Below, one piece after another: positions 1-64,000 of a DNA stretch of 64,000 nucleotides. The number at the start of each line of letters is the position of its first letter. Positions within the stretch are counted from its first letter, which is position 1. This stretch comes from Nitrosopumilaceae archaeon (GTDB lineage: Archaea > Thermoproteota > Nitrososphaeria > Nitrososphaerales > Nitrosopumilaceae), in contig OZ242365.1 in assembly GCA_965208905.1 (NCBI GenBank), positions 1,728,001 through 1,792,000 of the forward strand. The letters are read 5' to 3'. Position numbers and translations under genes: made by a program. The notes below the pieces were generated by a model. That model had not been told where the DNA came from, ran no database searches, and saw only the letters and a program-made list of their open reading frames with translations.

Positions 1-737
1 GCAGAAAGAGGCCCACGTACGGCACACGGCGCATGGCGGCCCAGATAACGCGCGATACGGGAATTGTGGTGAACCGCAAGCAGATACAGCGGATATATCG
101 CAAAATGGGCTACATCCAGCCACAAAATACCAAAAACGACATCATTCGAGCGGGTCAAAAGCTCTTCAAACCCAAAGCCCCACACCAGTTGTGGGAGACG
201 GACATCACATACATCTGGTGCGGTATAGACGGCTGGTGCTACTGCTTCAACGTAATTGACTGCTTTACGCGCAAGTGGATCGCCTACGCGTTTGATGTCA
301 ATGCCACACGAGACATTGCAATCACCTCAATCACCAACGCGGTTGCCGCAGAGAAACCTGACTGCTCACAATTACGATTGCGTACGGACAACGGCAACCA
401 GTATACGAGCCGCGACTTTAGACATGCGGTTCAGGCCCTTGGCATCGGCAAACATGAATTCATCTACAAGAATACGCCGGAGCAGAACGGACATGTCGAA
501 TCATTTCACAAGACGCTGAAAAAGGAATACATCTGGCCGCACGAGTTTGCGAACTATCAGGAGGCAGAGACGATCATTGCAAAGGCCTTTGTAGATTACA
601 ACACCGAGAGGATTCATTCCTCTATCGGATACATGACACCAGTAGAATTTGCCGAACAGTTGGAGATGACAAATAAATGATGGAAGATGTATGTAAAATC
701 ATGCCGAAAACAGTAACATTCTATGGGGTCCACTCCA
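1..737 (+). mobile_element. IS3-family insertion sequence, right part (runs off the window start)
   Basis: rve/DDE OrfB; end sequence CATTCTATGGGGTCCACTCCA at 717-737 is the reverse complement of the end at 60650; protein identical to the 60707-61741 copy over the shared part. Confidence 0.92.
33..680 (+). CDS. IS3-family transposase OrfB (5'-partial)
   Basis: WETDITY, TDNGNQY, EQNGHVESFHKTLKKE, YNTERIHSSIGYMTP integrase-core motifs. Confidence 0.93.
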   Translation: MAAQITRDTGIVVNRKQIQRIYRKMGYIQPQNTKNDIIRAGQKLFKPKAPHQLWETDITYIWCGIDGWCYCFNVIDCFTRKWIAYAFDVNATRDIAITSITNAVAAEKPDCSQLRLRTDNGNQYTSRDFRHAVQALGIGKHEFIYKNTPEQNGHVESFHKTLKKEYIWPHEFANYQEAETIIAKAFVDYNTERIHSSIGYMTPVEFAEQLEMTNK

Positions 738-789
738 TGAGAAGTCACAAATCATAGAGTTTTTTTAGCGGGAATTTTATACAACCGAT

Positions 790-1290
790 GTGCGACCATC
801 CATACCGGTGGGAAAGAGATTCTTGCCAGATGTAACAATACAACAACTGGAAAGTCTGCAAAACAGGTCTGAGAAATACAAGCGACATTATACTGCAGCC
901 ATCAGACGAAAAGAAGGGCTGTCAATACGGGAGATAGCCGATGATGCCAATGTGAGTGTTAGCACTGTATCGATGTGGTTGCGAAACATGATGACGCGCG
1001 GCATTGGTGAGGATTATGAGGTCAAACTGGGTAGGCCACCAAAGTTTACGCCGGAACAACTGAATCAGTTGAGTGTCGACATGAGAGAATCCCCTGTACG
1101 GTATGGTCTGGATTCTGCCAGTTGGACATCTCCTGTCGTGGCACAGTATGCCCTTCAAAAGTTTAATGTTGAAATTACACCAGGTTCAATGCGTCGCATT
1201 CTGGTACGTAAACACATAGACTGGCCCGGTTCAGCAGAAGCGATGGGGGCACGGGAAAATGCCCTCAAACCAAATAAAAAAGAAAGATGA
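790..1290 (+). CDS. Winged helix-turn-helix protein, like the N-terminus of IS630 transposases (no DDE domain)
   Basis: LSIREIADDANVSVSTVSMW HTH, GRPPKFT, WTSPVVAQY. Confidence 0.7.
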   Translation: MRPSIPVGKRFLPDVTIQQLESLQNRSEKYKRHYTAAIRRKEGLSIREIADDANVSVSTVSMWLRNMMTRGIGEDYEVKLGRPPKFTPEQLNQLSVDMRESPVRYGLDSASWTSPVVAQYALQKFNVEITPGSMRRILVRKHIDWPGSAEAMGARENALKPNKKER

Positions 1291-2094
1291 TTAGCGTTGT
1301 GTGACACGTGTAGAGCGTGGGTCTGATATGGTGCTCGTGCTGCCGTCGGTGCCCGTCACGGTGATGTATAGTTCGGACGAGGCCGGAACTGTCCGCAGTA
1401 TGTCAAGGACGTCTGGGTTGGAACCGGATGAGATGCCAGTGACAACAATCCGGAATGATTTGGACGAGCCTGCGGTCAAGGTAACCAAGCTATTCTCATC
1501 AATACTCAGCCCTGTAATGGATATCGTGGCGCCGCCGACAGTGCCAACTAGAAAGTGGTAGGTATCGGTATTTGGTTCAGTCGCTGTATCAGTCGCAGGC
1601 GTACCTGCAACGGCTACTGCAGTCCAATCCAGATCGTTCGTGGTCGCAGTAGGCGCGGCAACGGCCGAATCAAGATCTAGAGCAGTCGGACTAAAGTCCG
1701 TTCCGTCGCCCTCCAAACCGGACAGGGTAAGCGTACCGTGCCCGGCGGCAATCGCGCCGTCCTCTATGTTGGCGAGCTGGGCAATGACCAGATCGCCGAC
1801 CGTAATCTCATCTATCGTAACAGATTCCATTATACCACTACCTAGATTCTTTATGTTGCCCGATATCACCAGACGGTTATCATTAGTATATGCGCTTACA
1901 GTCTCAATGACCAGCCTGTCCGTGCCGGTCAGAGAGCCGATATTATCGAATACTCCTCCCATGGCAGCGAACGTCATGGATGCCCCAATGCCGATTAGAA
2001 TCAGTGTTACTATCAGGCCTGATATGGCCGGGCGTCGCAGGTGTTTTTGATTGGCGCCGGCAGGGCCGCGCCAATGTTCTTGTATTTCTGTCAT
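1291..2094 (-). CDS. Archaeal type IV pilin-like protein with class III signal peptide
   Basis: RRPA|ISGLIVTLILIGIG: basic residues followed by a hydrophobic helix; Thr/Ala/Asp-rich body. Confidence 0.75.
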   Translation of the reverse strand: MTEIQEHWRGPAGANQKHLRRPAISGLIVTLILIGIGASMTFAAMGGVFDNIGSLTGTDRLVIETVSAYTNDNRLVISGNIKNLGSGIMESVTIDEITVGDLVIAQLANIEDGAIAAGHGTLTLSGLEGDGTDFSPTALDLDSAVAAPTATTNDLDWTAVAVAGTPATDTATEPNTDTYHFLVGTVGGATISITGLSIDENSLVTLTAGSSKSFRIVVTGISSGSNPDVLDILRTVPASSELYITVTGTDGSTSTISDPRSTRVTQR

Positions 2095-2255
2095 TGCTAC
2101 CTAGCATATATGGGGGGCGTTAAAGGGTTACAGCGGTGGGGTGAGCCCCAGGACCAGTTGATGGCGTACGATACATTGTGGCTATTCCTGAGGGAGTGTA
2201 ACTGCTCCCCAGCGGCGTGATTACAACATAAATAATAGTTCTGCGTAGTTATATT

Positions 2256-2372
2256 ATGGGAATTACACAAGAAGACTACGACCGCATACAGGCGAAGTTT
2301 GACAAATTGTATGAACATGTAGATGCCGCGCGTGCACATATCGCCAGGGCCAACGAACTACTCTCCAAGTAA
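2256..2372 (+). CDS. 38-aa coiled-coil micro-protein (MGITQEDYDRIQAKF...), not in the ORF track
   Basis: Translated by hand; same-length homologues at 41574-41690 and 50502-50618. Confidence 0.65.
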   Translation: MGITQEDYDRIQAKFDKLYEHVDAARAHIARANELLSK

Positions 2373-2588
2373 CGCATCAATGTCTTTTTGAATATCGGCC
2401 TCCACTTCCTGCGCCAATTCCAGTTCCTCTACTGCTTCTCTTCGGGCAATATTGGCTGCAATAAATTCACCAAGCTTCTCTGCACAACTGTCATCCAATT
2501 CCTCACAGTTTGCCTCGGCTTCACGAACTATCCTGCGCGCGTCCTCCAACTGCGCATACAGCCGCTCAAGCAACTCTCTGTCTGCCAT
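2358..2588 (-). CDS. 76-aa acidic coiled-coil protein
   Basis: Paralogues at 41679-41909 and 50604-50834. Confidence 0.7.
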   Translation of the reverse strand: MADRELLERLYAQLEDARRIVREAEANCEELDDSCAEKLGEFIAANIARREAVEELELAQEVEADIQKDIDALLGE

Positions 2589-2827
2589 ATTACCATATCA
2601 TGTGAGAGACGTTTAAAGGTTAAACACGTGAACTGTCACAAAATTGCGTGTAGGGCTTGATGGTGGAAACACCAACGATACGTTAGAGTGGTTTGATTAT
2701 GCAGAAACTCTAAGACTGATTATTACGGCGGCAGCACGGAATCATGCAGCCATGCGCGGAAAGTCCTGAAAGGCGAATGACAAACTCCGTCTTTTCCCTT
2801 TTATGCCGCCGCTACACTACACGTATA

Positions 2828-3448
2828 ATGATACCCCGTGCCATTCTCATTGAAGGCCACAAATACCGCACGCCCGGCGGCAACATATATCCCTCTGTAA
2901 CGACCATACTATCCAAGACCAGGAATACTGAGAGCATACGGCAGTGGCGTGATGATATAGGGCATTCGGTCGCCGACTACATCCTACAGCAAGCCGGTAT
3001 AATAGGTACGGAGACGCACCAGCTAAATGAAGATTATCTGTGTGGCAGGCCACAATACACATCAAAACTACTTGCACGGGCGCACCATGAGAATTTCAAA
3101 CCATACTTGAACAAAATAACCAACATCCTTGGCACCGAACTGCCCCTGTATTCAGACATGCTTGGTGTCGCGGGGACCGCAGACTGTATTGCCGCATACG
3201 ATGGTACGCTCAGTATAATCGACTACAAGACCAAACGTACCGCCCAGCAACCTGACTGGATTACCGACTATTACATACAGACTACTGCGTATGGTATAAT
3301 GCTTGAGGAGTTGGCCGGAATAACCATACGGCAGGGAGTCATTCTGGTATCTTCCGAGCAGGACACCATACAGGAGTTCATACTGGACGTGACACCATAC
3401 CGCGTACAATTCCTTGCGCGCCTTGAGCAATACAACAGAAACCTATGA
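2828..3448 (+). CDS. PD-(D/E)XK exonuclease (phage/MGME1-like)
   Basis: YPSVTTIL, GTETH, AGTADCIA, IIDYKT, YYIQTTAY; start chosen from upstream TATA-like box. Confidence 0.85.
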   Translation: MIPRAILIEGHKYRTPGGNIYPSVTTILSKTRNTESIRQWRDDIGHSVADYILQQAGIIGTETHQLNEDYLCGRPQYTSKLLARAHHENFKPYLNKITNILGTELPLYSDMLGVAGTADCIAAYDGTLSIIDYKTKRTAQQPDWITDYYIQTTAYGIMLEELAGITIRQGVILVSSEQDTIQEFILDVTPYRVQFLARLEQYNRNL

Positions 3449-3694
3449 CTGGGCAGCGCGGGCACGCGCCTCACTAACTAATACGAATAGACCATAACCC
3501 GATACTGCGGCAGCAACAAGCAATATTATGCCGAGAATCGAAACCGGTACAACCCACTCATCACATACAGTTTCGAAAACACACGCCTCACCGAAGGTGA
3601 AAAATATAAACCCCATAAGGACAGTTGCGGTTCCACAAACACATGCAAACCCAACGGCAAGCACATACTTCACTAACTTATTACTAACCATCAT
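3443..3694 (-). CDS. Small membrane protein
   Basis: Two hydrophobic segments; N-terminus resembles 3691-4080. Confidence 0.55.
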   Translation of the reverse strand: MMVSNKLVKYVLAVGFACVCGTATVLMGFIFFTFGEACVFETVCDEWVVPVSILGIILLVAAAVSGYGLFVLVSEARARAAQS

Positions 3695-4080
3695 TTTAAT
3701 TTCCCCTTTGTTATCTTAAGCATCTGTGTATTACTGAATAATGTGTATGCACCCAAACCCAATGCGAGTAAAGAGACAAGCAATACCATACCTAGAATCA
3801 GCATTGGTGCGTACCACTCCTCACCTACAAAGAATAAAAGTACGGCGATGATACCCACGCCTATACCACCACACATCAACCCACTCCAACCATACATCAT
3901 GGTAGCAAAGAGTGAAAACATACCAATAATCAACAATGGAAATGCGCATAAAGCCCCATCGATTTCACATGCAACGACAAGCTCACTAACAACAAACGCC
4001 AAAAAAACAGTTGTGGTTACACACGCACATACTAACCCAGTGAAAAAGACATACGACAGAAATTGTCTACTAACCCTCAT
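3691..4080 (-). CDS. Small multi-pass membrane protein
   Basis: Hydrophobic; overlaps the RNR stop and next ORF start by 4 bp. Confidence 0.6.
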   Translation of the reverse strand: MRVSRQFLSYVFFTGLVCACVTTTVFLAFVVSELVVACEIDGALCAFPLLIIGMFSLFATMMYGWSGLMCGGIGVGIIAVLLFFVGEEWYAPMLILGMVLLVSLLALGLGAYTLFSNTQMLKITKGKLK

Positions 4081-6806
4081 GCCAAATACCGTCCCACCGC
4101 ATCCGAAGGCACCGGGTCATACTGCACATTACTGCTCTCCAAAACCTGCACATCCCTGGACGTATCCCTATACACCGTGATGCCCCTACACCCAAGCGAG
4201 TGTGCTAATACATACGCATTACGCACGTCCTGTATGGTACAGTTGGCAGCCATGTTTATCGTCTTTGATATGCTGTTGCCCATCCATCGCTGCCATGCAG
4301 CTTGTGCAAATACATGATCCGTCCAGTGTATCTGTCGCGCCGTACAATACACATCAGCATCAGGTATCATATCCTGTATCATAACCCCGCCGTTTGCCGC
4401 CACCTGTTGTATAATATCTGGGTGTTTCAGCGACAATACGGGACACCCGTAATGGAATGTGCCGACCGATACGGTCTTTGTGTATGCTAGTGAGAACACA
4501 GGTTCTATGCCGGAACTGCACCCGGCAATCATCGATATCGTACCAGTGGGGGCTATTGTAGTCGTCAATACGTTTCGTATACCGTGTCGTGTAATGTCCT
4601 GCTTTAGCACATCCCAATCCAGTGTGGCGCGATACTCCCACTCATGATATGGATAATCATCACCGGCAAACGGCAATTTTCCATCCACATATGCGGACTG
4701 CCCAAACAACGGGAATGGTCCGTGCGTTTTGGCCAATTGTACGGATTCGGCCATCGAATGATATGATATCCACTCGGCTATCCTGCCAAATATACGGTAT
4801 GCCCCGGCAGAATTATACGGTATACCAAGATGCATCAGCATGTCTGCAACACCCATCACGCCAAGTCCGATACGACGCGTCTCGTTGCTTGCCTTCTCTA
4901 TCTGTACGGTGGGGTGGCGCGTCATGTCTACAACACCGTCCAGCATCCTGGTGCATACACGTATGTCCTCGGCCAAATACTCCCAGTCCAAATCACCACC
5001 ATCAACATACATTGCCAGATTGATGGACCCAAGATTGCATGACTCGTTTGGGTATAGAGCCTGCTCACCACAATTCCCCGATAATATGTAGTCATCCTCA
5101 CCGCACTGCACAAAGTAGTTGTGCGTCTGGTGCACCAGACCGTTGTACACATCAGTCTTGCCGAGCCGTATAATACCCAGTACCGTATGATTCTTCCGGA
5201 ACAGTTTGCCAAACAGACCGCCCTTCTCCGTTTGTACACCGGGTGTTATACCCTCGGACGTCATAAAGCCCTCGGATCTCTTTTTCTCCTTTTTCTTCTT
5301 ACCCTTCCGAGCAACTAGATTCATCGGCAGTATCCCCGGTGTGGGATGACCAGTACCCTCCAGTTGTATCTCCTGTATCTCATTATGCTTGACGCTGACG
5401 CCCATGGTCTGCTCCCAGATGTCATCATCTTTGTATAGGCTGGCCACACTCATACCCGGTGTCAGGTTCTGCACCTCTATCTTCTCCAATTGTGCATCAC
5501 GTATGACGTATACGCTGTGTGTAGGCGTGCAGCGCAGCGCGGTACACTCACCGGTCTGTTCGGAACACAACACCAGACACACTACTTCTGTATTCTGCGC
5601 AGTAATGCCCGGATTCTCCATTATGCGGTATGATAATGAACCATCCTCCTCCCGTGTAACGACCTGTACCTGAGAGGGGCCCAGAGCCAGATCCCGAAAC
5701 GATACGGGTCCATCCTTTGTCAATACCTTCGTTTCGCCTCCCCAACACGGATTGGTGCTGCGCAGTGGCTCACCCCTGGCCTTCTGTAACACGTTGTGCT
5801 TGTTGATGTTATCGAAGAATATTACGCCCGGTTCCGCAGAACGGTGCGCAGATGCGGCAATCTGGTCAAGTATGTTGTTTGCATCACTCTCCCCATTCTG
5901 TATGTCGTCCCAGAACCGTACATCAGTCCCCACTGATATGTTAAAGTTTGTCAGAGCCTGCCCGTGTTTTGCCATGATGAATTTCATGATATCCTTGTGG
6001 TGTACATCAAGTATGCCCATATTGGCGGCGCGTCGCCGACCACCCTGCTTTATGATATCACTCACCCCATCAACAAATCTCATGAATGATATCGGCCCCG
6101 AGGCTGCGGATGCCGTACTTCCCACACGCGCACCTTCAGGCCGCAACGATGAGTAGTTTATGCCCACACCCCCACCTGACTGGAATATCAATGCGGTGTT
6201 TTTTACGGTGTCCATTATGCCGGGCAAATTATCAGGTATGTGAAGCACGAAACATGCAGAGAGCTGCCCCAGAGGAGTGCCCGCATTCATCAAGGCCGGC
6301 GAGTTCGGCATGAATCTCCTGTCCATCATTATGTTATGGTATTGTTGCACGGTCTCACTGAATGAATCCAAGTCGCCCTTCTTCTTCCACTGCTTTCCCC
6401 TGTACGGTATAGTATGGAATGGCGTAATCTTAAACCCATGTATCATATTGGGCGGCTCGATACCACCAAGTATGGGCATTGCCATACACACGGCGACACG
6501 CCCGAACATCTCATGCGGCGTCTCAGTTGGCTTGCCATCACCATCATGCAGAAAGTACCGCTGCTTTAGGACGTGTAGAGCGTTTGATGTAAACCCCGAC
6601 CTGTACGACTTGTATTTTATGGCCTGTGTGGGATATCCCCGCTGTATTAGTTGGTCGGTAACATAATCATGTATAGATACAGCAGAGTCCCGGGGGGCCG
6701 TGATGGCTATCTCTTCGGCCACCTCTATATCGCAGCCGGCCTGTTGCAGACTGTGTTGTAGTTTTTTGGCATCAAAGTCCTCGGTTGTTCCTGTACGTTT
6801 GAGCAT
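4077..6806 (-). CDS. nrdJ: Adenosylcobalamin-dependent (class II) ribonucleotide reductase with N-terminal ATP cone and intein
   Basis: FMPNSPALMNAG, LSACFVL, NP[intein]CGEQ, ESCNLGSINL, RRIGLGVMG, TIAPTGTIS, SSGIEP, SISKTIN, GITVYRD. Confidence 0.92.
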   Translation of the reverse strand: MLKRTGTTEDFDAKKLQHSLQQAGCDIEVAEEIAITAPRDSAVSIHDYVTDQLIQRGYPTQAIKYKSYRSGFTSNALHVLKQRYFLHDGDGKPTETPHEMFGRVAVCMAMPILGGIEPPNMIHGFKITPFHTIPYRGKQWKKKGDLDSFSETVQQYHNIMMDRRFMPNSPALMNAGTPLGQLSACFVLHIPDNLPGIMDTVKNTALIFQSGGGVGINYSSLRPEGARVGSTASAASGPISFMRFVDGVSDIIKQGGRRRAANMGILDVHHKDIMKFIMAKHGQALTNFNISVGTDVRFWDDIQNGESDANNILDQIAASAHRSAEPGVIFFDNINKHNVLQKARGEPLRSTNPCWGGETKVLTKDGPVSFRDLALGPSQVQVVTREEDGSLSYRIMENPGITAQNTEVVCLVLCSEQTGECTALRCTPTHSVYVIRDAQLEKIEVQNLTPGMSVASLYKDDDIWEQTMGVSVKHNEIQEIQLEGTGHPTPGILPMNLVARKGKKKKEKKRSEGFMTSEGITPGVQTEKGGLFGKLFRKNHTVLGIIRLGKTDVYNGLVHQTHNYFVQCGEDDYILSGNCGEQALYPNESCNLGSINLAMYVDGGDLDWEYLAEDIRVCTRMLDGVVDMTRHPTVQIEKASNETRRIGLGVMGVADMLMHLGIPYNSAGAYRIFGRIAEWISYHSMAESVQLAKTHGPFPLFGQSAYVDGKLPFAGDDYPYHEWEYRATLDWDVLKQDITRHGIRNVLTTTIAPTGTISMIAGCSSGIEPVFSLAYTKTVSVGTFHYGCPVLSLKHPDIIQQVAANGGVMIQDMIPDADVYCTARQIHWTDHVFAQAAWQRWMGNSISKTINMAANCTIQDVRNAYVLAHSLGCRGITVYRDTSRDVQVLESSNVQYDPVPSDAVGRYLA
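5073..5747 (-). other. Mini-intein (225 aa) in the RNR NPCGE active-site motif
   Basis: Starts CWGGETKVLT, block B CTPTH, ends DVYNGLV...ILSGN with Cys+1; no homing endonuclease motifs seen. Confidence 0.88.
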
Positions 6807-6900
6807 TGTCGCAAGGTACGCCGCATGATTCCATTTAAGGCGCTATATGGGTTATGGTATATCTTGGTGTTTTATGCTACCGACAGGCCGCGTGGTATAA

Positions 6901-7470
6901 TCAGTGAAGTAGGGAGCCCACCTTTTTTGGCTGTGTTACATATCTAAACAACGCGCCGGCAACCACTCCGGCCGCAACACCGCCAAGATGCGACACATAT
7001 GATACGCCCGGATCCCCAAAACCAATCATGCTTAGAACACCAAACAACGGCAGTACATTCAGTACCATCACGTAATATACGATGCTTCCTGCGCTGACGG
7101 TCCTATATACAATGGCGGCGCCGAACAGGCCTGATACTGCTGCGCTCGCCCCAATCAATGGAACATCAGTATACCACATATGCGCAACAGCCCCCACAAT
7201 ACCTGCCGTACAATACACAGGTATGATGTATAATCCTGCCTTCCCCTCCATACTGCGCCCAACAATCACCAGCATAAGCATATTGTACATCAGGTGTGCT
7301 ATACCTGCGTGACCGAACATGTATGTGATGATATTTGGAAAGAACTCATTATACGATACGGGCGTGCCGGCCAGCAATTGGTGTATTGTATGCAGGGCGT
7401 TCGGTGTGGTGTATACATAGGCGGCAAATATCAGTACGTTTAGTCCCAGCAGTGAGAGTGTGTATTTCAT
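6901..7470 (-). CDS. Rhomboid intramembrane serine protease
   Basis: FGHAGIAHLMYNM, GASAAVSG, SHLGG. Confidence 0.9.
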   Translation of the reverse strand: MKYTLSLLGLNVLIFAAYVYTTPNALHTIHQLLAGTPVSYNEFFPNIITYMFGHAGIAHLMYNMLMLVIVGRSMEGKAGLYIIPVYCTAGIVGAVAHMWYTDVPLIGASAAVSGLFGAAIVYRTVSAGSIVYYVMVLNVLPLFGVLSMIGFGDPGVSYVSHLGGVAAGVVAGALFRYVTQPKKVGSLLH

Positions 7471-7540
7471 GTTGATGTATTGTATTGATGGCATATAAGG
7501 AATGGATGGGATTCTATCCCAGATATTAAAAAACTAAATT

Positions 7541-7687
7541 TTAGGTTGGCTTTCCTAGTACTTCCAACGCATCACGCACAGCATCAACCCGCGCGCGCAG
7601 CGTATGGTATTTCTCCTCGGCCTTTTCCAACTGCTTCTCCAGGTTGACAAGCGTCTCCTGTAGTCCTCCTATGGTCTGCGGCTTCAT
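7541..7687 (-). CDS. 48-aa coiled-coil micro-protein (MKPQTIGGLQETL...), not in the ORF track
   Basis: Translated by hand; heptad pattern; CCCTTTAAC box about 25 nt upstream. Confidence 0.5.
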   Translation of the reverse strand: MKPQTIGGLQETLVNLEKQLEKAEEKYHTLRARVDAVRDALEVLGKPT

Positions 7688-7778
7688 TGTACAATATGTG
7701 CATCCGTGCCGTTAAAGGGTGTGATGATCACGCAACACACCAGTGATGTTGTTTGATGGCCCGTCATGACGAGAATTT

Positions 7779-7874
7779 TCACTCAAGCTCATCAAAAGCG
7801 AGATGGACGCGCTCCAGACGCTCATGCACTTCGTCAAGATCACCCTTCAGTCGTTCATACGTGGCATCATCCAT
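7779..7874 (-). CDS. 31-aa coiled-coil micro-ORF (MDDATYERLKGDLDEV...)
   Basis: Translated by hand; weakly resembles the 38-aa family. Confidence 0.35.
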   Translation of the reverse strand: MDDATYERLKGDLDEVHERLERVHLAFDELE

Positions 7875-7924
7875 GTTACACATTACACCATACGATAGAC
7901 GCCGACAATTGCACAGATCTCACA

Positions 7925-9571
7925 TCACCTGCATGTGGGTATGGCTCCCAGTTTGATGAGCTCTTGGGCCCGCGACTGGTTTTGGTGTATGGTGGCGCCG
8001 GTTAGGTCCGCGCCATTCAGGGTGGCGCCGGTCAGGTCAGCACCACACAAAACCGCATTGCGGAAGTCCGCACCCGTAAAGTTGATGTTGGCCAGTCCCG
8101 CCCCGCTCAGGTCCGCGCCACGCAGGTCCGCAAACGTCACGTCTGTGCCATTGAAGCGGACGGGGTATGATGTGATGGAAAGTTGTGGGGGCGTATCCGT
8201 TTGGGCGGAGCTTGTCAGGTCGATGTTTGTCAGGTTGGCGAGTAGCGGTATAATGTCTGAAAATGATAAAACGCCCGGATGGTTGCCTGAAAAGTCAACG
8301 CCTGAGAGATTTGCATTGCGCAGGTCTGCGCCCGACAGGTTTGTGTTGTGTATTAGTGCCCTCCAGAGGTTTGCATTGCTCAGGTTTGCATTGCTCAGAT
8401 CCGCACCGTCCAGATGTGACGTTAGACGGGCGCCCTCCAGATTCGCACCCCGCAGGTTTGCAGCAGACAGGTATGCATCGGTTAGGTTTGCAAACTTCAG
8501 GTTTGCGCCTTCCAGATTCGCATGCCACAGGCGTGCACTTGTCAGGCTCATGCCCTCCATGTTTGCGCCCCGCAGATCCGCACCCGCTAAAAATATCGAC
8601 AGTTCCACCTCCCGCAGATCCGTATCACGCAGATCCACCCCGCGCATGTTGGCGTGTGTCAGGTCCACCTCCCGCAGGTCTGTGTCCCGTAGATCTAAAT
8701 CCGAGAGAACTGCATGCGCCATGCTTGCCCCCCGCAGATCCGAAGAATCCAGAGTTGCCCCCCGCAGATCCGAAGAATCCAGAGTTGCCCCCCGCAGATC
8801 CGTTTTTGACACAAATGCTTCCCGCAGATCTGCTCCCTCTAAATTCACATCTTTCATGACCATCTCCCAAAATTGCACATCTGTCAGGTTAGCCCCCTTT
8901 AGGTTTGCCCCGGTCATGTATGCAACATCTGCATCCACTCTCACCAGATCCGCACCCTCCATATCCACACCTTCTAGGTTACTCTTGTATAGACGTGCTC
9001 CCGACAGGTCCGCCCCCCGCAGATCCGCATACTGCAAGTTTATATGTTTTAGATCCGCCCCCCGCAGACTCGCCCCCTGTAGGTTCACATATCGCAGATC
9101 AGTACTTCTGATGTCCATGTGACTCATGTCTGTACCGATGAGAATCGCACCCCGCAATTTTGTATCCGCCAGGTTGGCGCCCCGCAGATCCGCATCTGTC
9201 AGATCCGCGCCCTGTAGTGTGGCGCCTGTCAGGTTGGCGCCCCGCAGATCCGCATCTGTCAGATCCGCGCCCTGCAGTGTGGCGCCTGTCAGATCCGCGC
9301 CCTGTAGTGTGGCGCCTGTCAGGTTGGCGCCGCGCAGGTTGGCAAATGCCATGTTTGTGCCAGACATGTTTAAGTCCGTCCCGGTTGAGAGTATGGCATA
9401 CTGCAGGTCCGCTCCCCGCAGGTCCGCATAAGACAGGTCCGTCTCTGTCAGGTTGGCGCCGAATAGATCCGCACCCGCCAAATCCTCGGCAGCCATGGAG
9501 ACGGCAACAGTGCCCGTTGCAGCGGCGAACACGATTGCCAATAATACTGGAATATGTATATCATGCCTCAT
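7925..9571 (-). CDS. Secreted pentapeptide-repeat protein
   Basis: Signal peptide followed by many A(D/N)LxG repeats. Confidence 0.92.
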   Translation of the reverse strand: MRHDIHIPVLLAIVFAAATGTVAVSMAAEDLAGADLFGANLTETDLSYADLRGADLQYAILSTGTDLNMSGTNMAFANLRGANLTGATLQGADLTGATLQGADLTDADLRGANLTGATLQGADLTDADLRGANLADTKLRGAILIGTDMSHMDIRSTDLRYVNLQGASLRGADLKHINLQYADLRGADLSGARLYKSNLEGVDMEGADLVRVDADVAYMTGANLKGANLTDVQFWEMVMKDVNLEGADLREAFVSKTDLRGATLDSSDLRGATLDSSDLRGASMAHAVLSDLDLRDTDLREVDLTHANMRGVDLRDTDLREVELSIFLAGADLRGANMEGMSLTSARLWHANLEGANLKFANLTDAYLSAANLRGANLEGARLTSHLDGADLSNANLSNANLWRALIHNTNLSGADLRNANLSGVDFSGNHPGVLSFSDIIPLLANLTNIDLTSSAQTDTPPQLSITSYPVRFNGTDVTFADLRGADLSGAGLANINFTGADFRNAVLCGADLTGATLNGADLTGATIHQNQSRAQELIKLGAIPTCR

Positions 9572-12500
9572 TTATCTCACCGTGATTATCACCAGGTCTT
9601 GCGATATATACTGGCCATCAGATACAGTAAGGGATATTCCTAGAAGACTCACACCGCTCGGAACGGTAACTGTAACCGAAGAGCCCGTCGCGCCAGATAG
9701 TATTTGTGATGGGCCGATTTGGACCTCCCACGTATACGTTAATGTGTCATTGTCCGGGTCGGTGGATGCGGCCCCGCTTAGTGTTATTGTATCGCCCACA
9801 CCGGCGGCATGGTCTGGACCGGCGTTGGCGGTGGGGGCGCGGTTGGGGGGCTTTACCGTTATGGTGACCGTATCGGTGCTGCTGAACTCGCCGTCGGATA
9901 TTGTAAGCTCAAACGTAATGGCGGCCACGCTGTCGGGAGCCGTAAACGTGGGGGATTGTACGGTGGTATCGGACAGCTTTGTACCGGTTCCGGATGTCTC
10001 GTTCCACAGGTATGTCACGTCATCATTGTCCGGATCATATGACGCCGAGCCGTCCAAGGTTACCGTATCGCCGAACCGTACGGTCTGGTCTGCACCCGCA
10101 CTGGCCACGGGGGGCCGGTTCACCACGGTTATCGTGACCGTATCGGTGTCTGTATCATATCCGTCCGATACGGTCAGCTCGAAAGTCAGCATGCCGGCGC
10201 TGCTCGGCGCCGTGAATGTAGGCGATGATGCGGCATCATCCGAGAGGGCTACGGTCGGACCAGATGTCTGGTTCCACATGTATGATATTGTATCGCCGTC
10301 CGGGTCGGTAGATGCGAAACCGTCCAGCGTTACCGTATCGCCTAACCGCACTGTCTGGTCTGCACCCGCATCGGATGTGGGTGGATGGTTCACCACGGTT
10401 ATGGCAACCGCATCCGTATGGGACAGCCATCCGTCCGATGCGGTAATCTCAAATGTCATGGTGGCCATACTTGCGGGCGCCGCAAATGAGGGCGACAGCG
10501 CCGCATTGTCTGATAGAATGACTGCCGGCCCCGATGTCTGGTTCCATACATATGATATGGCATCACCGTCGGGATCCGATGCGGAGCCGTCCAGCGTTAT
10601 AATATGGCCGAACCCTGCTGTCCGGTCTGCCCCCGCGTCAACTACCGGTGGGTGGTTGGCCACATGTATGGAGACCGTATCGGCATCGGAGTATATGCCG
10701 TCCGACACGGTCAGCTCGAATGTTATGGATGTGGTGGCGTTTGGCGTGGTGAAAGCGGGCTTTGGTATCATATGGTCGGACAGCGAGACTGCAATGCCGG
10801 CCGTCTGGTTCCATACATATGATATGGCATCGCCGTCGGGATCCGATGCGGAGCCGTTCAGTTGTATGGTCTTGCCGTATCCGGCAGTCCGGTCTATGCC
10901 GGCATCAGACATAGGCGGGCGGTTGGGCGGCCTGAGCACGTCTATAACAACCAAGTCCTGCGAGGAGTCCCAGCCGTCATGTACGGTAAGCAGGATGCCC
11001 AGCAGTGTAGGGCCGGTGGGGGCGACAAAACTGACTTGCGCGCCATCCGGGTTGGTCAAACTCACCCTCGGCCCTGTCACCACATTCCACGAATATGACA
11101 ATATGTCGCCGTCCGCATCGGTGGATGCTGCCCCGCTCAATGTCATGTTCTCGCCCGACTGGGCGGTCCAGTCAGGTCCTGCATTGGCCACGGGGTGCCG
11201 GTTCACCACATTTATGGCGACTGCATCGACATCGGAATATTCGCCGTCTGATACGGTCAGCTCAAACGTAATGGCGGCCGCGCTATCCGGGGATGTGAAC
11301 GTCGGCGATGGCGCCGTACCATTGGATAGTGTTACGGGAGGACCCGCCGTCTGCCTCCACAAGTATGACAATACGTCGTTGTCAGGATCATGTGAGGCCG
11401 AGCCGTTCAGCGATACGGTTTGCAGGCGATGCACGGTCTGGTCCATACCCGCATTGGCGGTCGGAAACCCCGCCACCGTGACTGTAACCGTATCCGTACC
11501 GGCATCATACCCGTCTGATACGGTCAGCTCAAACGTAAACGTACCGACATTGTCCGGTGCCGTGAATGTCGAAGATGGCGACATGTTATCCGACAGAATT
11601 ACGGCCGGACCCGCCGTCTGCCTCCATGTGTGCGATATTGTTCCGTTATCGGGATCCGTAGATGCCGAACCATTCAGCCTTACCACATCACCAAACCGTA
11701 CTGTCTGGTCCACTCCGGCATCGGCAAGCGGATGCATGTTGGGCGCCACCGTGACCGTCCTATTCTGCCGTACGGCCTGATTGCCCGCATCATCTGTCAC
11801 ATCATAGTGTATGTGATATGTGCCTGCCTTGGTAGTGTTCAGCGTGCTGGTTACTATTACCTTGGATGTGATGTCGCCATCCACATTGTCGGTGGCGTTG
11901 TAACCTGATTCAACATATGCAGAATTGAACGGCATGGTTATGTCCACATCGCCCCACAACGTAATTGTCGGTGCGGTGATGTCCGGAACGGTCACACTCC
12001 CCAACGGGATGTATTTATGGCTTCCATCATTTAGGGTAACGCCCAGTGCATACGAGTACGTGCCGCCTTCCTCCACACCATGATCCTCGACTGCTATATC
12101 TTTGGTAGATGCACCCATATTTGCGTCGGTTGTTAATCGTGAGTGTGCCTCAGTACCTGCGGTATTGATAGTTACCACCACATCCGGATGGGTGCTGGTC
12201 GTAGTTTCCGATATGACCGCAACAACATCCCACGCAGCGTTGTTTTTGTGCTGTTGCGGTTTGGCAGAGTCGCCATGCGACGAGCTGGCATAGTCGGTTC
12301 CTCGGATAAGATTTATGATGTTGCAAAACACGCGGTTTCGTTCATCGTCGCCGTTGACGCATTTGAGAACCTCCACAGATGAGACATATAATATGAGATC
12401 CAGCCCTTCCGCACCAGGTCCGAGTTTTTTAATGCTAGCTTTAAATGTCGATTTTGGTTTTTTTGTATTTTGTTGTTCATCACTTTCAAATTTTATTTCA

Positions 12501-14626
12501 GGGAACTCGGCGGAGAAACCGTTAAACACGTTATATCCAACCTCGGTATTGGTTGACGCATCGTGTTCATCTTTGGCCGTCAATTCAAATATACCGCGCC
12601 CTGGGTCCAGTGCCATCAGACACACCGAACCGACAAGCGGACTGGGTCCACTGATGATGGTGTTACTGTTCTCATACTGCACATCGATGGAATCGCAGTC
12701 GACCAGATAAATTCTCTTTGGTTTTTCTGCAACTAAAATATCAAGAATGTCGTTGTTTACGTCAGTGCCGTTTAAACCAAATCTGGCCTCGCCAGCCAGG
12801 ATGCCGGTATACGTGTGGATTGGCGTGCTGTCCGTATGGTTGGTTACAAACTGGTGCAATTCAAAAAATTTCAGTATTTCATTGTTCAGTTTTTCGGTGA
12901 GATTCCGCAGGGAATATGTCCAGATCATTTCAGGCTGTTCCACATCAAGGTGGGGGGCTGCATTTACTTCAATGTCGATCATGGCAGTATCTGTTGCATT
13001 ATGTATGTCTGTAACGGTCAGTATGAACCGTACTACATCCAAGCCATGATCATCTTTGACCGTAAATGACGATACTGCCATATCAGAACCTGACAGGGTT
13101 ACGGTGGATGTGGGGTATTGTTCCCATGAATACGTCAGGGGATCGTTGTCAGGATCAGTGGATGTACTGCCGTTTAGGTACACCTTACCCGGGTTGACCG
13201 GTTGGGTGACTGAACCTATGTTGGCCATCGGGGGTCCGTTGACTCTAATTTTGACTGTGTCTGTGGCCGACTTGCCACCGGTATCATTGACAGTCAGCTT
13301 AAACAACAATGTGGATGGACCCTCCGGGGCTGTAAACGTCCGGGATTTGCCAGAACCGCTCAGCTGGACCGTATGGCCAGATGTTTGTTTCCATCCGTAT
13401 GACAGCGCATCCCCATCCTTATCGGAGCCCGTGCCACTCAACGTGACTGTGTCGCCGGCCTGTACAATCTGATCCAGGCCAGCGTTTGCCGTCGGAGTGT
13501 GATTAGTTGAGAGTTGAGGTTGTGTGACTGTTGCCGTACCCTTGAAGGACCAAGTAGTACTTACTAAGCAATATGGAAGTTCTGATGCATCGCTGGGCGT
13601 TCCATAACAGGGATGATCATTTAGATTCGACCATGCCGACCATGTTCCTTTTATGGGACTATTCCATGCCACAGGCCCAGCTATAGTTTTAGATTCTTTC
13701 TCACCTGCACCTACTTCGATATGCAACTTACCCGTGGTGCCACGTGGTTCGCCGCTTACACTCAATTTAGAGTATATTCCGCGGCCAGATACAGTTTCAT
13801 CAATTTCTTTGGTACCCGTACTAAAACCAATTGTGTCACTGCAGATAGCGCCTTGGCTGTAGCCTCGAAACGATGATAAACATACGAGTGCTCGCCAATA
13901 CCATGTTGAAGAGAGTGAACTGCCTGCCGAGGCGGCATCCTGACCATCGATTACGGCATCAGTAACAGGTTGGACATACACGCAGTTGGCACCACCACTC
14001 CCGCCGTTCAGTCTACAATACGTGGCCAGTTCTATGTCCACCCAGTATTCAATATCGGACTCCAACAGTTTGTTTGGTATACCTGCAATTGAGGCGGCCC
14101 TGTGCGTTATGGATACGATCTCGTCGGTCAACGGAGCCATGTCGCCCAGCTTTTGGTGTAGTGTTGCGTTTATGCCGCTGGCCGTATTTGGCATGTCAAA
14201 TGTATCGATTATATAATCATGGTACTTTTTCAGATATTGTGCCGTATTGTTGTCGTATGTGCCAAGGGCACGTTCCCTTGCAATGGCTAGTGCGGTCACG
14301 TGGTGTATGTCAATGCGGCCCTCCAGCAGAATTGCCGTATTAAACAGCTCCCGGTTCACCTCGTTCTGAAAGCGTTCAGACGGAATGGATTCGTCCTTGG
14401 CAAGCGTCCATGCCTCAAGGCGCTCATACACTGCAGTCATGTTTCTGGCATCCCAGTATGTGCCGGACGGTTTAATCAGGTATGTGTCAGGTATGGAGCC
14501 AGCGGCAATCACGCTTGTTCGCATATTGTCAAGTTCCGTACTGTTCGTGGCATATGCAGTATCATATACGCCCCACATTACACCGGCGACGGCTACAAAA
14601 ACTATCGCAGTAGGCGTGTTATCCAT
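9572..14626 (-). CDS. Large surface protein with tandem PKD/Ig-like repeats and a DUF5011-like domain
   Basis: Repeated PxAxAGxDQTV...LDGSASxDPDGD...YxWxQTxG...FELTVSDG; DITAPTITLWGD. Confidence 0.9.
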   Translation of the reverse strand: MDNTPTAIVFVAVAGVMWGVYDTAYATNSTELDNMRTSVIAAGSIPDTYLIKPSGTYWDARNMTAVYERLEAWTLAKDESIPSERFQNEVNRELFNTAILLEGRIDIHHVTALAIARERALGTYDNNTAQYLKKYHDYIIDTFDMPNTASGINATLHQKLGDMAPLTDEIVSITHRAASIAGIPNKLLESDIEYWVDIELATYCRLNGGSGGANCVYVQPVTDAVIDGQDAASAGSSLSSTWYWRALVCLSSFRGYSQGAICSDTIGFSTGTKEIDETVSGRGIYSKLSVSGEPRGTTGKLHIEVGAGEKESKTIAGPVAWNSPIKGTWSAWSNLNDHPCYGTPSDASELPYCLVSTTWSFKGTATVTQPQLSTNHTPTANAGLDQIVQAGDTVTLSGTGSDKDGDALSYGWKQTSGHTVQLSGSGKSRTFTAPEGPSTLLFKLTVNDTGGKSATDTVKIRVNGPPMANIGSVTQPVNPGKVYLNGSTSTDPDNDPLTYSWEQYPTSTVTLSGSDMAVSSFTVKDDHGLDVVRFILTVTDIHNATDTAMIDIEVNAAPHLDVEQPEMIWTYSLRNLTEKLNNEILKFFELHQFVTNHTDSTPIHTYTGILAGEARFGLNGTDVNNDILDILVAEKPKRIYLVDCDSIDVQYENSNTIISGPSPLVGSVCLMALDPGRGIFELTAKDEHDASTNTEVGYNVFNGFSAEFPEIKFESDEQQNTKKPKSTFKASIKKLGPGAEGLDLILYVSSVEVLKCVNGDDERNRVFCNIINLIRGTDYASSSHGDSAKPQQHKNNAAWDVVAVISETTTSTHPDVVVTINTAGTEAHSRLTTDANMGASTKDIAVEDHGVEEGGTYSYALGVTLNDGSHKYIPLGSVTVPDITAPTITLWGDVDITMPFNSAYVESGYNATDNVDGDITSKVIVTSTLNTTKAGTYHIHYDVTDDAGNQAVRQNRTVTVAPNMHPLADAGVDQTVRFGDVVRLNGSASTDPDNGTISHTWRQTAGPAVILSDNMSPSSTFTAPDNVGTFTFELTVSDGYDAGTDTVTVTVAGFPTANAGMDQTVHRLQTVSLNGSASHDPDNDVLSYLWRQTAGPPVTLSNGTAPSPTFTSPDSAAAITFELTVSDGEYSDVDAVAINVVNRHPVANAGPDWTAQSGENMTLSGAASTDADGDILSYSWNVVTGPRVSLTNPDGAQVSFVAPTGPTLLGILLTVHDGWDSSQDLVVIDVLRPPNRPPMSDAGIDRTAGYGKTIQLNGSASDPDGDAISYVWNQTAGIAVSLSDHMIPKPAFTTPNATTSITFELTVSDGIYSDADTVSIHVANHPPVVDAGADRTAGFGHIITLDGSASDPDGDAISYVWNQTSGPAVILSDNAALSPSFAAPASMATMTFEITASDGWLSHTDAVAITVVNHPPTSDAGADQTVRLGDTVTLDGFASTDPDGDTISYMWNQTSGPTVALSDDAASSPTFTAPSSAGMLTFELTVSDGYDTDTDTVTITVVNRPPVASAGADQTVRFGDTVTLDGSASYDPDNDDVTYLWNETSGTGTKLSDTTVQSPTFTAPDSVAAITFELTISDGEFSSTDTVTITVKPPNRAPTANAGPDHAAGVGDTITLSGAASTDPDNDTLTYTWEVQIGPSQILSGATGSSVTVTVPSGVSLLGISLTVSDGQYISQDLVIITVR

Positions 14627-14857
14627 ACGCCATCCAAGAGCTCATTATTTATAAAGATAGTAATTGGTTGGAACTGTTCAGTTATAGCGCCTGTGCGAAA
14701 CTTGGCGTACTGTTTCCACTTCAACCTTTATTTCCACTGTACAGTATGTACCGCCGTTTCCACCCTGTCACAAACTTTCCACTCTTTGCCAGGCTACCAT
14801 TTCTTCCCAGTCCAAACCCACAACCTCCCTTAAATGCCACCAATACGGTACTATACA

Positions 14858-15208
14858 ATGCCAAAACCAGGATACAAATCAATAACAATCCCCGAGGAGA
14901 TATACGACAGGTTCAAGTCGTACAAAGACAACGACAGCGACTATAGTCTCTCCAAGTATGTATCACACATGCTTGAAGAACGCATTATACAAGACGAAGT
15001 GTTTGCAAAGAATGCACCAATGTTAAAGAAGATAGGTATAGATGATGACCGCATCGTACTACGTGATAAAAAGAACAATCGTATAGTAGAGGTAGTCGTA
15101 AAAAACAACACACTGTACTGTGAGAGCTGCGAGAGTACGGAATGTCTGTGCTGCGGCTTCTGCTATGCATTACCTGAAACGTATAGTATGTTAAAACCCA
15201 CCCCCTAA
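14858..15208 (+). CDS. Ribbon-helix-helix-like DNA-binding protein with Cys-rich C-terminus
   Basis: YKSITIPEEIYDRFK; CESC...CLCCGFC. Confidence 0.6.
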   Translation: MPKPGYKSITIPEEIYDRFKSYKDNDSDYSLSKYVSHMLEERIIQDEVFAKNAPMLKKIGIDDDRIVLRDKKNNRIVEVVVKNNTLYCESCESTECLCCGFCYALPETYSMLKPTP

Positions 15209-15221
15209 ACTTTTTTGTAAA

Positions 15222-16031
15222 TCAGGATGCATTCAGGTTGTGTATTGCATCCTGTATTATATCAGTGCGGTTCGGCACATCCCATGATGAAATCCAGGAA
15301 TGCTCCTCTATCTTGATGGCCGTTCCAAACTCCACATCTACACCTGAATTGATTGCATGTTTCAGCTGTGAAAGCGGTTCCAAATCGGCCGTACATATGA
15401 TGTCGGCAATGCGGGTTGCTTCTGGGTATAGGCGGTCATTAGACACGACATCATGTACTATACTGAACTTGTTTAGTGCGGCATCAGCGTTGATGAACTC
15501 GCCTGTTATCAGCAGGTATTTGGCGTCCTGCGAGCCTATCATGTGTACTAATCTTTGTGTTGCTCCCCAGCCCGGCACAAGCTGTATGTGGCGTATGTCT
15601 GGAAAGGCTAGACGGGCGTTCTCTGCGGCTATGCGTATATCACAAGCTAGAGCAACAGCGAGTCCATACGACAGGCAGTTGCCCTGTATTGCACATATGA
15701 CGGGCTGCCTTGTATTCTCTATGAGATTGCACAGTGTCGTACCGGCTCTATACCAACGTACAGCATCAGTTTTGGACATCATACGCATCTCATCAAGACT
15801 GGGTCCTGCTGAAAAATGAACTCCCTCGGCACTCAGTATGATACACCGTGTGTCATCATCAGACGATACGTCCTCAAACGCACCTGTCAATTGAGAGATT
15901 ACATCTTTGTTTAGTACGTTGCTGTGAGCAGCATTGTTTATTCTTATTGTGCTATATGGTTTGGATTTTGATGTTGTTACTACACCTGTAGGTATAGTAT
16001 CTGATGTGTCCTGTTTGTTGAATAGGTTCAT
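15222..16031 (-). CDS. Enoyl-CoA hydratase/crotonase-family protein, divergent active site
   Basis: FSAG, PVICAIQG, ALACDIRIA, VPGWGATQRL, LLITGE. Confidence 0.85.
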   Translation of the reverse strand: MNLFNKQDTSDTIPTGVVTTSKSKPYSTIRINNAAHSNVLNKDVISQLTGAFEDVSSDDDTRCIILSAEGVHFSAGPSLDEMRMMSKTDAVRWYRAGTTLCNLIENTRQPVICAIQGNCLSYGLAVALACDIRIAAENARLAFPDIRHIQLVPGWGATQRLVHMIGSQDAKYLLITGEFINADAALNKFSIVHDVVSNDRLYPEATRIADIICTADLEPLSQLKHAINSGVDVEFGTAIKIEEHSWISSWDVPNRTDIIQDAIHNLNAS

Positions 16032-16098
16032 GGTATTGTATTGTGTGGGGGGCGATTAAAGGTTGTAATTAACGGTAGAAGGAGCTAATACCTTATGG

Positions 16099-16152
16099 TT
16101 ATAACGGTTTTAGGTATGAAATGTTGTTTTATAACGGTTTTAGGTATGAAAT
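16099..16152 (+). repeat. 24-bp direct repeat x2 (TTATAACGGTTTTAGGTATGAAAT), 30-bp period
   Basis: Copies at 16099-16122 and 16129-16152. Confidence 0.85.
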
Positions 16153-17144
16153 TACCAGAGGTTGCCTGTTGCGTTTCGCGCTGCCGGTATAGCTGCAACG
16201 GGCGGGGGCGGTATCGTAGTATTCCGCAATAATGCCGAATAGATTTGTTTGATTCGCATATATGGCGTGTGTGTGGGGTTCTCGTGTATCTCGTCTGCCA
16301 GTTTCATCACTATTGGTATCATAGTGCGGCATTTGTGCAGCATCCCATATGGGTGGCCGCCAAGTACTGTTGGGCTTAGCGTCTGGTTCCACTTTGGCGG
16401 GGGAGGTGGTGGTGCGCGGATTGCGTTGTCGGCTTGTACGTATTGTGCCATGGGTTTTGATACATGGTACTGGTCAGGATGGTCGGCCAGCCAGTGCTCG
16501 GGGCCGTTCCAGTCGTGCCTGTCCAGCATGCCCTCGCCGGCCAGATGCCCCTTGCCTTGTATTATGTTTAGTATGCGGCGCTGCGCAGACTTCCAACTGT
16601 ACACGAGGTTTGTCGCATATACAAGCGCGTGGCGCTGTAGCATACGTACATAATATACAGGGGAAGGGCCGTTTGCATAGCCGTCGTACCGCAGAGCGGC
16701 CAGTATTATATTGGTATCCCTGGCGACCTTCTTGAACTCGTCAGTCTCCCGTTCGACGTGTACAGTGGTGTTGTCGTACCAGCGTATGTTATAGCGGGTG
16801 TTCCGCATTATGTTTGGCAGCTCCTGTATCGTATGGTATGCCGGCAGCGGATCGTCCGTATGCTGCATGTTGGTTACGACGCCTTCCTTCCAGAATTTTA
16901 TGGCCTCTGTCCACCAGATGTTTTTGGATGACCATTTTAATTGTCGTCCGTCCTGTATACGGATTGTGTCTTTTGACTGCACTGTTATGTCCTTTATGTT
17001 GGCAGACCACTCGGGGCCGTTGGCTGTCTGTATTACTATTCTGTGCGGGGTGATGTAGAGTGTGCCGTTCAGTTTTGTCTTTCCCGCCGAGCCGCGTCCC
17101 TCTACTGTCATGTGGAGCCATTCGTAGGGCTTGATGCGTATCAT
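16152..17144 (-). CDS. Hypothetical protein (possible PH-like N-terminus, poly-Pro)
   Basis: 330-aa ORF with upstream CCTTTTATA box. Confidence 0.6.
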   Translation of the reverse strand: MIRIKPYEWLHMTVEGRGSAGKTKLNGTLYITPHRIVIQTANGPEWSANIKDITVQSKDTIRIQDGRQLKWSSKNIWWTEAIKFWKEGVVTNMQHTDDPLPAYHTIQELPNIMRNTRYNIRWYDNTTVHVERETDEFKKVARDTNIILAALRYDGYANGPSPVYYVRMLQRHALVYATNLVYSWKSAQRRILNIIQGKGHLAGEGMLDRHDWNGPEHWLADHPDQYHVSKPMAQYVQADNAIRAPPPPPPKWNQTLSPTVLGGHPYGMLHKCRTMIPIVMKLADEIHENPTHTPYMRIKQIYSALLRNTTIPPPPVAAIPAARNATGNLW

Positions 17145-17370
17145 GTGTGATGTATAGTAGCGGCGGTATAAAAGGAATGATTCAAAACGGAACTGGGAAG
17201 AAACGGTAATCTGGAGTAGAAACGTAGGTCGAGGTGGCGACAGGCGCCGCTATGGGACAGATACTGTACAGTGGAGCGCCACCGGCTGAGCATAACCACG
17301 TATTTGTATTGAAAAGGCATGCCGTAGTCGCATCACAGATATCATATAATACAATTGTGTCATATGCGTA

Positions 17371-18555
17371 ATGACTAAAAAGAACAAAAAACTTACCATC
17401 ATGGCGCTGGCATTGGTTATACCTATAGCGATATTACTGACCGCCAACCCTACACAAAATGGAGGCAGTTATGTACTATTCCAAAGTAGCTCTGAGGCCT
17501 CCGAAAACCCCGGCGACACCTTTGTGGCGCCGCCCGTAGTAGGGACCAACGCGCATGATGAATGGATAGAATGGTACAGGAACGCCGAATTTGACGGATT
17601 GGATTCATATACGCGCGACGCTGCATTGGTACTACACGATTTTGAGGTCATGTTCAGTCCGGACATGGAACATGATGCGTCATGGGAGGTGGTAGCGTTG
17701 CTGGCTCAAAAGGAGAGACTGGGTGACGGATACGCCCCTACAACCAACGAGGGCCTCATGCACGACTGGGTAATTGAACAGTATCAACCACCTCACACCA
17801 TACCTGAGATAGACGCGGCAGTATTGGCCATAGTTCTCACCGAAGATAATTTCCACTATGCAGAGAACGTTTACCAGACGATGACCGACGTCGCCAATAT
17901 TGGGTACGTGCCCAACGATCTTCGGGAACAGGACTGGGAATATTGGCATTGGGAGATGCATATAGCAGTGTGCGATCTCTTTTGGGAGGACTGCGATCCG
18001 GTACAACTACGCGAGGATTTAGCAAACAACCGTGAGCTGACTGCCGAAGAGATAGCAGCGATAGAAGAATATCAGAACAACAACATCCGGCATGGAGCCG
18101 TGGTCACGGTAGAGTACGACCAGTCTTCACTCCCCACGGCCTATGCGGCAGGAGTGAGAGTAGTTCCAAAGCAGAACGCAGCATACTTGAACCTATGGGC
18201 GGATACATGTACCCACCAAGACACGATTGGTTGCCAGTTTGACGACCGCGACAACGGCGTGGGATGGAACCGAGTGTCCGAATCATCCACCAACCATCAG
18301 GACAACCGAGGCGACTCCCCGCACACCAGTGACGATATACACTTTATGGCTTCGGTATCTGCATCCAACACATCCGACGTTCTCAGCCAGTACGTATACG
18401 TGACGGGTCAGTTTACACTGCCGAACGACACTACGTCCCTATCCAAGTATGGTATAACTGGTGCGGCAATTCAGGATGAATGGGACCCGTCGGGCAGCGA
18501 TCACACGTACGGCGCCGCAGCAAAAACCAACGCTGATAACACCTATGAGGACTGA
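17371..18555 (+). CDS. Secreted/membrane-anchored acidic protein, related to the N-terminus of the 9572-14626 protein
   Basis: N-terminal signal; shared motifs listed in findings. Confidence 0.7.
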   Translation: MTKKNKKLTIMALALVIPIAILLTANPTQNGGSYVLFQSSSEASENPGDTFVAPPVVGTNAHDEWIEWYRNAEFDGLDSYTRDAALVLHDFEVMFSPDMEHDASWEVVALLAQKERLGDGYAPTTNEGLMHDWVIEQYQPPHTIPEIDAAVLAIVLTEDNFHYAENVYQTMTDVANIGYVPNDLREQDWEYWHWEMHIAVCDLFWEDCDPVQLREDLANNRELTAEEIAAIEEYQNNNIRHGAVVTVEYDQSSLPTAYAAGVRVVPKQNAAYLNLWADTCTHQDTIGCQFDDRDNGVGWNRVSESSTNHQDNRGDSPHTSDDIHFMASVSASNTSDVLSQYVYVTGQFTLPNDTTSLSKYGITGAAIQDEWDPSGSDHTYGAAAKTNADNTYED

Positions 18556-18887
18556 CATATCATTCGTTTTTTATCCTTGGTGGCCTCGGGCCGCATATAG
18601 TGGGCAAGTGATCAACTCCGGGGACTGGGAAGAAACGCTGACCTGACCCATATTTTTACTCCAACCCCAATTTCCACTCTGCCAGATTAGGCCTCATCTC
18701 CACTCCGCACGCTTGATGTACAAAGACCTGTGTTTCCAGTCCGGGTCACAACTTTCTCAGCTGTACAACAGGTCACCATTTCTTTCCAGGCCCCAGATAA
18801 ATGCACAGCACAACCGCATACTACAAAGACTGCGCACCGCCGGTATGCCATATAGCGCCTTAAAAGGTAGCGGTCATTGGACCACAC

Positions 18888-19415
18888 ATGATAAAGATAA
18901 ACGTGCGAAACGTGGTTGTGGGCGGTACGGTTGGCATGGGTGTGCCGATAGATGTGTTGTCGCGGCTGAGCGGCGCAATGTATGATCCTACCGAGTTTCC
19001 CGGCGTCAGGTTCCGCTTAAACGGCTGTACGGTAATGATATTCGGCACGGGCAAGGTGGTGGTTGTGGGCAGTGTAACCGGCGAGGATGCGTTTGATGCA
19101 ATAAACATGCTTGTAGGCAAGCTTGCCGGGAGCAACATACCCATAGGTATGGTAAAACGCAGGGTATGCAATGTGGTGTGTACCGCATCAATACGCGCAA
19201 GCCTTGATCTTGGGAGGGTGTCACGTATCATACCGCGCTCAATGTACGATCCGGAACACTTTCCCGGTATAATAATACGGCGGCAGAATCCCAAATGTAC
19301 CGTATTGCTGTTTGCGTCGGGCAATCTGGTGTGTGTTGGCGCCGACTCTGTGCAAAACGCATCTGATGCAGTAAACCAACTGTATGATGAATTGTGCAGG
19401 GGGAAGCAGTTGTGA
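18888..19415 (+). CDS. tbp: TATA-box-binding protein (divergent, in the accessory region)
   Basis: Two TBP repeats: NVV, YDPTEFPG, IFGTGKVVVVG; NVVCT, YDPEHFPG, LFASGNLVCVG. Confidence 0.92.
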   Translation: MIKINVRNVVVGGTVGMGVPIDVLSRLSGAMYDPTEFPGVRFRLNGCTVMIFGTGKVVVVGSVTGEDAFDAINMLVGKLAGSNIPIGMVKRRVCNVVCTASIRASLDLGRVSRIIPRSMYDPEHFPGIIIRRQNPKCTVLLFASGNLVCVGADSVQNASDAVNQLYDELCRGKQL

Positions 19416-19663
19416 AGGTTACCATACGGTATTACTGCGCACGATGCAAAGACGCCTTTGCCGCATATTGCACCGTCCCTGATGCCATTGCACAGCACAG
19501 TGATGCGTGCAATGGTATAATGGAGTTTTCGGGCGCAGATAGCACAAGACTGCTGTACATGTGTTCTGTGTGCGGGCATACAAAAACGCTGTACGTACCG
19601 GATATTATACCGGCCATGGCATCAAGACACCATGGCTGCGGCGAGGAGTGTTTGCCGTCATGA
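19412..19663 (+). CDS. Small zinc-binding protein with two CxxC...H...C units
   Basis: YYCARC...HSDAC, YMCSVC...HHGC; coupled to both neighbours by 4-bp overlaps. Confidence 0.6.
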   Translation: MKVTIRYYCARCKDAFAAYCTVPDAIAQHSDACNGIMEFSGADSTRLLYMCSVCGHTKTLYVPDIIPAMASRHHGCGEECLPS

Positions 19664-20592
19664 AGATACAAAAGCGTGATGGCTCGTACGCAGAGTATGA
19701 TGAATCAAAGGTAGTGCAGGCGGTCATGAAGGCCGGGGTAGGTCCGCGCAAGGCTGCGGAACTGGCAAGGGACGTGACCAGGCGGCTGCGCAGGCCGCTT
19801 ACCGTCTCTAGGGTGGGTGATCTGACAGAAGACGCCATGCTAAAGGCAGGATTATACGCCGAATGCAGGCAATACATAGAGTATCGTGCCAAAAGGCGTC
19901 TTGAGAGGGAGAAGAGGGCGATAATTACGGGCGGGGTTGATGAGAACCTCAAGTATCTCAGGGCCTCAACGCTCAAGGTGTTGCGCGCTGCCGGTACAGA
20001 CATATCACATACCATACGTTCTATACGGCCAAAGTGCGAGGAGTTGATACTCTCTGGGATGTTCATACCGGACGACATCATAATACATGAGCGCGTGCCG
20101 TCCGGGCCGTACCGCATAACAATGCCGCACGGCATCAAAGACCAACTGCATACGCTGCAGTATGCAAACAAGTATGCGATATACGTGGACTGGAATCGTA
20201 CACCCCAGAAGTTTCGGGAACTATTCCGTTCTACATGCGCGTATACAGGCTGTTTAATACGTGAGGGGAGGTTTGGCGGCATGCTGGATATGTCGCGCAT
20301 ACCGCTTCATACATTGGGTGAGGTGTGTAAACAGGCGGCTGAATTTCTGTCCGCATGGGAGGGTGCATCCGGTCCCGGTATAATAATACCGCCCGGCATG
20401 GATCACAAAACAATACATGATGTGTTGTATGGTGTAGTGCCTGACCTTGAGCCTACGGGGATATATGGAAAACGTGATGATGTCTGGGGGGATACGCCAT
20501 ACAGGGGCGGGTGTCCCGTATGCGGGGGCAAACTATTACACATGGAGTCGTGTGTATCATGCGCATGCGGCTGGTCTGCGTGTGCAACCTAA
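19660..20592 (+). CDS. ATP-cone protein with NrdJ-like C-terminal Zn-ribbon/Cys tail (reduced RNR relic)
   Basis: KIQKRDGSYAEYDESKV...YIEYR ATP cone; CPVCGG...ESCVSCACGWSAC. Confidence 0.72.
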   Translation: MKIQKRDGSYAEYDESKVVQAVMKAGVGPRKAAELARDVTRRLRRPLTVSRVGDLTEDAMLKAGLYAECRQYIEYRAKRRLEREKRAIITGGVDENLKYLRASTLKVLRAAGTDISHTIRSIRPKCEELILSGMFIPDDIIIHERVPSGPYRITMPHGIKDQLHTLQYANKYAIYVDWNRTPQKFRELFRSTCAYTGCLIREGRFGGMLDMSRIPLHTLGEVCKQAAEFLSAWEGASGPGIIIPPGMDHKTIHDVLYGVVPDLEPTGIYGKRDDVWGDTPYRGGCPVCGGKLLHMESCVSCACGWSACAT

Positions 20593-20777
20593 AGGCTTGT
20601 AAGGATGGGTGTTCTACAAATGACCAAAATATCCGGCATCATCTTGTGGGACAATGCTTTAGGGTGATTTATGAGCTGTGCAATAATTGGCGCGTATGTA
20701 CGGTAGGCTAGTCTCACGTTAATTTACCAATTTCCCCACAATACTCCCCTTAAACGTCACCGATACACATCATAACC

Positions 20778-21227
20778 ATGGAAGAGACTTCTAAGAGTGA
20801 TGATATATGTGATAAATTTATGCGCGTCGCCGACGAATCTAAGTGCTTTAAAGAGGCAGTCTATTGGGCGATTATGACTGCAGAGGCAAAAGAGTTCCTC
20901 GATACGATAGATGGGCTCCTAGATGGCGTAACAACATCAGCCAATGACTGGAAGTCATTCCTAAAACACAATGATGTTGGTGAGCTCCACAACATATTCG
21001 AATGTTCTGTGAATGAGTATGGTGGGGATGTCATTGATACAGTAGCAGAAGGCATTACTGTTTTTCTGGAGAAAGCGAAGGATGAGCAGCATTTAGAGAG
21101 GCTCTTGAGTGAAGAGTGGGATCCGTGTTCTGATGAACTCTTGGCACTTAAGAACAAATACAAGAGTGAATGTTCAAAGATATGTGAAGAGATAGCTGTG
21201 CACGCGCGCAGTCACTTCAACCTATAA
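20778..21227 (+). CDS. Hypothetical acidic protein
   Basis: ORF with CCCCTTAAAC box upstream. Confidence 0.6.
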   Translation: MEETSKSDDICDKFMRVADESKCFKEAVYWAIMTAEAKEFLDTIDGLLDGVTTSANDWKSFLKHNDVGELHNIFECSVNEYGGDVIDTVAEGITVFLEKAKDEQHLERLLSEEWDPCSDELLALKNKYKSECSKICEEIAVHARSHFNL

Positions 21228-21419
21228 TTCTGTTAGGTAACACCACTGACTAAATGGATGGGTGGATGAACTATCCCAAATACAACACGTGTCCCAAGAC
21301 AGCGCGTATGTTGACAGCCTGCCGTACTGTATAGTTGGCAAATTGCCATGTGTGTGGGTCGTAACTGGAAAGATGGCTGCCCACACTGCGGATATGGTGG
21401 GTATGTTAGACTTGTAGAA

Positions 21420-22037
21420 TCAGGACTTGGCCTTCACGAATACCAGAGTCCTGCCGGCCACCTGCGCACCCGTATCATCATGTATGGTGATGCTTTTCTC
21501 ACCGACCATATCGTCAGGATATAGTACCAGATGTACCGTTCCATCCGTATCCGGGTGGGGCGTACTACACAGCACATCATCCATGCGAACCTCAAGGCGT
21601 TTGTCAAGCGGCATGTCTGAAGGTAGGCTCATGCGCAGCTCACGGGGTCGATCATATACGGTTATCTGCAATGATTCGTCGGGTGTAGGCTTGGCATCGG
21701 CCGTGTCCTGTACGGCGCGCGGCATGACATACTTTTTTGGCTTTGGGCCGGCCTTCGCTTCTTTGGGACCAAACATCCTAAACCGCATCATATGGTATAG
21801 ACGCATCTCATATCCCAACAGCGGCGGGCGGAACTTGGCAAACAAAAATGCCGCCAACAGAGGCCAGGGAGCCGCATATATGCCGGCTACCTGAACCGCA
21901 ATAAACATGCCCGGCAGGCCCGCGCCCACCAGTATGCCAAGCTGCAGTACGGTGACCCAGCCCAGTACCGGCAGGTGGAACATCTTTTGGTTTGGCAGTG
22001 TGGGTTTTTCATACCATTGGAAACGGGGCTCGGTCAT
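21420..22037 (-). CDS. PrgI/VirB3-like membrane protein
   Basis: GWVTVLQLGIL plus two TM segments; last gene of the ATPase operon. Confidence 0.45.
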   Translation of the reverse strand: MTEPRFQWYEKPTLPNQKMFHLPVLGWVTVLQLGILVGAGLPGMFIAVQVAGIYAAPWPLLAAFLFAKFRPPLLGYEMRLYHMMRFRMFGPKEAKAGPKPKKYVMPRAVQDTADAKPTPDESLQITVYDRPRELRMSLPSDMPLDKRLEVRMDDVLCSTPHPDTDGTVHLVLYPDDMVGEKSITIHDDTGAQVAGRTLVFVKAKS

Positions 22038-22909
22038 GCCAACTCCTCCAGACGGTACTGTTTAACGTTGCCTGCCGCGCACCATATGTGGCATGCGGCC
22101 AGTCCAAACATAAAGGATCCCAATATTACATGCCATTGTATCGGTCCCGTACTGCCCAGCATAATGGATACGCCGACAATCGCCGCAAAATACCATATCG
22201 TGTGTAATGTGAGTGCCAGCCGTATGGTACACCGCCTAAACATGTATCGCATTATTACGTTGGCCTCGTATCGCATGAGGCGTCTCCCAAAACGCGCCGT
22301 GCTGTATACGTCTGCTGCATATGATATAATCATTGCAGCAACGCCGACGGGCCAAATCCCATCGTACATGGCGCATACAGCTACACCAATACCGCAGGGT
22401 ATCACACACCACACCCATGTTGGCCGGCCAACATACATCACCGCGGCGCTGGCCAGCGCTCCGATTACCGTACCATATTTGAGTCCCATCAAGCCGACTG
22501 AATATATGTCGTACAATCCCAACGACTCGCGCGACTTTGCCAGGTTTGCCCGCCATAGATCTTCCGCGAGGGGAGGCACTATTCCATCACAGTTGGCGCC
22601 GCCGGGCACCATACATTGCACGTAGCATATGCCGTCCCTGTAGGAATACTGTATACCGTCGGATGGTTCGGGGCACATTATATCGCCCCTCCATATTGGC
22701 GGTACCATAAATATCTCCATGGGCATCTCAGATACCGCCTGCACTGCCAGCGGTACACACCAGACAACCAGCACGCCGAACACAAAGAACACGACAATAT
22801 TGCCCAGGGTGCCGGCCTTCTCTCCCTGGCCTGTTACATATCTCTTGTACATCTGGCCACCCCCACAAGGCCCAAAATCATGAATACTATAACAACCAGT
22901 ATGCTCCAC
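22034..22909 (-). CDS. Multi-pass membrane protein
   Basis: Several TM segments; DVYST...EANVIM motif. Confidence 0.6.
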   Translation of the reverse strand: MEHTGCYSIHDFGPCGGGQMYKRYVTGQGEKAGTLGNIVVFFVFGVLVVWCVPLAVQAVSEMPMEIFMVPPIWRGDIMCPEPSDGIQYSYRDGICYVQCMVPGGANCDGIVPPLAEDLWRANLAKSRESLGLYDIYSVGLMGLKYGTVIGALASAAVMYVGRPTWVWCVIPCGIGVAVCAMYDGIWPVGVAAMIISYAADVYSTARFGRRLMRYEANVIMRYMFRRCTIRLALTLHTIWYFAAIVGVSIMLGSTGPIQWHVILGSFMFGLAACHIWCAAGNVKQYRLEELA

Positions 22910-23097
22910 TGTATGGTCTCCCAGACCAGCGGGTCGCCTCCAAAGATGCTGGTCAGGTCATCCTTCGTCATATAATTATACAGGTACGGCGCGGCCGCAA
23001 GTATCACGCCCAGTACTATTGCCCTCGATAGCAGTTTTCGTATCTTCTCGGCTATCTCCACATTGTTGGATTCATCACCAATAGAACGATGATACAC
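22834..23097 (-). CDS. Small membrane protein (possible VirB2-like pilin)
   Basis: Two hydrophobic helices within the T4SS-like operon. Confidence 0.35.
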   Translation of the reverse strand: MYHRSIGDESNNVEIAEKIRKLLSRAIVLGVILAAAPYLYNYMTKDDLTSIFGGDPLVWETIQWSILVVIVFMILGLVGVARCTRDM

Positions 23098-25355
23098 TAT
23101 ACATTCGCCTCCGGACTCTTGTGTATTCTCCCACTCTTTCTGTATATTGTACCGGCCTCCTCCAGGCGCTGCATCGTACCGGCTATCTCACTATTCTCGT
23201 ATGTGCCGTGCATGTGACTCTGTAGTGTAGATATCGGCAGTCCGCCCTTGGGTATCATGTGCAGTATTTTTGACTCTATGTCATCAGTACTTTGCGTGTA
23301 TTCGCAGAATTTTAACGGGTTGGCGGGCCTGAACCCGGGAGGTATAGGTATGGACTTTCCTGCCAGTATGGCATCATATGTAATGACACTGACATGATAT
23401 GCAGTATGATCAACACCCATCTCGGCAAGCTGGCTTTTGACATGCTGTGCGTCACGTTCATTATACACCAAAAACCACACCGTACAATCAGGACTCTTCT
23501 TCCAGTTTTTGTACACCTGGCCCGGTTTTCCCGGCTTGTTTGGGTGACGCGCGGGGCCGGTCTCCACCTCTATGGCAACACGATTGCCCCAGCGCTGCAC
23601 ATCCGGATTCCCCTCGGGGCCGGTAGCGGGCTCGCATACCTCCAGATCAGCCATCTGTGATGCAGTATCGCCTACATCCATCTTTGTGTAGTAGCCGCGC
23701 CTCGTATAGTTGTCATGCAGTGCCTTTATGGTGCGTATGTGCCGCTCACCGCCGGCCCGTCCCTTCAGGGCGGCCACATCAAAGTGCTTGTTTATGCATT
23801 CAGCCCTTAAGGTGTAAATTGTATCATTGTGTCTGGATACCGCATCCACCACGCCATCGCGCCGCAGGTGCTCCAGACGCTGTGCTATGGTGCGCTTCTC
23901 CACATCAAAATGCCGAACCGCCTCATGTATGTCATGTATGCCCAGGCCGTCCGGATTATGGTACAGTATGGACATTATACACATATCCAGAGGCTTGACA
24001 TCGTATGCGTGCGCGGGATCATTTGTATATTTGGCCATGTCGACATCCACGCCATATGTAGCCAGCGAAAAGTCCACTATTTCGTCCAGTGTTGCATGGT
24101 GTACGACCGCATCATCCATGTTGCGCGTGCGCATCAGACTGCCGTGTACGTCGCCTGACGGCACCCCCATGTGGAAGCTCATGTGGAACTTGGGAATCTT
24201 TGTCAGTACCTCCGGCCTGTCTATGCCCATCTTTGGCGCAACCCTCTTGGCGGTATCCATCGTACAGTTGCTTACGATATACAGGGAGCAGTTTCCAAGC
24301 ATGGCGGCCGCATCATCCTTGTCTATGCTTTCAAGTTGCTGTGTTGCCAGCGTCATGCGTATGCCCCACTTTCTTACCTGTTGGAGCATCTCCTTGAGTT
24401 TGGTCGAATCTATCATCTGCATCTCGTCCACGTACAGGTAGAATTGCTTTGGCTTGACGTTTTGCGGGCGGGACTGCGCAAGCTTGGCGGCCGCAGTAGT
24501 CATCATCGTCAGCAAAAACGTGGTGAACAGCGTCCTCTCTATATCGTTGGAGCAGCCGGCCCCGTCAAATATCAGTATGCCGTGATTGTCCAACAGTTTC
24601 TGCATGTTGAATGCCGTACCGCCCTCAAAGAATGGCCCCACTGCGGGGTTCGATACTATGGGAGTCAGTTTGTTGTCTACTGCCGGGACCGCATCCTTTG
24701 CCTGCTTTGGAAATACCTTGTCCCAGAACAACAGGTTGTCCTGTATGTTGACGTCCGCCAGTACGATATCACGTTCGGACTCATCCAGTATTATTTTGTG
24801 CAGCAGGTCCATGCCGCCCCGACCAGACGCTATTATGCTTACGGCCGCCGCGGTCAGTATCTGCTGCATGCGCGGCCCGTCCGTCCCGAATGCCTTCAGC
24901 AAGGTTTCCGTAAAGGCCGTCGCCGCAGTTGCTGGCGAGTCACCATTCGGCTCAAGCGGGTTTATCGGCACTGCCTTTCCGGTGCGTTTCAGCTGATCCG
25001 GCGATATGTACACAAGATGGTTTGCGCGCCATTCTGGTATTCGCTGCGCAGCCCAGGCCGCCAGGTCGTGGTGCGGATCCAGTATGGCAACACCATCACC
25101 GCGTATGAGATTCTGGCGTATCAGCATCTTCAACACAGTACTCTTGCCAAAACCGCTGGAGCCCAGTATCATCGCGTGCAGCCGGTGCTTTTCGGGTATG
25201 CATATGGTATCGGCCGGTATGTTGGGATCATACCTGTCATGCGTATACCCTATGGCCGTCAGCCCATCGGGTATGGGATTACTCCCCGGCGGGACGATGC
25301 TACTCATAATACCTCCCCAGTATGCTGAATACCGACTGTACGTCATTGGCGTCAT
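23097..25355 (-). CDS. VirD4/HerA-like coupling ATPase with C-terminal wHTH and PD-(D/E)XK-like region
   Basis: HAMILGSSGFGKS, ILDPHHD, LYVDEMQ, VRKWGIRMTLATQ; ADLEV...VAIEVETG. Confidence 0.82.
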   Translation of the reverse strand: MTPMTYSRYSAYWGGIMSSIVPPGSNPIPDGLTAIGYTHDRYDPNIPADTICIPEKHRLHAMILGSSGFGKSTVLKMLIRQNLIRGDGVAILDPHHDLAAWAAQRIPEWRANHLVYISPDQLKRTGKAVPINPLEPNGDSPATAATAFTETLLKAFGTDGPRMQQILTAAAVSIIASGRGGMDLLHKIILDESERDIVLADVNIQDNLLFWDKVFPKQAKDAVPAVDNKLTPIVSNPAVGPFFEGGTAFNMQKLLDNHGILIFDGAGCSNDIERTLFTTFLLTMMTTAAAKLAQSRPQNVKPKQFYLYVDEMQMIDSTKLKEMLQQVRKWGIRMTLATQQLESIDKDDAAAMLGNCSLYIVSNCTMDTAKRVAPKMGIDRPEVLTKIPKFHMSFHMGVPSGDVHGSLMRTRNMDDAVVHHATLDEIVDFSLATYGVDVDMAKYTNDPAHAYDVKPLDMCIMSILYHNPDGLGIHDIHEAVRHFDVEKRTIAQRLEHLRRDGVVDAVSRHNDTIYTLRAECINKHFDVAALKGRAGGERHIRTIKALHDNYTRRGYYTKMDVGDTASQMADLEVCEPATGPEGNPDVQRWGNRVAIEVETGPARHPNKPGKPGQVYKNWKKSPDCTVWFLVYNERDAQHVKSQLAEMGVDHTAYHVSVITYDAILAGKSIPIPPGFRPANPLKFCEYTQSTDDIESKILHMIPKGGLPISTLQSHMHGTYENSEIAGTMQRLEEAGTIYRKSGRIHKSPEANV

Positions 25356-27375
25356 GTATGATGCACTCCTCCAGCAACTCTTCGCGGCGTTTCATGTCGG
25401 CGGCGGGGTTTTGAACGTTGTTCCTAAAGCACGCCTCCGTATATTGCTGCGTATTCAGCATGTTCTTTGCTTCATGGAACGAGTCGTCCTGCAATGAATA
25501 GGTGAATATCTCTTTTAGTACGGGCTTGCCGTCTATGCCCGGCGTTACCTCGGTTATGTTTCGAACGCGGCGTTTGGATATGCCGGATATGCGGACCTCG
25601 GTAACATATACTATAAACCCCAGCAGGGCGAGTTCCGCATGGGATACGCCGCCCAGTTCCATGCGGGTAAGCGCGCCCAGGGGCGTGTTGGCATGGAAAG
25701 TCGTATTGTGCGTTACGACGCCATCCCCGTGCGTAAAGTTGCCCGTTGACTTTACCTCTATGTCGTATAGTGTGGTGCCCAGCGAGGGTATCTCCACGGA
25801 TTGTATGGTACGCCACTCATATGTATTCTGTATTGCGTGGTATCGCTCGGGTATTATATGGCATTCCCGTACAAACTCCTCCGGGCCGGATAATGCGAAC
25901 TGCCTTAAATCCGCTACCCTTTGCCTTGCAAGCAGTTTTCCGCCGTCCGCATCAAGCGGTATGGCCATCTCGTCTCCGTTTGATACATGTGTAGCCACAT
26001 CCCGGTACAGTCCACATATTACGGGTATCGAGTCGCCAATCTTTACATCGGATGCATGTATCACGCCCCTCTCCGTAATCATGGGATGGTGCGCATGTAC
26101 AGTGCAGGTGGCCCCGCCCGCGGTTATGCGCCTCCAGTCATCCTTTCCGTGCTTTACGATTGTGCCGGTTATGGGGTGCCAGTCACATTTGCCGCCCTCC
26201 ATTGAGTATGCGTATAGCGTCTCGCCGTCCCGGAACCGCTCTATTACATTTCGTATGGTATCATATGATATGGTGGAGCCGTTTTTTACAGGCATCATCT
26301 CGTTGGGCGGCAGACACAAGCCGCCGTGCCCGGTGCCCATGGATTGAAACAGGTACTTGGCATCGGCCACATCCCTTATCTCGCCCACTATCTCATAGTC
26401 GGGCTTCTGCGTGAGTGACTGGTCTATCAGTTTTTGAATGGTAACGTCGTGCTCTGAACCAACTATCGATGTGGTCTTTTTTGTGTGATATCGTACCCAG
26501 TCCTCGTGCGGTATCTGCAGCTCCAGAGAGTCCTCTATGGTTAAAATGCGCCAGCGCGGATGCATCATGGTTGTAAGTGCGGACAACAGCGTGGTCTTGC
26601 CCGAACCCGTAGTGCCTATTACCAGCCCGGCGGCGCGCGCATTGAGCAGCGACCACAGATATGCGCACATTCTGGGCGTCAGCGTATTGCCCTTCATCAT
26701 GTGTGTAATTACATACGGATTTTCCGGGAATTTTCTTATGGCTATTGTGCTGCCGGGCTCGGATACCACACTCTTGAAGGTCGCCGATATACGCGACTTG
26801 TCCTGCAGATACGTGACGGCTCCCGGCTTTGCCACGGTGGGCTCGTTTCCGGTGGGCCTGAACATCCTTGATATGAATGTGGCCATAGCCGCGTCGGTAC
26901 GAAACAGTACGTTCGTCTTTAGTGAGTGGAACCTGTTGCTGTGTACTTTGTGTTTTATGTATGCGGGCCTGCCGGGAGCGGAGACTAGTATGTCCTCTAT
27001 ATGCGGATCCGTCATCAAAGGGTGCAGTATGCCGTATCCGGTAACATCTCGGGATATGTAGTATTTGAGCGCATGAAACAACCCATCAAGTTCGCGCTTT
27101 TCGTATATCTTCATGCCAACATCCCAGAACCGCTTCTTTACTATACGTTCCAGTTCTGCGGGCGTCTTGTTCTTGACGTCCAGTACCATACTCTCCCACA
27201 TCTTCTGTATAATGCGCGTGTATGCTTTACCGGCGGCTTCTGAGAATGGCGGCTCGGTTACCAGATAGCGGCCATCCGCCGTCACCCGTACCGAGACCAT
27301 GCCGTCGGCCACGGTATACTGGTCGATTATCTCGAAATCTTCAACATCAACGCTGGTGTGGTGTATGGTATCCAT
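25300..27375 (-). CDS. VirB11/TadA/FlaI-family secretion ATPase with intein
   Basis: IAIRKF, GTTGSGKTT, TIEDSLEL, PDYEIVGEIR, TGHGGL[intein]TTFHA. Confidence 0.9.
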   Translation of the reverse strand: MDTIHHTSVDVEDFEIIDQYTVADGMVSVRVTADGRYLVTEPPFSEAAGKAYTRIIQKMWESMVLDVKNKTPAELERIVKKRFWDVGMKIYEKRELDGLFHALKYYISRDVTGYGILHPLMTDPHIEDILVSAPGRPAYIKHKVHSNRFHSLKTNVLFRTDAAMATFISRMFRPTGNEPTVAKPGAVTYLQDKSRISATFKSVVSEPGSTIAIRKFPENPYVITHMMKGNTLTPRMCAYLWSLLNARAAGLVIGTTGSGKTTLLSALTTMMHPRWRILTIEDSLELQIPHEDWVRYHTKKTTSIVGSEHDVTIQKLIDQSLTQKPDYEIVGEIRDVADAKYLFQSMGTGHGGLCLPPNEMMPVKNGSTISYDTIRNVIERFRDGETLYAYSMEGGKCDWHPITGTIVKHGKDDWRRITAGGATCTVHAHHPMITERGVIHASDVKIGDSIPVICGLYRDVATHVSNGDEMAIPLDADGGKLLARQRVADLRQFALSGPEEFVRECHIIPERYHAIQNTYEWRTIQSVEIPSLGTTLYDIEVKSTGNFTHGDGVVTHNTTFHANTPLGALTRMELGGVSHAELALLGFIVYVTEVRISGISKRRVRNITEVTPGIDGKPVLKEIFTYSLQDDSFHEAKNMLNTQQYTEACFRNNVQNPAADMKRREELLEECIIHDANDVQSVFSILGRYYE
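25705..26316 (-). other. Mini-intein (204 aa) in the ATPase His-box
   Basis: Starts CLPPNE, ends LYDIEV...GVVTHN with Thr+1. Confidence 0.9.
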
Positions 27376-27665
27376 ACTATATTGTATGACCAGGGGGCGT
27401 TAATGGATTACAGTGGGTATGCCGGACCCGCACCGCTGGGTTAACCTAACGAGGAAGTATGACCCCGCCCGGCTGACTATATCATGCATGGTGCAATTTA
27501 AGGCTCCATATGACATGGGGCTGTTAAGTTACTGTGACCCACCGGATGGTGTTAAATCTGTGACCTAGGGTGGTTAGACCTGGGGCTGTAACATCTAACA
27601 TCACATGAGATGGTGTAATATGCGTCACCATTTGTCCAAAATACATAAATAAAGTAACTACCACC

Positions 27666-27791
27666 ATGAGTATTATGTCAGATGACGGAGATTATGTGGA
27701 TAAGAAAGATGTTGAGAGGCGTAGAAAGGAAATAGAGGAATACGCAAAGAACGATCAGCGACGCAAAATCGTCTACGATGAAGATTTATAA
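27666..27791 (+). CDS. 41-aa charged micro-protein inside the MITE
   Basis: Translated by hand (MSIMSDDGDYVDKK...); AT-rich upstream region. Confidence 0.4.
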   Translation: MSIMSDDGDYVDKKDVERRRKEIEEYAKNDQRRKIVYDEDL

Positions 27792-27813
27792 ACCACAATC
27801 CCTACTATACAAT

Positions 27814-27975
27814 ATGGATGATATACAGAGAAAGAGGAAGGTAGATACATACTTTACGACAGGTACCCCCACTGGTCCCTACAAGGCGACATATGAGGAC
27901 AGTCTAAAGGAGATAAGGAACCCATTTGCGTTGGATAAAACCAAAGGTGCTCCGGGCTTTCCGCGAACACGTTAG
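27814..27975 (+). CDS. 53-aa micro-protein inside the MITE
   Basis: ORF track 27778-27975; internal ATG MDDIQRK chosen as start. Confidence 0.4.
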   Translation: MDDIQRKRKVDTYFTTGTPTGPYKATYEDSLKEIRNPFALDKTKGAPGFPRTR

Positions 27976-28165
27976 AAATTTCTAGTTTTCAAATCACGTA
28001 AAACTCCTTGGGTTTTTCCACCCTACCCCTTTTCATCTTTAAAGAGATCCTGTCCGGGTCACAGATTTAACACCATCCGGTGGGTCACAGTAACTTAACA
28101 GCCCCTATGACATAACGCTAAATCTCGTTAATTCCTTAAACGTCACCGAACACATACCATACCAA

Positions 28166-28414
28166 ATGGGCTGCATAACAACCAAGCATATAGGACGGGC
28201 CGATTATGTTTACGTGGAGTGGTACGCCAACGGTATACACAGGACAAAGTCATGCGGTAATGCGGCCAGGCCGGAGAGTTTCCGGCGTGCTCGTCAGGTG
28301 CTGGTTGATGTTATGCGCGAACGTATAGCGGCGATGGAGTCGCAGGTTGACCAAATGATTATAGACGCCGAAATCGGGGCGGTAAACGGCCAGGCTGATG
28401 AATCCCCTCCTTAA
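28166..28414 (+). CDS. Small putative DNA-binding protein with coiled-coil tail
   Basis: KHIGRADYVYVEWY...KSCG; CCTTAAAC box upstream. Confidence 0.55.
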   Translation: MGCITTKHIGRADYVYVEWYANGIHRTKSCGNAARPESFRRARQVLVDVMRERIAAMESQVDQMIIDAEIGAVNGQADESPP

Positions 28415-28616
28415 ATGCAATGAATGCCATACGATACACATGTCGACAATGGAAGTACCGCGTCCCGATACGGATGCCTCACGGCCGCCGCGCTACACAC
28501 TATCACAGATTCTGGCCAATATCACATCACATACGGTAATACTTGATGCCAAAGACGATGCAGGTGCCATAACAATGGCTGAACTATACATGATGCGTCT
28601 AAGTCCTGGTGCTTGA
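28398..28616 (+). CDS. Small CxxC protein running into the repeat array
   Basis: CNECH; overlaps the upstream ORF. Confidence 0.35.
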   Translation: MNPLLKCNECHTIHMSTMEVPRPDTDASRPPRYTLSQILANITSHTVILDAKDDAGAITMAELYMMRLSPGA

Positions 28617-29645
28617 CTAGTCGAGTATGGCCAGTCGATAAGACGCTGCATGGTTGACTAGTCATGTTGTATGTATCATGTATGATGCGTCTAAGTCCTG
28701 GTGCTTGACGTCATGTATAATGCATCATGACTAGTCGAGTATGGGTAGTCGATAAGATGCTGCATGGCCAGGGTTAAGGCGCCATACTGTTGACTAGTCA
28801 TGCATGGTAGTGGCATGGCGTCATGTTACCAGGGTTAAGGCGCCATACGGTTGACTAGTCATGTTGTATGTTGCATGTATCATGTGTCATGCGTCTAAGT
28901 CCTGGTGCTTGACGTCATGTATCATGGGTAGTCGATAAGATGCTGCATGGCCAGGGTTAAGACGTAACACGGTTGACTAGTCATGTTGTATGTTGCATGC
29001 AGTATGTATCATACATCATGACTAGTCATGTATGGTAGTTGTATGGCGCCGGCATGCGACCAGTCGATAAGGCGCTGCATGGCCAGGGTTAAGACGTAAC
29101 ACGGTTGACTAGTCATGTTGTATGTTGCATGCAGTATGTATCATACATCATGACTAGTCAAGTATGGTAGTGGCATGACGTCATGTGGCCAGTCGATAAG
29201 ACGCTGCATGGCCAGGGTTAAGGCGCCATACGGTTGACTAGTCATGTTGTATACATGATGCGTCTAAGTCCTGGTGCTTGACTAGTCGAGTATGGTAGTG
29301 GCATGGCGCCGGCATGCGGCCAGTCGATAAGGCGCCATACGGTTGACTAGTCATGTTGCATATATCATGCATGATGCGTCTAAGTCCTGGTGCTTGACTA
29401 GTCATGTGTCATGGCCAGTCGATAAGACGCTGCATGGCCAGGGTTAAGGCGCCATACGGTTGACTAGTCATGTTGCATATATCATGTATAATGCATGATG
29501 CGTCTAAGTCCTGTTGGTTGACTAGTCATGTATGGTTGTTGTATTATATGACTAGTCATGTATCATGCGTCTAAGTCCGGGTGCTTGACGTCATGCATCA
29601 TGTATAATGCATCATGACTAGTCGAGTATGGTAGTGGTATGGCCG
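28591..29645. repeat. Non-coding modular repeat array, block 1
   Basis: Shuffled modules TGACTAGTCA, ATGCGTCTAAGTCCTGGTGCTTGAC, AGTCGATAAGACGCTGCATGG, CCAGGGTTAAGGCGCCATACGG, GAGTATGGTAGTGGCATGG. Confidence 0.92.
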
Positions 29646-29667
29646 ATTGTTGTATGTTTTAAAAAAA

Positions 29668-31437
29668 CTATGGGTAACCAATAGCGTTAGTAAGATCGGC
29701 GTCCAGTAAATTGGCGTCCAGTAAGTTGGCTAACGTTAGGTTGGCTTCCTGTAAGTTGGCATCCCGTAGGTTGGCTCTATGTAGGTTGGTACCAACTAGG
29801 TTGGCGCCTACTAGGTCGGCGCCGTATAGGTTGGCGAACTGTAGGTCGGCGCCCAGTAGGTTGGCTAAAAATAGGTTGGCGCCTACTAGGTCGGCGCCGT
29901 ATAGGTTGGCATCATGTAGTATGGCGTACTGTAGGTTAGATTCTTGTAGGTTGACATCATGCATGTTGGCATCATATAGGTTGGCTCCCTGTAGGTTGGC
30001 TTCCAGTAGGTTGGCTCCCAGTAGGTTGGCTTCCTGTAGTATGGCATTCTGTAGGTCGGCGTAGAATAGGTTGGCGCCCTGTAGGTTGGCATCATATAGT
30101 ATGGCGCCCAATAATATGGCGCCCTGTAGGTTGGCGTTCTGTAGTATGGCATTCTGTAGGTTGGCGTTCTGTAGTATGGCATTCTGTAGGTTGGCGCCAT
30201 CTAGTGCGGCACCCCGTAGGTAGGCGCCCTGTAGGTCGGCATCAACTAGGTTGGTATTCCGTAGGTTGGCGCGCCGTAGGTCGGCTAAAGATAGTGTGGC
30301 GCCGGCTAGGTCGGCGTTCCGTAGGTTGGCGCCCTGTAGGTCAGCACCGTGTAGTTTAGCGCTCCGTAGGCTAGCGCCCTGTAGGTTGGCATCAACTAGG
30401 TCGGCGCCGTATAGGTTGGCGAACTGTAGGTCGGCGCCCAGTAGGTTGGCTAAAAATAGGTTGGCGCCTACTAGGTCGGCGCCGTATAGGTTGGCATCAT
30501 GTAGTATGGCGTACTGTAGGTTAGATTCTTGTAGGTTGACATCATGCATGTTGGCATCATATAGGTTGGCTCCCTGTAGGTTGGCTTCCTGTAGGTTGGC
30601 TCCCAGTAGGTTGGCTTCCTGTAGGTTGGCTTCCTGTAGTATGGCATTCTGTAGGTCGGCGTAGAATAGGTTGGCGCCCTGTAGGTTGGCATCATATAGT
30701 ATGGCGCCCAATAATATGGCGCCCTGTAGGTTGGCGTTCTGTAGTATGGCATTCTGTAGGTTGGCGTTCTGTAGTATGGCATTCTGTAGGTTGGCGCCAT
30801 CTAGTGCGGCACCCCGTAGGTAGGCGCCCTGTAGGTCGGCATCAACTAGGTTGGTATTCCGTAGGTTGGCGCGCCGTAGGTCGGCTAAAGATAGTGTGGC
30901 GCCGGCTAGGTCGGCGTTCCGTAGGTTGGCGCCCTGTAGGTCAGCACCGTGTAGTTTAGCGCTCCGTAGGCTAGCGCCCTGTAGGTTGGCATCAACTAGG
31001 TCGGCGCCGGCTAGGATGGCGCTCCGTAGGCTAGCGCCCTGTAGGTCGGCGTTCCGTAGGTTGGCGCCCTGTAGGTTGGCGAGGTTTAGTGTAGCGCCCT
31101 GTAGTTTAGCGCCCTCTAAGTTGGCGCCCTGTAGGTCGGCTAAAAATAGGTTGACATCCTGTAGGTTGGCGTCCGCTAGGTCGGCACCCTGTAGGTTGGC
31201 GTCCGCTAGGTCGGCACCCTGTAGGTTGGCGTTCTGTAGTATGGCACCCTGTAGGTTGACTTCATATAGGTTGGCGTTCTGTAGTATGGCGCCCGTTAGA
31301 TTAAAGCCGGCCATATTGGCGCCGGCAAAGTTCCGATTCTGTAAATCCTGGAATGAAAGATCTTCATGTGCGACTGCAGCCGGCCATGCAGACACAATAA
31401 GAATGAATGATAACAATAACAACAAGTAACCATTCAT
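29668..31437 (-). CDS. Secreted pentapeptide-repeat protein with about 600-bp internal tandem duplication
   Basis: Signal MNGYLLLLLSFILIVSAWPAAVA; ANLQG repeats; lines 30061-30400 identical to 30661-31000. Confidence 0.92.
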   Translation of the reverse strand: MNGYLLLLLSFILIVSAWPAAVAHEDLSFQDLQNRNFAGANMAGFNLTGAILQNANLYEVNLQGAILQNANLQGADLADANLQGADLADANLQDVNLFLADLQGANLEGAKLQGATLNLANLQGANLRNADLQGASLRSAILAGADLVDANLQGASLRSAKLHGADLQGANLRNADLAGATLSLADLRRANLRNTNLVDADLQGAYLRGAALDGANLQNAILQNANLQNAILQNANLQGAILLGAILYDANLQGANLFYADLQNAILQEANLQEANLLGANLQEANLQGANLYDANMHDVNLQESNLQYAILHDANLYGADLVGANLFLANLLGADLQFANLYGADLVDANLQGASLRSAKLHGADLQGANLRNADLAGATLSLADLRRANLRNTNLVDADLQGAYLRGAALDGANLQNAILQNANLQNAILQNANLQGAILLGAILYDANLQGANLFYADLQNAILQEANLLGANLLEANLQGANLYDANMHDVNLQESNLQYAILHDANLYGADLVGANLFLANLLGADLQFANLYGADLVGANLVGTNLHRANLRDANLQEANLTLANLLDANLLDADLTNAIGYP

Positions 31438-31477
31438 GTGTTTACGTCTGGCGTTGTGGTTATAGTTGTTTGTGGTG

Positions 31478-31881
31478 CATGGTTGACTAGTCATGTATCA
31501 TGGGTAGTCGATAAGACGCTGCATGGCCAGGGTTAAGGCGCCATACGGTTGACTAGTCATGCATCATGCAGCATGGCCAGTCGATAAGATACTGCATGGT
31601 TGACTAGTCATGTTGCATGTATCATGCATGATGCGTCTAAGTCCTGTTGGTTGACTAGTCATATTGCATGTATCATGTATCATGCATGATGCGTCTAAGT
31701 CATGTATGGTTGACTAGTCGAGTATGGCCAGTCGATAAGACGCTGCATGGCCAGGGTTAAGGCGCCATATGGTTGACTAGTCATGTATCATGTATAATGC
31801 ATCATGACTAGTCGAGTATGGTAGTGGCATGGCGGCCTGCATGCAGCCAGGGTTAAGATGCCATACTGTTGACTAGTCATA
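31478..31881. repeat. Non-coding modular repeat array, block 2
   Basis: Same modules as 28591-29645. Confidence 0.9.
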
Positions 31882-32170
31882 CAAGTCCAAGAGGCGGCTT
31901 GTGGAGAACGGCAAATATGAGTTGAACCGCGACAACACCACAATACACACAATACATGTGGGCTCATATTCGGATGACTAGTTGCCGGTCTAACCTTCCC
32001 TGCGCTCCAACCTATCAAGTCGTCTTTTAAGAGACTCGATTATACATGACGAATACTTTAGATTGTAGCCGCTTGTCGCAACCGAGCGCATTTCCAGATT
32101 CGCCCATATGGAATCGACCTTGCGCTCCAATTCATTCAGCCGCAATACCATATCCGTCATGGTTAATGCA

Positions 32171-33636
32171 GGGAATTATATACAAAAGTACACAACCCAG
32201 ATTCTGAGAGTTAATGCCTGAACCACGGATCTCGTCCATACAACTCCCCTTAAATACTAGTATGCCGTATTATATATTATGATACGTATAGTTAAGGTAC
32301 CGCTACGGAGGGATGTGTTGTTTGCAGGGTGGGCGCACCGCACGAATCATGCGTCAAGATATGTGTACAACCGCGCCGTATCAGAGTATTTGTTTGGTGG
32401 CGAATATATGGAGAGGGTGGTAGTGGACATCCTGCAGCCCTTCAAACTACCGGGCAAACTTAGTTTTACATCAGGTATGCTGGACGATGACTACCATACA
32501 TATGATTTTGGGCCATCAAAGAATGTATTAAAGTACGGCATGTTCAAGCAGCTTACGGAGTGGCGCGCTGAACATGCATGGGTATCTGACTTGCCTATGG
32601 TGTTTGGTAGGGGCGCCATACAGGATGCCTCTATCGCATGTAGAAGAGTTATACATGACAACTCCGGCCACGCGCCATACCGCCGCAAAGACGGCCGCAT
32701 CATATTGAGTTCCGTTACACCGCCTATACAGAAAGGCGAGCACACCATACATATCCCCGGATATGGTATTGTAGAGACCGCCAAGCCCATCAATGTATTA
32801 TGGGACATGCGCTCATTCAAGATAGTTGATGTCACCAAACGGGTGGACAAGCATACCAAACCATCAGACCACATGTTTGAGCTGCATATTGCCGTGCGTG
32901 TACCGGTCGAGCCGCACCGTAATACGGGTGTAATACGTGGTGTTGATGTGGGCGGCAAGCACCTCGCCGTCACGGTAGATACGGACGGCAACGTCACAAT
33001 ACATGATACAAGACACAGACGCATACTGCGGGAGATTGATGCTCTCAAGAGTTTGCGCGACCGCAAGACACGGCATGGCCGGAAGTGGCATATATTGAAT
33101 GACCAAATAAAGCGGCTATACAGGAAGGCCAACAACATAGCCGCGAACACCATAAATCAGACGATTGCGCAGATAACTAATGGTATGGACGCAGTCGTGG
33201 TCGAGTCGCTCTCTATACAGGATATGACCACACATGGCGGGAATTACAAACGCGCCATGAACCGTTCAATGCGGGAGAACCATGTTGGGGAGTTCCTGCG
33301 CAAGCTTGCGCAGTGGTGCGAGATGCATAACATACCGCTGTTGGGGGCATCGGCCAAATATACGAGCCAGACGTGCCATGTGTGTGGTCACGTAGACTCA
33401 GAGTCGCGTATATCACGCGACAAATTCATTTGCACTAACTGTACCAGGGTATTCCACGCGGATGTCAATGCCGCCTGGAACATTCTGCATAGGGCGGCGG
33501 GGAACGTCGTCCTAAGACGGCCGGGGCACAAGGAGGGCTACAAGCCAACACCTTCTATGCTCCACTCCATACAACGAGGTCGTCAGAAAAGGCTTGAGTG
33601 TGCAGCCGAGGCTGTGTACTTTTGTATATAATTCCC
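32171..33636 (+). mobile_element. Transposase-less TIR element with IS1595-type ends carrying tnpB
   Basis: Perfect 24-bp TIR GGGAATTATATACAAAAGTACACA at 32171-32194 and 33613-33636; TSD TTAATGCA at 32163-32170 and 33637-33644. Confidence 0.92.
32279..33631 (+). CDS. tnpB: RNA-guided endonuclease TnpB
   Basis: RYVYN N-terminus; RuvC-I RGVDVG; RuvC-II VVESL; YTSQTCHVCG...FICTNC zinc finger; RuvC-III HADVNAAWNI. Confidence 0.92.
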   Translation: MIRIVKVPLRRDVLFAGWAHRTNHASRYVYNRAVSEYLFGGEYMERVVVDILQPFKLPGKLSFTSGMLDDDYHTYDFGPSKNVLKYGMFKQLTEWRAEHAWVSDLPMVFGRGAIQDASIACRRVIHDNSGHAPYRRKDGRIILSSVTPPIQKGEHTIHIPGYGIVETAKPINVLWDMRSFKIVDVTKRVDKHTKPSDHMFELHIAVRVPVEPHRNTGVIRGVDVGGKHLAVTVDTDGNVTIHDTRHRRILREIDALKSLRDRKTRHGRKWHILNDQIKRLYRKANNIAANTINQTIAQITNGMDAVVVESLSIQDMTTHGGNYKRAMNRSMRENHVGEFLRKLAQWCEMHNIPLLGASAKYTSQTCHVCGHVDSESRISRDKFICTNCTRVFHADVNAAWNILHRAAGNVVLRRPGHKEGYKPTPSMLHSIQRGRQKRLECAAEAVYFCI

Positions 33637-33693
33637 TTAATGCATCCTCAACCTTTCCCATTATTCATCACCCCCTGTATGTCCGGTACAATT

Positions 33694-34740
33694 CTATGAC
33701 TCCAGCCTCATTGGAATGTATTGTTTTGTAATGTAATCCAGTCCCTTCTCGGCAAACGCCTGCAGCTCAACCTTCTGTTTTATCTTAATGAAGTGCTTTA
33801 GTTCGCGCTGCCACATGTCTCCTGCAAAGCGCGGGTCCAGTAGGGTTTGCTTACATTTCTTTATGTCTACCTCCTTCATGGGGATTGTAACTTTAAAGTC
33901 GTACTCTGTGATATCGGTGGCCCACACACCCATCCATTTGGCATTGGGTACGACCAAATCGCGCAGGTGCGCGGACTGCGCAGAGCCGGCAGATATCACC
34001 CTTGCTATGTACATCCCCCACGGGTCTGCATCCGTAAATACGTATAGTGGCAGCTTGAACTGCTTTGTTATTCGGTGCAATACAATACGCGCGTTGCGCG
34101 ATGCCTGGCCGTTCAGGTCTACAATGATTGCCTTGTATTTGTCAACAATGCCGTCCTCGTACAGTCTTGTGAACGTGTCTGTTTTTTCAACGGCAATAAC
34201 ACACTCGGCGCCCGTCCTTACATACTCGGCGGTCGCCAAGGCAGGCGATATGCTCATGCCGTCCGGTATGGCATCCAACCTCATCTGCTTTCCTATATAT
34301 TTTGGGACAGTGTATTGTATCAGCATATCACCGTATATCGAGTTGCGTTCTGCCGGATACACGCCCAATAACTCGCGCGGCGTCTGCGTGACAGCCTCCA
34401 GATCGAATATCGTCTTGTCGGACTCGGACTGCGCATCGAACATATCAGGTAGTACGGACATGGATGCATAATACAGTCCGCGCATCGTAGTTGTCTTGCC
34501 CTGTTGCAGTAGCCCGTCCGATAACGAGGCGGCCCATATGAGCTGCATCATTGATTTTGCCGTGCTTACGTTGCCTGCAGAGCGCTCGGCTACCCCGTCG
34601 CCCAACACGTACTGCTTTGTGGCATCATCATATACGATGTTTGACGTATTGCGCGAAGGCACGCCAATTTTGGGAAACTCGCCCCTCTGTACACTCCTCA
34701 GATACTCCTCTGCCATGTTGCGCAGTTTTTCGCGTATCAT
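33694..34740 (-). CDS. top6A: DNA topoisomerase VI subunit A
   Basis: TMRGLYY catalytic Tyr, IAVEK, FTDADPWG Toprim, KVELQA. Confidence 0.9.
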   Translation of the reverse strand: MIREKLRNMAEEYLRSVQRGEFPKIGVPSRNTSNIVYDDATKQYVLGDGVAERSAGNVSTAKSMMQLIWAASLSDGLLQQGKTTTMRGLYYASMSVLPDMFDAQSESDKTIFDLEAVTQTPRELLGVYPAERNSIYGDMLIQYTVPKYIGKQMRLDAIPDGMSISPALATAEYVRTGAECVIAVEKTDTFTRLYEDGIVDKYKAIIVDLNGQASRNARIVLHRITKQFKLPLYVFTDADPWGMYIARVISAGSAQSAHLRDLVVPNAKWMGVWATDITEYDFKVTIPMKEVDIKKCKQTLLDPRFAGDMWQRELKHFIKIKQKVELQAFAEKGLDYITKQYIPMRLES

Positions 34741-36314
34741 AATACAGCCTCCACGGATGGTGTCTCTGTATTGCATATTGCGGCGGCGCGCTCCGTGCCA
34801 ATCACAAGATACTTGCGCAGTGCCTCCTGACGCTCCCTACTGCGCCTTTCCGCATGTTTTGCGTGTATGTAGGTCTTTGTTTTTTTGCCCAACTCCCATA
34901 CGCCCATCTGCACTTCGCGTGTTATCTCCGGGCGGTCCGCCACACCCTCCTTCCCTACGGACTTGTAGGGGACGCGCGTACTGCATATGTGAACACAAAT
35001 GGCTACCGGATCCTCCTCAATGTTTATGCCATATCGCTTCCAAAGTGCTTTGTTGTGTATCGTACAATATAGTGCATCTCCCTTCTCTCCATACAGTAAT
35101 GGTATGCGGTTCGCAAAACGATACACCCCAGGCTGTTTTATCTTACCCCCATATGCTATACCCATCTCTATGATGCATGGCCAACCACCATACGCGAATG
35201 GCCTGCGTTGTATCGTATGGATAACGTCGGGCTCAAATATAGTCTCCATGCCTTTTTGTAGTAGGCATGCCCCAAGGGGTGCTAGTACAGAAGATGTGGG
35301 CTTACTCCACTTCTCATATGATGCCATTGCATCGGCGAGCAGCACAACATCATTGTCTGAGAGTAGCCATATGGGAGTATCTGGTGGTAGATCCACATAC
35401 GAACAGAAGGACTGCGCGGTCTTGGGCCCGATGGTATCAAACGTACTTAGAAATTTCACAAGCCGTGGAGAGTGTTGTGTAATCTTCTTCACCTCGGCGG
35501 CCTTAAGGTTGTGCTGTACATCAGTATATAGAATGCGGTTGGGCAGATCAAGCGAGCGGACGTCCTCACCATTATACTTCTCATGTATAGTCTCTTGTAT
35601 CAGTCTGGTTATTGTTTCAGCATCCGTGCCCTGTGGGTGGGGTGTTGTGTTACGTGGTGGTTCCGGTACTACATCGGTGACGCGCCTGATGTTGATATTC
35701 TCACCGCGCGGTCCACTATACGTGATATTCGCGTATGGTGTGATTATACCGTTGTATTCGATATATCTGTGAATCTGTGTTGCCGCAAGTGAGTAGTTGC
35801 CGCGCAGGGTGCATCGTATCTCGGTCCCACTATGTTCACGGAGTTCCGTATGCTTTGATTTTATAATTGGTTTGTTGTGTTTTATGTCCAAAGTCATTAC
35901 ATATGTGGTCCAGCGCTTGCCGGTCCCGCTGGACACAACAAACGGGGTACGCGACGTAATCTGCCCGTACAGTATGGCCATAGTGGCGCCCATGCCGAAC
36001 ATGCCGCGCGCCTGCTTTAGTCCGAACTTACTGCCGTACATTATACTGCCAAATACTTCGGGTATGACGTCTGCGGGCAGCCCAGGCCCGTTATCGCGCA
36101 CCGTAATTGTATAGTCTGTCGGGTCTTTGCCCTCCCCCTCTATGCCAAGATATATGTCGGCAGGTATGCGCGCCGAGTCGCATGCATCAAGCCCATTCTC
36201 AAAGAACTCGCGTATGCCTGTGTATATTGCCTGTGTTGGGTTGCCAAAGCCGGCCATATCGCGGTTCTGGCAGAAGAATTCGGATGGCGATATTTGCTTG
36301 AACTTCTCGGACAC
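34737..36314 (-). CDS. top6B: DNA topoisomerase VI subunit B
   Basis: SPSEFF, REFFENGLDA, DNGPG, GSKF..QARG.FG.GA, RFANRIPLLY, VPYKSVGKE. Confidence 0.92.
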   Translation of the reverse strand: MSEKFKQISPSEFFCQNRDMAGFGNPTQAIYTGIREFFENGLDACDSARIPADIYLGIEGEGKDPTDYTITVRDNGPGLPADVIPEVFGSIMYGSKFGLKQARGMFGMGATMAILYGQITSRTPFVVSSGTGKRWTTYVMTLDIKHNKPIIKSKHTELREHSGTEIRCTLRGNYSLAATQIHRYIEYNGIITPYANITYSGPRGENINIRRVTDVVPEPPRNTTPHPQGTDAETITRLIQETIHEKYNGEDVRSLDLPNRILYTDVQHNLKAAEVKKITQHSPRLVKFLSTFDTIGPKTAQSFCSYVDLPPDTPIWLLSDNDVVLLADAMASYEKWSKPTSSVLAPLGACLLQKGMETIFEPDVIHTIQRRPFAYGGWPCIIEMGIAYGGKIKQPGVYRFANRIPLLYGEKGDALYCTIHNKALWKRYGINIEEDPVAICVHICSTRVPYKSVGKEGVADRPEITREVQMGVWELGKKTKTYIHAKHAERRSRERQEALRKYLVIGTERAAAICNTETPSVEAVL

Positions 36315-36433
36315 ATGGGCACAGCATATTCATTCCTTTTAAGGCGGGTGCTGGCTTGAGGGTGTCAGGAACTTATGAATCTACAAAACATGGTGAAGTG
36401 GTAAGTTAACAGCCGCTTGGAATATGATCGTTT

Positions 36434-37036
36434 TTATTTGAGTGGGGTAGTGATAACAATCGTTGGCGGCATTATGTTTGGTATAGTGTGTGGATTAACA
36501 GCACCAATTGCACCATGACCTACACTAATAACCGTGCTTGAAGACAAAGAATCTTGAAGCAAATCTGGGACTTGAAGTATGATTGTTCTTGCGTTCATAT
36601 CTTGTATAACCGTGGCATTGCCAAGATTGTGTGCATCAAACCCGGCATATGCGGTGATGCTAGTCTTGTCAAGCGAAATAACTTCACGTGCAAACAGGAG
36701 AAATAGAATGCCAGTTTCAGGATCGTATGTAGCCTCAACTAACCAGAGCCAGTGTATGTCATCGGTATAATGCAACAAAAATGGTGATAAAATTATACAC
36801 AATACTCCCAAGACAAGTATGGTGGCAATTACAACTATAAGATGTGATTTTGCCATTACTTTTTTGTTGTACATTAAGTATGCAATAACCGCAAAAGGAA
36901 CAGCAGACATAATTAGGAATATGTGTCCAACGTTAGACCCACTCAATCCAACATGAGTATACCACACCGTGCCAACACCACTTAATATAAGCAGAAAAAT
37001 TCCAATTGGTTTTCCAAAATAAAAAAATACTTTCAT
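36434..37036 (-). CDS. Membrane protein (AT-rich)
   Basis: Three N-terminal TM segments. Confidence 0.6.
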   Translation of the reverse strand: MKVFFYFGKPIGIFLLILSGVGTVWYTHVGLSGSNVGHIFLIMSAVPFAVIAYLMYNKKVMAKSHLIVVIATILVLGVLCIILSPFLLHYTDDIHWLWLVEATYDPETGILFLLFAREVISLDKTSITAYAGFDAHNLGNATVIQDMNARTIILQVPDLLQDSLSSSTVISVGHGAIGAVNPHTIPNIMPPTIVITTPLK

Positions 37037-37040
37037 ACCT

Positions 37041-37757
37041 CTACCTAGATATAACTAGGTCGTAAGCAAAATTGCCGTAAAAGCTGTGAGTGTTTGCGCT
37101 ACTTGGTACATCTGTATGGTACGTACCGGTGTTCTGCTGTGAGAATAACGTTCCTTCCATTAATGAGTAGTTGAGCGCAAGGTGTGAGAATGCCCATTCA
37201 GCAAACCACCATCGGTATGTTAATGGAGCATCCCAGTCTATGGTTGCCCTATTGTTATCCACTTCTACGTCAACTGAATATGACTTCCCGTCCCACGTTG
37301 TGCCGCTAGAATGTAGATCAGTGGTGATGCTACCACTATCTGAAACGGGAAGTATGCCATACCTACCATTAGAGATATACAGATCAGATGATCCTTCTGA
37401 TTCTATACGTGTAAATGTTTGGTTAAAGTCACTACTAGTAACACTATATGCATTATCGGACAATATTTTGATGGTGTAGGAATAGTGCGATGTAAGAGAT
37501 CCGTTGATATACTTTTGTGTAGTTACGGAATAGGTATCAGAGGATGGATTAAGTATTTCAAAAGTAATGTCCATGCTAGTCGACTCATAATTATATGAAT
37601 TGGTTGTTCTGCCCGTATTGGCAATCAGCTGATCCATATATCTATTTAAGGTTGGTTCATAAATCAGGCTCTCACTTTCAGCATAAGCATCGCCTGCTAT
37701 CACTACTAATGCTCCCAATACTGCGAACGTAAGTAAGTGTATGTACTTGATATACAT
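37041..37757 (-). CDS. Secreted hypothetical protein (AT-rich)
   Basis: Signal peptide ending DAYA; Ser/Thr/Tyr-rich. Confidence 0.65.
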   Translation of the reverse strand: MYIKYIHLLTFAVLGALVVIAGDAYAESESLIYEPTLNRYMDQLIANTGRTTNSYNYESTSMDITFEILNPSSDTYSVTTQKYINGSLTSHYSYTIKILSDNAYSVTSSDFNQTFTRIESEGSSDLYISNGRYGILPVSDSGSITTDLHSSGTTWDGKSYSVDVEVDNNRATIDWDAPLTYRWWFAEWAFSHLALNYSLMEGTLFSQQNTGTYHTDVPSSANTHSFYGNFAYDLVISR

Positions 37758-38044
37758 TACGTTCCTACTCTATTAGAGACTTTATAACATTTCACTAGTA
37801 TTCCAAATATATGTTATACAAGAATAGACTTGATGCGCAGTTAGCCGTAGGCTGCCCACCAGCCTGCCCCCGCATCTATCACGGCGGTTATCCTTTTCTC
37901 TAAAAGTTTTGTGGTGGTCTTGACCTGGGCGGGATCCGTGAGCCTGGGCGCCACTACGGCATGCGCAGATGATTTCACAACCCACGTCTATACTCAACGG
38001 CTGTGGAGTGGACCCCGTTCTTTAGAACCGATTTTCGCAACATT

Positions 38045-38902
38045 TTATTCACACTTTTTACCCCCTGCATATATGCTATCCCTTGAGTTCTGCCAATATT
38101 GTTCGGCGAACTCAGAAGGTGCCAAGTACTGTATAGAAGAGTGAATTCTGTTATGATTGTAATCTTCAAATGCAGCGAGTATTGTCTCTTTGGCTTCCTG
38201 AATGTTCGCAAACTCACGGGGCCAGACGTACTCCTTTTTGAGTGTCTTGTGGAAGGATTCGATATGTCCGTTTTGTTCGGGAGTGTTGATGTAGATGTAT
38301 TCAAGAGTAATTCCCAACGCTGCCATTGATGATCTAAATTCCCGACTAGTGTATTGAGTTCCATTATCGACTCTCAAAGTCAATCCCGGTAATGTTGGAT
38401 TGGAGTCGGCTACGGCATTATTTACGGCCATGATAGCCTCGTGTCGTGTGGCACGACTCTCCAATACAAATGCCAACCATTGCCTGGTAAAGACGTCGAT
38501 TACATTAAAACAGTAACCCCATCCGTCTCTACCGCACCAGATGTATGACATGTCCGATTCCCGGAACTGATTTGGAGCCTTTGGTTTTGGAATCTTTTTA
38601 TTGGTACGTATTATCTCACGCTTGGTACGTGATGGTTTACTCCATCCCAGTGCTTTGAATATACGTTTTATTGCCTTGCGGTTGATGGGACGATTCAACT
38701 CTCGTGAGGCTTGGGCAGCCATACGTCTTGTCCCATATGTCGGTCTTTTAGGTGCAATCTTTTGTACAATCTCTAGTACTTCGGGGTCCGATGACACGTT
38801 TCTGGGTGTAGGGGCATAATACCGTGCAGTTTTGGAGACTCCGCAAAGAGCGAGTGACCTATTGAGGTCCAACACGTCATGTATGATACGTGCGGCGTTC
38901 AT
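38045..38902 (-). CDS. IS3-family transposase OrfB
   Basis: SDMSYI, VDNGTQY, EQNGHIESFHKTLK. Confidence 0.92.
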   Translation of the reverse strand: MNAARIIHDVLDLNRSLALCGVSKTARYYAPTPRNVSSDPEVLEIVQKIAPKRPTYGTRRMAAQASRELNRPINRKAIKRIFKALGWSKPSRTKREIIRTNKKIPKPKAPNQFRESDMSYIWCGRDGWGYCFNVIDVFTRQWLAFVLESRATRHEAIMAVNNAVADSNPTLPGLTLRVDNGTQYTSREFRSSMAALGITLEYIYINTPEQNGHIESFHKTLKKEYVWPREFANIQEAKETILAAFEDYNHNRIHSSIQYLAPSEFAEQYWQNSRDSIYAGGKKCE

Positions 38903-39213
38903 TCTGCCTCGCCCTCCAGCGCTTTTTTTAAAGCATCATTAGCCACGGCATACTCTCCGATGATTCTCTTAAGTGATGTAATCTCCTTTTTGTGCTTCTT
39001 GGCCTGTTTGGAAGCGTTAGAACCCTCAAACGAGCTGCGTCCGCCATCTAGAAACTTTTCTTTCCAATCGTATACGGTTCGTGGGGCCAAGTTGTGTTCG
39101 CGGCATATCTCGGCCATACTGGTCCTGGGATTGAATGTCTGGAGTACTATGTGGATCTTTTCATCTGTACTCAACTTTGATTTTTTATTTGTCATATGGT
39201 GTGTGCCCCCCAA
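38899..39213 (-). CDS. IS3-family OrfA (HTH)
   Basis: AEICREHNLAPRTVYDWK; leucine-zipper tail. Confidence 0.88.
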   Translation of the reverse strand: MGGTHHMTNKKSKLSTDEKIHIVLQTFNPRTSMAEICREHNLAPRTVYDWKEKFLDGGRSSFEGSNASKQAKKHKKEITSLKRIIGEYAVANDALKKALEGEAE

Positions 39214-39283
39214 TTGCTAAAGTGTGCATCGACGATCGGTCTTATTCTAGCGGGGTCCGCGCCAAGAGGCAGTATGGCTACGC

Positions 39284-39643
39284 ATGGATGCAGCGCGGAC
39301 CATGTGCGATATAGCGGACGGATTCAGGGCAGCAGGTAAGGATTATCAGGAGCGTGTGGATAAGGCCTTTGAGATATGCGCCGACTCGGCAGATGCATAT
39401 TGGTTGGCCACCGGCAGGCTAGAGCAGCTCGGGTTTATTCCTGATATGACAATTAAATTTTCCGAGAAGGCGTACGAGTTGGCGAATACCGTTGACACTG
39501 CGTATGAAGTTGGCATGACGTATTTCAAACTAAAACGGTACAAGGATGCCAAAGAGTGGCTCAAAAAGGCTGAAAAGCACGACCCTAGCGACACGGATGT
39601 GAAGATTGCGTTGGAGAGTGTGGAAAATTATACCAGTACATAA
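39284..39643 (+). CDS. TPR-containing protein, possibly 5'-truncated by IS3
   Basis: AYEVGMTYFKLKRYKDAKEWLKKAEKHDP. Confidence 0.65.
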   Translation: MDAARTMCDIADGFRAAGKDYQERVDKAFEICADSADAYWLATGRLEQLGFIPDMTIKFSEKAYELANTVDTAYEVGMTYFKLKRYKDAKEWLKKAEKHDPSDTDVKIALESVENYTST

Positions 39644-39880
39644 TATTAACTCCTCACTGATGTCCGCATACTACAGTTGATGGGCGGATCCGGTCATACA
39701 TTACACGCGACCTAATTTCAGTTCTGCACACCTAGACTCCGGGTCAGCACTTTCCCTAGGTCAGCATTTCTTCCCAGCCCCTGCGCAAGTTAACGATAAA
39801 CCTCGTTAATTCTCCACCCGTTTTTGCTGGAAGAACCCGATGTGTAGGGAGTATCATCATACTGCCGAAGTCAATTGCAC

Positions 39881-41431
39881 TCAAGAGATACCTATCGACA
39901 CGCCATTCTCCTGCATCCTACGGAGTGTATGCGACACGGCAAGGTCGGCTAGCATACGCTTGTTGGCGCACAACACCAACTCGATAATCTGAACTCCTGA
40001 TTCCGTGGGATTCCCATCGGATGATGCACGATCGAACACCCCATAGGGATCCTCCACCAAACCACCGGCGGCCTCGCATGTGCGCAACATCAACTGCTCC
40101 CACGTATCTTGGTCAACAGACTCGGCCAACCCCCAAACGCCAAAGCCGTACAGTGCCTCCGGCTCCGGTGATGAGTCTAATACAGATTCCCAGAATTGCA
40201 CGGCGCGTTTCACAAATTCCCCCATACCGTCCTGCATAATGAGCCATCCACATTCGTGGCCGGCAATTGATACGGCATCGGGCCCCATACTAATCAAAGC
40301 CCTTACCGAGCCGTCTATCTCGTAGCCGCGCGAACCATGCAACATATGGTTGATAAAATCGTTCATGAGGTCGTTTCCTTCCGCCCGGCTTCCCGTTTCA
40401 GATTCCAATTTCCTCACTGTCCGCATCTCTTCACCCAGCGCCTCCAGTACAAGCGCATGGTACTTCTCCATAGTCGGCCTGTCCAAGGAGGTGATATGTG
40501 AGTAGACGCGCATCAAAACCACGTTCATGCCGTCTGGAGAATCTTCCCCAAAGAGTAGTGATTCGTTTTCTTTGTACCAATCCGGTAGTGCCCAGCGTAA
40601 AACATTCAACGCGCAACCAAGCACAATTCGGTGTTCCCTTCCTTCCTGCCCGCCAAGCCTTGCAACGGCGGTTAGCGTTTCTAGCACCTCCGGTGGCGTC
40701 CCGTTACGCAACCTTGTCACCACATATGTGAGACAGAAAAACGCCTGAAGGTGCAGCCTGTTGTCAATCTCGTCGTGACTCAACTTGTAGCACTCATAAT
40801 CTTCATATTGACCAGGCATAATAGCCTGCAATATGCGGCCTATGTCTTTCAGCACGCCTGCGCCAAACTCAACCTTCTCATTCCTCAATAGATTCTCAAG
40901 CGTATGCATAATATCTGAAACCGCTTCACGCCAACCAGATTCATCGTCTGCTCTCTCAGTACGGGACGCTACATACTGTTTCACGACATGAAGTATTATT
41001 GGCGCCAGGCTCTCCGTCTTCACACCGTTGGCACTCCACAACCCTCTAAAGTACGCGCTCGCGTATGCCGGGTAGTATAACGCCCCTATTACGTGGTCGG
41101 GGTCGGCAGTCCACTTTTCGGTGTTGTTTTGTACGGCCTCCCTCAACTCATCAGATGTTCCAGAGAATGGCGTGTGTGCATGGTTCGGCTTTTGTGAATG
41201 GCGCGACTTCACAGATTTTACATATGTGGGTTTACACCCAAGGATGCTACACAGTTCTTTGGCTGCGTCCAGGCGGCCTTTGCCGCCATAATATATCGAA
41301 CATTGTTCTACGCCCAATAACACAACGCATCTTTCGTCCACCCCGCAATACCACCAATCATCTCCCGGCTCCATCATACTAGGTCGGGTGCCAATACGGG
41401 TGATCGTCCAAATAATACTCCCAAAATGCAT
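39881..41431 (-). CDS. Hypothetical alpha-helical protein
   Basis: 516-aa ORF; no catalytic motif recognised. Confidence 0.6.
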   Translation of the reverse strand: MHFGSIIWTITRIGTRPSMMEPGDDWWYCGVDERCVVLLGVEQCSIYYGGKGRLDAAKELCSILGCKPTYVKSVKSRHSQKPNHAHTPFSGTSDELREAVQNNTEKWTADPDHVIGALYYPAYASAYFRGLWSANGVKTESLAPIILHVVKQYVASRTERADDESGWREAVSDIMHTLENLLRNEKVEFGAGVLKDIGRILQAIMPGQYEDYECYKLSHDEIDNRLHLQAFFCLTYVVTRLRNGTPPEVLETLTAVARLGGQEGREHRIVLGCALNVLRWALPDWYKENESLLFGEDSPDGMNVVLMRVYSHITSLDRPTMEKYHALVLEALGEEMRTVRKLESETGSRAEGNDLMNDFINHMLHGSRGYEIDGSVRALISMGPDAVSIAGHECGWLIMQDGMGEFVKRAVQFWESVLDSSPEPEALYGFGVWGLAESVDQDTWEQLMLRTCEAAGGLVEDPYGVFDRASSDGNPTESGVQIIELVLCANKRMLADLAVSHTLRRMQENGVSIGIS

Positions 41432-41573
41432 AAAAGTACATCAAGTATATGGTAATTGACCTGAACCAGAATGCATTACCTCAGTATCGTCAGGATGTGT
41501 TATCCATCCTTTACACATGAGAGTTTATCCCGCCCAACTGAAATAATAAATATCAGAGATGCCTATACGTATT

Positions 41574-41690
41574 ATGGCAATCACGCAAGAGGATTACAAT
41601 CGCATACAGGCAGATATTAATGAGTTGAATGCGCGTTTAGATGACATACGTGAAGGCCTCGCCGAGGTCAGAAAACTACTACATGCCTAA
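41574..41690 (+). CDS. 38-aa coiled-coil micro-protein (MAITQEDYNRIQAD...)
   Basis: Diverged, same-length homologue of 2256-2372. Confidence 0.65.
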   Translation: MAITQEDYNRIQADINELNARLDDIREGLAEVRKLLHA

Positions 41691-41909
41691 TAGAGAATCA
41701 ATATTCTCTTTGATGTTAATCACCAGTTTACGCGCTGACTTTAATTCCTCTCCCTTCTCCCTTAGAATAAAGTCCGCTGCGATAAATTCACCAAACTTCT
41801 CAGCCTTTACATCCTCCAATTCTTCACACTCTGCCTCCAAGTTGCGAACCTCTTCCTGCGCACTCCTAAGCTGTTCAAACAATTCCTCGACCATTTCACG
41901 ATCTCCCAT
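41679..41909 (-). CDS. 76-aa acidic coiled-coil protein
   Basis: Diverged paralogue of 2358-2588 (EKFGEFIAA vs EKLGEFIAA). Confidence 0.7.
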   Translation of the reverse strand: MGDREMVEELFEQLRSAQEEVRNLEAECEELEDVKAEKFGEFIAADFILREKGEELKSARKLVINIKENIDSLLGM

Positions 41910-42083
41910 GATGTTATGTTGTGTTTGAGGCGTTTATGTGTTACAGGACACCATATGACGTGTATCCTGTACAGTGGAAATAGTCTGCGGGCGGAAACGA
42001 TGGTTTGTAGTGGAAACATAGGCAGGTCACAGATTTTCCAATTTTAGGGAATTATATACTTAAAATCAATCTTTATATAACCA

Positions 42084-43043
42084 GTGATTCTAAGGTGTAT
42101 AATGCAACAAGCACCAGGTAAAAGCCACCGTGAAGGAATAACACTAGTGAAACTGTTCAAGATGTTTCCCGATGATGAAACGGCTGAAAAATGGTTTGAG
42201 TCAAACATATGGGGTGATGAGCCATGCTGTCCGTATTGTGGCAATACAAATGTAACAAAGACTGTAAACCAATCACAGCCGTATTACTGTGCAGGTCGTG
42301 GGAATTGCCACAAGCGGTTCTCTGTCAAAGTCGGCACCATAATGGAGCATTCCCATATCACATACCAACAGTGGGCAATCGCAACATACCAGTTCATGAC
42401 TAATGTGAAAGGCATTAGTTCAATGAAGTTACATAGGGATTTAGGCATTACCCAAAAGTCCGCATGGTTCATGGTTCAACGGTTAAGAGAATCATGGAAG
42501 ACATTAGCAAGTGTAAACAAGATGGAAGGTCCAGTCGAGATTGACGAGGCTTATTTCGGTGGCAAGGAAGGTAACAAACACGCAGACAAGAAAAGACCAC
42601 ATAGTCAAGGTGGAGCCGGCAAGGTTGCCGTTGTGGGAATAAAAGACCGCAAGACAGGTACAGTAAGAGCTCAACCCGTACCAGAGACTACCACAGCCCG
42701 TCTTGGTGAATTTATTAAACAAAACACCGAGACGGGCGCTACCCATTATACAGATGAGCATAAAGCATACAAGAGTTTACCAAACCATCATGTAGTTAAT
42801 CATTCCGTTAGTCAATATGTCAACGGCATGGCACACACAAATGGCATAGAATCCTTTTGGGCTTTACTAAAGCGTGGTTACTATGGAACATTTCATCATA
42901 TTTCGGCAAAACACCTACACAGGTATGTCAATGAGTTTGCAGGTCGCTTGAATATACGCAACATGGATACAATAGACATGATGGTAAGCATGGTTCAAGG
43001 CATGGTTGGCAAACGACTTACGTATGACGTACTCATTTCATAG
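42084..43043 (+). CDS. IS1595-family DDE transposase
   Basis: CPYCG zinc ribbon, KGISSMKLHRDLG, VEIDEAYFGG, YTDE, HTNGIESFW, YVNEF. Confidence 0.93.
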   Translation: MILRCIMQQAPGKSHREGITLVKLFKMFPDDETAEKWFESNIWGDEPCCPYCGNTNVTKTVNQSQPYYCAGRGNCHKRFSVKVGTIMEHSHITYQQWAIATYQFMTNVKGISSMKLHRDLGITQKSAWFMVQRLRESWKTLASVNKMEGPVEIDEAYFGGKEGNKHADKKRPHSQGGAGKVAVVGIKDRKTGTVRAQPVPETTTARLGEFIKQNTETGATHYTDEHKAYKSLPNHHVVNHSVSQYVNGMAHTNGIESFWALLKRGYYGTFHHISAKHLHRYVNEFAGRLNIRNMDTIDMMVSMVQGMVGKRLTYDVLIS

Positions 43044-44491
43044 TAGCAGGTATCGCACGTGGCTTCAATATAGAGAGATCTGGTTTGATACCTTTTGATT
43101 TTAGTGTGGCGATTAAGTATGCCAAATCCCTATTTCCTTTTGTACTGTTACATGCTCCACATAATAACATCAGATTATCAATATGGTCAGTGCCACCTTT
43201 GCTTTGCGGTATGATGTGGTCTATTGTAAAATTCCTAAACGGAAAGTGTACATTACATAGACAACGGCCTTCTTGCCTACCGTATAGTTCATGTTTGCGT
43301 GTGCGGTAATTTGGTATTGCGCCTTGGTCAGTACGTTTAGGTGCCTTATCGCGGTTGGTGATCTCATAATGCCTTAACCCCATAGTGCGTTGAGTTCGCA
43401 TGGCGACAAGTTCAACGGCCTTGTGCGATAGATCAATACCGACCCATTGACGGTTTAGTTTTTCGGCAGCCACACATGCCGTTGCGCACCCACAAAACGG
43501 ATCAAACACAATATCACCCTCATTGCTTGAGGCTTTTATAATGCGTTCTAGTAATGCTAATGGTTTTTGGGTTGGATAGCCTAATGCTTCTCCACTACTT
43601 GAAATTCTCGGTATATCATTCCAAAAATCATCTATAGGAACACCAACGTAATCTTCTGCATACTTACGGCGCTCTAACTTATTATTCTCATGTATTACCA
43701 CATTTCCCTTATCGTATTCTTCTTCCAATCGTTTTTTGCTCAATCGCCATCCACTAGGATGTGGGTTAGTAAATCCTCGCCATGTATAACATAGGTTAGG
43801 ACGATCACCCATTGATTTGGAACAAAATATCGGTATACCAGTCTTATATCGTCTCCCATCAACATCCACTTTAGGAAATTGTTCTCTCATTTGCTCTGAC
43901 GTAAGTTGCTGATATGGTCGCAATGTGGTTGTAGCAGTCTTAACATAGAATAACAGAATGTCAGTATTGCGGCCCCACTGTTTTGGTTTATGTTGAGAAC
44001 CTTTTCCTCTTTTATCATTGCGTTGCCAATGTACTTCATTACGAAAATTGTCTTTTCCAAATATTGCATCCATGACCAGTTTGAGGTAGTGACTGGCAGT
44101 TGGATCGCAATGTAAGTATATAGACCCCCCCCCCCCCGCGCAGGATCCGCCTCATCTCGATAAGGCGAATTCCCATCATGATAAGATATGACATCATGGA
44201 TTTGCCATGCGTATTACGAGTCGCATCAATAACAGCATGCAATGCGGGTTCACTGTCAGCCAAGTAGCCATGCCATGCAACATCCACATCACTCAATGAC
44301 CATGTATCCTTGAAAGCGGCCCCGGCCGCCTTAGAACCTATTGGTGCTTCATATGAGCGATTGGAATTGAATGGCGGATCTAAATATATCAAATCGACTG
44401 ATTCAGAGTTCATGCCCCGCATTATATCCAAGTTATCACCTGTCCACATGGTACGGTTTGACCAGTTAGGATCGTTCATACTATACATCAT
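43033..44491 (-). pseudogene. N4/N6 DNA methyltransferase fused to HNH nuclease, frameshifted at a G13 tract
   Basis: DLIYLDPPFNS; frameshift; YPTQKP, DPFCGCAT; C-terminal DHIIPQSKGG...NLMLLCGACN. Confidence 0.85.
44125..44137 (-). repeat. G13 homopolymer (C13 on +) within the methyltransferase
   Basis: G12 restores RILR-GGGG-SIYLHCDPTASHYLKLVMDAIFG. Confidence 0.85.
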
Positions 44492-44837
44492 ACATTATCG
44501 GTATATTTGACTACTGCCCAACAGTTTAAACCATGTGATCAAACTTTCTTAACCATACGTCACGTTTATAAAATAAGGATATGAAAGCAATTTCAAGGGC
44601 TCAAATCAACGCTCTTTTCGTCATTGGGGTCACTCCCTTTGGCTTTTGTAGTTTTATCATTGCCTGTCTTGTTGCTTTCATAACATACCTAGGAAATATG
44701 GATTATATAAAGATTGATTTTAAGTATATAATTCCCCAATTTTATGTTACAAATTTCCCAACCGTATAGTAGGTCACTATTTCTTCCCAATTCCCCCCAG
44801 ACGCAACGCTTTTCCAGATAGCTAGGATAACTCACTT

Positions 44838-45326
44838 GTGGAGATAGTCCTGATGGTCGGAATCGCAGGTAGTGGGAAGACCACCTACGCCACTGATATG
44901 TTCCCAGACCATGTCCAAGTGTCCATGGACAGATACCGGAAGGACAAGTCATGGGCAGTGAAAAGACGCGGGTTGATACGTAGGTACGACTGTGAGCGTC
45001 CACTAGGCTCAATCTTAATCGATAGTGGCAACAAGAAGGCAGAGTGTGTCTTGGTAAACGATGCTCTCAAAGAAGGTAGAGATGTGATTGTTGATGACAC
45101 AAACCTGACCAAAAAGATACGCCGACCCTATGTGATGCTGGCGCAGAAACACAGAGCTGTCATCAGAGTGGTATACTTCAGGAACATCCGACAGGCATAC
45201 GCCAGAAACGCGAGGAGAGTGAAAGGCGAAGATGTGGTGCCAAAGAAAGCTATCGACAAACAGCGTGACGAGTTGGAGCCCCCATCCGAGAACGAAGGTT
45301 TTGATACCATTTTGTTCGGGAGTTGA
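44838..45326 (+). CDS. P-loop kinase (AAA_33/polynucleotide-kinase-like)
   Basis: MVGIAGSGKTT, VIVDDTN, RNARR, PPSENEGFD. Confidence 0.85.
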   Translation: MEIVLMVGIAGSGKTTYATDMFPDHVQVSMDRYRKDKSWAVKRRGLIRRYDCERPLGSILIDSGNKKAECVLVNDALKEGRDVIVDDTNLTKKIRRPYVMLAQKHRAVIRVVYFRNIRQAYARNARRVKGEDVVPKKAIDKQRDELEPPSENEGFDTILFGS

Positions 45327-45731
45327 AGATACCGGTTTGTGGGTGAACTGACATCTAAACCACGATTATTTGCTAGATGATAGCTGGTTTTGGTTGTATG
45401 TTAATCTCCGCAACCTTGCTGGCGCATGGGCTGTATAATAATCGGCACTTGAGACGCTTCTGGTACGAAATGCTGACCTAGAAAAAGTTGAAAAAGATAT
45501 GACCTAAAATTGGAAAGTTTGCGACCCGACCTCTGTTTCCACTCGACCTCTATTTCCACCCCACACATTTGATGTACGCAAGACCTACGTTTCCGCTCTG
45601 GGTCACTTTTTTGACAGTTCCGTATAGGTCACCATGTCTTGACAGCACCGTAGCGAACGGGCCGATTTCGCCGCTCACGGGTGCGGTCTCAGTGTCTAAA
45701 ATTTTAATATCGTCCATCTGTTATAATAGGC

Positions 45732-46895
45732 GTGACCTCATTGGGACAACCGGTATTGCTATGTCTGGCAGTGACCGTTACGGCATCCTTGGCTGTGCCG
45801 AGCATCACGGTAGGAGCCGAAGAGAACTTGGCCGCTTACGCCACCGCGCCTTTAGTCCCCCCATCGTCCGGCTTCGCCAACAGCGTCGCCATCACGGAAA
45901 TATCTGGCGGGACGTACGCGGTGGTTGCCAACCTGCGTGCCAACCTGGACATCATTGGCGACGGCAACTGGACCGCCGCCATGCGCGTCGGCGTAAGCAT
46001 CATCAACGTTACGTACCCGGCCGCCCCCACCACGGTCACCGGCACAACCTACGATGCCGACGGCTTTACGCATCTGATTGGAGGGGCCAGCATCGCTGTC
46101 TCGCAGATATCCGGCGGGACGTACGCGGTGGTTGTCAGCGCGGATGACACCGGCATCCAGATAATCAACATCACCGACCCGTCAGCCCCCGCCATTGTCA
46201 ACGGCACCTTCGAAATAACCAACGGGTTCACCCATTTGTACGGAGCGGTAGGTGTCGAGATAGTAGAGATTGCAGAGAGAACGTACGCAGTCGTCGCCGG
46301 TGAGCAAGACAGCGGTCTGCAGATAGTCGACATTACCGACCCGGCCTCTCCGATATCGACCGCCGCCGTAACCGACGGCGTTGATGGATTCACCGCACTG
46401 AGCGGGGCATTTGAAGTAAGCGTCTGGAGTATATCTAACAGGACCTATGCGGCGGTTGCCAGCGTGTACGACAGTGGCCTACAGATAGTCGACATCACCG
46501 ACCCGGCCAATCCTTTCCCAGTCGTGGACATAACTGGCATCACCGACCCGGTCTCCGGCGGATACACCGCGCTGCGCTGGATGTTTGACGTGACCGTCTT
46601 TGAGACATCCGGCAGGACGTACGCGGTGGCTGCCAGCATACGCGACAATAGCCTACAGATATTTGACATCACCGACCCGTCAGATCCCGCGCCAGTCATC
46701 GGCATTACTGATGATCTGGACGAGTTTGCTGGATTGACCGTCACAGGTATAGAAATAGCTGAAATAGACAGCAGAACCTACGTGGTAATCGCCAGCGCAG
46801 ATTATGGGAGTGTACAGATAATAGACATCACCGACCCGGCCAACCCATTTCCACTACCGTCCCCGCATTCAACCACCCGTCCTGATTCCGGCTGA
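45732..46895 (+). CDS. Secreted LVIVD-repeat beta-propeller protein
   Basis: Repeated RTYAVVA...GLQIVDITDPANP. Confidence 0.85.
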   Translation: MTSLGQPVLLCLAVTVTASLAVPSITVGAEENLAAYATAPLVPPSSGFANSVAITEISGGTYAVVANLRANLDIIGDGNWTAAMRVGVSIINVTYPAAPTTVTGTTYDADGFTHLIGGASIAVSQISGGTYAVVVSADDTGIQIINITDPSAPAIVNGTFEITNGFTHLYGAVGVEIVEIAERTYAVVAGEQDSGLQIVDITDPASPISTAAVTDGVDGFTALSGAFEVSVWSISNRTYAAVASVYDSGLQIVDITDPANPFPVVDITGITDPVSGGYTALRWMFDVTVFETSGRTYAVAASIRDNSLQIFDITDPSDPAPVIGITDDLDEFAGLTVTGIEIAEIDSRTYVVIASADYGSVQIIDITDPANPFPLPSPHSTTRPDSG

Positions 46896-47180
46896 AGCGT
46901 CGGCACCTGGATGCCGAACCATGCGCCTTTCAGGCCAAATATGGCGTGTGTAGAATCTGCAAACATGGACGAATTACAGTGCATGTTGTTGATATACGGG
47001 TTAGGCGGAGCGGCTCCGTACCTCCTTGAAGGCGCACCCCACCAAGCGCCTGCGGGTTCTGGAGGCCGAGGTTGCCCAGGTCAGGGACAAGCCGCGGACC
47101 TTGCGGGATGCTACCGTTTTACCGTATATTCGTGGTTCCAAAACAGTAGGGTGCGGCACCTCCTACCGGTTGCGTTGTTC

Positions 47181-47622
47181 CAGTACAACAACTGGAAAGT
47201 CTATAAAATAAGTCTGAGAAATACAAGTAGTACTATACTGCGGCCATCAGACGAAAAGAAGGACTATCAATACGGGAGATAGCCGATGATGTCAATGTGA
47301 GTGTTAGTGCTGTATCGATGTGGTTGCAAAGCATGATGACGCGCGGCATCGGGAGGATTATGAGGTCAAACGGGGCAGACCACCAAAGCTTACACCCGAA
47401 CAACTAGAGGAATTAAGTGTAGACATGAGAGAGCCCCCTGTACGGTATGGTCTGGATTCGATTGCCTGGGTATCACGTACGGTTGCGCAGTATGTATTAC
47501 AAAAGTTTGGTATTTCAATCACACCTGGTTCGATGCGCCGTATTCTGGTGCGCAAAAACATAGAGTGGCCCGGCTCAGCAAAAGCCATTGGGGGCGCGGG
47601 GAACTTTCCCCGAATCAAATAA
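47181..47622 (+). pseudogene. Degraded copy of the 790-1290 HTH gene
   Basis: Nucleotide similarity with frameshifts. Confidence 0.75.
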
Positions 47623-47635
47623 AAAAGAAAGATGA

Positions 47636-48242
47636 TTAGCGTTGTGTGACGCGTGTAGAGCGTGGGTCTGATATGGTGCTTGTGCTGCCGTCGGTGCCCG
47701 TGACGGTGATGTATAGTTCGGACGAGGCCGGAACTGTCCGCAGTATGTCAAGGACGTCGGCGTGGCCTCCGGTTGAGATGCCGGTGACGACAATCCGGAA
47801 CGACTTTGAGGAGCCGGCCGTCAGTGATACCAAATCATCCTCATCGGTGCTGAATCCGGTAACCAACACAGTCGCAGTGACAGTAGCAGGATCGGCTCCA
47901 TCGGCTGCAGTAGCAGCATCGACGATATTGAACGCGTTGTCGGCGGCGTTTACGGCAACACCACTACTAACAGCGGTGTTTGCAGTACCGCCATTATCTA
48001 CTGCATCATCCACACCTGTTACTGAGCCACCGACGTCATCCAGTCCGGACAGAGTAAGCGTGCCGTGCCCGTCTGCAATCTGCCCGTCCTCTGTGCTGGC
48101 GAGCTAGGTGATGACCAGATCGCTGACCGCAATCTCATCTATCGTAACAGACTTCATTATACCACTGCCTAGATTCTTTATGTTGCCTGATATCACCAGA
48201 CGGTTATCATCAGTATATGCGCTTACAGTCTCAATGACCAGC
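47636..48242 (-). pseudogene. Pilin copy 2, 3' part (internal TAG at 48104-48106; different central region)
   Basis: Same C-terminus as 1291-2094. Confidence 0.8.
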
Positions 48243-48397
48243 TTTTCGGCAGCCTCCTTCTCCATGCTTGTGATGTTGGAGATCTCAATGGGTCCCCGCA
48301 CTACCAAATCCATGATGTTGTGTATGCCTGCATCAGCCAGTTTGCGTTCAGTTACCGGTCCGACACCCTCCAGACTGTCAAGTTGTATGTCTTCCAT
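48243..48397 (-). pseudogene. radA: RadA N-terminal fragment fused in frame to pilin sequence
   Basis: MEDIQLDSLEGVGPVTERKLADAGIHNIMDLVVRGP helix-hairpin-helix. Confidence 0.8.
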
Positions 48398-48573
48398 TGG
48401 CAGTGTAAAGTGCCGTTCCATTTAAGGCGCCATATGTGTTGTGGTGAATGTCATAGGAACTGGTCAGAGATACTGACCTGTGTATGACTGGGACAGTTCC
48501 GGCCAAGTCCCCATTTCTTGACACATTCAACAGGATAATTCCCTTAAATATGATGATACAACGCTTTTTGTAT

Positions 48574-48909
48574 ATGCAGAAGATGCAAATCATGAAGAGG
48601 AAGAAACAGCCATGGGGTGAAGAAGGTTCACTGATTGAGTTCAACGACTCCATATACAAGGCAGTAAGCCCAAGACGTTCAAACCCGAAATACGGTTCCG
48701 GGTGTTATTCTATGGATGTCGTCTACCTGCGCGAGTATGATGATCTCCCACGACGGGATCGTAAAACACTCCTAGATGGATTTGAGCTGAGTTGGCATGA
48801 GGATTGGGATACCAAACCAAGTGATGCTGATCTGCTAAATAGGGCCAAGAGGGTTTCCGAGCAATTCAACAGGAGGGGAACGCGCCTCAATGACGCTTCA
48901 CTAAAGTAG
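48574..48909 (+). CDS. Hypothetical protein
   Basis: ORF with CCCTTAAAT box at 48541. Confidence 0.45.
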   Translation: MQKMQIMKRKKQPWGEEGSLIEFNDSIYKAVSPRRSNPKYGSGCYSMDVVYLREYDDLPRRDRKTLLDGFELSWHEDWDTKPSDADLLNRAKRVSEQFNRRGTRLNDASLK

Positions 48910-49097
48910 GGGAACTGTCCCACCTATGGCGCGTGCCACAAAAACTACGTAGGGTGGAAATCTAGTGGGGCGGGCACATAGGTAGGCCACAAACTTTCCA
49001 ACTTCAGGTCAGACACTTTCCAACTTTTTCTATGTCGGTATTTCTGACCAGTTCCAAGTCATATGGCGCCTTATATTGTATCATACATCAGGAGTAC

Positions 49098-49430
49098 ATG
49101 AGTACAGTATCTGTTATACGGCAGGCCGTCATACAGGAGATAAACCGCATACCGTTTGATGGAATTGGAGGCAGTATAAGGATAGACGATGATTTTGAGC
49201 CAATCCAGTCAAACACCACACTGGATTGTACGTTTGTAGCTGGCGGCAATGTGACCATACTGCACACGCCGTACTGTCATTTGGAGATGAACCGATTGTT
49301 CGGCGCCACGTACAATGGAATGAGCCGTATACGGGAGTATCCGCGTGTGTCGTTCTATTCGCTTATACGGTATGAGCCCATCACACATGCAATATATCCA
49401 ATACGCCCTTGTGGGGGAACCTGCGCATAA
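49098..49430 (+). CDS. Hypothetical protein
   Basis: ORF with GGCGCCTTATA box upstream. Confidence 0.45.
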   Translation: MSTVSVIRQAVIQEINRIPFDGIGGSIRIDDDFEPIQSNTTLDCTFVAGGNVTILHTPYCHLEMNRLFGATYNGMSRIREYPRVSFYSLIRYEPITHAIYPIRPCGGTCA

Positions 49431-49624
49431 TCCTTTAGATTGGATTGAATTTTACGGTTTCGAACGACCCCTGAGGCCGGCGGCATGCAGACAATTGTAT
49501 AATCCCAAGAATTCCGATAATGCCGTACCGGTGAGATGTCAGTTGAAGACTGTTTGGTTATGTTTGTGGGACACAGCCACGAATACTGCCACACTTATAT
49601 CCCACCGGGACGTCCGTTAGACAC

Positions 49625-50236
49625 ATGCTCGCGGGACGTCCCTCGCTTGACAACCTAAAGATGGTCGCCGATGTGATAGTGAGTCCGGGTGACAGCTTTG
49701 CCACCATCCGGGACAACTACCACAACTACTATCTAGCCTCCATATGCGTGACGTTCGCGGCACTCGCCTCGGTAGTATTGTTTGTGGCACTCTTTTCCCG
49801 CGAACCATACCAACTGTGGCTGAATATAGCAGTCGGTTTTGTCGGAATTGTCATCCAGGCGGCGGTCTTCCATTGCGTAAGCCGACTGTTTGGCGGTTCC
49901 AAGAATGCGATGCAGGCCTTTACGGTGTATTTCTACGCGAACTCTGTCATATTCGGCATGTTGGCGATTGTTGGGATTGACATGTTGATGCGATTCACGT
50001 TGTTGGGTTTTTCTATGTCGTTTAGTAGCCTGTTGCTCACCACAATCTTCGCGGTATGGTGGGCGATAGTTTCAGTCAAGGCACTCAAGGCGGTAAACGG
50101 ATTCGGTACGGGAGAGGCGCTGGGCGCTTGGCTGCTTGGGCTGATCGTGTTAGCTGTGGCTAGTAGTGGTGCGATAATAACAGGCATCACCACGCAACTC
50201 GACATATCGTGGATATCGGCTCCCTTTTGGGTTTGA
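49625..50236 (+). CDS. Yip1-domain membrane protein
   Basis: VIVSPGDSFATI, LFGG, five TM segments. Confidence 0.75.
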   Translation: MLAGRPSLDNLKMVADVIVSPGDSFATIRDNYHNYYLASICVTFAALASVVLFVALFSREPYQLWLNIAVGFVGIVIQAAVFHCVSRLFGGSKNAMQAFTVYFYANSVIFGMLAIVGIDMLMRFTLLGFSMSFSSLLLTTIFAVWWAIVSVKALKAVNGFGTGEALGAWLLGLIVLAVASSGAIITGITTQLDISWISAPFWV

Positions 50237-50501
50237 TGTTGTGACATCATATGAACTTGCCTCCCATGGCAGCGAACGTCATGGATGCACCAATACCGAT
50301 TAGAATCAGTGTTACTATCAGGCCTGATATGGCCGGGCGTCGCAGGTGTTGTTGATTGGCGCCGGCAGAGCCGCGCCAATGTTCTTGTATTTCTGTCATT
50401 GCTACCTAGCATATATGGGGGGCGTTAAAGGGTTACAGCGGTGGGGCGGGTCCCAGCGGCGTGATTATACAACATAAATAATAGTTCTGCGTAGTTATAT
50501 T

Positions 50502-50618
50502 ATGGGAATTACACAAGAAGACTACGACCGCATACAGGCGAAGTTTGACAAATTGTATGAACATGTAGATGCCGCGCGTGCACATATCGCCAGGGCCAAC
50601 GAACTACTCTCCAAGTAA
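50502..50618 (+). CDS. 38-aa coiled-coil micro-protein, copy 3
   Basis: Matches 2256-2372. Confidence 0.6.
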   Translation: MGITQEDYDRIQAKFDKLYEHVDAARAHIARANELLSK

Positions 50619-50834
50619 CGCATCAATGTCTTTTTGAATATCGGCCTCCACTTCCTGCGCCAATTCCAGTTCCTCTACTGCTTCTCTTCGGGCAATATTG
50701 GCTGCAATAAATTCACCAAGCTTCTCTGCACAACTGTCATCCAATTCCTCACAGTTTGCCTCGGCTTCACGAACTATCCTGCGCGCGTCCTCCAACTGCG
50801 CATACAACTGCTCCAGCATCTCTCTGTCTGCCAT
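50604..50834 (-). CDS. 76-aa acidic coiled-coil protein, copy 3
   Basis: Two substitutions relative to 2358-2588. Confidence 0.7.
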   Translation of the reverse strand: MADREMLEQLYAQLEDARRIVREAEANCEELDDSCAEKLGEFIAANIARREAVEELELAQEVEADIQKDIDALLGE

Positions 50835-50968
50835 ATTACCATATCATGTGGGAGACGTTTATAGGTTGAACACGTGAACTGTCACAAAATTGCGTGTATA
50901 GTTGGGAGCATAAATAATCCTACATTCTGTTAGAAAGGCATAAATGATCAAAATTATTACCTAATTCT

Positions 50969-51677
50969 ATGAATAACCAAACTAATGCCCAAAAAATAAA
51001 GGCTGCCCTAAAACAGACTAAGAGTACAACGCAATACGCCCGTATCGTAGCCGTAAATATGGTGCGCGTTAAAGGATATACCGTCTCTGCGGCAGCGGAT
51101 GTGCTTGGTGTCGATCGTAGCACCATATATGATTGGCTTAATGTCTACGACCATAAAGGCCTGGATGGCCTCGCCGATGGTGCGAGGCCTGGCCGTCCAT
51201 CTTTCGTACCGCGCCACACATTAGAGAATATAATTAACAATACCAAACAATTCACCGCCTACGGATTTGTTAAACTGGCTGAGAAAAAGACCGGCATAAA
51301 ATACAGCGAATCGCAAGCGCGCCGTATCCTTAGGTCTCTTGGCTTTACTATACGGAAGACTCCCCGGATATCCGACCGAATTCCACCAAGGAAAGATCTC
51401 GAAATCTGGCAGAAAGATGCCAAAAATGAGATAGAAACATTGGAAAAAGACGGATTCACGCCTATAATGTCGGATGAAAGCCACCAAAATTTGAGCATGT
51501 TTGGCAGCGGCGCAGTCTATACACGCGGTGATGCCATACCGGTACAAACACCACTCGGCAACCAGCGCCAGACCATATACGGAGGCATCACGTTAGATGG
51601 GCAGACATGCTATATGATGGTCGCTAGCAAGGCCAACGACAGGTTGTTCATCAGGTATTTAAACAAGACAAAAAAAC
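50969..51677 (+). pseudogene. IS630-family transposase, 3'-truncated
   Basis: HTH, RPGRP, first Asp motif MSDESH; cut at the MITE end at 51678. Confidence 0.8.
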
Positions 51678-51848
51678 GGTTCTGGGAAATCAACGGGACA
51701 TGACATGGAAGCCGCAGGTATCACTATCGAGGGCAATAGCAAGTACCTAACCCTCATTCGAGCAGCCGCAGAATCAACATCTTAATCCCTCATTTTTTAT
51801 GTCCCTAATTTCCCACTACATGTCATGTCCCGTTGATTTCCCAGAACC
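51678..51848. mobile_element. 171-bp MITE with IS6-like GGTTCTG ends
   Basis: Perfect 30-bp TIRs at 51678-51707 and 51819-51848; no TSD. Confidence 0.8.
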
Positions 51849-52336
51849 TACTCAACTGTCTTTACTACATTTGCATGGCGGTCTGGAAGCTAGGAAGACA
51901 CGTTGACCTGACCACGATTTCCACTGCGACCTATGTTTCCACCTATGTAAGCTAGGCTTCGGAGAGCGTGTCGCCGCATACCTTGTTGAATGCCAAAGTA
52001 TGATAGCCAGCCAGTACTATATAAACAATCTATGATTGGAACAACTTTTTCGGCCAGACGGGAGGGGGAAAGGGGGCGTCGAAGCCGCCCCTCGCTTATA
52101 CGGGGGCGGCAAGACGCCACCCGCGCCGTCGGACAAAATGCAATGCGCAGCATCCCCCACGGGTGGCGGACCCGAAAAACAAAGAGTGGGTCCTTTCCGA
52201 GTCTTCTGATGCGGCACAAAACAGCTGGGTTTTTTAGGGGTATATTGCCCCGAAAAGGCGGCGCGTCTGATGTATTGCCTTGACATATGCCGGAACAGTC
52301 CCATTGTAATTCGAGGGCTCAGTTGCGGCATACACC

Positions 52337-53422
52337 CTAGGTTTTCGGCTTTAGGCGCGCCAGCTTTTGCTTGTATTTTTTCTCATCATGGTATCGGTAT
52401 GGTTCGCGATTAGTCAGCATCTGCCAGATGTATTTTGCAAGCTTGTTGCCCACAATACTGCGTGCCACCCTTGGCGGGTGGTTCTTTTTGGCCTTTTCGT
52501 AGATTTTATTCAAATGCGGGTCACTTGTTGCACCTATCATGGCTGCCTGCATCATAACCCATTTCAGGTTGCCGTCTACGTCCTTTTTCATGCGGCCGTA
52601 TTTGATGCTGTCGCCGGACTGGTACACTCTAGGGCACATTCCCATGAACGATACCAGTTTCTTGGGGTCATCAAACCTATCTATGCCGTCTATGGATGCC
52701 GCCACCAGCAGCGCCCCGAACGGGCCGAATCCGGGAATACTCATTATGATTTTGGCATCTTTGTTTTCGCCTGCGGCCTCATAGATGCTCCTCTCCAATG
52801 TGTCTATCTCTTTGTTCAGATATCTGATGTGCCGTATGTACTGCATCATTATTCTTGTGTCGCTTGAATTCAGTACCAGTTTTTCAAGGAACTGCTGATG
52901 CTTCTCGCCGTGTGTGTTGCCGTGTCCCGTAATCAGTTCATAGTCATACCTCTCGCACAGGCTGCTCTGTCGGTTCAGGACGCGGGTTCTGTCCCTGACC
53001 AGCGTGATGCGATGGCGCATCAACTCTAAAATTCGCCTGGTCCCCTTCGGATAGACATAACACTCTGGAACTGCGTTCATTCTGAGCCGGTCTGCCAGTT
53101 TCTTAGAGTCTAGTTTGTCTGTCTTGACTCCGGACTGGGCCATCTTCATTCGAATCGGATTTCCCAAAATTATGGGTAGATGGTATTCTTCGAATACTTC
53201 GTATGTCTTCATCCACATTTTTGATGTTGACTCGCACACGGCGCTACATGTGCCGTACTTTGACAGCAGGGTCTTGGCTAATACGCCTGCAGCCGTGCGC
53301 GTGTTCTTGTATTTTGTATGCTCCAAAACGTTGCCGTCTCTATCCATGACACAAACGGCACAATTTCGCTTTCCTATATCGATTCCAACGTATGTTGTCT
53401 TGTCTGTTGTTTTGTCTGTTAT
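52337..53422 (-). CDS. IS110-family recombinase, probable ATA start
   Basis: YVGIDIGK upstream of the tracked Met; VCEST, KTDKLDS, SIPGFG, GMCP..YQSG; AGGAGGTGA just upstream of ATA. Confidence 0.88.
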   Translation of the reverse strand: MTDKTTDKTTYVGIDIGKRNCAVCVMDRDGNVLEHTKYKNTRTAAGVLAKTLLSKYGTCSAVCESTSKMWMKTYEVFEEYHLPIILGNPIRMKMAQSGVKTDKLDSKKLADRLRMNAVPECYVYPKGTRRILELMRHRITLVRDRTRVLNRQSSLCERYDYELITGHGNTHGEKHQQFLEKLVLNSSDTRIMMQYIRHIRYLNKEIDTLERSIYEAAGENKDAKIIMSIPGFGPFGALLVAASIDGIDRFDDPKKLVSFMGMCPRVYQSGDSIKYGRMKKDVDGNLKWVMMQAAMIGATSDPHLNKIYEKAKKNHPPRVARSIVGNKLAKYIWQMLTNREPYRYHDEKKYKQKLARLKPKT

Positions 53423-53867
53423 TCTTTCTCACCTCCTTTTTCTTTTGGTTGGCAAGCAGCAAGGCTACAATCACCTATCAGGACTGCCTGCATCCTCTCG
53501 GATAACCGGCGCCCACTAAAGCGCAGCTTGGCTGTCCCCATTCACTCCGGAGAGCTCGAAGCCCATGGAAACAAAGGGGTCTGCTTACCGCTCTCCATAC
53601 GGTGAACCCGAATTTACTCGCTTTCACTCAACTGTGTAGGCATCATTTCCACTCCACGTACAAGTTTTCACAGATCTACGTTTCCACTATGGGTCACCAT
53701 TTCTTGCTAGTTCCCTTCAGAACACTATACGTTTGCACAACTATAATACACATACAACATCCCCGCTGATCATTTAAGCAGTATCTCCAATGAATTCCAT
53801 ATTACGATACCACCAATGGCTATGCCGGCCGTACCTGCCACTACACACAGAATCAAAAAGTTGCGGT

Positions 53868-54665
53868 TCATGATATGTTTAGTATAGATAGGGTGCCTAA
53901 TATGGCCTCCTCCAAACGTATGGTTCGTGTATTCTGGTGCGGAAAGAAGTTTAGTTGTATCATGTTGTTGGCCTGTAGTCTGCCCCCTGCTATATCTATA
54001 ACATCCCTCTTGGGAGAGCCAAAGACAACCAGTGTATTATCTTTGTATACGTTTGATATTCGAGGTTTGGTGGCCACCTTGCCAGATTTGGTGGCTATAA
54101 TGATGCGACCTGACCACTCCCGTAATAGTGATGCGACTGATGAGCGTTCTCTCACCTTGTACCCCCAGTACTGTGATGTATTCTCTGATGGTATTACATG
54201 TGCCGTATTCACAGATACATTTGGCGGGAACTGTACTGTAACTCGTCCATCCCGCTTGGCACCCTCCACCGCAAACAGATGATTTACTCCGACATCCACA
54301 TATTTGCGTCCGCGCAGTGTGACTGCCAACCCTTCACGTATGTCGCCCGGTTTTATACTCTTGACATCTGATGATAACGAATGACTGGGTATGGCAAGGG
54401 GGTGCAGCACACCAGCAAACTTGAGCTCAGACATTTTAGGAAACAGGTGCTTTCTCATGAATTGAGGGGTCTCCATATAGTGAAGTATTGTGAGTAGTAG
54501 ACTTCTATCCTCAGAGTTGTTGCCGTCTTTATACACTAGTACCTCTTTTACGCCAAAGATGGCCATACTGCGGGCCAACTGGGATATCTTGCGGGCTTTG
54601 GCCAGTTTTGTGCTCTCATCAGTGAGAGAAGAGTCGGGTATCGCCACAGATAGTCCTTTATACAT
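53868..54665 (-). CDS. SPOUT-family RNA methyltransferase
   Basis: SVAIPDSSL, IFGV, YMETPQF, YWGYKV, VFGSP, QNTRTIRLEEA. Confidence 0.88.
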   Translation of the reverse strand: MYKGLSVAIPDSSLTDESTKLAKARKISQLARSMAIFGVKEVLVYKDGNNSEDRSLLLTILHYMETPQFMRKHLFPKMSELKFAGVLHPLAIPSHSLSSDVKSIKPGDIREGLAVTLRGRKYVDVGVNHLFAVEGAKRDGRVTVQFPPNVSVNTAHVIPSENTSQYWGYKVRERSSVASLLREWSGRIIIATKSGKVATKPRISNVYKDNTLVVFGSPKRDVIDIAGGRLQANNMIQLNFFPHQNTRTIRLEEAILGTLSILNIS

Positions 54666-55393
54666 CAGTCTGAGTTTGAGTATTCGGAATCTGACTGCTC
54701 TGCATATTTGGCTATATCATCAGAATCTATCTCTCTGTATCCCTCTTTGTCTATAACCGCTATTCTCATCTGCTCTACAACATTTTTGCTGTCACTGGCC
54801 ACTTTGACAGATGCCACGGCCAACGTTACTGCATCATCTTTGGATAGTTCTGTCTTGTAAGACTTTTCCAAGAATGATGTCACTCTGTCTGAACCGGCTC
54901 CAATGGCAATGGCATCATACTCGATATATGTGCCACTAGGATCCGTCATGTATAGATGCGAGCCGTCCTTGTTTACGCCTCCAAGTATTAATGCGACACC
55001 AAATGGCCTAACTCCTGCATACTGAGTGAACTGCTGGCATTGATCCGCCAGATGCTTGGCTACTGTCGCTATATCTACTGGCTCATCATATATCAGCTGA
55101 TTACTCTGCGAAAAGAATCTTGCATTGTCTACCTGGCTACGTGCATCGGGTATGTAGCCTGCAGCGGCCACGCCTATGTGATCGTCTATCTTGAATAGTT
55201 TCTGTGCCGACTCTGTGATCTGTAGTTTGCGGGTGCGTTCCTCGCCTGCTATGACTACGCCGTCCTTAAACTTTATTCCCACAGCCACTGAACCTCGCCG
55301 TACAGTCTCAATTGCGTACTCGACCTGATATAGACGGCCGTCTGGTGAGAATACAGTGATTGCCCGGTCATATCCTTGCTGTGCTGGTAACAT
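54665..55393 (-). CDS. psmA: Proteasome subunit alpha
   Basis: GYDRAITVFSPDGRLYQVEYA; RPFGVAL; TDPSG. Confidence 0.97.
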   Translation of the reverse strand: MLPAQQGYDRAITVFSPDGRLYQVEYAIETVRRGSVAVGIKFKDGVVIAGEERTRKLQITESAQKLFKIDDHIGVAAAGYIPDARSQVDNARFFSQSNQLIYDEPVDIATVAKHLADQCQQFTQYAGVRPFGVALILGGVNKDGSHLYMTDPSGTYIEYDAIAIGAGSDRVTSFLEKSYKTELSKDDAVTLAVASVKVASDSKNVVEQMRIAVIDKEGYREIDSDDIAKYAEQSDSEYSNSD

Positions 55394-55450
55394 TATGATA
55401 TCCCTATCTTTGAGATTAATTTAAGTCATGCCCATTGCCATCACTGTGTA

Positions 55451-55882
55451 ATGTGCAATATCACAAGATGTGTTGTACCTTTCTCTGGTCACAAAAACGT
55501 TAGGGCCACACACCGCACCACAATAGAGATAACCACACATGAATCCCTGACCCCTCGCGGAGACTGTATTGTGGGGGTGGCATCTGATGTGGGATGCTTT
55601 GGCCTACCATACAATATACGAAGAGCGCTACAGAGCGATTCTAGCAAGGTGCGTATTCTGTTTACGGTGGGCGATGATCTATTTGCTGTATATGGCAGAG
55701 GCAGCTCGGAGCTGACCTTGACGCATCCCCAGGATATTGTATTGCGCAAGAGTGACTTTGTCTGCCCGCGCACATTAGTCATAGGGTGTGATGCAGCCTC
55801 AATAGATATGCCCCGACATATGGTGCAGTCCCTTCAGGGGGGCGTGGGCGGTACTATGGAGATAGTCGTACAGTCAGCATAA
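55451..55882 (+). CDS. DUF371-family protein
   Basis: GHKNVRATHRTTIEIT, LTPRGDCIVGV, IVLRKSDF. Confidence 0.85.
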   Translation: MCNITRCVVPFSGHKNVRATHRTTIEITTHESLTPRGDCIVGVASDVGCFGLPYNIRRALQSDSSKVRILFTVGDDLFAVYGRGSSELTLTHPQDIVLRKSDFVCPRTLVIGCDAASIDMPRHMVQSLQGGVGGTMEIVVQSA

Positions 55883-56289
55883 AAAGAGGCTTTTATATTG
55901 CATATGCCACAAACGACACAATGGGACTTGGAACAAAGATATTTGTGGTATTGCCACTGGCCATCTTTGCCGCAATAATATTTGGTTTTGCCATATACAA
56001 CACAATATGTAAAAACTCCAGCGTGGCATTGATTGACTGCTGATGTATAGAGATGAGTTTACCAGATGTAAGATACTGTTGCTCCTGCGCAGAGACTTTG
56101 ATTAACTGGTATTGCACACTTTACGAAATTTACAATATCGTATGATATCAAAATTAGGCAGAGCACAAATATGCTGCTTTTGTATATGTTAGAATTTATT
56201 TGCAATCGTACAACTTGATGGTTTTGGTCAGTACCACTCACATTGAATCTGTCTTTATATATTGCATACACAGGGAGGCATTATAGAGC

Positions 56290-56472
56290 ATGTCAACATA
56301 TGAGGAGTGGCTTGATGAGTTAATAGCTGACCGTGATGAGACCGGAGTGCCCATCACTAGACGCGAATACTATGAAAAGTTCTTCAATAACATAGATACA
56401 AAGCGGGTGTATGAGCAGGATGTTGCGGTAACCTCGCGTCTAAAGGAGCGCGGAGTTATAGTTGACAGCTAG
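56290..56472 (+). CDS. Small hypothetical protein
   Basis: 60-aa ORF preceded by GGAGG. Confidence 0.5.
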   Translation: MSTYEEWLDELIADRDETGVPITRREYYEKFFNNIDTKRVYEQDVAVTSRLKERGVIVDS

Positions 56473-58913
56473 CCACTCCACTTTGCGTCGGGATGGTGTA
56501 CAACTATGGCCGCCGTTGAAAGGTCAGGTGTAATGTGACCTGTTGTAGTGAGATTCATACCGATTCGCTCTGGTTTTAATATGTCCCACATCAGCCTGTG
56601 TTGTGTGACGTCTGGACAGTCCGGATATCCCAAACTGTACCGGAGACATCCTTTATCAAGGCCCATTGTACGACGTATCAGTCTGTTGATCCAGCTGGCT
56701 ATGGCCTCCACGAACTCTGTTACAAAACCGTTCAAATAGAATGAGTCTGTGGTCCTTCCAGCCTCGTCCCACTCGGTGACCATGCGGTTGGCGGCCTCCC
56801 CAGCGGTGCACGCCTGAAATGCCACCACATCATTCTCCCCAAAGTAGTCTGCGATACATAGGTGTCTGGACTTGAGTGATCTGGGAAAGTCAAATGTTAC
56901 TGTACCTGAATCCCCCTCCACATTTAGACTCTCACCATCCGAGTGGCATTTAAAGAAGCCATATATTGCGCGCGGCTCAAGTATGCCTCGCACCTCCTCG
57001 GCCATCTTTTGTAAGAGTTTTTGGTGTTCTGCCTTCCATTTACCGCCTGATCGACCTTGCACGCCCCAGCCCCTGAGAATGAGAGCCTTTACGTCCAACT
57101 CTTTCAGGACCTCATCATAGTCTATCTCTGATATGATGGTCGTTCCGTACTGCACATTGGGAGGAGTCACTGGTTTTATACCACTCCGGGGTATGGGTGT
57201 AGTTCTGACTATACGGGGTGCCTGTTTCTCTTTTAGTCCACTTCGCCACTCTGAGAGTAATGCGTCTCTATCGCCCATTATCTTATCCATAGTCTTTAGT
57301 CCAGCGAACATATCCTTGCAGTAAAAGACACCCGGCTCGTAGACGCCCCCATCGGTCGCTATCCTGTTTATGTAATTGAGGTTTATGGCGGCACCGCCAC
57401 ACAGTACTGGTATATCCATGCTGTTTGTACGCGCATAATCTACAAAGTGCTTCATCTCGCGGGATGTATTCACAAGAAGCGCGGACAGTCCCACCGCATC
57501 GGCATTCACCTCTTTTATTTTGTCTAGGAATGTCTGCATGGGCACCTGCTTGCCCAGGTCATGTACTGTATACCCGTTGTTCTGAAATATGGTCTTTACC
57601 AGATTCTTTCCTATGTCATGGACATCTCCATAGACGGTCCCTAGCACCAGCTTTCCCTTGCTGACACCCTCCTTCTTTACCAGATATTTTTCTACCTCTG
57701 AAACTGCAGCCTTCATGCACTCGGCCGACTGAAGCACAAATGGCAGTATGATCTCACCTGACCCAAACTTGTCGCCTACAGTCTTCATAGCTGGGAGTAG
57801 CGAGTCGTTCAGTACGGATATGGCAGCATCATGAGTCTCTGTTGGACTCATGGCTATCGATGAGCCATCTTTTGACATTATGGGACTCTCTATGTTGTCT
57901 GCTATGGCCAGAACCACATCAGCTTCTATGTCTTCCCGTATGCGATTGATTATTCTCTTATTGATACGCTTACTGGCCGGCCATTGTGCGTCTATGACTG
58001 GTGCTGTTGTGGCTCTGCCAACGTGATCTGACGCAACACAGGTACTCAACAATGATGCTAGCGCATCTGGCTTTTTGTTGAATATCAAATCTTCTGCTGA
58101 ATCTTTATGGTCGGACTTTAGCATGTGATATGGAATAATATCTTTGGGGTTTAGTATCACACAGTCTAATCCTGCCTGCACGGCATGATACAGAAATACA
58201 GAGTTGATCACCTTACGTGGGTATGGGTCAAGACCAAAGCTGATGTTGCTTAAACCAACTACAGTATATGAATTGGGGAATCGTTCTTTGATCAATCTTA
58301 TGCCCTGTATGGTTTGTATGCCTGCATCCAGGAACTCTTCCTGGCCTGTAGCCAATGTAAATATGAGTGGATCGAATATGTACTGATTCTCTTTTATGCC
58401 GTACTGTGAGCCTCTCTCTACAATCAACTCGGCCGTCTGCACCTTCTGCTTGGCGGTCTTGGCCATCCCGGCAGGCCCTATGCACATTGCTATGGCTGGT
58501 ACACCATACTGAGCCATTATGGGTGCCATACCAGCAAACCTGCTACCATCACCCTCTAGATTTATCGAGTTTATGATGGGCTTGCCTGGTATCTGTCTGA
58601 TGGCCGACTCTGCAACTGATGGACTGGTTGTGTCTATTACAAGGGGCGCCTCCACCTCCAAACTGAGCCTCTTTACCAAACGTGTCATGAACTCATTCTC
58701 ATTGTCCTTCTCGGTGACGGCCACAGAGACATCTAAACAATGAGCGCCGTCCTCGACCTGGCGTCGTGCTATGTCTACTAGGCCATCGTAGTCGTCGGCC
58801 AGTATCAACTTTTTGGCCTTACGTGACCCCTGAGCGTTGACCCTCTCACCGATTATCATGGGTGGCGGGGACTGCTTAACGCTAACCACCTTGAGGGCTG
58901 AGCTTACATCCAA
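56469..58913 (-). CDS. metH: Cobalamin-dependent methionine synthase (pterin-binding, B12-binding and reactivation domains)
   Basis: IIGERVNAQGS, INSINLE, GLSNISFG, GDVHDIGKNLV, RYSLGYPDCPD; homocysteine-binding domain absent. Confidence 0.92.
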   Translation of the reverse strand: MDVSSALKVVSVKQSPPPMIIGERVNAQGSRKAKKLILADDYDGLVDIARRQVEDGAHCLDVSVAVTEKDNENEFMTRLVKRLSLEVEAPLVIDTTSPSVAESAIRQIPGKPIINSINLEGDGSRFAGMAPIMAQYGVPAIAMCIGPAGMAKTAKQKVQTAELIVERGSQYGIKENQYIFDPLIFTLATGQEEFLDAGIQTIQGIRLIKERFPNSYTVVGLSNISFGLDPYPRKVINSVFLYHAVQAGLDCVILNPKDIIPYHMLKSDHKDSAEDLIFNKKPDALASLLSTCVASDHVGRATTAPVIDAQWPASKRINKRIINRIREDIEADVVLAIADNIESPIMSKDGSSIAMSPTETHDAAISVLNDSLLPAMKTVGDKFGSGEIILPFVLQSAECMKAAVSEVEKYLVKKEGVSKGKLVLGTVYGDVHDIGKNLVKTIFQNNGYTVHDLGKQVPMQTFLDKIKEVNADAVGLSALLVNTSREMKHFVDYARTNSMDIPVLCGGAAINLNYINRIATDGGVYEPGVFYCKDMFAGLKTMDKIMGDRDALLSEWRSGLKEKQAPRIVRTTPIPRSGIKPVTPPNVQYGTTIISEIDYDEVLKELDVKALILRGWGVQGRSGGKWKAEHQKLLQKMAEEVRGILEPRAIYGFFKCHSDGESLNVEGDSGTVTFDFPRSLKSRHLCIADYFGENDVVAFQACTAGEAANRMVTEWDEAGRTTDSFYLNGFVTEFVEAIASWINRLIRRTMGLDKGCLRYSLGYPDCPDVTQHRLMWDILKPERIGMNLTTTGHITPDLSTAAIVVHHPDAKWSG

Positions 58914-59215
58914 TTACATCACCTTCCGTGCAATGTTCACATATGGGTATATTTTATCTGTGATGTACCGCTCTAAAAGGTCACTATACGCAAGACCCGT
59001 ACTTGATACGGTAAATAGTATGGGGGCGTTTTTATGTATATGTGGCGGAACAGTCGCATACAACATGTGTGTATATTACCTCACTGTTATTTATTCGATG
59101 GAGATGTTAGTCTTTTGCAAAATACGTGGAATGTTCAATCTTTACCCAAATGTATCATCGTCTTGGCACATATTATCATAGTTGGTTCCTTGAACCACAC
59201 TGGTTACATGACACG

Positions 59216-59833
59216 CTATAACGATGCCATGGCCAACCGCTCATAGTAAAACTCCTGACGTTTTAAATCTCGATGTGCAATGATTCGGCAGCGCGCCGGC
59301 GTTACAAGACGTGATATCTGCTCGTACGTCTCCAATCTGGTATAGTCTGATGTGTACAACACCTGAAAGAGTGGTGACCGCTCCAAAAATAACGGTCTGG
59401 CTTGATCATATCCGGCTATACGGAGTAAATTAAGTCTGAGTATGCCCACCGACTCGCCTTGAGAGACCAGAGGGTCCTCATAACAACATATGGCATAATG
59501 TTTCTCATCTTCTATTATGGTTAATTTTGTAAATCGATCATTCCACAACTCCATATGTCTTGCCAGTGATACGGCCATCTTTTTGTCCTCAAAGATTGGC
59601 GAGACGACCAACCGTCCGGTTTCGTGAGTCCACGCAATTCTGTGAAACCCACCAACCCATCGTATGTAGACCACATGATAACATGTGACACATCTGTTAA
59701 TATGGGCTTTGGTGTTGTATCCAAGAGACAATACAGCACCATATCTGTAGAAGATACAATCTACTATACAAGAGAGTTTATGCGTAATTGAATTATGATG
59801 TATAGTACCGTAAACATAAATATCACAAACCAT
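59216..59833 (-). CDS. Hypothetical protein (true start probably downstream)
   Basis: Protein-like C-terminal two-thirds. Confidence 0.45.
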   Translation of the reverse strand: MVCDIYVYGTIHHNSITHKLSCIVDCIFYRYGAVLSLGYNTKAHINRCVTCYHVVYIRWVGGFHRIAWTHETGRLVVSPIFEDKKMAVSLARHMELWNDRFTKLTIIEDEKHYAICCYEDPLVSQGESVGILRLNLLRIAGYDQARPLFLERSPLFQVLYTSDYTRLETYEQISRLVTPARCRIIAHRDLKRQEFYYERLAMASL

Positions 59834-59838
59834 ACATC

Positions 59839-60649
59839 ATGTGCATGGGTACAATAATGCGCACCATCCATGTAACACATGACAACGGGTATCTTTTGGG
59901 CGGTTTGTTACATTATGTGGGGGCTGCGTCCAACCATGCTGCAAAAGCACTACGCAAGGGTGTGCGCGGCAAGAAACTATATCGTATGGCGGTGCACCGT
60001 ACTGGCGTATACCACTCACGCTTCACCGACTATATAATACAAAATGTACATGGAAACTACAAGGCATGGCGTACGAATCAGTTGATCGATGTACATGCAT
60101 GTGCTCCACACTACCACAACCCTGTGGCGCAGACTGACAGGTTCGAGCTGGCATTTGATGATACATCAAAACGGTGGAATGGCACACCATCAATACATGT
60201 ACCAATATACGGTAGGGGCCGTCCAGATGAGCTATGGCTGGCCTTCCCTGTACCACCATATGTAGTGGATGAGCTTACCAAGCCTGGCCGAACGCCAAAG
60301 ACTGTACTACTAAGATATAATGAGATATACATTACATACAAGGAAGACATTCCAGATCGTGAACCTATGTCCTGGGCCGGTGTGGACATGAATGCCAAAA
60401 ACAACACCTATGCATTCGCTGATGGCACTGTAGTTATGCGGCCCAACCGCAATGCACGTGAATACAACAAGGCACACAGCAAGATGCTAAAGGTGAAGCG
60501 GCGTAGTGATAACCGCATCATGACAAAATACACAAACAAGTCGTGGAATATATACAAAAATCGCATCCATAATGATGTATGTGTGGAAGCCCGGAAGATG
60601 GCCAATGCCGGGTACGGTATAGGGCATGAAACGTTGAGCATACACCGAC
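59839..60649 (+). pseudogene. tnpB: TnpB, truncated by IS3
   Basis: RuvC-I WAGVDMN and RuvC-II GHETL; no zinc finger or RuvC-III. Confidence 0.75.
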
Positions 60650-60706
60650 TGGAGTGGACCCCATAGAATGTTACTGTTTTCGGCATGATTTTACATACAT
60701 CTTCCA

Positions 60707-61537
60707 TCATTTATTTGTCATCTCCAACTGTTCGGCAAATTCTACTGGTGTCATGTATCCGATAGAGGAATGAATCCTCTCGGTGTTGTAATCTACAAAG
60801 GCCTTTGCAATGATCGTCTCTGCCTCCTGATAGTTCGCAAACTCGTGCGGCCAGATGTATTCCTTTTTCAGCGTCTTGTGAAATGATTCGACATGTCCGT
60901 TCTGCTCCGGCGTATTCTTGTAGATGAATTCATGTTTGCCGATGCCAAGGGCCTGAACCGCATGTCTAAAGTCGCGGCTCGTATACTGGTTGCCGTTGTC
61001 CGTACGCAATCGTAATTGTGAGCAGTCAGGTTTCTCTGCGGCAACCGCGTTGGTGATTGAGGTGATTGCAATGTCTCGTGTGGCATTGACATCAAACGCG
61101 TAGGCGATCCACTTGCGCGTAAAGCAGTCAATTACGTTGAAGCAGTAGCACCAGCCGTCTATACCGCACCAGATGTATGTGATGTCCGTCTCCCACAACT
61201 GGTGTGGGGCTTTGGGTTTGAAGAGCTTTTGACCCGCTCGAATGATGTCGTTTTTGGTATTTTGTGGCTGGATGTAGCCCATTTTGCGATATATCCGCTG
61301 TATCTGCTTGCGGTTCACCACAATTCCCGTATCGCGCGTTATCTGGGCCGCCATGCGCCGTGTGCCGTACGTGGGCCTCTTTCTGCTCGTATCTAGCACA
61401 GTGCTCAATATATCCGGATTCAATCCCATGTCTCTGGGCTTGGGTTTGTAGTACCATTGGCGCCTGGATACGCCCGCATACCCTAGCGACTTGCGCAGGC
61501 TCAAATGTTGTTCCTGCATGATTTTTACCGCGTTCAA
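60707..61537 (-). CDS. IS3-family transposase OrfB
   Basis: Same as 33-680; start placed at the TTG overlapping the orfA stop, by analogy with 38902. Confidence 0.9.
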   Translation of the reverse strand: MNAVKIMQEQHLSLRKSLGYAGVSRRQWYYKPKPRDMGLNPDILSTVLDTSRKRPTYGTRRMAAQITRDTGIVVNRKQIQRIYRKMGYIQPQNTKNDIIRAGQKLFKPKAPHQLWETDITYIWCGIDGWCYCFNVIDCFTRKWIAYAFDVNATRDIAITSITNAVAAEKPDCSQLRLRTDNGNQYTSRDFRHAVQALGIGKHEFIYKNTPEQNGHVESFHKTLKKEYIWPHEFANYQEAETIIAKAFVDYNTERIHSSIGYMTPVEFAEQLEMTNK

Positions 61538-61824
61538 TCGTTGCTTGCCTCCAAGGTTTTTTTTAAAGCGTCGTTTGCGATTGTCAGATCCCCTATGATT
61601 CGCTTTAGGTCGCCGTTCTCCTTTTTGATGGCCTTTATCGGATCCTTCTTTCCGTGATGGGTCAGTCCGGACTTGCCTGCGTCCATGAACTTTTGCCGCC
61701 AGGCTTGAAACGTTTGGGGATGAACGTTGTGCTTGCGGCACAGCTCGGCCGTGCCAATATTGGTCTTGATTGATTCCAAAACGATCTGGATCTTTTGGTC
61801 TGGAGTAAACTTTGTTCTTACCAT
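61534..61824 (-). CDS. IS3-family OrfA (HTH)
   Basis: AELCRKHNVHPQTFQAWRQKF. Confidence 0.9.
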   Translation of the reverse strand: MVRTKFTPDQKIQIVLESIKTNIGTAELCRKHNVHPQTFQAWRQKFMDAGKSGLTHHGKKDPIKAIKKENGDLKRIIGDLTIANDALKKTLEASND

Positions 61825-61932
61825 GGCATCATCCCTCCCATTACGACTTTAAGCTGTATGAACGTGAGTGTTCTCATTCTAGCGGGGTCCCCACCACTAT
61901 ATTTAAGTATCACCTTAAAAAATGAATATTAA

Positions 61933-64000
61933 ATGATTAAAACAACTTTGGCAATCGCAATGATTGCCATAACGATGACCATAGCAGGAACAGCTTATGC
62001 AGATATACCCGAAGAAGTGATGGTGGGATCAGTCCTGCCGTTGACTGGTGGGTACAGTTCTGTAGGGGTTCAGGTTGATGCCGCAACACAGTTGGCGGTT
62101 ACAGACTTTAACGCATATCTAGAAGAGATGGATGCCGGTTGGCAGTTCGTACTTTCTAGTGAAAATTCAGAAAGCACCGTTCCAGCTGCACTTGATAGAG
62201 TTACTACGCTTAAATCCAAGGGTGTTGATATTATATTCGGCCCAGCCGGATCAGGACGCGTAAACGGTGTGATTGGCTACACAGATGAAAACAATATGCT
62301 GGTACTGTCTTGTTGTAGTACAGCACCAACACTAGCCATACCAAACGACTCAGTATACCGTATAGTTGCAGATGACACAAATCAAGGTAAGGCAATAGGC
62401 AAGCTCTTAGAGGCAGCAGGTGTTGAAGTCGCAGTTCCAGTTTGGATTGGCGATACATACGGAGACGGATTGATAGGTGAAATTACTGATGACTTTGAGT
62501 CTCGTGGAGGCACAGTTGATGATGGTGTAAGGTACAATCCAGACGCTGTAGAGTTTTCCGTAACTGTGGGAACACTAGCTGACATTGTCCAAAAGCATGT
62601 AGATGAACATGGTGCAGACAAAGTAGGCATACCAATAGTTGCATTTGATGAGATAGTATCCATACTACAGACTGCAGACAACTACCCAGTACTAAAACAG
62701 GTACACTGGTTTGGTTCTGAGACCATAGCAGATTCCACCCCCTTAAAAGAAGACAGGATAGCCTTTGGATTCGCCGAAGAAGCGAGTTTTACCGCAGTCC
62801 AAGTGGAAGTTGATACTGGTGACAGGGCTCAACACGTAAGAGAAGGACTAGCTGATAGATTCGGCGATTCGCCAAACGTATTTGCATATACCGGATATGA
62901 CGCTGTATGGCTGGTTGGCCTAAGCATCATAGAAGCAGACAGTGCAGAGGTAGACGACATTAAAGCAGTAATACACAAAGTCGCCGAAGAGTATACTACA
63001 GGAGCTCTTAGGTCTACTGCGCTTAATGAAGCAGGAGATCTGGCTACTGGAAACTACGGACTACGAACAGTTGAGAACGGTGAGTGGGTAAAAGGTGACA
63101 TATACTACTCTGATACCGACACAATACCACCTCCAATACCTGAAGGTACTGTTGTATTTGCAAGCTCGCTACTGCCACTGACTGGCGGATACAGTTCCGT
63201 CGGAGTGCAGGTCAACGCGGCCACAGTATTGGCAGTAGAGCACCTCAACAGCTACCTAGATGCTAATAATGCAGGCTGGAATATGGTACTATTCCAAGAG
63301 AATACCGCCAGTAACCCAGTCATAGCACTCGAGAAGGCTCAGACACTCCATTCACGTGGAGCTGACATTCTCTTCGGCCCTGCGGGTAGCGCACGCGTCA
63401 AAAGCGTCATGAACTACGTAAACGACAACAATATGATATTATTATCGTGTTGTTCCACATCTACTGAGCTGGCAGTGGCAGACGATCGTGTCTTCCGAGT
63501 TGTGGCTGATGATGCCAATCAAGGAAAGGCATTCGGCATACTACTCGCTCACGAAGGTATAGAAGTTGCTGTTCCCCTGTGGATTGGAGACTCGTACGGT
63601 GATAGTTTGAGGAATGCTGCAATGAGTGAATTTGAAGAGCGCGGCGGCACGTATGATGAAGGTATACGGTACAATCCCGATGTAAGAGAGTTCTCCGTAT
63701 CCATAGATGCTCTGGCCAGTACAGTCCAAGGATATGTAGATAGTCACGGCGCAGACAAGGTAGCAATAGTGGTGGTTGCATTTGATGAGATTGTATCCAT
63801 ACTACAGACAGCAGACAGATATCCCGTACTAAAGGAGGTCAAATGGTATGGTTCTGAGACATTAGCACAGAACCCATTCATAGCAAGAGACAGAATAGCC
63901 AGCGACTTTGCCATTGAGGTCGAGTTCAGCGCAATTCAAGTACCTTTGGGTGATGGTCCCAGAGCCCAAGGTGTTACAGATGCTCTGTCAGTACCGTTTG
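61933..64000 (+). CDS. ABC branched-chain amino-acid-type substrate-binding protein with tandem domains (3'-partial, not in the ORF track)
   Basis: Translated by hand: MIKTTLAIAMIAITMTIAGTAYA signal; LPLTGGYSSVGVQV at about 62035 and again at about 63172; FGPAGS twice. Confidence 0.85.
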   Translation, partial: MIKTTLAIAMIAITMTIAGTAYADIPEEVMVGSVLPLTGGYSSVGVQVDAATQLAVTDFNAYLEEMDAGWQFVLSSENSESTVPAALDRVTTLKSKGVDIIFGPAGSGRVNGVIGYTDENNMLVLSCCSTAPTLAIPNDSVYRIVADDTNQGKAIGKLLEAAGVEVAVPVWIGDTYGDGLIGEITDDFESRGGTVDDGVRYNPDAVEFSVTVGTLADIVQKHVDEHGADKVGIPIVAFDEIVSILQTADNYPVLKQVHWFGSETIADSTPLKEDRIAFGFAEEASFTAVQVEVDTGDRAQHVREGLADRFGDSPNVFAYTGYDAVWLVGLSIIEADSAEVDDIKAVIHKVAEEYTTGALRSTALNEAGDLATGNYGLRTVENGEWVKGDIYYSDTDTIPPPIPEGTVVFASSLLPLTGGYSSVGVQVNAATVLAVEHLNSYLDANNAGWNMVLFQENTASNPVIALEKAQTLHSRGADILFGPAGSARVKSVMNYVNDNNMILLSCCSTSTELAVADDRVFRVVADDANQGKAFGILLAHEGIEVAVPLWIGDSYGDSLRNAAMSEFEERGGTYDEGIRYNPDVREFSVSIDALASTVQGYVDSHGADKVAIVVVAFDEIVSILQTADRYPVLKEVKWYGSETLAQNPFIARDRIASDFAIEVEFSAIQVPLGDGPRAQGVTDALSVPF

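Follow-up and report, generated by a model that had tools for sequence, protein, structure and literature searches.

Positions ~1 to 50,900 of the window, the 64,000-nucleotide stretch of DNA analyzed here, most likely make up the right-hand arm of an integrated mobile element of very large size. The element itself is best described as an IS-scrambled ICE, or an integrated conjugative megaplasmid, of the kind known from thaumarchaea, and we place the probability of this reading at roughly three in four. The genome studied, G000, is one contig of 2.21 Mb in which window position 1 corresponds to 1,728,001. The organism is an ammonia-oxidizing member of the Nitrosopumilaceae, sponge- or marine-associated, with amoA in its genome. 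The whole accessory region extends over ~1.585-1.779 Mb of G000 (~190 kb) and is interrupted by a 2-kb core patch containing tRNA-Ile and AhpC and by many insertion sequences. The original prediction had placed an ICE, megaplasmid or giant extrachromosomal element at 2660-36346; the block is real and the reading is supported, but the feature continues well past both of these limits, and the window holds only the right arm of the ~190-kb element. Carrying this reading are the observed gene identities, duplicated genes, separation of the RNR and Top6B sequences in trees, DNA composition, patchy distribution, adjacency of an integrase to a tRNA gene, and a contiguous orthologous block in the related genome G009.

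The accessory region is distinct in composition, with a GC content of 50.2% versus 45.2%. The 20-kb tetranucleotide distance lies between 13 and 21 x10^-3 across 1.59-1.77 Mb, as compared to a genome median of 8.2. A comparison with the backbone, proposed earlier as a check, revealed atypical composition up to approximately window position 45 kb and normal composition from ~1.775 Mb. In the IS-rich stretches of 36434-47180 the GC content falls to 0.42-0.43.

Searches of the window with Pfam, NCBIfam and PHROG profiles recovered all of the gene set that had been listed from the sequence. A PD-(D/E)XK, phage-type exonuclease is encoded at 2744-3448 on the plus strand (Pfam PDDEXK_1, 2.6e-6; PHROG 298 'exonuclease', 4.5e-55), and a homologue with 58% identity lies within the G009 element. 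Next to it, on the minus strand at 4077-6806, is an element-type class II (B12) RNR of 909 residues, which scores 597 bits on TIGR02504 NrdJ_Z against a cut-off of 400. Two inteins had been proposed, and both are present. That of the RNR is a mini-intein of 225 residues (354-578, nt 5073-5747) positioned inside the NPCGE active-site motif, and the stretch is absent in every canonical relative. The canonical RNR of G000 is located at 550563-553220 in a housekeeping neighbourhood, adjoining EMG1/Nep1 and near RNase P Rpr2; it lacks an intein and displays a strong ATP-cone. In the tree the 16 rows of element RNRs group together as a single clade (SH-aLRT 100), and 21 canonical thaumarchaeal RNRs, including that of G000 itself, form a separate clade (support 99). 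The element type occurs in five of the ten genus genomes and in none of 31 outside the genus. Two further paralogues are also encoded on the minus strand, namely a rhomboid protease (6901-7494; Pfam 9.6e-21), which is 29% identical to its own-genome paralogue and has homologues in the elements of both G005 and G009, and an enoyl-CoA hydratase, or crotonase (15222-16031; Pfam ECH_1, 8.4e-33), whose identities are 38% to its own-genome paralogue, 91% to G005 and 61% to G009.

The second Topo VI is likewise divergent. Top6A (33694-34776) and a short, 525-residue Top6B (34737-36314), both on the minus strand, were identified with Pfam and NCBIfam, with Top6B scoring 467 bits on NF003218 (cut-off 274). 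A canonical pair is found at 55-58 kb of G000, to which the window copies are 48% and 41% identical, respectively. The 22 canonical Top6B copies group in one clade (support 100) that excludes the element Top6B, which has a long branch, and the 525-residue type is present in two of the ten genus genomes. A divergent TATA-box-binding protein is encoded at 18888-19415 (plus strand), with both PF00352 repeats above the Pfam cut-off. There are four TBP loci in G000, and the window protein is 28-39% identical to the others; among 31 genomes, full-length orthologues of it occur only in G005, G001, G009, G003 and G034, with a fragment in G008. Its neighbour, both here and in G005 and G009, encodes a 343-residue ATP-cone protein (19561-20592, plus strand; Pfam ATP-cone 5.6e-13). 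Duplication of core information-processing functions had been anticipated and was indeed observed, inasmuch as separate canonical nrdJ, top6A/B and tbp genes exist elsewhere in the genome. The window genes are thus not the only copies, and the window RNR and Top6B fall outside the clades of host copies.

A transfer module occupies the minus strand from 21420 to 27375. It begins with two membrane proteins (21420-22909) of 205 residues, with an N-terminal TM, and 291 residues, with 4-5 TM segments by hydropathy. They are encoded in an operon with the ATPases, keep their place next to the VirD4-like gene in G003, G009 and G005, and matched no family. The VirD4/TraG-like ATPase of the HerA-FtsK superfamily (23097-25355) scores 45 bits on Pfam TrwB_AAD_bind (cut-off 20.5) and 28.5 bits on TraG-D_C (cut-off 22); it is devoid of TM segments, and it resembles solved or curated VirD4 proteins only weakly, as in the match to TrwB in the PDB (5e-4). 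The gene is present in 21 of 121 family genomes, with the unpublished G099 counted. The second ATPase (25300-27375) belongs to the T2SSE family. It had been called VirB11-like but is closer to FlaI/TadA/CpaF (NCBIfam FlaI 2.4e-58 and TadA 3.8e-39, both under cut-offs; in the PDB, 2oap 3e-42, FlaI 1e-40 and CpaF 1e-28). Its intein consists of 204 residues (354-557, nt 25705-26316), lies in the His box and ends C...HN|T.

The remainder of the arm is composed of repeats, insertion sequences and cargo. Its left bound is the 3' part of an IS3-family IS (1-737, plus strand; Pfam rve/rve_3 transposase), whose orfA is situated immediately outside the left edge of the window and of which there are 13 near-identical genome copies. 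Following it is the left member of a pair of 1.8-kb direct repeats (790-2652), comprising an HTH gene (790-1290, plus strand), a conserved element gene for a protein with an N-terminal TM (1291-2094, minus strand) and small ORFs (2208-2652). The product of 1291-2094 has 71% identity to its G009 counterpart and 46% to that of G003, where the gene is close to the element RNR. The right, decayed copy (47181-50898) matches the left at 836-1500 versus 47181-47845 (84%), 1703-1915 versus 48030-48242 (89%) and 2208-2652 versus 50452-50898 (98%). It contains a 2-kb insert with a Yip1 gene and the RadA fragment noted in the original prediction, an ORF at 48104-48421 (minus strand) with 80% identity to the first 76 residues of the full RadA encoded at G000 1608045-1609043. 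The cargo block at 7925-15208, which encodes a secreted pentapeptide protein (7925-9571), a PKD-rich PKD/Ig surface protein of 1684 residues (9572-14626) and a small ORF, is a segmental duplicate: 7925-15042 matches G000 569277-562150 in inverted orientation (91.2% over 7154 nt), and that copy sits in an island beside tRNA-Lys and an integrase. Two genes of unknown function lie at 16152-18555, encoding proteins of 330 residues, 87% identical in G005, and of 394 residues, with an N-terminal TM; neither has a Pfam, NCBIfam or PHROG match.

A repeat search located a MITE-like insert at 27517-28105; it is bounded by perfect terminal inverted repeats of 49 nt and has repeat-like matches of 82-88% in G006 and G009. 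Of the non-coding repeat arrays proposed earlier, those at 28577-29643 and 31480-31883 stand. They are iteron-like, with tandem units of 117-132 nt and modules of 38-96 nt, and they flank a pentapeptide gene (29668-31494, minus strand); the 15/30/45-nt periodicity at 29698-31291 belongs to this coding sequence and not to an array. All 16 genomic copies of TTGACTAGTCA fall within the 28577-31883 array region, and 28591-31878 is missing from G005. An IS200/IS605-type TnpB IS (32158-33640, plus strand; Pfam OrfB_IS605, Cas12f1-like_TNB) is present in 12 full copies, and G005 lacks an IS at the corresponding site. The arm ends in a mosaic tail (36434-47180, by Pfam) containing an IS3 copy (38003-39264), a 516-residue element gene (39881-41431) with a left-arm paralogue at 1655315-1656885, IS1595 (42040-43027), an MTase-HNH module (43033-44491) and an AAA_33 kinase (44838-45326) with a 57% identical protein inside the G009 element, in addition to two membrane proteins, a TPR gene and an LVIVD protein. 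On the basis of Pfam and copy numbers, two ISs (50891-53629) separate element from backbone: an IS with an HTH transposase (50969-51703) and an IS110 (52337-53347). The right repeat copy ends at 50891, where the 12-copy IS begins, and backbone with 96% identity to G005 starts at 53742.

Outside the window, the region carries second copies of MCM, PriL, RadA, Mre11-Rad50-HerA and Hjc, a second extra TBP, four TFBs, and VirB4-like and TadC-like genes; the VirB4-like gene is found in 36 of 121 family genomes. The left arm also contains an anti-restriction gene, a Doc toxin, many restriction-modification systems, DUF5131 phage-type proteins and tRNA genes. Large proteins of unknown function encoded by the element are 1501, 1085, 946, 874 and 844 residues in length. 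No integrase had been recognized in the window, and a divergent tyrosine recombinase is encoded 6 kb to its left, beside tRNA-Ile. PF00589 gives no direct match to this protein (p487), but its family displays an invariant R...HxxR...H...Y signature, 23 of 48 family members match PF00589, and the family profile matches archaeal XerA (5hxy) at 8.8e-9. Intact copies start 7 and 42 nt past tRNA-Ile and tRNA-Lys, with ORF starts as called.

The case for a single element draws on related genomes. G009, of the same genus, has a nearly identical gene set in one 113-kb block (2,343,285-2,455,990) with homologues of 31 genes from both the window and the left arm, ended by an integrase 8 bp from a tRNA gene. 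On the 59-kb contig C22 of G003, genes of both arms are intermixed: TadC-p550-p1085; hyp1291-RNR-two membrane genes-VirD4-FlaI-Hjc; and PriL. In G005 Top6B, Top6A, FlaI and VirD4 are all located no more than 25 kb from an integrase relic. These arrangements, together with a uniform tetranucleotide signature (42 of 46 8-kb segments within the region have an island-like profile versus 61 of 506 outside, a comparison that is partly circular because the profile was built from the same inner segments), argue against a mosaic genomic island in which unrelated mobile elements, IS rearrangements and segmental duplications accumulated, the extra genes being piecemeal arrivals or old host paralogues. 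Such an island is rather unlikely, although several features would suit it: the gene order of G000 and G005 is shuffled into few-kb blocks, at least seven IS copies lie in the window, the PKD/pentapeptide block is a segmental duplicate shared with another island, the GC content dips at 36-44 kb, the Topo VI pair is confined to G000 and G005 and absent from the G009 and G003 elements, and Rad50, Mre11 and RadA were not found in a 120-kb G009 region. Moreover, the core patch with tRNA-Ile divides the region. Because it is the left arm that carries the tRNA-Ile/integrase junction and the window arm lies beyond this patch, the status of the G000 region as one element rests on the comparison with G009 and G003 and on an assumed IS-mediated rearrangement. 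At the far end, no att repeat could be identified in G000 or in the retrieved portion of G009, so that neither element has two defined boundaries.

The divergence of the element does not track that of the core, and its distribution is patchy. Core MetH is 98% identical to G005 and 73% to G008; element DNA is 79-91% identical in G005 and 84-98% in G008, the latter values being derived from short contigs (~5 kb) of a 210-contig MAG in which mis-binning is possible. Toward G009 and G003, the element shows identities of 62-77% and 64-72%, near the core values of 70% and 62%, so that long vertical residence fits as well as transfer.

An extrachromosomal megaplasmid falsely joined to the chromosome by the assembler through shared IS copies is very improbable. 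The window arm is flanked on both sides by multi-copy ISs (13 and 12 copies), and the element/backbone borders are bridged by no contig among those listed for the likely source run. The genome was assembled as one contig, however, the left arm meets a unique tRNA-Ile through an integrase gene in a typical integration junction, and copies also lie within chromosomal contigs of the complete or near-complete genomes G009 and G005. Contig depth, a weak measure, is likewise similar on unique parts of the element (~9-14) and on the backbone (9.1). No excision joint or circular form, for which a search had been suggested, was seen in the assembled contigs of that run, which are blind to rare forms. 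Least probable of all is a provirus of a large archaeal virus encoding RNR, exonuclease and transcription factors: the exonuclease and RNR match phage families and the left arm has DUF5131 proteins and tRNA genes, but no capsid, portal or tail family was detected in 25 window proteins, in keeping with the original prediction, or in 87 left-arm proteins (PHROGs cover archaeal structural proteins poorly), the sole 'terminase' matches are P-loop matches on the VirB4-/VirD4-like ATPases, and the VirB4, VirD4, TadC and FlaI genes and one for anti-restriction indicate conjugation.

The mode of integration of the element, its transfer by conjugation, its capacity to replicate autonomously, its expression and any present-day mobility are inferences from sequence. 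The tyrosine recombinase, whose gene immediately follows the 3' end of tRNA-Ile, would have inserted the element at that tRNA gene. For transfer the element would rely on a hybrid type-IV-secretion/type-IV-pilus apparatus, to which the window may contribute the FlaI/TadA-type and VirD4/TraG-like ATPases and two membrane proteins, and the left arm the VirB4-like ATPase, the TadC-like platform protein and the large unknown proteins. The element probably supplies its own replication and expression helpers, those in the window being the intein-bearing RNR, Topo VI A and B, the exonuclease, and the TBP with its ATP-cone partner, and those in the left arm MCM, PriL, RadA, Mre11-Rad50-HerA, Hjc, the second TBP and four TFBs. 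The surface proteins of PKD and pentapeptide type, together with rhomboid and crotonase, would be cargo. Decay is suggested by disruption of the element RNR in G005, G008 and G009 and of Top6A and the integrase in G005, and by the splitting of HerA into two ORFs in G000. The G000 copy looks IS-scrambled and may be immobile.

Haloarchaeal megaplasmids and minichromosomes are large secondary replicons with extra TBP, TFB and replication genes, but they are free replicons of another phylum, whereas the present element is integrated, tRNA-linked and equipped with conjugation genes. Gadelle and coworkers reportedly described plasmid-borne type IIB topoisomerases (Topo VIII) in 2014; here, too, a type IIB enzyme resides on a mobile element, but it is a bona fide two-subunit Topo VI with a shortened Top6B linker region and does not belong to a fused, Topo VIII-type subfamily. 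The conjugative plasmids of Sulfolobus are tens of kb in size, much smaller than the present element, their hosts are hyperthermophilic Crenarchaeota, unlike the host here, and we know of none with a duplicated Topo VI, RNR or TBP set. Those of the pNOB8 type share with the present element VirB4-/VirD4-like ATPases for archaeal conjugation, the lack of a recognizable relaxase and a tyrosine recombinase, by which they can integrate (cited in PMC6563490).

The closest counterparts are the thaumarchaeal ICEs. As described in the main text of Krupovic et al. 2019 (PMC6563490), these have a median size of 64 kb, encode VirB4/TrbE- and VirD4/TraG-like ATPases, TadC, FlaI and TFIIB homologues, integrate at tRNA genes, and carry IS insertions, metabolic cargo and replication modules that vary by element (MCM, Cdc6, PolB or primases). 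The present element shares the ATPases, TadC, FlaI, TFIIB, a replication module, tRNA integration, ISs and metabolic cargo. It differs in its sponge- or marine-associated Nitrosopumilaceae host and its integrase, missed directly by PF00589; TFIIB-ParB coupling is described for those ICEs (PMC6563490), and no ParB was seen in the present element. It is also larger, at ~190 kb (113 kb in G009), and adds an intein-bearing class II RNR, Topo VI A and B, TBP, PriL, RadA, Mre11-Rad50-HerA and Hjc. Term searches of the main text of PMC6563490 gave no match to 'ribonucleotide reductase', 'TBP' or 'Rad50', and only type IA among topoisomerases. In our best reading, the element thus belongs to the thaumarchaeal ICE kind and carries an information-processing cargo that is unusually rich for it.

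The genome under study (G000), a single contig of 2,214,775 bp that is 99.6% complete, encodes an archaeal AmoA, and DNA near-identical to the window is contained in sponge and marine metagenome runs, with no RNA run listed among them. The large integrated archaeal element of the original prediction, with its additional copies of information-processing genes, is real and well supported. The feature belongs to a known kind, since integrated conjugative elements (ICEs) have already been described in Thaumarchaeota, although both its large size and its wealth of duplicated information-processing genes are unusual. The interval first assigned to it, window positions 2660-36346, proved too small, for the atypical region is far larger. 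Indeed, the tetranucleotide distance to the genome mean is continuously raised, at 13-21 x 10^-3, between about 1.59 and 1.77 Mb, versus a median of 8.2, and is normal again near 1.775 Mb; the window block, itself atypical against the backbone, falls within this raised stretch. The GC content is 50.2% within 1.585-1.779 Mb as compared to 45.2% in the rest of the genome, and 42 of the 46 8-kb windows inside the region resemble an island profile versus 61 of 506 outside it. The four inner windows unlike the profile include a 2-kb core patch with tRNA-Ile and AhpC, which separates the window arm from the integrase, and the IS-rich window stretch at 36-44 kb.

The element could not be delimited on both sides in G000. 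Definition of the borders by synteny with G005, a compared genome, gave no result, as gene order between the two is broken up into small blocks. Their core sequences are 96-98% identical, yet shared synteny is confined to blocks of a few kb, such as window 53742-59779, which implies that insertion sequences have rearranged the genomes of this symbiont lineage on a massive scale. Insertion sequences are abundant in G000, including 13 near-identical copies of an IS3-type element and about 60 protein matches to a TnpB element. The G000 copy of the element is probably degraded and rearranged. Scans of the entire window with Rfam at gathering thresholds and with ARAGORN yielded no matches and no tRNAs, respectively.

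No integrase had been recognized in the window, and a divergent one lies 6 kb to its left. A search of the whole G000 genome with PF00589 gave no match; the reading of this result as absence of an integrase was overturned by a 487-aa tyrosine-recombinase-like protein (1,720,637-1,722,097) that starts 7 nt past the 3' end (1,722,105) of the unique tRNA-Ile(GAT). The protein has no Pfam match of its own and belongs to a family of about 400-490 aa that numbers 1725 representatives at E<=1e-3 and is likewise without its own Pfam model. It is read as a divergent tyrosine integrase because the family alignment displays an R...HxxR...H...Y signature, the family profile matches archaeal XerA at 8.8e-9, and PF00589 matches 23 of 48 family members. 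A paralogue (557,768-559,183) starts 42 nt past tRNA-Lys(CTT), a relic (2,100,156-2,100,652) retains 14 nt of the tRNA-Ile end, and a further family member occupies 2,173,994-2,175,389. Intact copies begin just 3' of tRNA ends, and the divergent recombinase adjoins tRNA-Ile in G000; in the compared genome G009, too, it has a tRNA beside it. A second, far-end att repeat was found neither in G000 nor in the retrieved G009 region.

The paralogue beside tRNA-Lys heads a second GC-rich island, which extends from that tRNA and integrase at 557,649 to about 600,000. This island contains a 91%-identical duplicate of the window PKD/pentapeptide block along with part of the crotonase gene. It also carries a Thoeris ThsB-like TIR gene and an IS110 that is 86% identical to that of the window.

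Each of the genes named in the original prediction was found again in Pfam, NCBIfam and PHROG scans, with two of the labels needing adjustment. The "VirD4-like" ATPase (23097-25355) passes the Pfam cut-offs, scoring 45 bits with TrwB_AAD_bind (cut-off 20.5) and 28.5 bits with TraG-D_C (cut-off 22), but it lacks transmembrane segments and its match to TrwB in the PDB is weak (5e-4). The "VirB11-like" protein (25300-27375) is a secretion ATPase, but one closer to FlaI, TadA and CpaF. These two ATPases and two membrane proteins, one of 205 aa and the other of 291 aa with 4-5 transmembrane segments, constitute a four-gene operon. Outside the window, a VirB4/TrbE-like ATPase (G000 1632452-1634287) matches Pfam AAA_10 at 1e-13, P-loop_TraG at 5.7e-9 and the VirB4 structure 4ag5 at 1.8e-7, and has a 77% identical homologue within the G009 element. 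A TadC-like gene (G000 1679458-1681329) is 63% identical to a protein of the compared genome G003 that matches Pfam T2SSF at 2.7e-15. The ESM Atlas provided no usable match for the 291-aa membrane protein and only leads below 0.9 for a 330-aa protein, and no credible Pfam match at E<=1 was observed for 18 unknown proteins. A related-locus search with the VirD4-like protein returned only the G005-equivalent record among genome contigs and none among metagenome contigs.

A provirus is improbable, for no capsid, portal or other structural PHROG was matched among 25 window and 87 left-arm proteins, and the "terminase" matches cover only the P-loops of secretion ATPases. The element is instead similar to the ICEs described in the main text of Krupovic et al. 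2019 (PMC6563490), in which VirB4, VirD4, VirB6, TadC and FlaI components occur together with a TFIIB homologue that is often coupled to ParB, integration is often into a tRNA gene, replication modules are varied, and the median size is 64 kb. The VirB4/TrbE-like and VirD4/TraG-like ATPases and the TadC/FlaI-type components are shared with them here. RNR, TBP, Rad50 and Topo VI cargo was not found in that main text, and its supplements may list some. The literature search returned no description of this element and none joining ammonia-oxidizing archaea, ICEs and ribonucleotide reductase. No excision or circle joint was seen among the assembled contigs of four public runs, in which depth was uninformative. 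A 48242>50260 joint in these public data (X1 and X6) equals the G005-type arrangement without the 2-kb insert and so is not taken as a sign of excision.

Comparison with relatives links the two arms. A single 59-kb contig of G003 holds one group with TadC, p550 and p1085, a second in which hyp1291 (a conserved element gene at window 1291-2094), RNR, two membrane genes, VirD4 and FlaI are followed by Hjc, and, as a third component, PriL. The stretch 2,343,285-2,455,990 of G009 carries homologues of 31 genes of both arms, and the block terminates with the integrase, which lies 8 bp from a tRNA. The integrase copy of G005 is frameshifted; the 25 kb that follow it contain Top6B, Top6A (interrupted), FlaI, VirD4 and the membrane gene, and further pieces are located elsewhere in that genome. 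Many element genes are decayed in relatives. Of 121 family genomes, 21 have the VirD4-like gene, with the unpublished G099 counted among them, and 36 have the VirB4-like gene. Core MetH identity to G000 is 98% for G005, 73% for G008, 70% for G009 and 62% for G003. Element DNA is 79-91% identical in G005 but 84-98% in G008, a fragmented MAG in which the pieces stand on short contigs. For element proteins, the identities are 62-77% (G009) and 64-72% (G003). The G005 and G008 values do not fit vertical descent; those for G009 and G003 are compatible with it.

The window genes are not the only copies in the genome, as separate canonical RNR, Top6A/B and TBP genes exist. The window RNR, a class II (adenosylcobalamin) enzyme, scores 597.3 bits with TIGR02504, the curated NrdJ model (cut-off 399.95), and is encoded by an open frame of 909 aa without stops. 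Both predicted inteins were borne out. The first, a mini-intein of 225 aa, lies within the NPCGE motif, which is restored as NPC|GE across it, and no canonical relative has an equivalent of residues 355-578. The second, of 204 aa with an HN|T terminus, resides in the secretion ATPase. The N-terminal ATP-cone of the window RNR is weak (1.5e-4). The canonical RNR (550,563-553,220) is an intein-free protein of 885 aa with a strong ATP-cone, and its gene adjoins EMG1/Nep1 near RNase P Rpr2. In a tree of 47 proteins, built by a quick method, the window RNR groups with 15 database relatives in a single long-stemmed clade (SH-aLRT 100), separate from the canonical thaumarchaeal clade (n=21, support 99) that holds G000's own copy. 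The element-type RNR occurs in 5 of 10 genus genomes and in none of 31 others, and is broken in G005, G008 and G009.

The Topo VI A and B genes of the window are adjacent and intact, with TP6A_N, Toprim, HATPase_c and Topo-VIb_trans domains. Top6B scores 467 bits with NF003218, above the cut-off of 274, and Top6A 319 bits with NF003335, below the cut-off of 424. The YY and DxD stretches of Top6A and the DNGPG/GxxGxG stretches, which we take to contain the catalytic residues, can be aligned with the canonical copy. In the element Top6B, the ATPase and transducer motifs are preserved, and about 73 aa between them are missing. The canonical pair, located at 55-58 kb, shares 48% (Top6A) and 41% (Top6B) identity with that of the window. 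A tree of 29 Top6B proteins, constructed without an outgroup and with a tool warning that long branches meet, places the window copy on a long branch with a few other divergent copies, outside a canonical clade of 22 proteins (support 100). This 525-aa Top6B was found only in G000 and G005 among 10 genus genomes. In a topoisomerase review (PMC8185306), the thaumarchaeal example is listed with a single type IIB enzyme. The compared genome G006 has a second canonical-length Top6B (G006:C1:1,570,504-1,572,255 and 1,756,955-1,758,694) and G003 a Top6B pseudogene with eight stops (G003:C9:12,843-14,259); thus Topo VI duplication recurs in the genus independently of the 525-aa type.

The window TBP, an ORF on the + strand at 18888-19415, contains two repeats that score 79.8 and 51.2 bits against a Pfam cut-off of 22.9. 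It is considered divergent because it falls below the cut-offs of all NCBIfam TBP equivalogs. There are four TBP loci in G000, and the window type is full-length in G005, G001, G009, G003 and G034 among the 31 genomes searched. At 18888-20592 the TBP gene is followed by one for a 343-aa protein that has an ATP-cone at its N-terminus and a C-terminal part of unknown nature. The pair is kept in G005 and G009, while the ATP-cone of the element RNR is weak; the stand-alone ATP-cone protein may be an allosteric or regulatory partner.

The left arm carries a further TBP gene and four TFB genes, with no TFB gene in the window. No ParB-family match was observed among scanned ORFs at E<=1e-3 in the window, 1e-5 in the stretch L010, or 1e-6 in the remaining left arm. 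Second copies in the left arm, given with their identity to the respective other copy, include Rad50 (29%), Mre11 (37%), RadA (90%), Hjc (37%), MCM (35%), PriL (31%), and a HerA split into two ORFs. The RadA fragment noted earlier in the window (48104-48421) duplicates residues 1-76 of the full RadA at G000 1,608,045. Large unknown proteins accompany the VirB4-like ATPase and the TadC-like protein, and an anti-restriction gene, a Doc toxin and many restriction-modification systems are present. A defence-like trio of DUF499, DUF1156-methylase and SNF2-type helicase genes (1,646,399-1,654,584) is neighbored by MmeI, NotI, Dcm-Vsr and Dam-type systems. Extra tRNAs are also found in this arm: an unusual tRNA of 73 nt, called as Ser(ACT), with a second tRNA-Arg(TCG) immediately after it, at 1,664,528-1,664,679, and a second tRNA-Met(CAT) at 1,672,832-1,672,904.

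The non-coding repeat arrays proposed for the window are real at 28577-29643 and 31480-31883, but the 15-nt periodicity between them belongs to a pentapeptide gene. All 16 genomic copies of the palindrome-containing TTGACTAGTCA lie within these arrays, which flank that one gene, and the entire 28591-31878 cassette is absent from G005. An origin, a partition site and the ends of a cassette are candidate roles for the arrays. Nearby, at 27517-28105, is a MITE-like insert of 589 bp with perfect 49-nt terminal inverted repeats, and similar ends occur in G006 and G009. A module consisting of a small methylase-like ORF and an N6/N4 DNA methylase fused to an HNH nuclease exists in four copies that are 35-62% identical, one in the window (43033-44491), where it adjoins an IS1595, and three at G000 1,043,642-1,044,985, 1,371,244-1,372,668 and 159,989-161,404.

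What distinguishes the element is its size and cargo, with one lineage combining divergent Topo VI, class II RNR, MCM, PriL, RadA, Mre11-Rad50, Hjc, TBP and TFB. A joint reading, tentative and given a probability of roughly 0.3, is that sponge-associated ammonia-oxidizing archaea host a lineage of 100-200-kb semi-autonomous replicons with a near-complete second information-processing kit. The TBP and TFB factors would then redirect the host RNA polymerase, MCM and PriL would replicate the DNA, and Topo VI would decatenate it. The intein-bearing RNR would supply dNTPs, possibly governed by the stand-alone ATP-cone protein, and RadA, Mre11-Rad50 and Hjc would serve recombination. The TTGACTAGTCA iteron arrays, unique in the genome, would be the origin or partition site. 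Movement between species would depend on the VirB4/VirD4/FlaI/TadC apparatus, and insertion at tRNA genes on the tyrosine-recombinase family without its own Pfam model.

The locus offers a natural pair of Topo VI enzymes for comparison, in one of which the linker of the B subunit is shortened; it also offers two inteins fixed at active sites, and a large unnamed integrase family that adjoins tRNA genes in the loci examined. If the duplicate copies are active, the element would come close to a second, mobile mini-chromosome, and it could explain the source of divergent archaeal replication and transcription paralogues. It is a candidate vehicle of gene flow among uncultured sponge symbionts.

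Follow-up and report, generated by a model that had tools for sequence, protein, structure and literature searches.

Introduction

TnpB nucleases carry a RuvC-like D-E-D triad, with a zinc finger between RuvC-II and RuvC-III. Their structured omegaRNA overlaps the 3' end of the gene and has its guide in the right flank, and the TAM is expected 5' of the target in the empty site. The IS200/IS605 elements have neither terminal inverted repeats (TIRs) nor target-site duplications; they have subterminal hairpins and a Y1 (HUH) TnpA, and insert 3' of a fixed 4-5-nt site. The IS607 elements have a serine-recombinase TnpA, again with no TIR and no duplication. Bao and Jurka in 2013 reportedly placed Fanzor1 and Fanzor2 in eukaryotic cut-and-paste transposons.

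The closest described prokaryotic systems are the six DDE-transposase-associated TnpB branches with inverted terminal repeats (DDE-1 to DDE-6) reported by Altae-Tran et al. 2023 in PNAS (PMC10691335). According to the available text of that paper, the 3' end of tnpB lies at most 250 bp from the transposon end, solo TnpBs bounded by ends identical to those of copies with a transposase are taken to be mobilised in trans, and the DDE partner named is IS630. A 2026 review (PMC13565253), in its available part, names ISL2, IS630 and IS1031 as DDE partners and treats as an open question the fidelity of TnpB to IS605/IS607 and its use for a cut-and-paste DDE transposon. Fanzors, as far as the accessible texts describe them, reside in transposons that have TIRs and make duplications, with a guide RNA scaffold that passes through the TIR; they make a short duplication of fixed sequence (TA, TTAA), of which the 5' copy is read as part of the TAM and the 3' copy belongs to the scaffold (Yoon et al. 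2023, PMC10711439; PMC13565253). The term IS1595 has no occurrence in the main text of PMC10691335. Our literature search found no paper joining TnpB with IS1595 in titles or abstracts and, among titles, nothing relevant on IS1595 in Thaumarchaeota.

Here we analysed a tnpB element in a 64,000-nucleotide stretch of DNA (hereafter the window) from a sponge-associated ammonia-oxidising archaeon, whose genome is a single contig with 99.6% completeness. An earlier note on this DNA had proposed a new class of RNA-guided transposon. That proposal goes too far, as DDE-associated TnpBs are already described in the available text of Altae-Tran et al. 2023 (PMC10691335). The sequence observation beneath it was confirmed, and is stronger than first stated.

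A tnpB gene between IS1595-type ends

The element is 1466 bp long (window positions 32171-33636) and is flanked by the 8-bp target-site duplication TTAATGCA at 32163-32170 and 33637-33644. Its ends form a perfect 24-bp inverted repeat, with the left TIR at 32171-32194 (forward strand) and the right TIR at 33613-33636 (reverse strand); over 28 nt, the match is 96%. In the left non-coding region (32195-32278, forward strand), TTAAATA at 32250-32256, centred about 26 nt before the ATG, is a candidate archaeal TATA box, possibly for a leaderless tnpB mRNA. The gene tnpB (32279-33631, forward strand, 450 aa) is the sole ORF above 220 aa inside the inverted ends, and its stop codon TAA (33629-33631) lies within the right TIR, 5 nt from the element end. 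The 24-bp TIRs, the 8-bp duplication, tnpB as the only gene and its stop codon inside the right TIR, which the earlier note had listed, were re-derived from the sequence, and they describe a TIR-bounded, duplication-making, tnpB-only element that is neither an IS605 nor an IS607 element.

The claim of a clean insertion was substantiated by a genome of the same genus (G005), which holds the uninterrupted site ...cgtcATGG TTAATGCA tcctcaac... with the 8-mer present once. The insertion splits a small host ORF on the reverse strand (31990-33661), of which 56 codons lie at 31990-32160 while the opening codons are at 33645-33661, and the G005 ortholog, 88% identical, is an unbroken 66-codon open frame. 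A check for empty alleles, which had been advised, found them in G005 for three insertions of the tnpB family, the overlap of 7-8 nt corresponding in each to one duplication copy.

The protein matches the Pfam models OrfB_IS605 (8.9e-09) and Cas12f1-like_TNB (1.2e-16), both over the cut-off. In alignment with solved TnpBs (8iaz, 8exa and others), D223, E309 and D395 fall on the catalytic residues and C366, C369, C385 and C388 of the CxxC...CxxC zinc finger on the zinc residues, in agreement with the view that all three RuvC acidic motifs and the zinc finger are kept. The triad and the zinc cysteines are invariant in the TnpB alignment, and the protein thus has the hallmark RuvC-like triad and zinc finger of TnpB.

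An autonomous IS1595-family element lies further along the window (42039-44744, forward strand, with the duplication CAATTTTA at 42039-42046 and 44737-44744). Between its 34-bp TIRs (42047-42080 and 44703-44736) are a transposase gene (42084-43043, forward strand, 319 aa; DDE_Tnp_IS1595 at 2.9e-40 plus Zn_ribbon_IS1595) and a passenger DNA methyltransferase-HNH gene in two frames (43033-44491, reverse strand). The window has exactly four occurrences of GGGAATTATATAC, one at each end of the tnpB element and one at each end of the 42047-44736 element. Allowing 2 mismatches raises the count to 7, where 2.13 would be expected and 0 of 100 shuffles reached 7. The 13-bp TIR identity with this element and its 8-bp duplication, both reported earlier, were thus recovered from the sequence.

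The genome contains four intact IS1595 transposase genes (100, 84, 75 and 75% identity). The elements that bear them end in GGGAATTATA, each with an 8-bp duplication, and copies 3 and 4 are identical at 2130 of 2131 positions but sit at different sites. The tnpB element shares its first 13 nt with copies 1 and 2, and its first 10 nt with all four. The transposase is present in 10 of 10 genomes of the genus, and the relatives' copies have GGGAATTAT ends and 8-bp duplications. Short gene-less elements with GGGAATTAT ends are also abundant in this genome.

No DDE_Tnp_IS1595 gene was found inside the tnpB element, and because tnpB is its only gene, the element is non-autonomous. Searches of the complete genome at E<=0.01 gave no match to Y1_Tnp (PF01797), which as a control matched in 6 of 14 reference genomes, and none to the serine TnpA domain, Resolvase (PF00239). 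With neither TnpA type found, four IS1595 genes resident, two IS1595 copies near-identical at separate sites, and GGGAATTATA ends and 8-bp duplications in common, mobilisation in trans by an IS1595 transposase, as the earlier note had it, is the best available explanation that we can infer for the movement of the tnpB element. Binding by the resident transposases is not assured, because only 13 terminal nt are shared and the subterminal TTTATAT motif of the IS1595 copies is absent from the tnpB element.

Copies of the element in its own genome and in relatives

TnpB has 63 matches in its own genome (G000). Seventeen family elements were placed there by both ends, all at different sites; 12 of them have perfect 8-bp duplications, all different, and 5 have imperfect ones. 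In G006 there are six elements with a TnpB 57% identical and unchanged termini, five of which have perfect duplications, and GGGAATTATATAC-ended elements with a 57% identical TnpB occur in sister species. The search for TIR-bounded copies with different duplications, once suggested as a check, therefore yielded 17 in the genome itself and more in sister species. In both 57%-identical lineages the tnpB ORF ends inside the TIR, and no TIR-less copy was found among the family copies placed.

A scan of genome contigs gave 12 loci. Ten are 54-68% identical to the query and come from Nitrosopumilaceae or Cenarchaeum MAGs; the others are 34% (a Nitrosopumilaceae MAG) and 23% identical (a cyanobacterial MAG). 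A scan of metagenome contigs with the TnpB alignment gave 86 pattern matches, none of them a relative.

GGGAATTAT ends are also used by two or more other TnpB families that are about 33% identical; three TnpB families have similar ends. The element had been described as captured. As a single recent event this is not supported: copies of other species, 57% identical, have the same architecture, and the further families also have GGGAATTAT ends. Judged from these comparisons, the placement of tnpB within IS1595 ends is old and integrated.

Family B sits 16 nt downstream of a TATA-box-like TAWAAR. A preference of this family for host gene starts was considered and rejected, as ORFs of at least 80 aa begin near the duplication rightward in 8 of 21 cases and leftward, the control, also in 8 of 21. 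For a TGGGCTGTGACG-ended tnpB family, no convincing DDE partner was found near weak IS1595-like matches or a 1054-bp element.

A one-sided motif beside the left duplication

We compared the flanks of 23 independent insertions (17 in the genome of the window and 6 in G006). A G stands directly 5' of the left duplication in 20 of the 23; two positions before it there is a T in 15, and at the first of the four positions an A in 13, giving the consensus ATNG. In the genome of the window, G occurs in 15 of 17 insertions on the tnpB-upstream side (binomial p=2e-8) versus 4 of 17 at the mirror position (Fisher p=3.6e-4); in G006 the counts are 5/6 versus 0/6. At our locus the candidate TAM is ATGG (32159-32162, forward strand), which adjoins the left duplication and is already present in the G005 empty allele. 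At another site the empty allele lacks the G, reading ATAT against ATAG.

This statistical footprint would fit a TAM at ATNG, with a guide that consists of the duplication and the right flank. Given where ATNG lies and how TnpB guides are normally arranged, the predicted guide is TTAATGCATCCTCAACCTTT (33637-33656, forward strand), beginning with the right duplication copy. The asymmetry also reaches into the duplication, with T at position 1 in 17 of 23, A at position 3 in 15 and A at position 4 in 14. For this reason, ATNG may be a target preference of the transpososome and not a TAM; alternatively, as for Fanzors, some of the duplication could belong to the TAM.

A predicted omegaRNA that uses the right inverted repeat

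The predicted omegaRNA scaffold (33397-33636, forward strand) overlaps the 3' end of tnpB and runs to the last base of the element. This 240-nt region is conserved between the 57%-identical lineages, and RNAalifold on its alignment gave 40 pairs, 9 of them changed on both sides. The terminal hairpin was missed there because MAFFT misaligned the G006 group, and it was modelled separately.

In this 14-bp hairpin (33593-33624, forward strand), the inner portion of the right TIR supplies the 3' arm. A 12-nt tail follows, TATATAATTCCC (33625-33636, forward strand), whose terminal UUCCC is possibly a pseudoknot strand. Of eight sequences folded, six have the hairpin in the minimum-energy structure and a seventh has it in the centroid. 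Across 16 distinct sequences, 92.2% of cells are paired and 5 of 14 pairs show compensatory changes, counts inflated by an alignment fitted to the structure; the covariation score is 0.381 versus 0.233 in shuffles (0/500). The many G.U pairs indicate an RNA of the tnpB strand. Folding near 33480-33660, as had been recommended, thus gave a covarying hairpin with the inner right TIR as one arm. The prediction that the omegaRNA passes through the TIR, with a guide that begins with the duplication, gains indirect support from this hairpin and from the one-sided ATNG.

An Rfam scan of 32000-33800 at E<=1 gave no family match, and an HDV-like Rfam match was rejected as sub-threshold (20.6 bits versus a gathering score of 44). 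A search of sequencing runs returned three metatranscriptomes from sponges, which contain 5-8% of words, together with several runs whose kind is not stated. Run contigs match parts of related copies at 90-99% likeness, and one 433-nt RNA-library contig covers the final 97 nt of the element and continues into the flank of another copy, where DNA carry-over is possible. These RNA runs consist of assembled contigs, which are blind to RNA ends, strand and level and thus neutral on the omegaRNA.

Discussion

We think it probable, if by no means certain, that this is a non-autonomous element of the IS1595 lineage whose cargo is TnpB and its guide RNA, and that TnpB-dependent retention maintains copies beside ATNG. 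The element would be a member of the IS1595 family (DDE, cut-and-paste) with a predicted active TnpB nuclease and a guide RNA as sole cargo. An IS1595 transposase encoded elsewhere in the genome would bind the GGGAATTAT... ends and move it. Transcription of tnpB would run through the right end, as the structure and flank statistics imply; the last 240 nt or so would fold into the omegaRNA scaffold, whose final hairpin would use the inner TIR and whose last 12 nt would be the terminus recognised by the transposase. Extending into the flank, the RNA would take the 8-bp duplication and the right flank as its guide. In the empty allele, the guide-matching sequence would lie directly 3' of ATNG, the would-be TAM. 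When the site is occupied, TCCC precedes the target sequence, so TnpB could cut a site that is empty or has undergone precise excision but would spare an occupied one, and repair from the filled copy would restore the element. Copies landing beside ATNG would then persist, which would explain the one-sided motif. Marine ammonia-oxidising archaea are not known to be highly polyploid, so homing between chromosome copies would be limited. Cut-and-paste excision leaves a break regardless, and what TnpB would gain the transposon is harder to see than in the case of IS605, a point made in the available part of the 2026 review (PMC13565253).

The one-sided ATNG, together with T-N-A-A in the duplication, might instead reflect an asymmetric preference of the IS1595 transpososome, with TnpB as simple cargo or in another role. 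The conserved positions do cross the duplication boundary, the IS1595 copies themselves sit in AT-rich 8-mers, and the two ends differ beyond 24 bp, which would permit an oriented complex. However, the two ends agree fully over their outermost 24 bp, from which one would expect a symmetric preference, and the mirror position is without signal (4/17 and 0/6). Other GGGAATTAT-type ends, those outside the assigned TnpB families, are at background, with G at that position in 8 of 31 (hand count). In family B, whose termini are the same, a G directly precedes the left duplication in 5 of 21 and the ATNG motif is lacking, and its duplications are GC-rich whereas those of family A are AT-rich, within one GC-rich genome. 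We consider this alternative unlikely, though it deserves to be taken seriously.

We also wondered whether TnpB (by TAM binding or as an RNP) or a transcription complex might physically steer or license IS1595 integration, in place of filtering after insertion. This is doubtful, and equally so the idea that the cargo as well as the transposase decides where IS1595-type elements end up, with family A beside ATNG and family B, whose termini are the same, downstream of TAWAAR.

It is improbable that the family is a decaying relic of immobile copies with a functionless tnpB. Most insertions are indeed old, since DNA identity among the family copies ranges from 76.5 to 98.2% (median 86.7%); duplications are imperfect in 5 of 17, and several copies are truncated or interrupted. 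Against this, 14 TnpB copies, the window copy included, are full-length, stop-free and at least 80% identical to the window copy, and the tnpB copies are under purifying selection (median dN/dS = 0.21 for the 105 pairs that 15 paralogous copies form). Identity reaches 98.2% in one pair, two family-B elements agree at 1418 of 1420 positions at different sites, and insertions are missing from the close relative G005, where the flanks are 97-98% identical.

We give very little credence to TnpB, with its RNase H fold, being itself the transposase and the IS1595-like termini resulting from shared ancestry or convergence. It is true that tnpB is the sole gene, that tnpB-only elements are multicopy and that three families have similar ends. 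But TnpB is not known to catalyse strand transfer, which agrees with the account in the 2026 review (PMC13565253). Moreover, the 8-bp duplication and the GGGAATTATA terminus are those of the resident transposase-bearing IS1595 copies, and a terminus common to TnpB families 33% identical fits better with a common external transposase. Least credible of all is an ordinary IS605/IS607-type tnpB nested in an earlier IS1595-derived MITE, with TIRs and tnpB independent of each other: nesting of insertion sequences is common and the genome holds many short gene-less GGGAATTAT-ended elements, yet there is no space for separate ends, the ORF stops in the TIR, one arm of the conserved hairpin is made of TIR nucleotides, with which the hairpin covaries, the arrangement is unchanged at 57% protein identity in other species, and the genome yielded neither a Y1 or serine TnpA nor a TIR-less family copy.

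We return to trans-mobilisation by IS1595 with TnpB-dependent retention beside ATNG. If the TAM footprint is true, it would be natural, in-genome evidence that such retention shapes which DDE-transposon insertions survive; if steering were true, it would be a CRISPR-free coupling of TnpB to DDE target choice, a primitive counterpart of CRISPR-associated transposons. The lineage offers a compact natural test system, with an intact TnpB, a defined partner transposase family, a near-identical IS1595 pair at different sites, dozens of insertions that arose independently, known empty alleles and a candidate TAM (ATNG) outside the variable 8-bp duplication. The predicted use of the inner TIR as a hairpin arm implies that the same bases can serve both in a guide RNA scaffold and in a transposase binding site. 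IS1595 and Thaumarchaeota would join the short list of prokaryotic DDE-TnpB pairings, and a 450-aa nuclease with a predicted ATNG TAM may interest tool builders.

Compared with known systems, the element resembles the IS1341 group (tnpB-only IS200/IS605) in its size of about 1.4 kb, in having tnpB as its only gene and, by prediction, in an omegaRNA over the gene 3' end with a right-flank guide. Unlike IS200/IS605, the IS1341 group included, it has 24-bp TIRs and 8-bp duplications in a genome without Y1 TnpA; unlike IS607, it combines TIRs and duplications with a genome that gave no PF00239 match. With the IS1595 family and those of its derivatives that carry passengers or are non-autonomous, it shares the GGGAATTATA terminus, AT-rich 8-bp duplications and co-resident autonomous copies, of which the one in the window has a methyltransferase-HNH passenger. 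It departs from that family in that tnpB wholly replaces the transposase gene, the common terminus is only 13 nt long, and the inner TIR is shaped into a predicted RNA hairpin arm.

Like Fanzor1 and Fanzor2 in the texts available (PMC10711439; PMC13565253), it places a TnpB-family nuclease in a TIR transposon where RNA (predicted here) and transposase share bases. Unlike in those descriptions, the duplication is 8 bp, variable and not scaffold but the stretch of 8 nt with which the guide is predicted to begin, the duplication does not include the candidate TAM, and the nuclease has the canonical catalytic layout and prokaryotic size (450 aa).

The closest likeness is to DDE-1 to DDE-6 as set out in the available text of PMC10691335. 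As there, the element has inverted terminal repeats of a DDE transposon, with tnpB between them and its 3' end near the terminus (the stop is 5 nt from the end), and a solo tnpB has the same ends as transposase-bearing copies. It differs in its IS1595-type ends, the partners named in the accessible parts of the published accounts being IS630, ISL2 and IS1031; here, tnpB never shares one element with a transposase, and the host is thaumarchaeal. A further difference from what is described for those branches is the motif in the flank, beyond an 8-bp duplication of variable sequence. New in this analysis are the one-sided ATNG beside the left duplication and the covarying hairpin that has the inner right end as an arm.

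Structure of the focal tnpB element

The focal element (32171-33636 of the window) is bounded by a perfect 24-bp inverted repeat (TIR; 32171-32194 and 33613-33636) and flanked by the 8-bp duplication TTAATGCA (32163-32170 and 33637-33644). The left junction reads ...ATGG TTAATGCA then GGGAATTATATACAAAAGTACACA, and the right junction TGTGTACTTTTGTATATAATTCCC then TTAATGCA TCCTC.... The sole long ORF between the ends is a 450-aa tnpB (32279-33631), whose stop codon (33629-33631) lies within the right repeat. Its product matched Pfam OrfB_IS605 and Cas12f1-like_TNB, both above cut-offs, and alignment to solved TnpBs located RuvC D223, E309 and D395 and two CxxC pairs. In G005, a genome of the same genus, the site is uninterrupted (...cgtcatgg TTAATGCA tcctcaac..., the 8-mer in single copy), and the small ORF split by the insertion has an intact ortholog. 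The focal element is therefore a clean insertion. These results bear out an earlier note, made from the sequence alone, on the lone tnpB between perfect TIRs with its duplication, the stop codon inside the right TIR, the retained acidic residues and zinc finger, and the clean insertion.

Elsewhere in the window, a 608-aa pentapeptide-repeat protein (29668-31494, minus strand) contains a long internal block that is a nearly exact repeat.

Copies and distribution of family A

The window's genome (G000, 2.21 Mb, single contig C1) gave 63 TnpB matches in a six-frame search. Fourteen full-length, stop-free TnpBs, the focal copy included, are 80-100% identical to the focal one (family A); one more copy has a stop, and fragments also occur. 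Seventeen family-A elements could be placed via both ends, 12 of them with perfect 8-bp duplications, all different, and G005 carries empty alleles for two further copies, where the flanks overlap by the 7-8 nt of the duplication. Thus both the other TIR-bounded copies and the empty alleles that the earlier note had suggested looking for were found. Pairwise DNA identity among 15 copies was 76.5-98.2%, and median dN/dS was 0.21 (105 pairs). By these measures, family A is large, old and still under selection.

At E<=1e-40, TnpB matches were found in 7 of 41 related genomes (G000 counted), all of one genus, whereas sampling of 15 further genera of the family and 16 further families of the order gave none; only 47 proteins among 5.8 billion reached E<=1e-20. 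G006 of the same genus has six elements with the same GGGAATTATATAC termini, a TnpB 57% identical to the focal one, perfect duplications in five and the ORF end again in the TIR, and copies in G008 (82% identical) have the same ends as the focal element. The tnpB-in-TIR arrangement is therefore older than the split of these species.

Probable mobilisation by IS1595 transposases

As the earlier note had stated, the focal element shares its 13-bp terminus with an autonomous IS1595 element at 42047-44736: GGGAATTATATAC has exactly four occurrences in the window, one at each end of these two elements. The IS1595 element has 34-bp inverted ends and the 8-bp duplication CAATTTTA, and encodes a DDE_Tnp_IS1595 and Zn_ribbon_IS1595 protein plus a methyltransferase-HNH passenger. 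The passenger, an N6/N4 DNA methyltransferase-HNH gene (43033-44491, minus strand), lies in two overlapping frames with the break near a G or C run; the IS1595 copy at G000:C1:1043578-1046414 has one 467-codon ORF in the corresponding place, matched by position only.

Y1_Tnp and Resolvase had no match at E<=0.01 in the complete G000 genome, which leaves TnpB without either of its canonical partners there. The genome has four intact IS1595 transposase genes, and all four elements bearing them end GGGAATTATA, each with an 8-bp flanking duplication. Two of its IS1595 elements, 2130/2131 identical, occupy sites with different duplications, which suggests recent movement. An IS1595 transposase is present in 10/10 genomes of the genus; the relatives' IS1595 elements likewise end GGGAATTAT with 8-bp duplications. 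Given the missing Y1 and Resolvase partners, the four intact transposases, the like ends and the 8-bp duplications, movement in trans by IS1595 transposases would best explain family A, the terminus shared by the focal element and IS1595 copies being limited to 13 nt.

Gene-less short elements (45-430 bp) with GGGAATTAT-type ends and 8-bp duplications (G000:C1:882738-882782, 658457-658571, 341419-341790 and 759618-760047) belong to the same IS1595 lineage as MITE-like derivatives. A lone GGGAATTTTATAC at 770-782 of the window, one mismatch from the terminus and with its partner end absent within the window, is possibly a solo end.

A one-sided flank signature as candidate TAM

With each element oriented by its tnpB, the base abutting the left duplication on its 5' side was G in 15 of 17 G000 insertions (binomial p=2e-8), versus 4/17 for the matching base at the mirrored right-hand position (Fisher p=3.6e-4). 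The corresponding figures for G006 were 5/6 and 0/6. The 23 pooled insertions read A(13) T(15) N G(20), then T(17) N A(15) A(14) within the duplication.

In the empty site, the duplication and right flank come immediately after ATNG, and these are precisely the bases that a read-through RNA would carry beyond the scaffold; at the occupied right junction, TCCC stands in place of ATNG. This is the geometry of a TAM plus target, in which the guide would comprise the 8-bp duplication and right flank, and ATNG in the empty site would be the TAM. Because it is long and variable, the duplication could act as the guide's seed, with the candidate TAM outside it. We read the one-sided ATNG, from flanking sequence, as a putative footprint of TnpB-dependent retention or homing. 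The main rival is an asymmetric preference of the transposase itself. G occupied that position in 8/31 GGGAATTAT-type ends without TnpB-family assignment (hand count) and in 5/21 family-B elements. One empty allele in G005 (L095 1497-1508) has ATAT against ATAG at the occupied G000:C1:339632-339643, differing at the conserved G, a single case that may be due to chance.

Other tnpB families

Family B (~33% identical to family A; loci L063-L092 in G000, G001, G002, G006, G007 and G009, e.g. G000:C1:352058-353477) is abundant across the genus and shares the GGGAATTAT termini and the 8-bp length of the duplications. Its elements in G006 and G001 start GGGAATTATCGG, as do IS1595 copies of G004 and G001, and G005 confirmed the empty allele of one insertion. 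In genomes where family A has AT-rich duplications, those of family B are GC-rich. In the 21 elements whose duplications are good, the flank upstream of tnpB, numbered from the TIR, showed T -24 (16/21), A -23 (16/21), A -21 (14/21) and A -20 (13/21), a TATA-box-like TAWAAR 16 nt 5' of the duplication, and also C -13 (13/21); the mirror flank of these 21 had neither the TAWAAR nor the C signal. Host gene starts did not account for the motif (8/21 vs 8/21 in control).

A third tnpB-only family (G000:C1:250605-252075 and 2209813-2211265, outside the window) has different inverted ends, TGGGCTGTGACGTTATCT.... Its 8-bp duplications match fully (GTTCAGAG) in one copy and at 7/8 positions in the other, and a search for its partner transposase identified none. 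A fourth family (G000:C1:1455264-1456902 and 2049469-2051107) has a TIR almost that of family A but lacks matching duplications. One copy has the 8-mer TAATTTCC next to its right end and the other has it next to its left end, which suggests that the two may have recombined.

Predicted omegaRNA

The last 240 nt of the element are strongly conserved between lineages with 57%-identical TnpB and fold into helices, with compensatory changes at 9/40 predicted pairs. The last helix is a predicted 14-bp hairpin in which the inner half of the right TIR forms the 3' arm; 12 nt, UAUAUAAUUCCC, separate the hairpin from the flank. This hairpin appeared in 6/8 minimum-energy folds, and a seventh sequence had it in its centroid; folded together with its flank, the focal copy preferred a different fold. 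A covariance model of the hairpin matched 21 right ends, G006 and G001 among them. In the alignment, 92.2% of cells are paired and both sides change at 5/14 pairs, counts that lean towards the structure because the alignment was fitted to it. The covariation score was 0.381 versus 0.233 in shuffles (0/500 reached 0.381), and slid partners gave at most 0.146. Frequent G.U pairs point to an RNA of the tnpB strand. A pseudoknot could form between the terminal UUCCC and the GGGAA loop of a helix further upstream, by analogy with that described for TnpB RNAs in Yoon et al. 2023 (PMC10711439); covariation is uninformative here because the terminus never varies.

Comparison with known systems

The earlier note was right in substance, except in proposing a new class of RNA-guided transposon: the main text of Altae-Tran et al. 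2023 (PMC10691335) already reports DDE-associated TnpBs in six branches, bounded by inverted terminal repeats, and solo TnpBs within the same ends that are taken to move in trans. It names IS630 as partner, and "IS1595" is absent from that main text, the locus lists being in supplements outside this comparison. The sections compared of a 2026 review (PMC13565253) name ISL2, IS630 and IS1031, and our literature search turned up no publication that treats TnpB together with IS1595. The focal element is a new variant of DDE-borne TnpB, with a probable IS1595 partner and a thaumarchaeal host, non-autonomous and multicopy. The flank signature is new here; the candidate TAM footprint and the predicted RNA-TIR overlap are worth testing. 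In Fanzors, according to the same sections of the review (PMC13565253), the TAM includes the 5' copy of the duplication and the scaffold includes the 3' copy, whereas the long, variable duplication of the focal element would be the guide seed, with the candidate TAM lying outside it.
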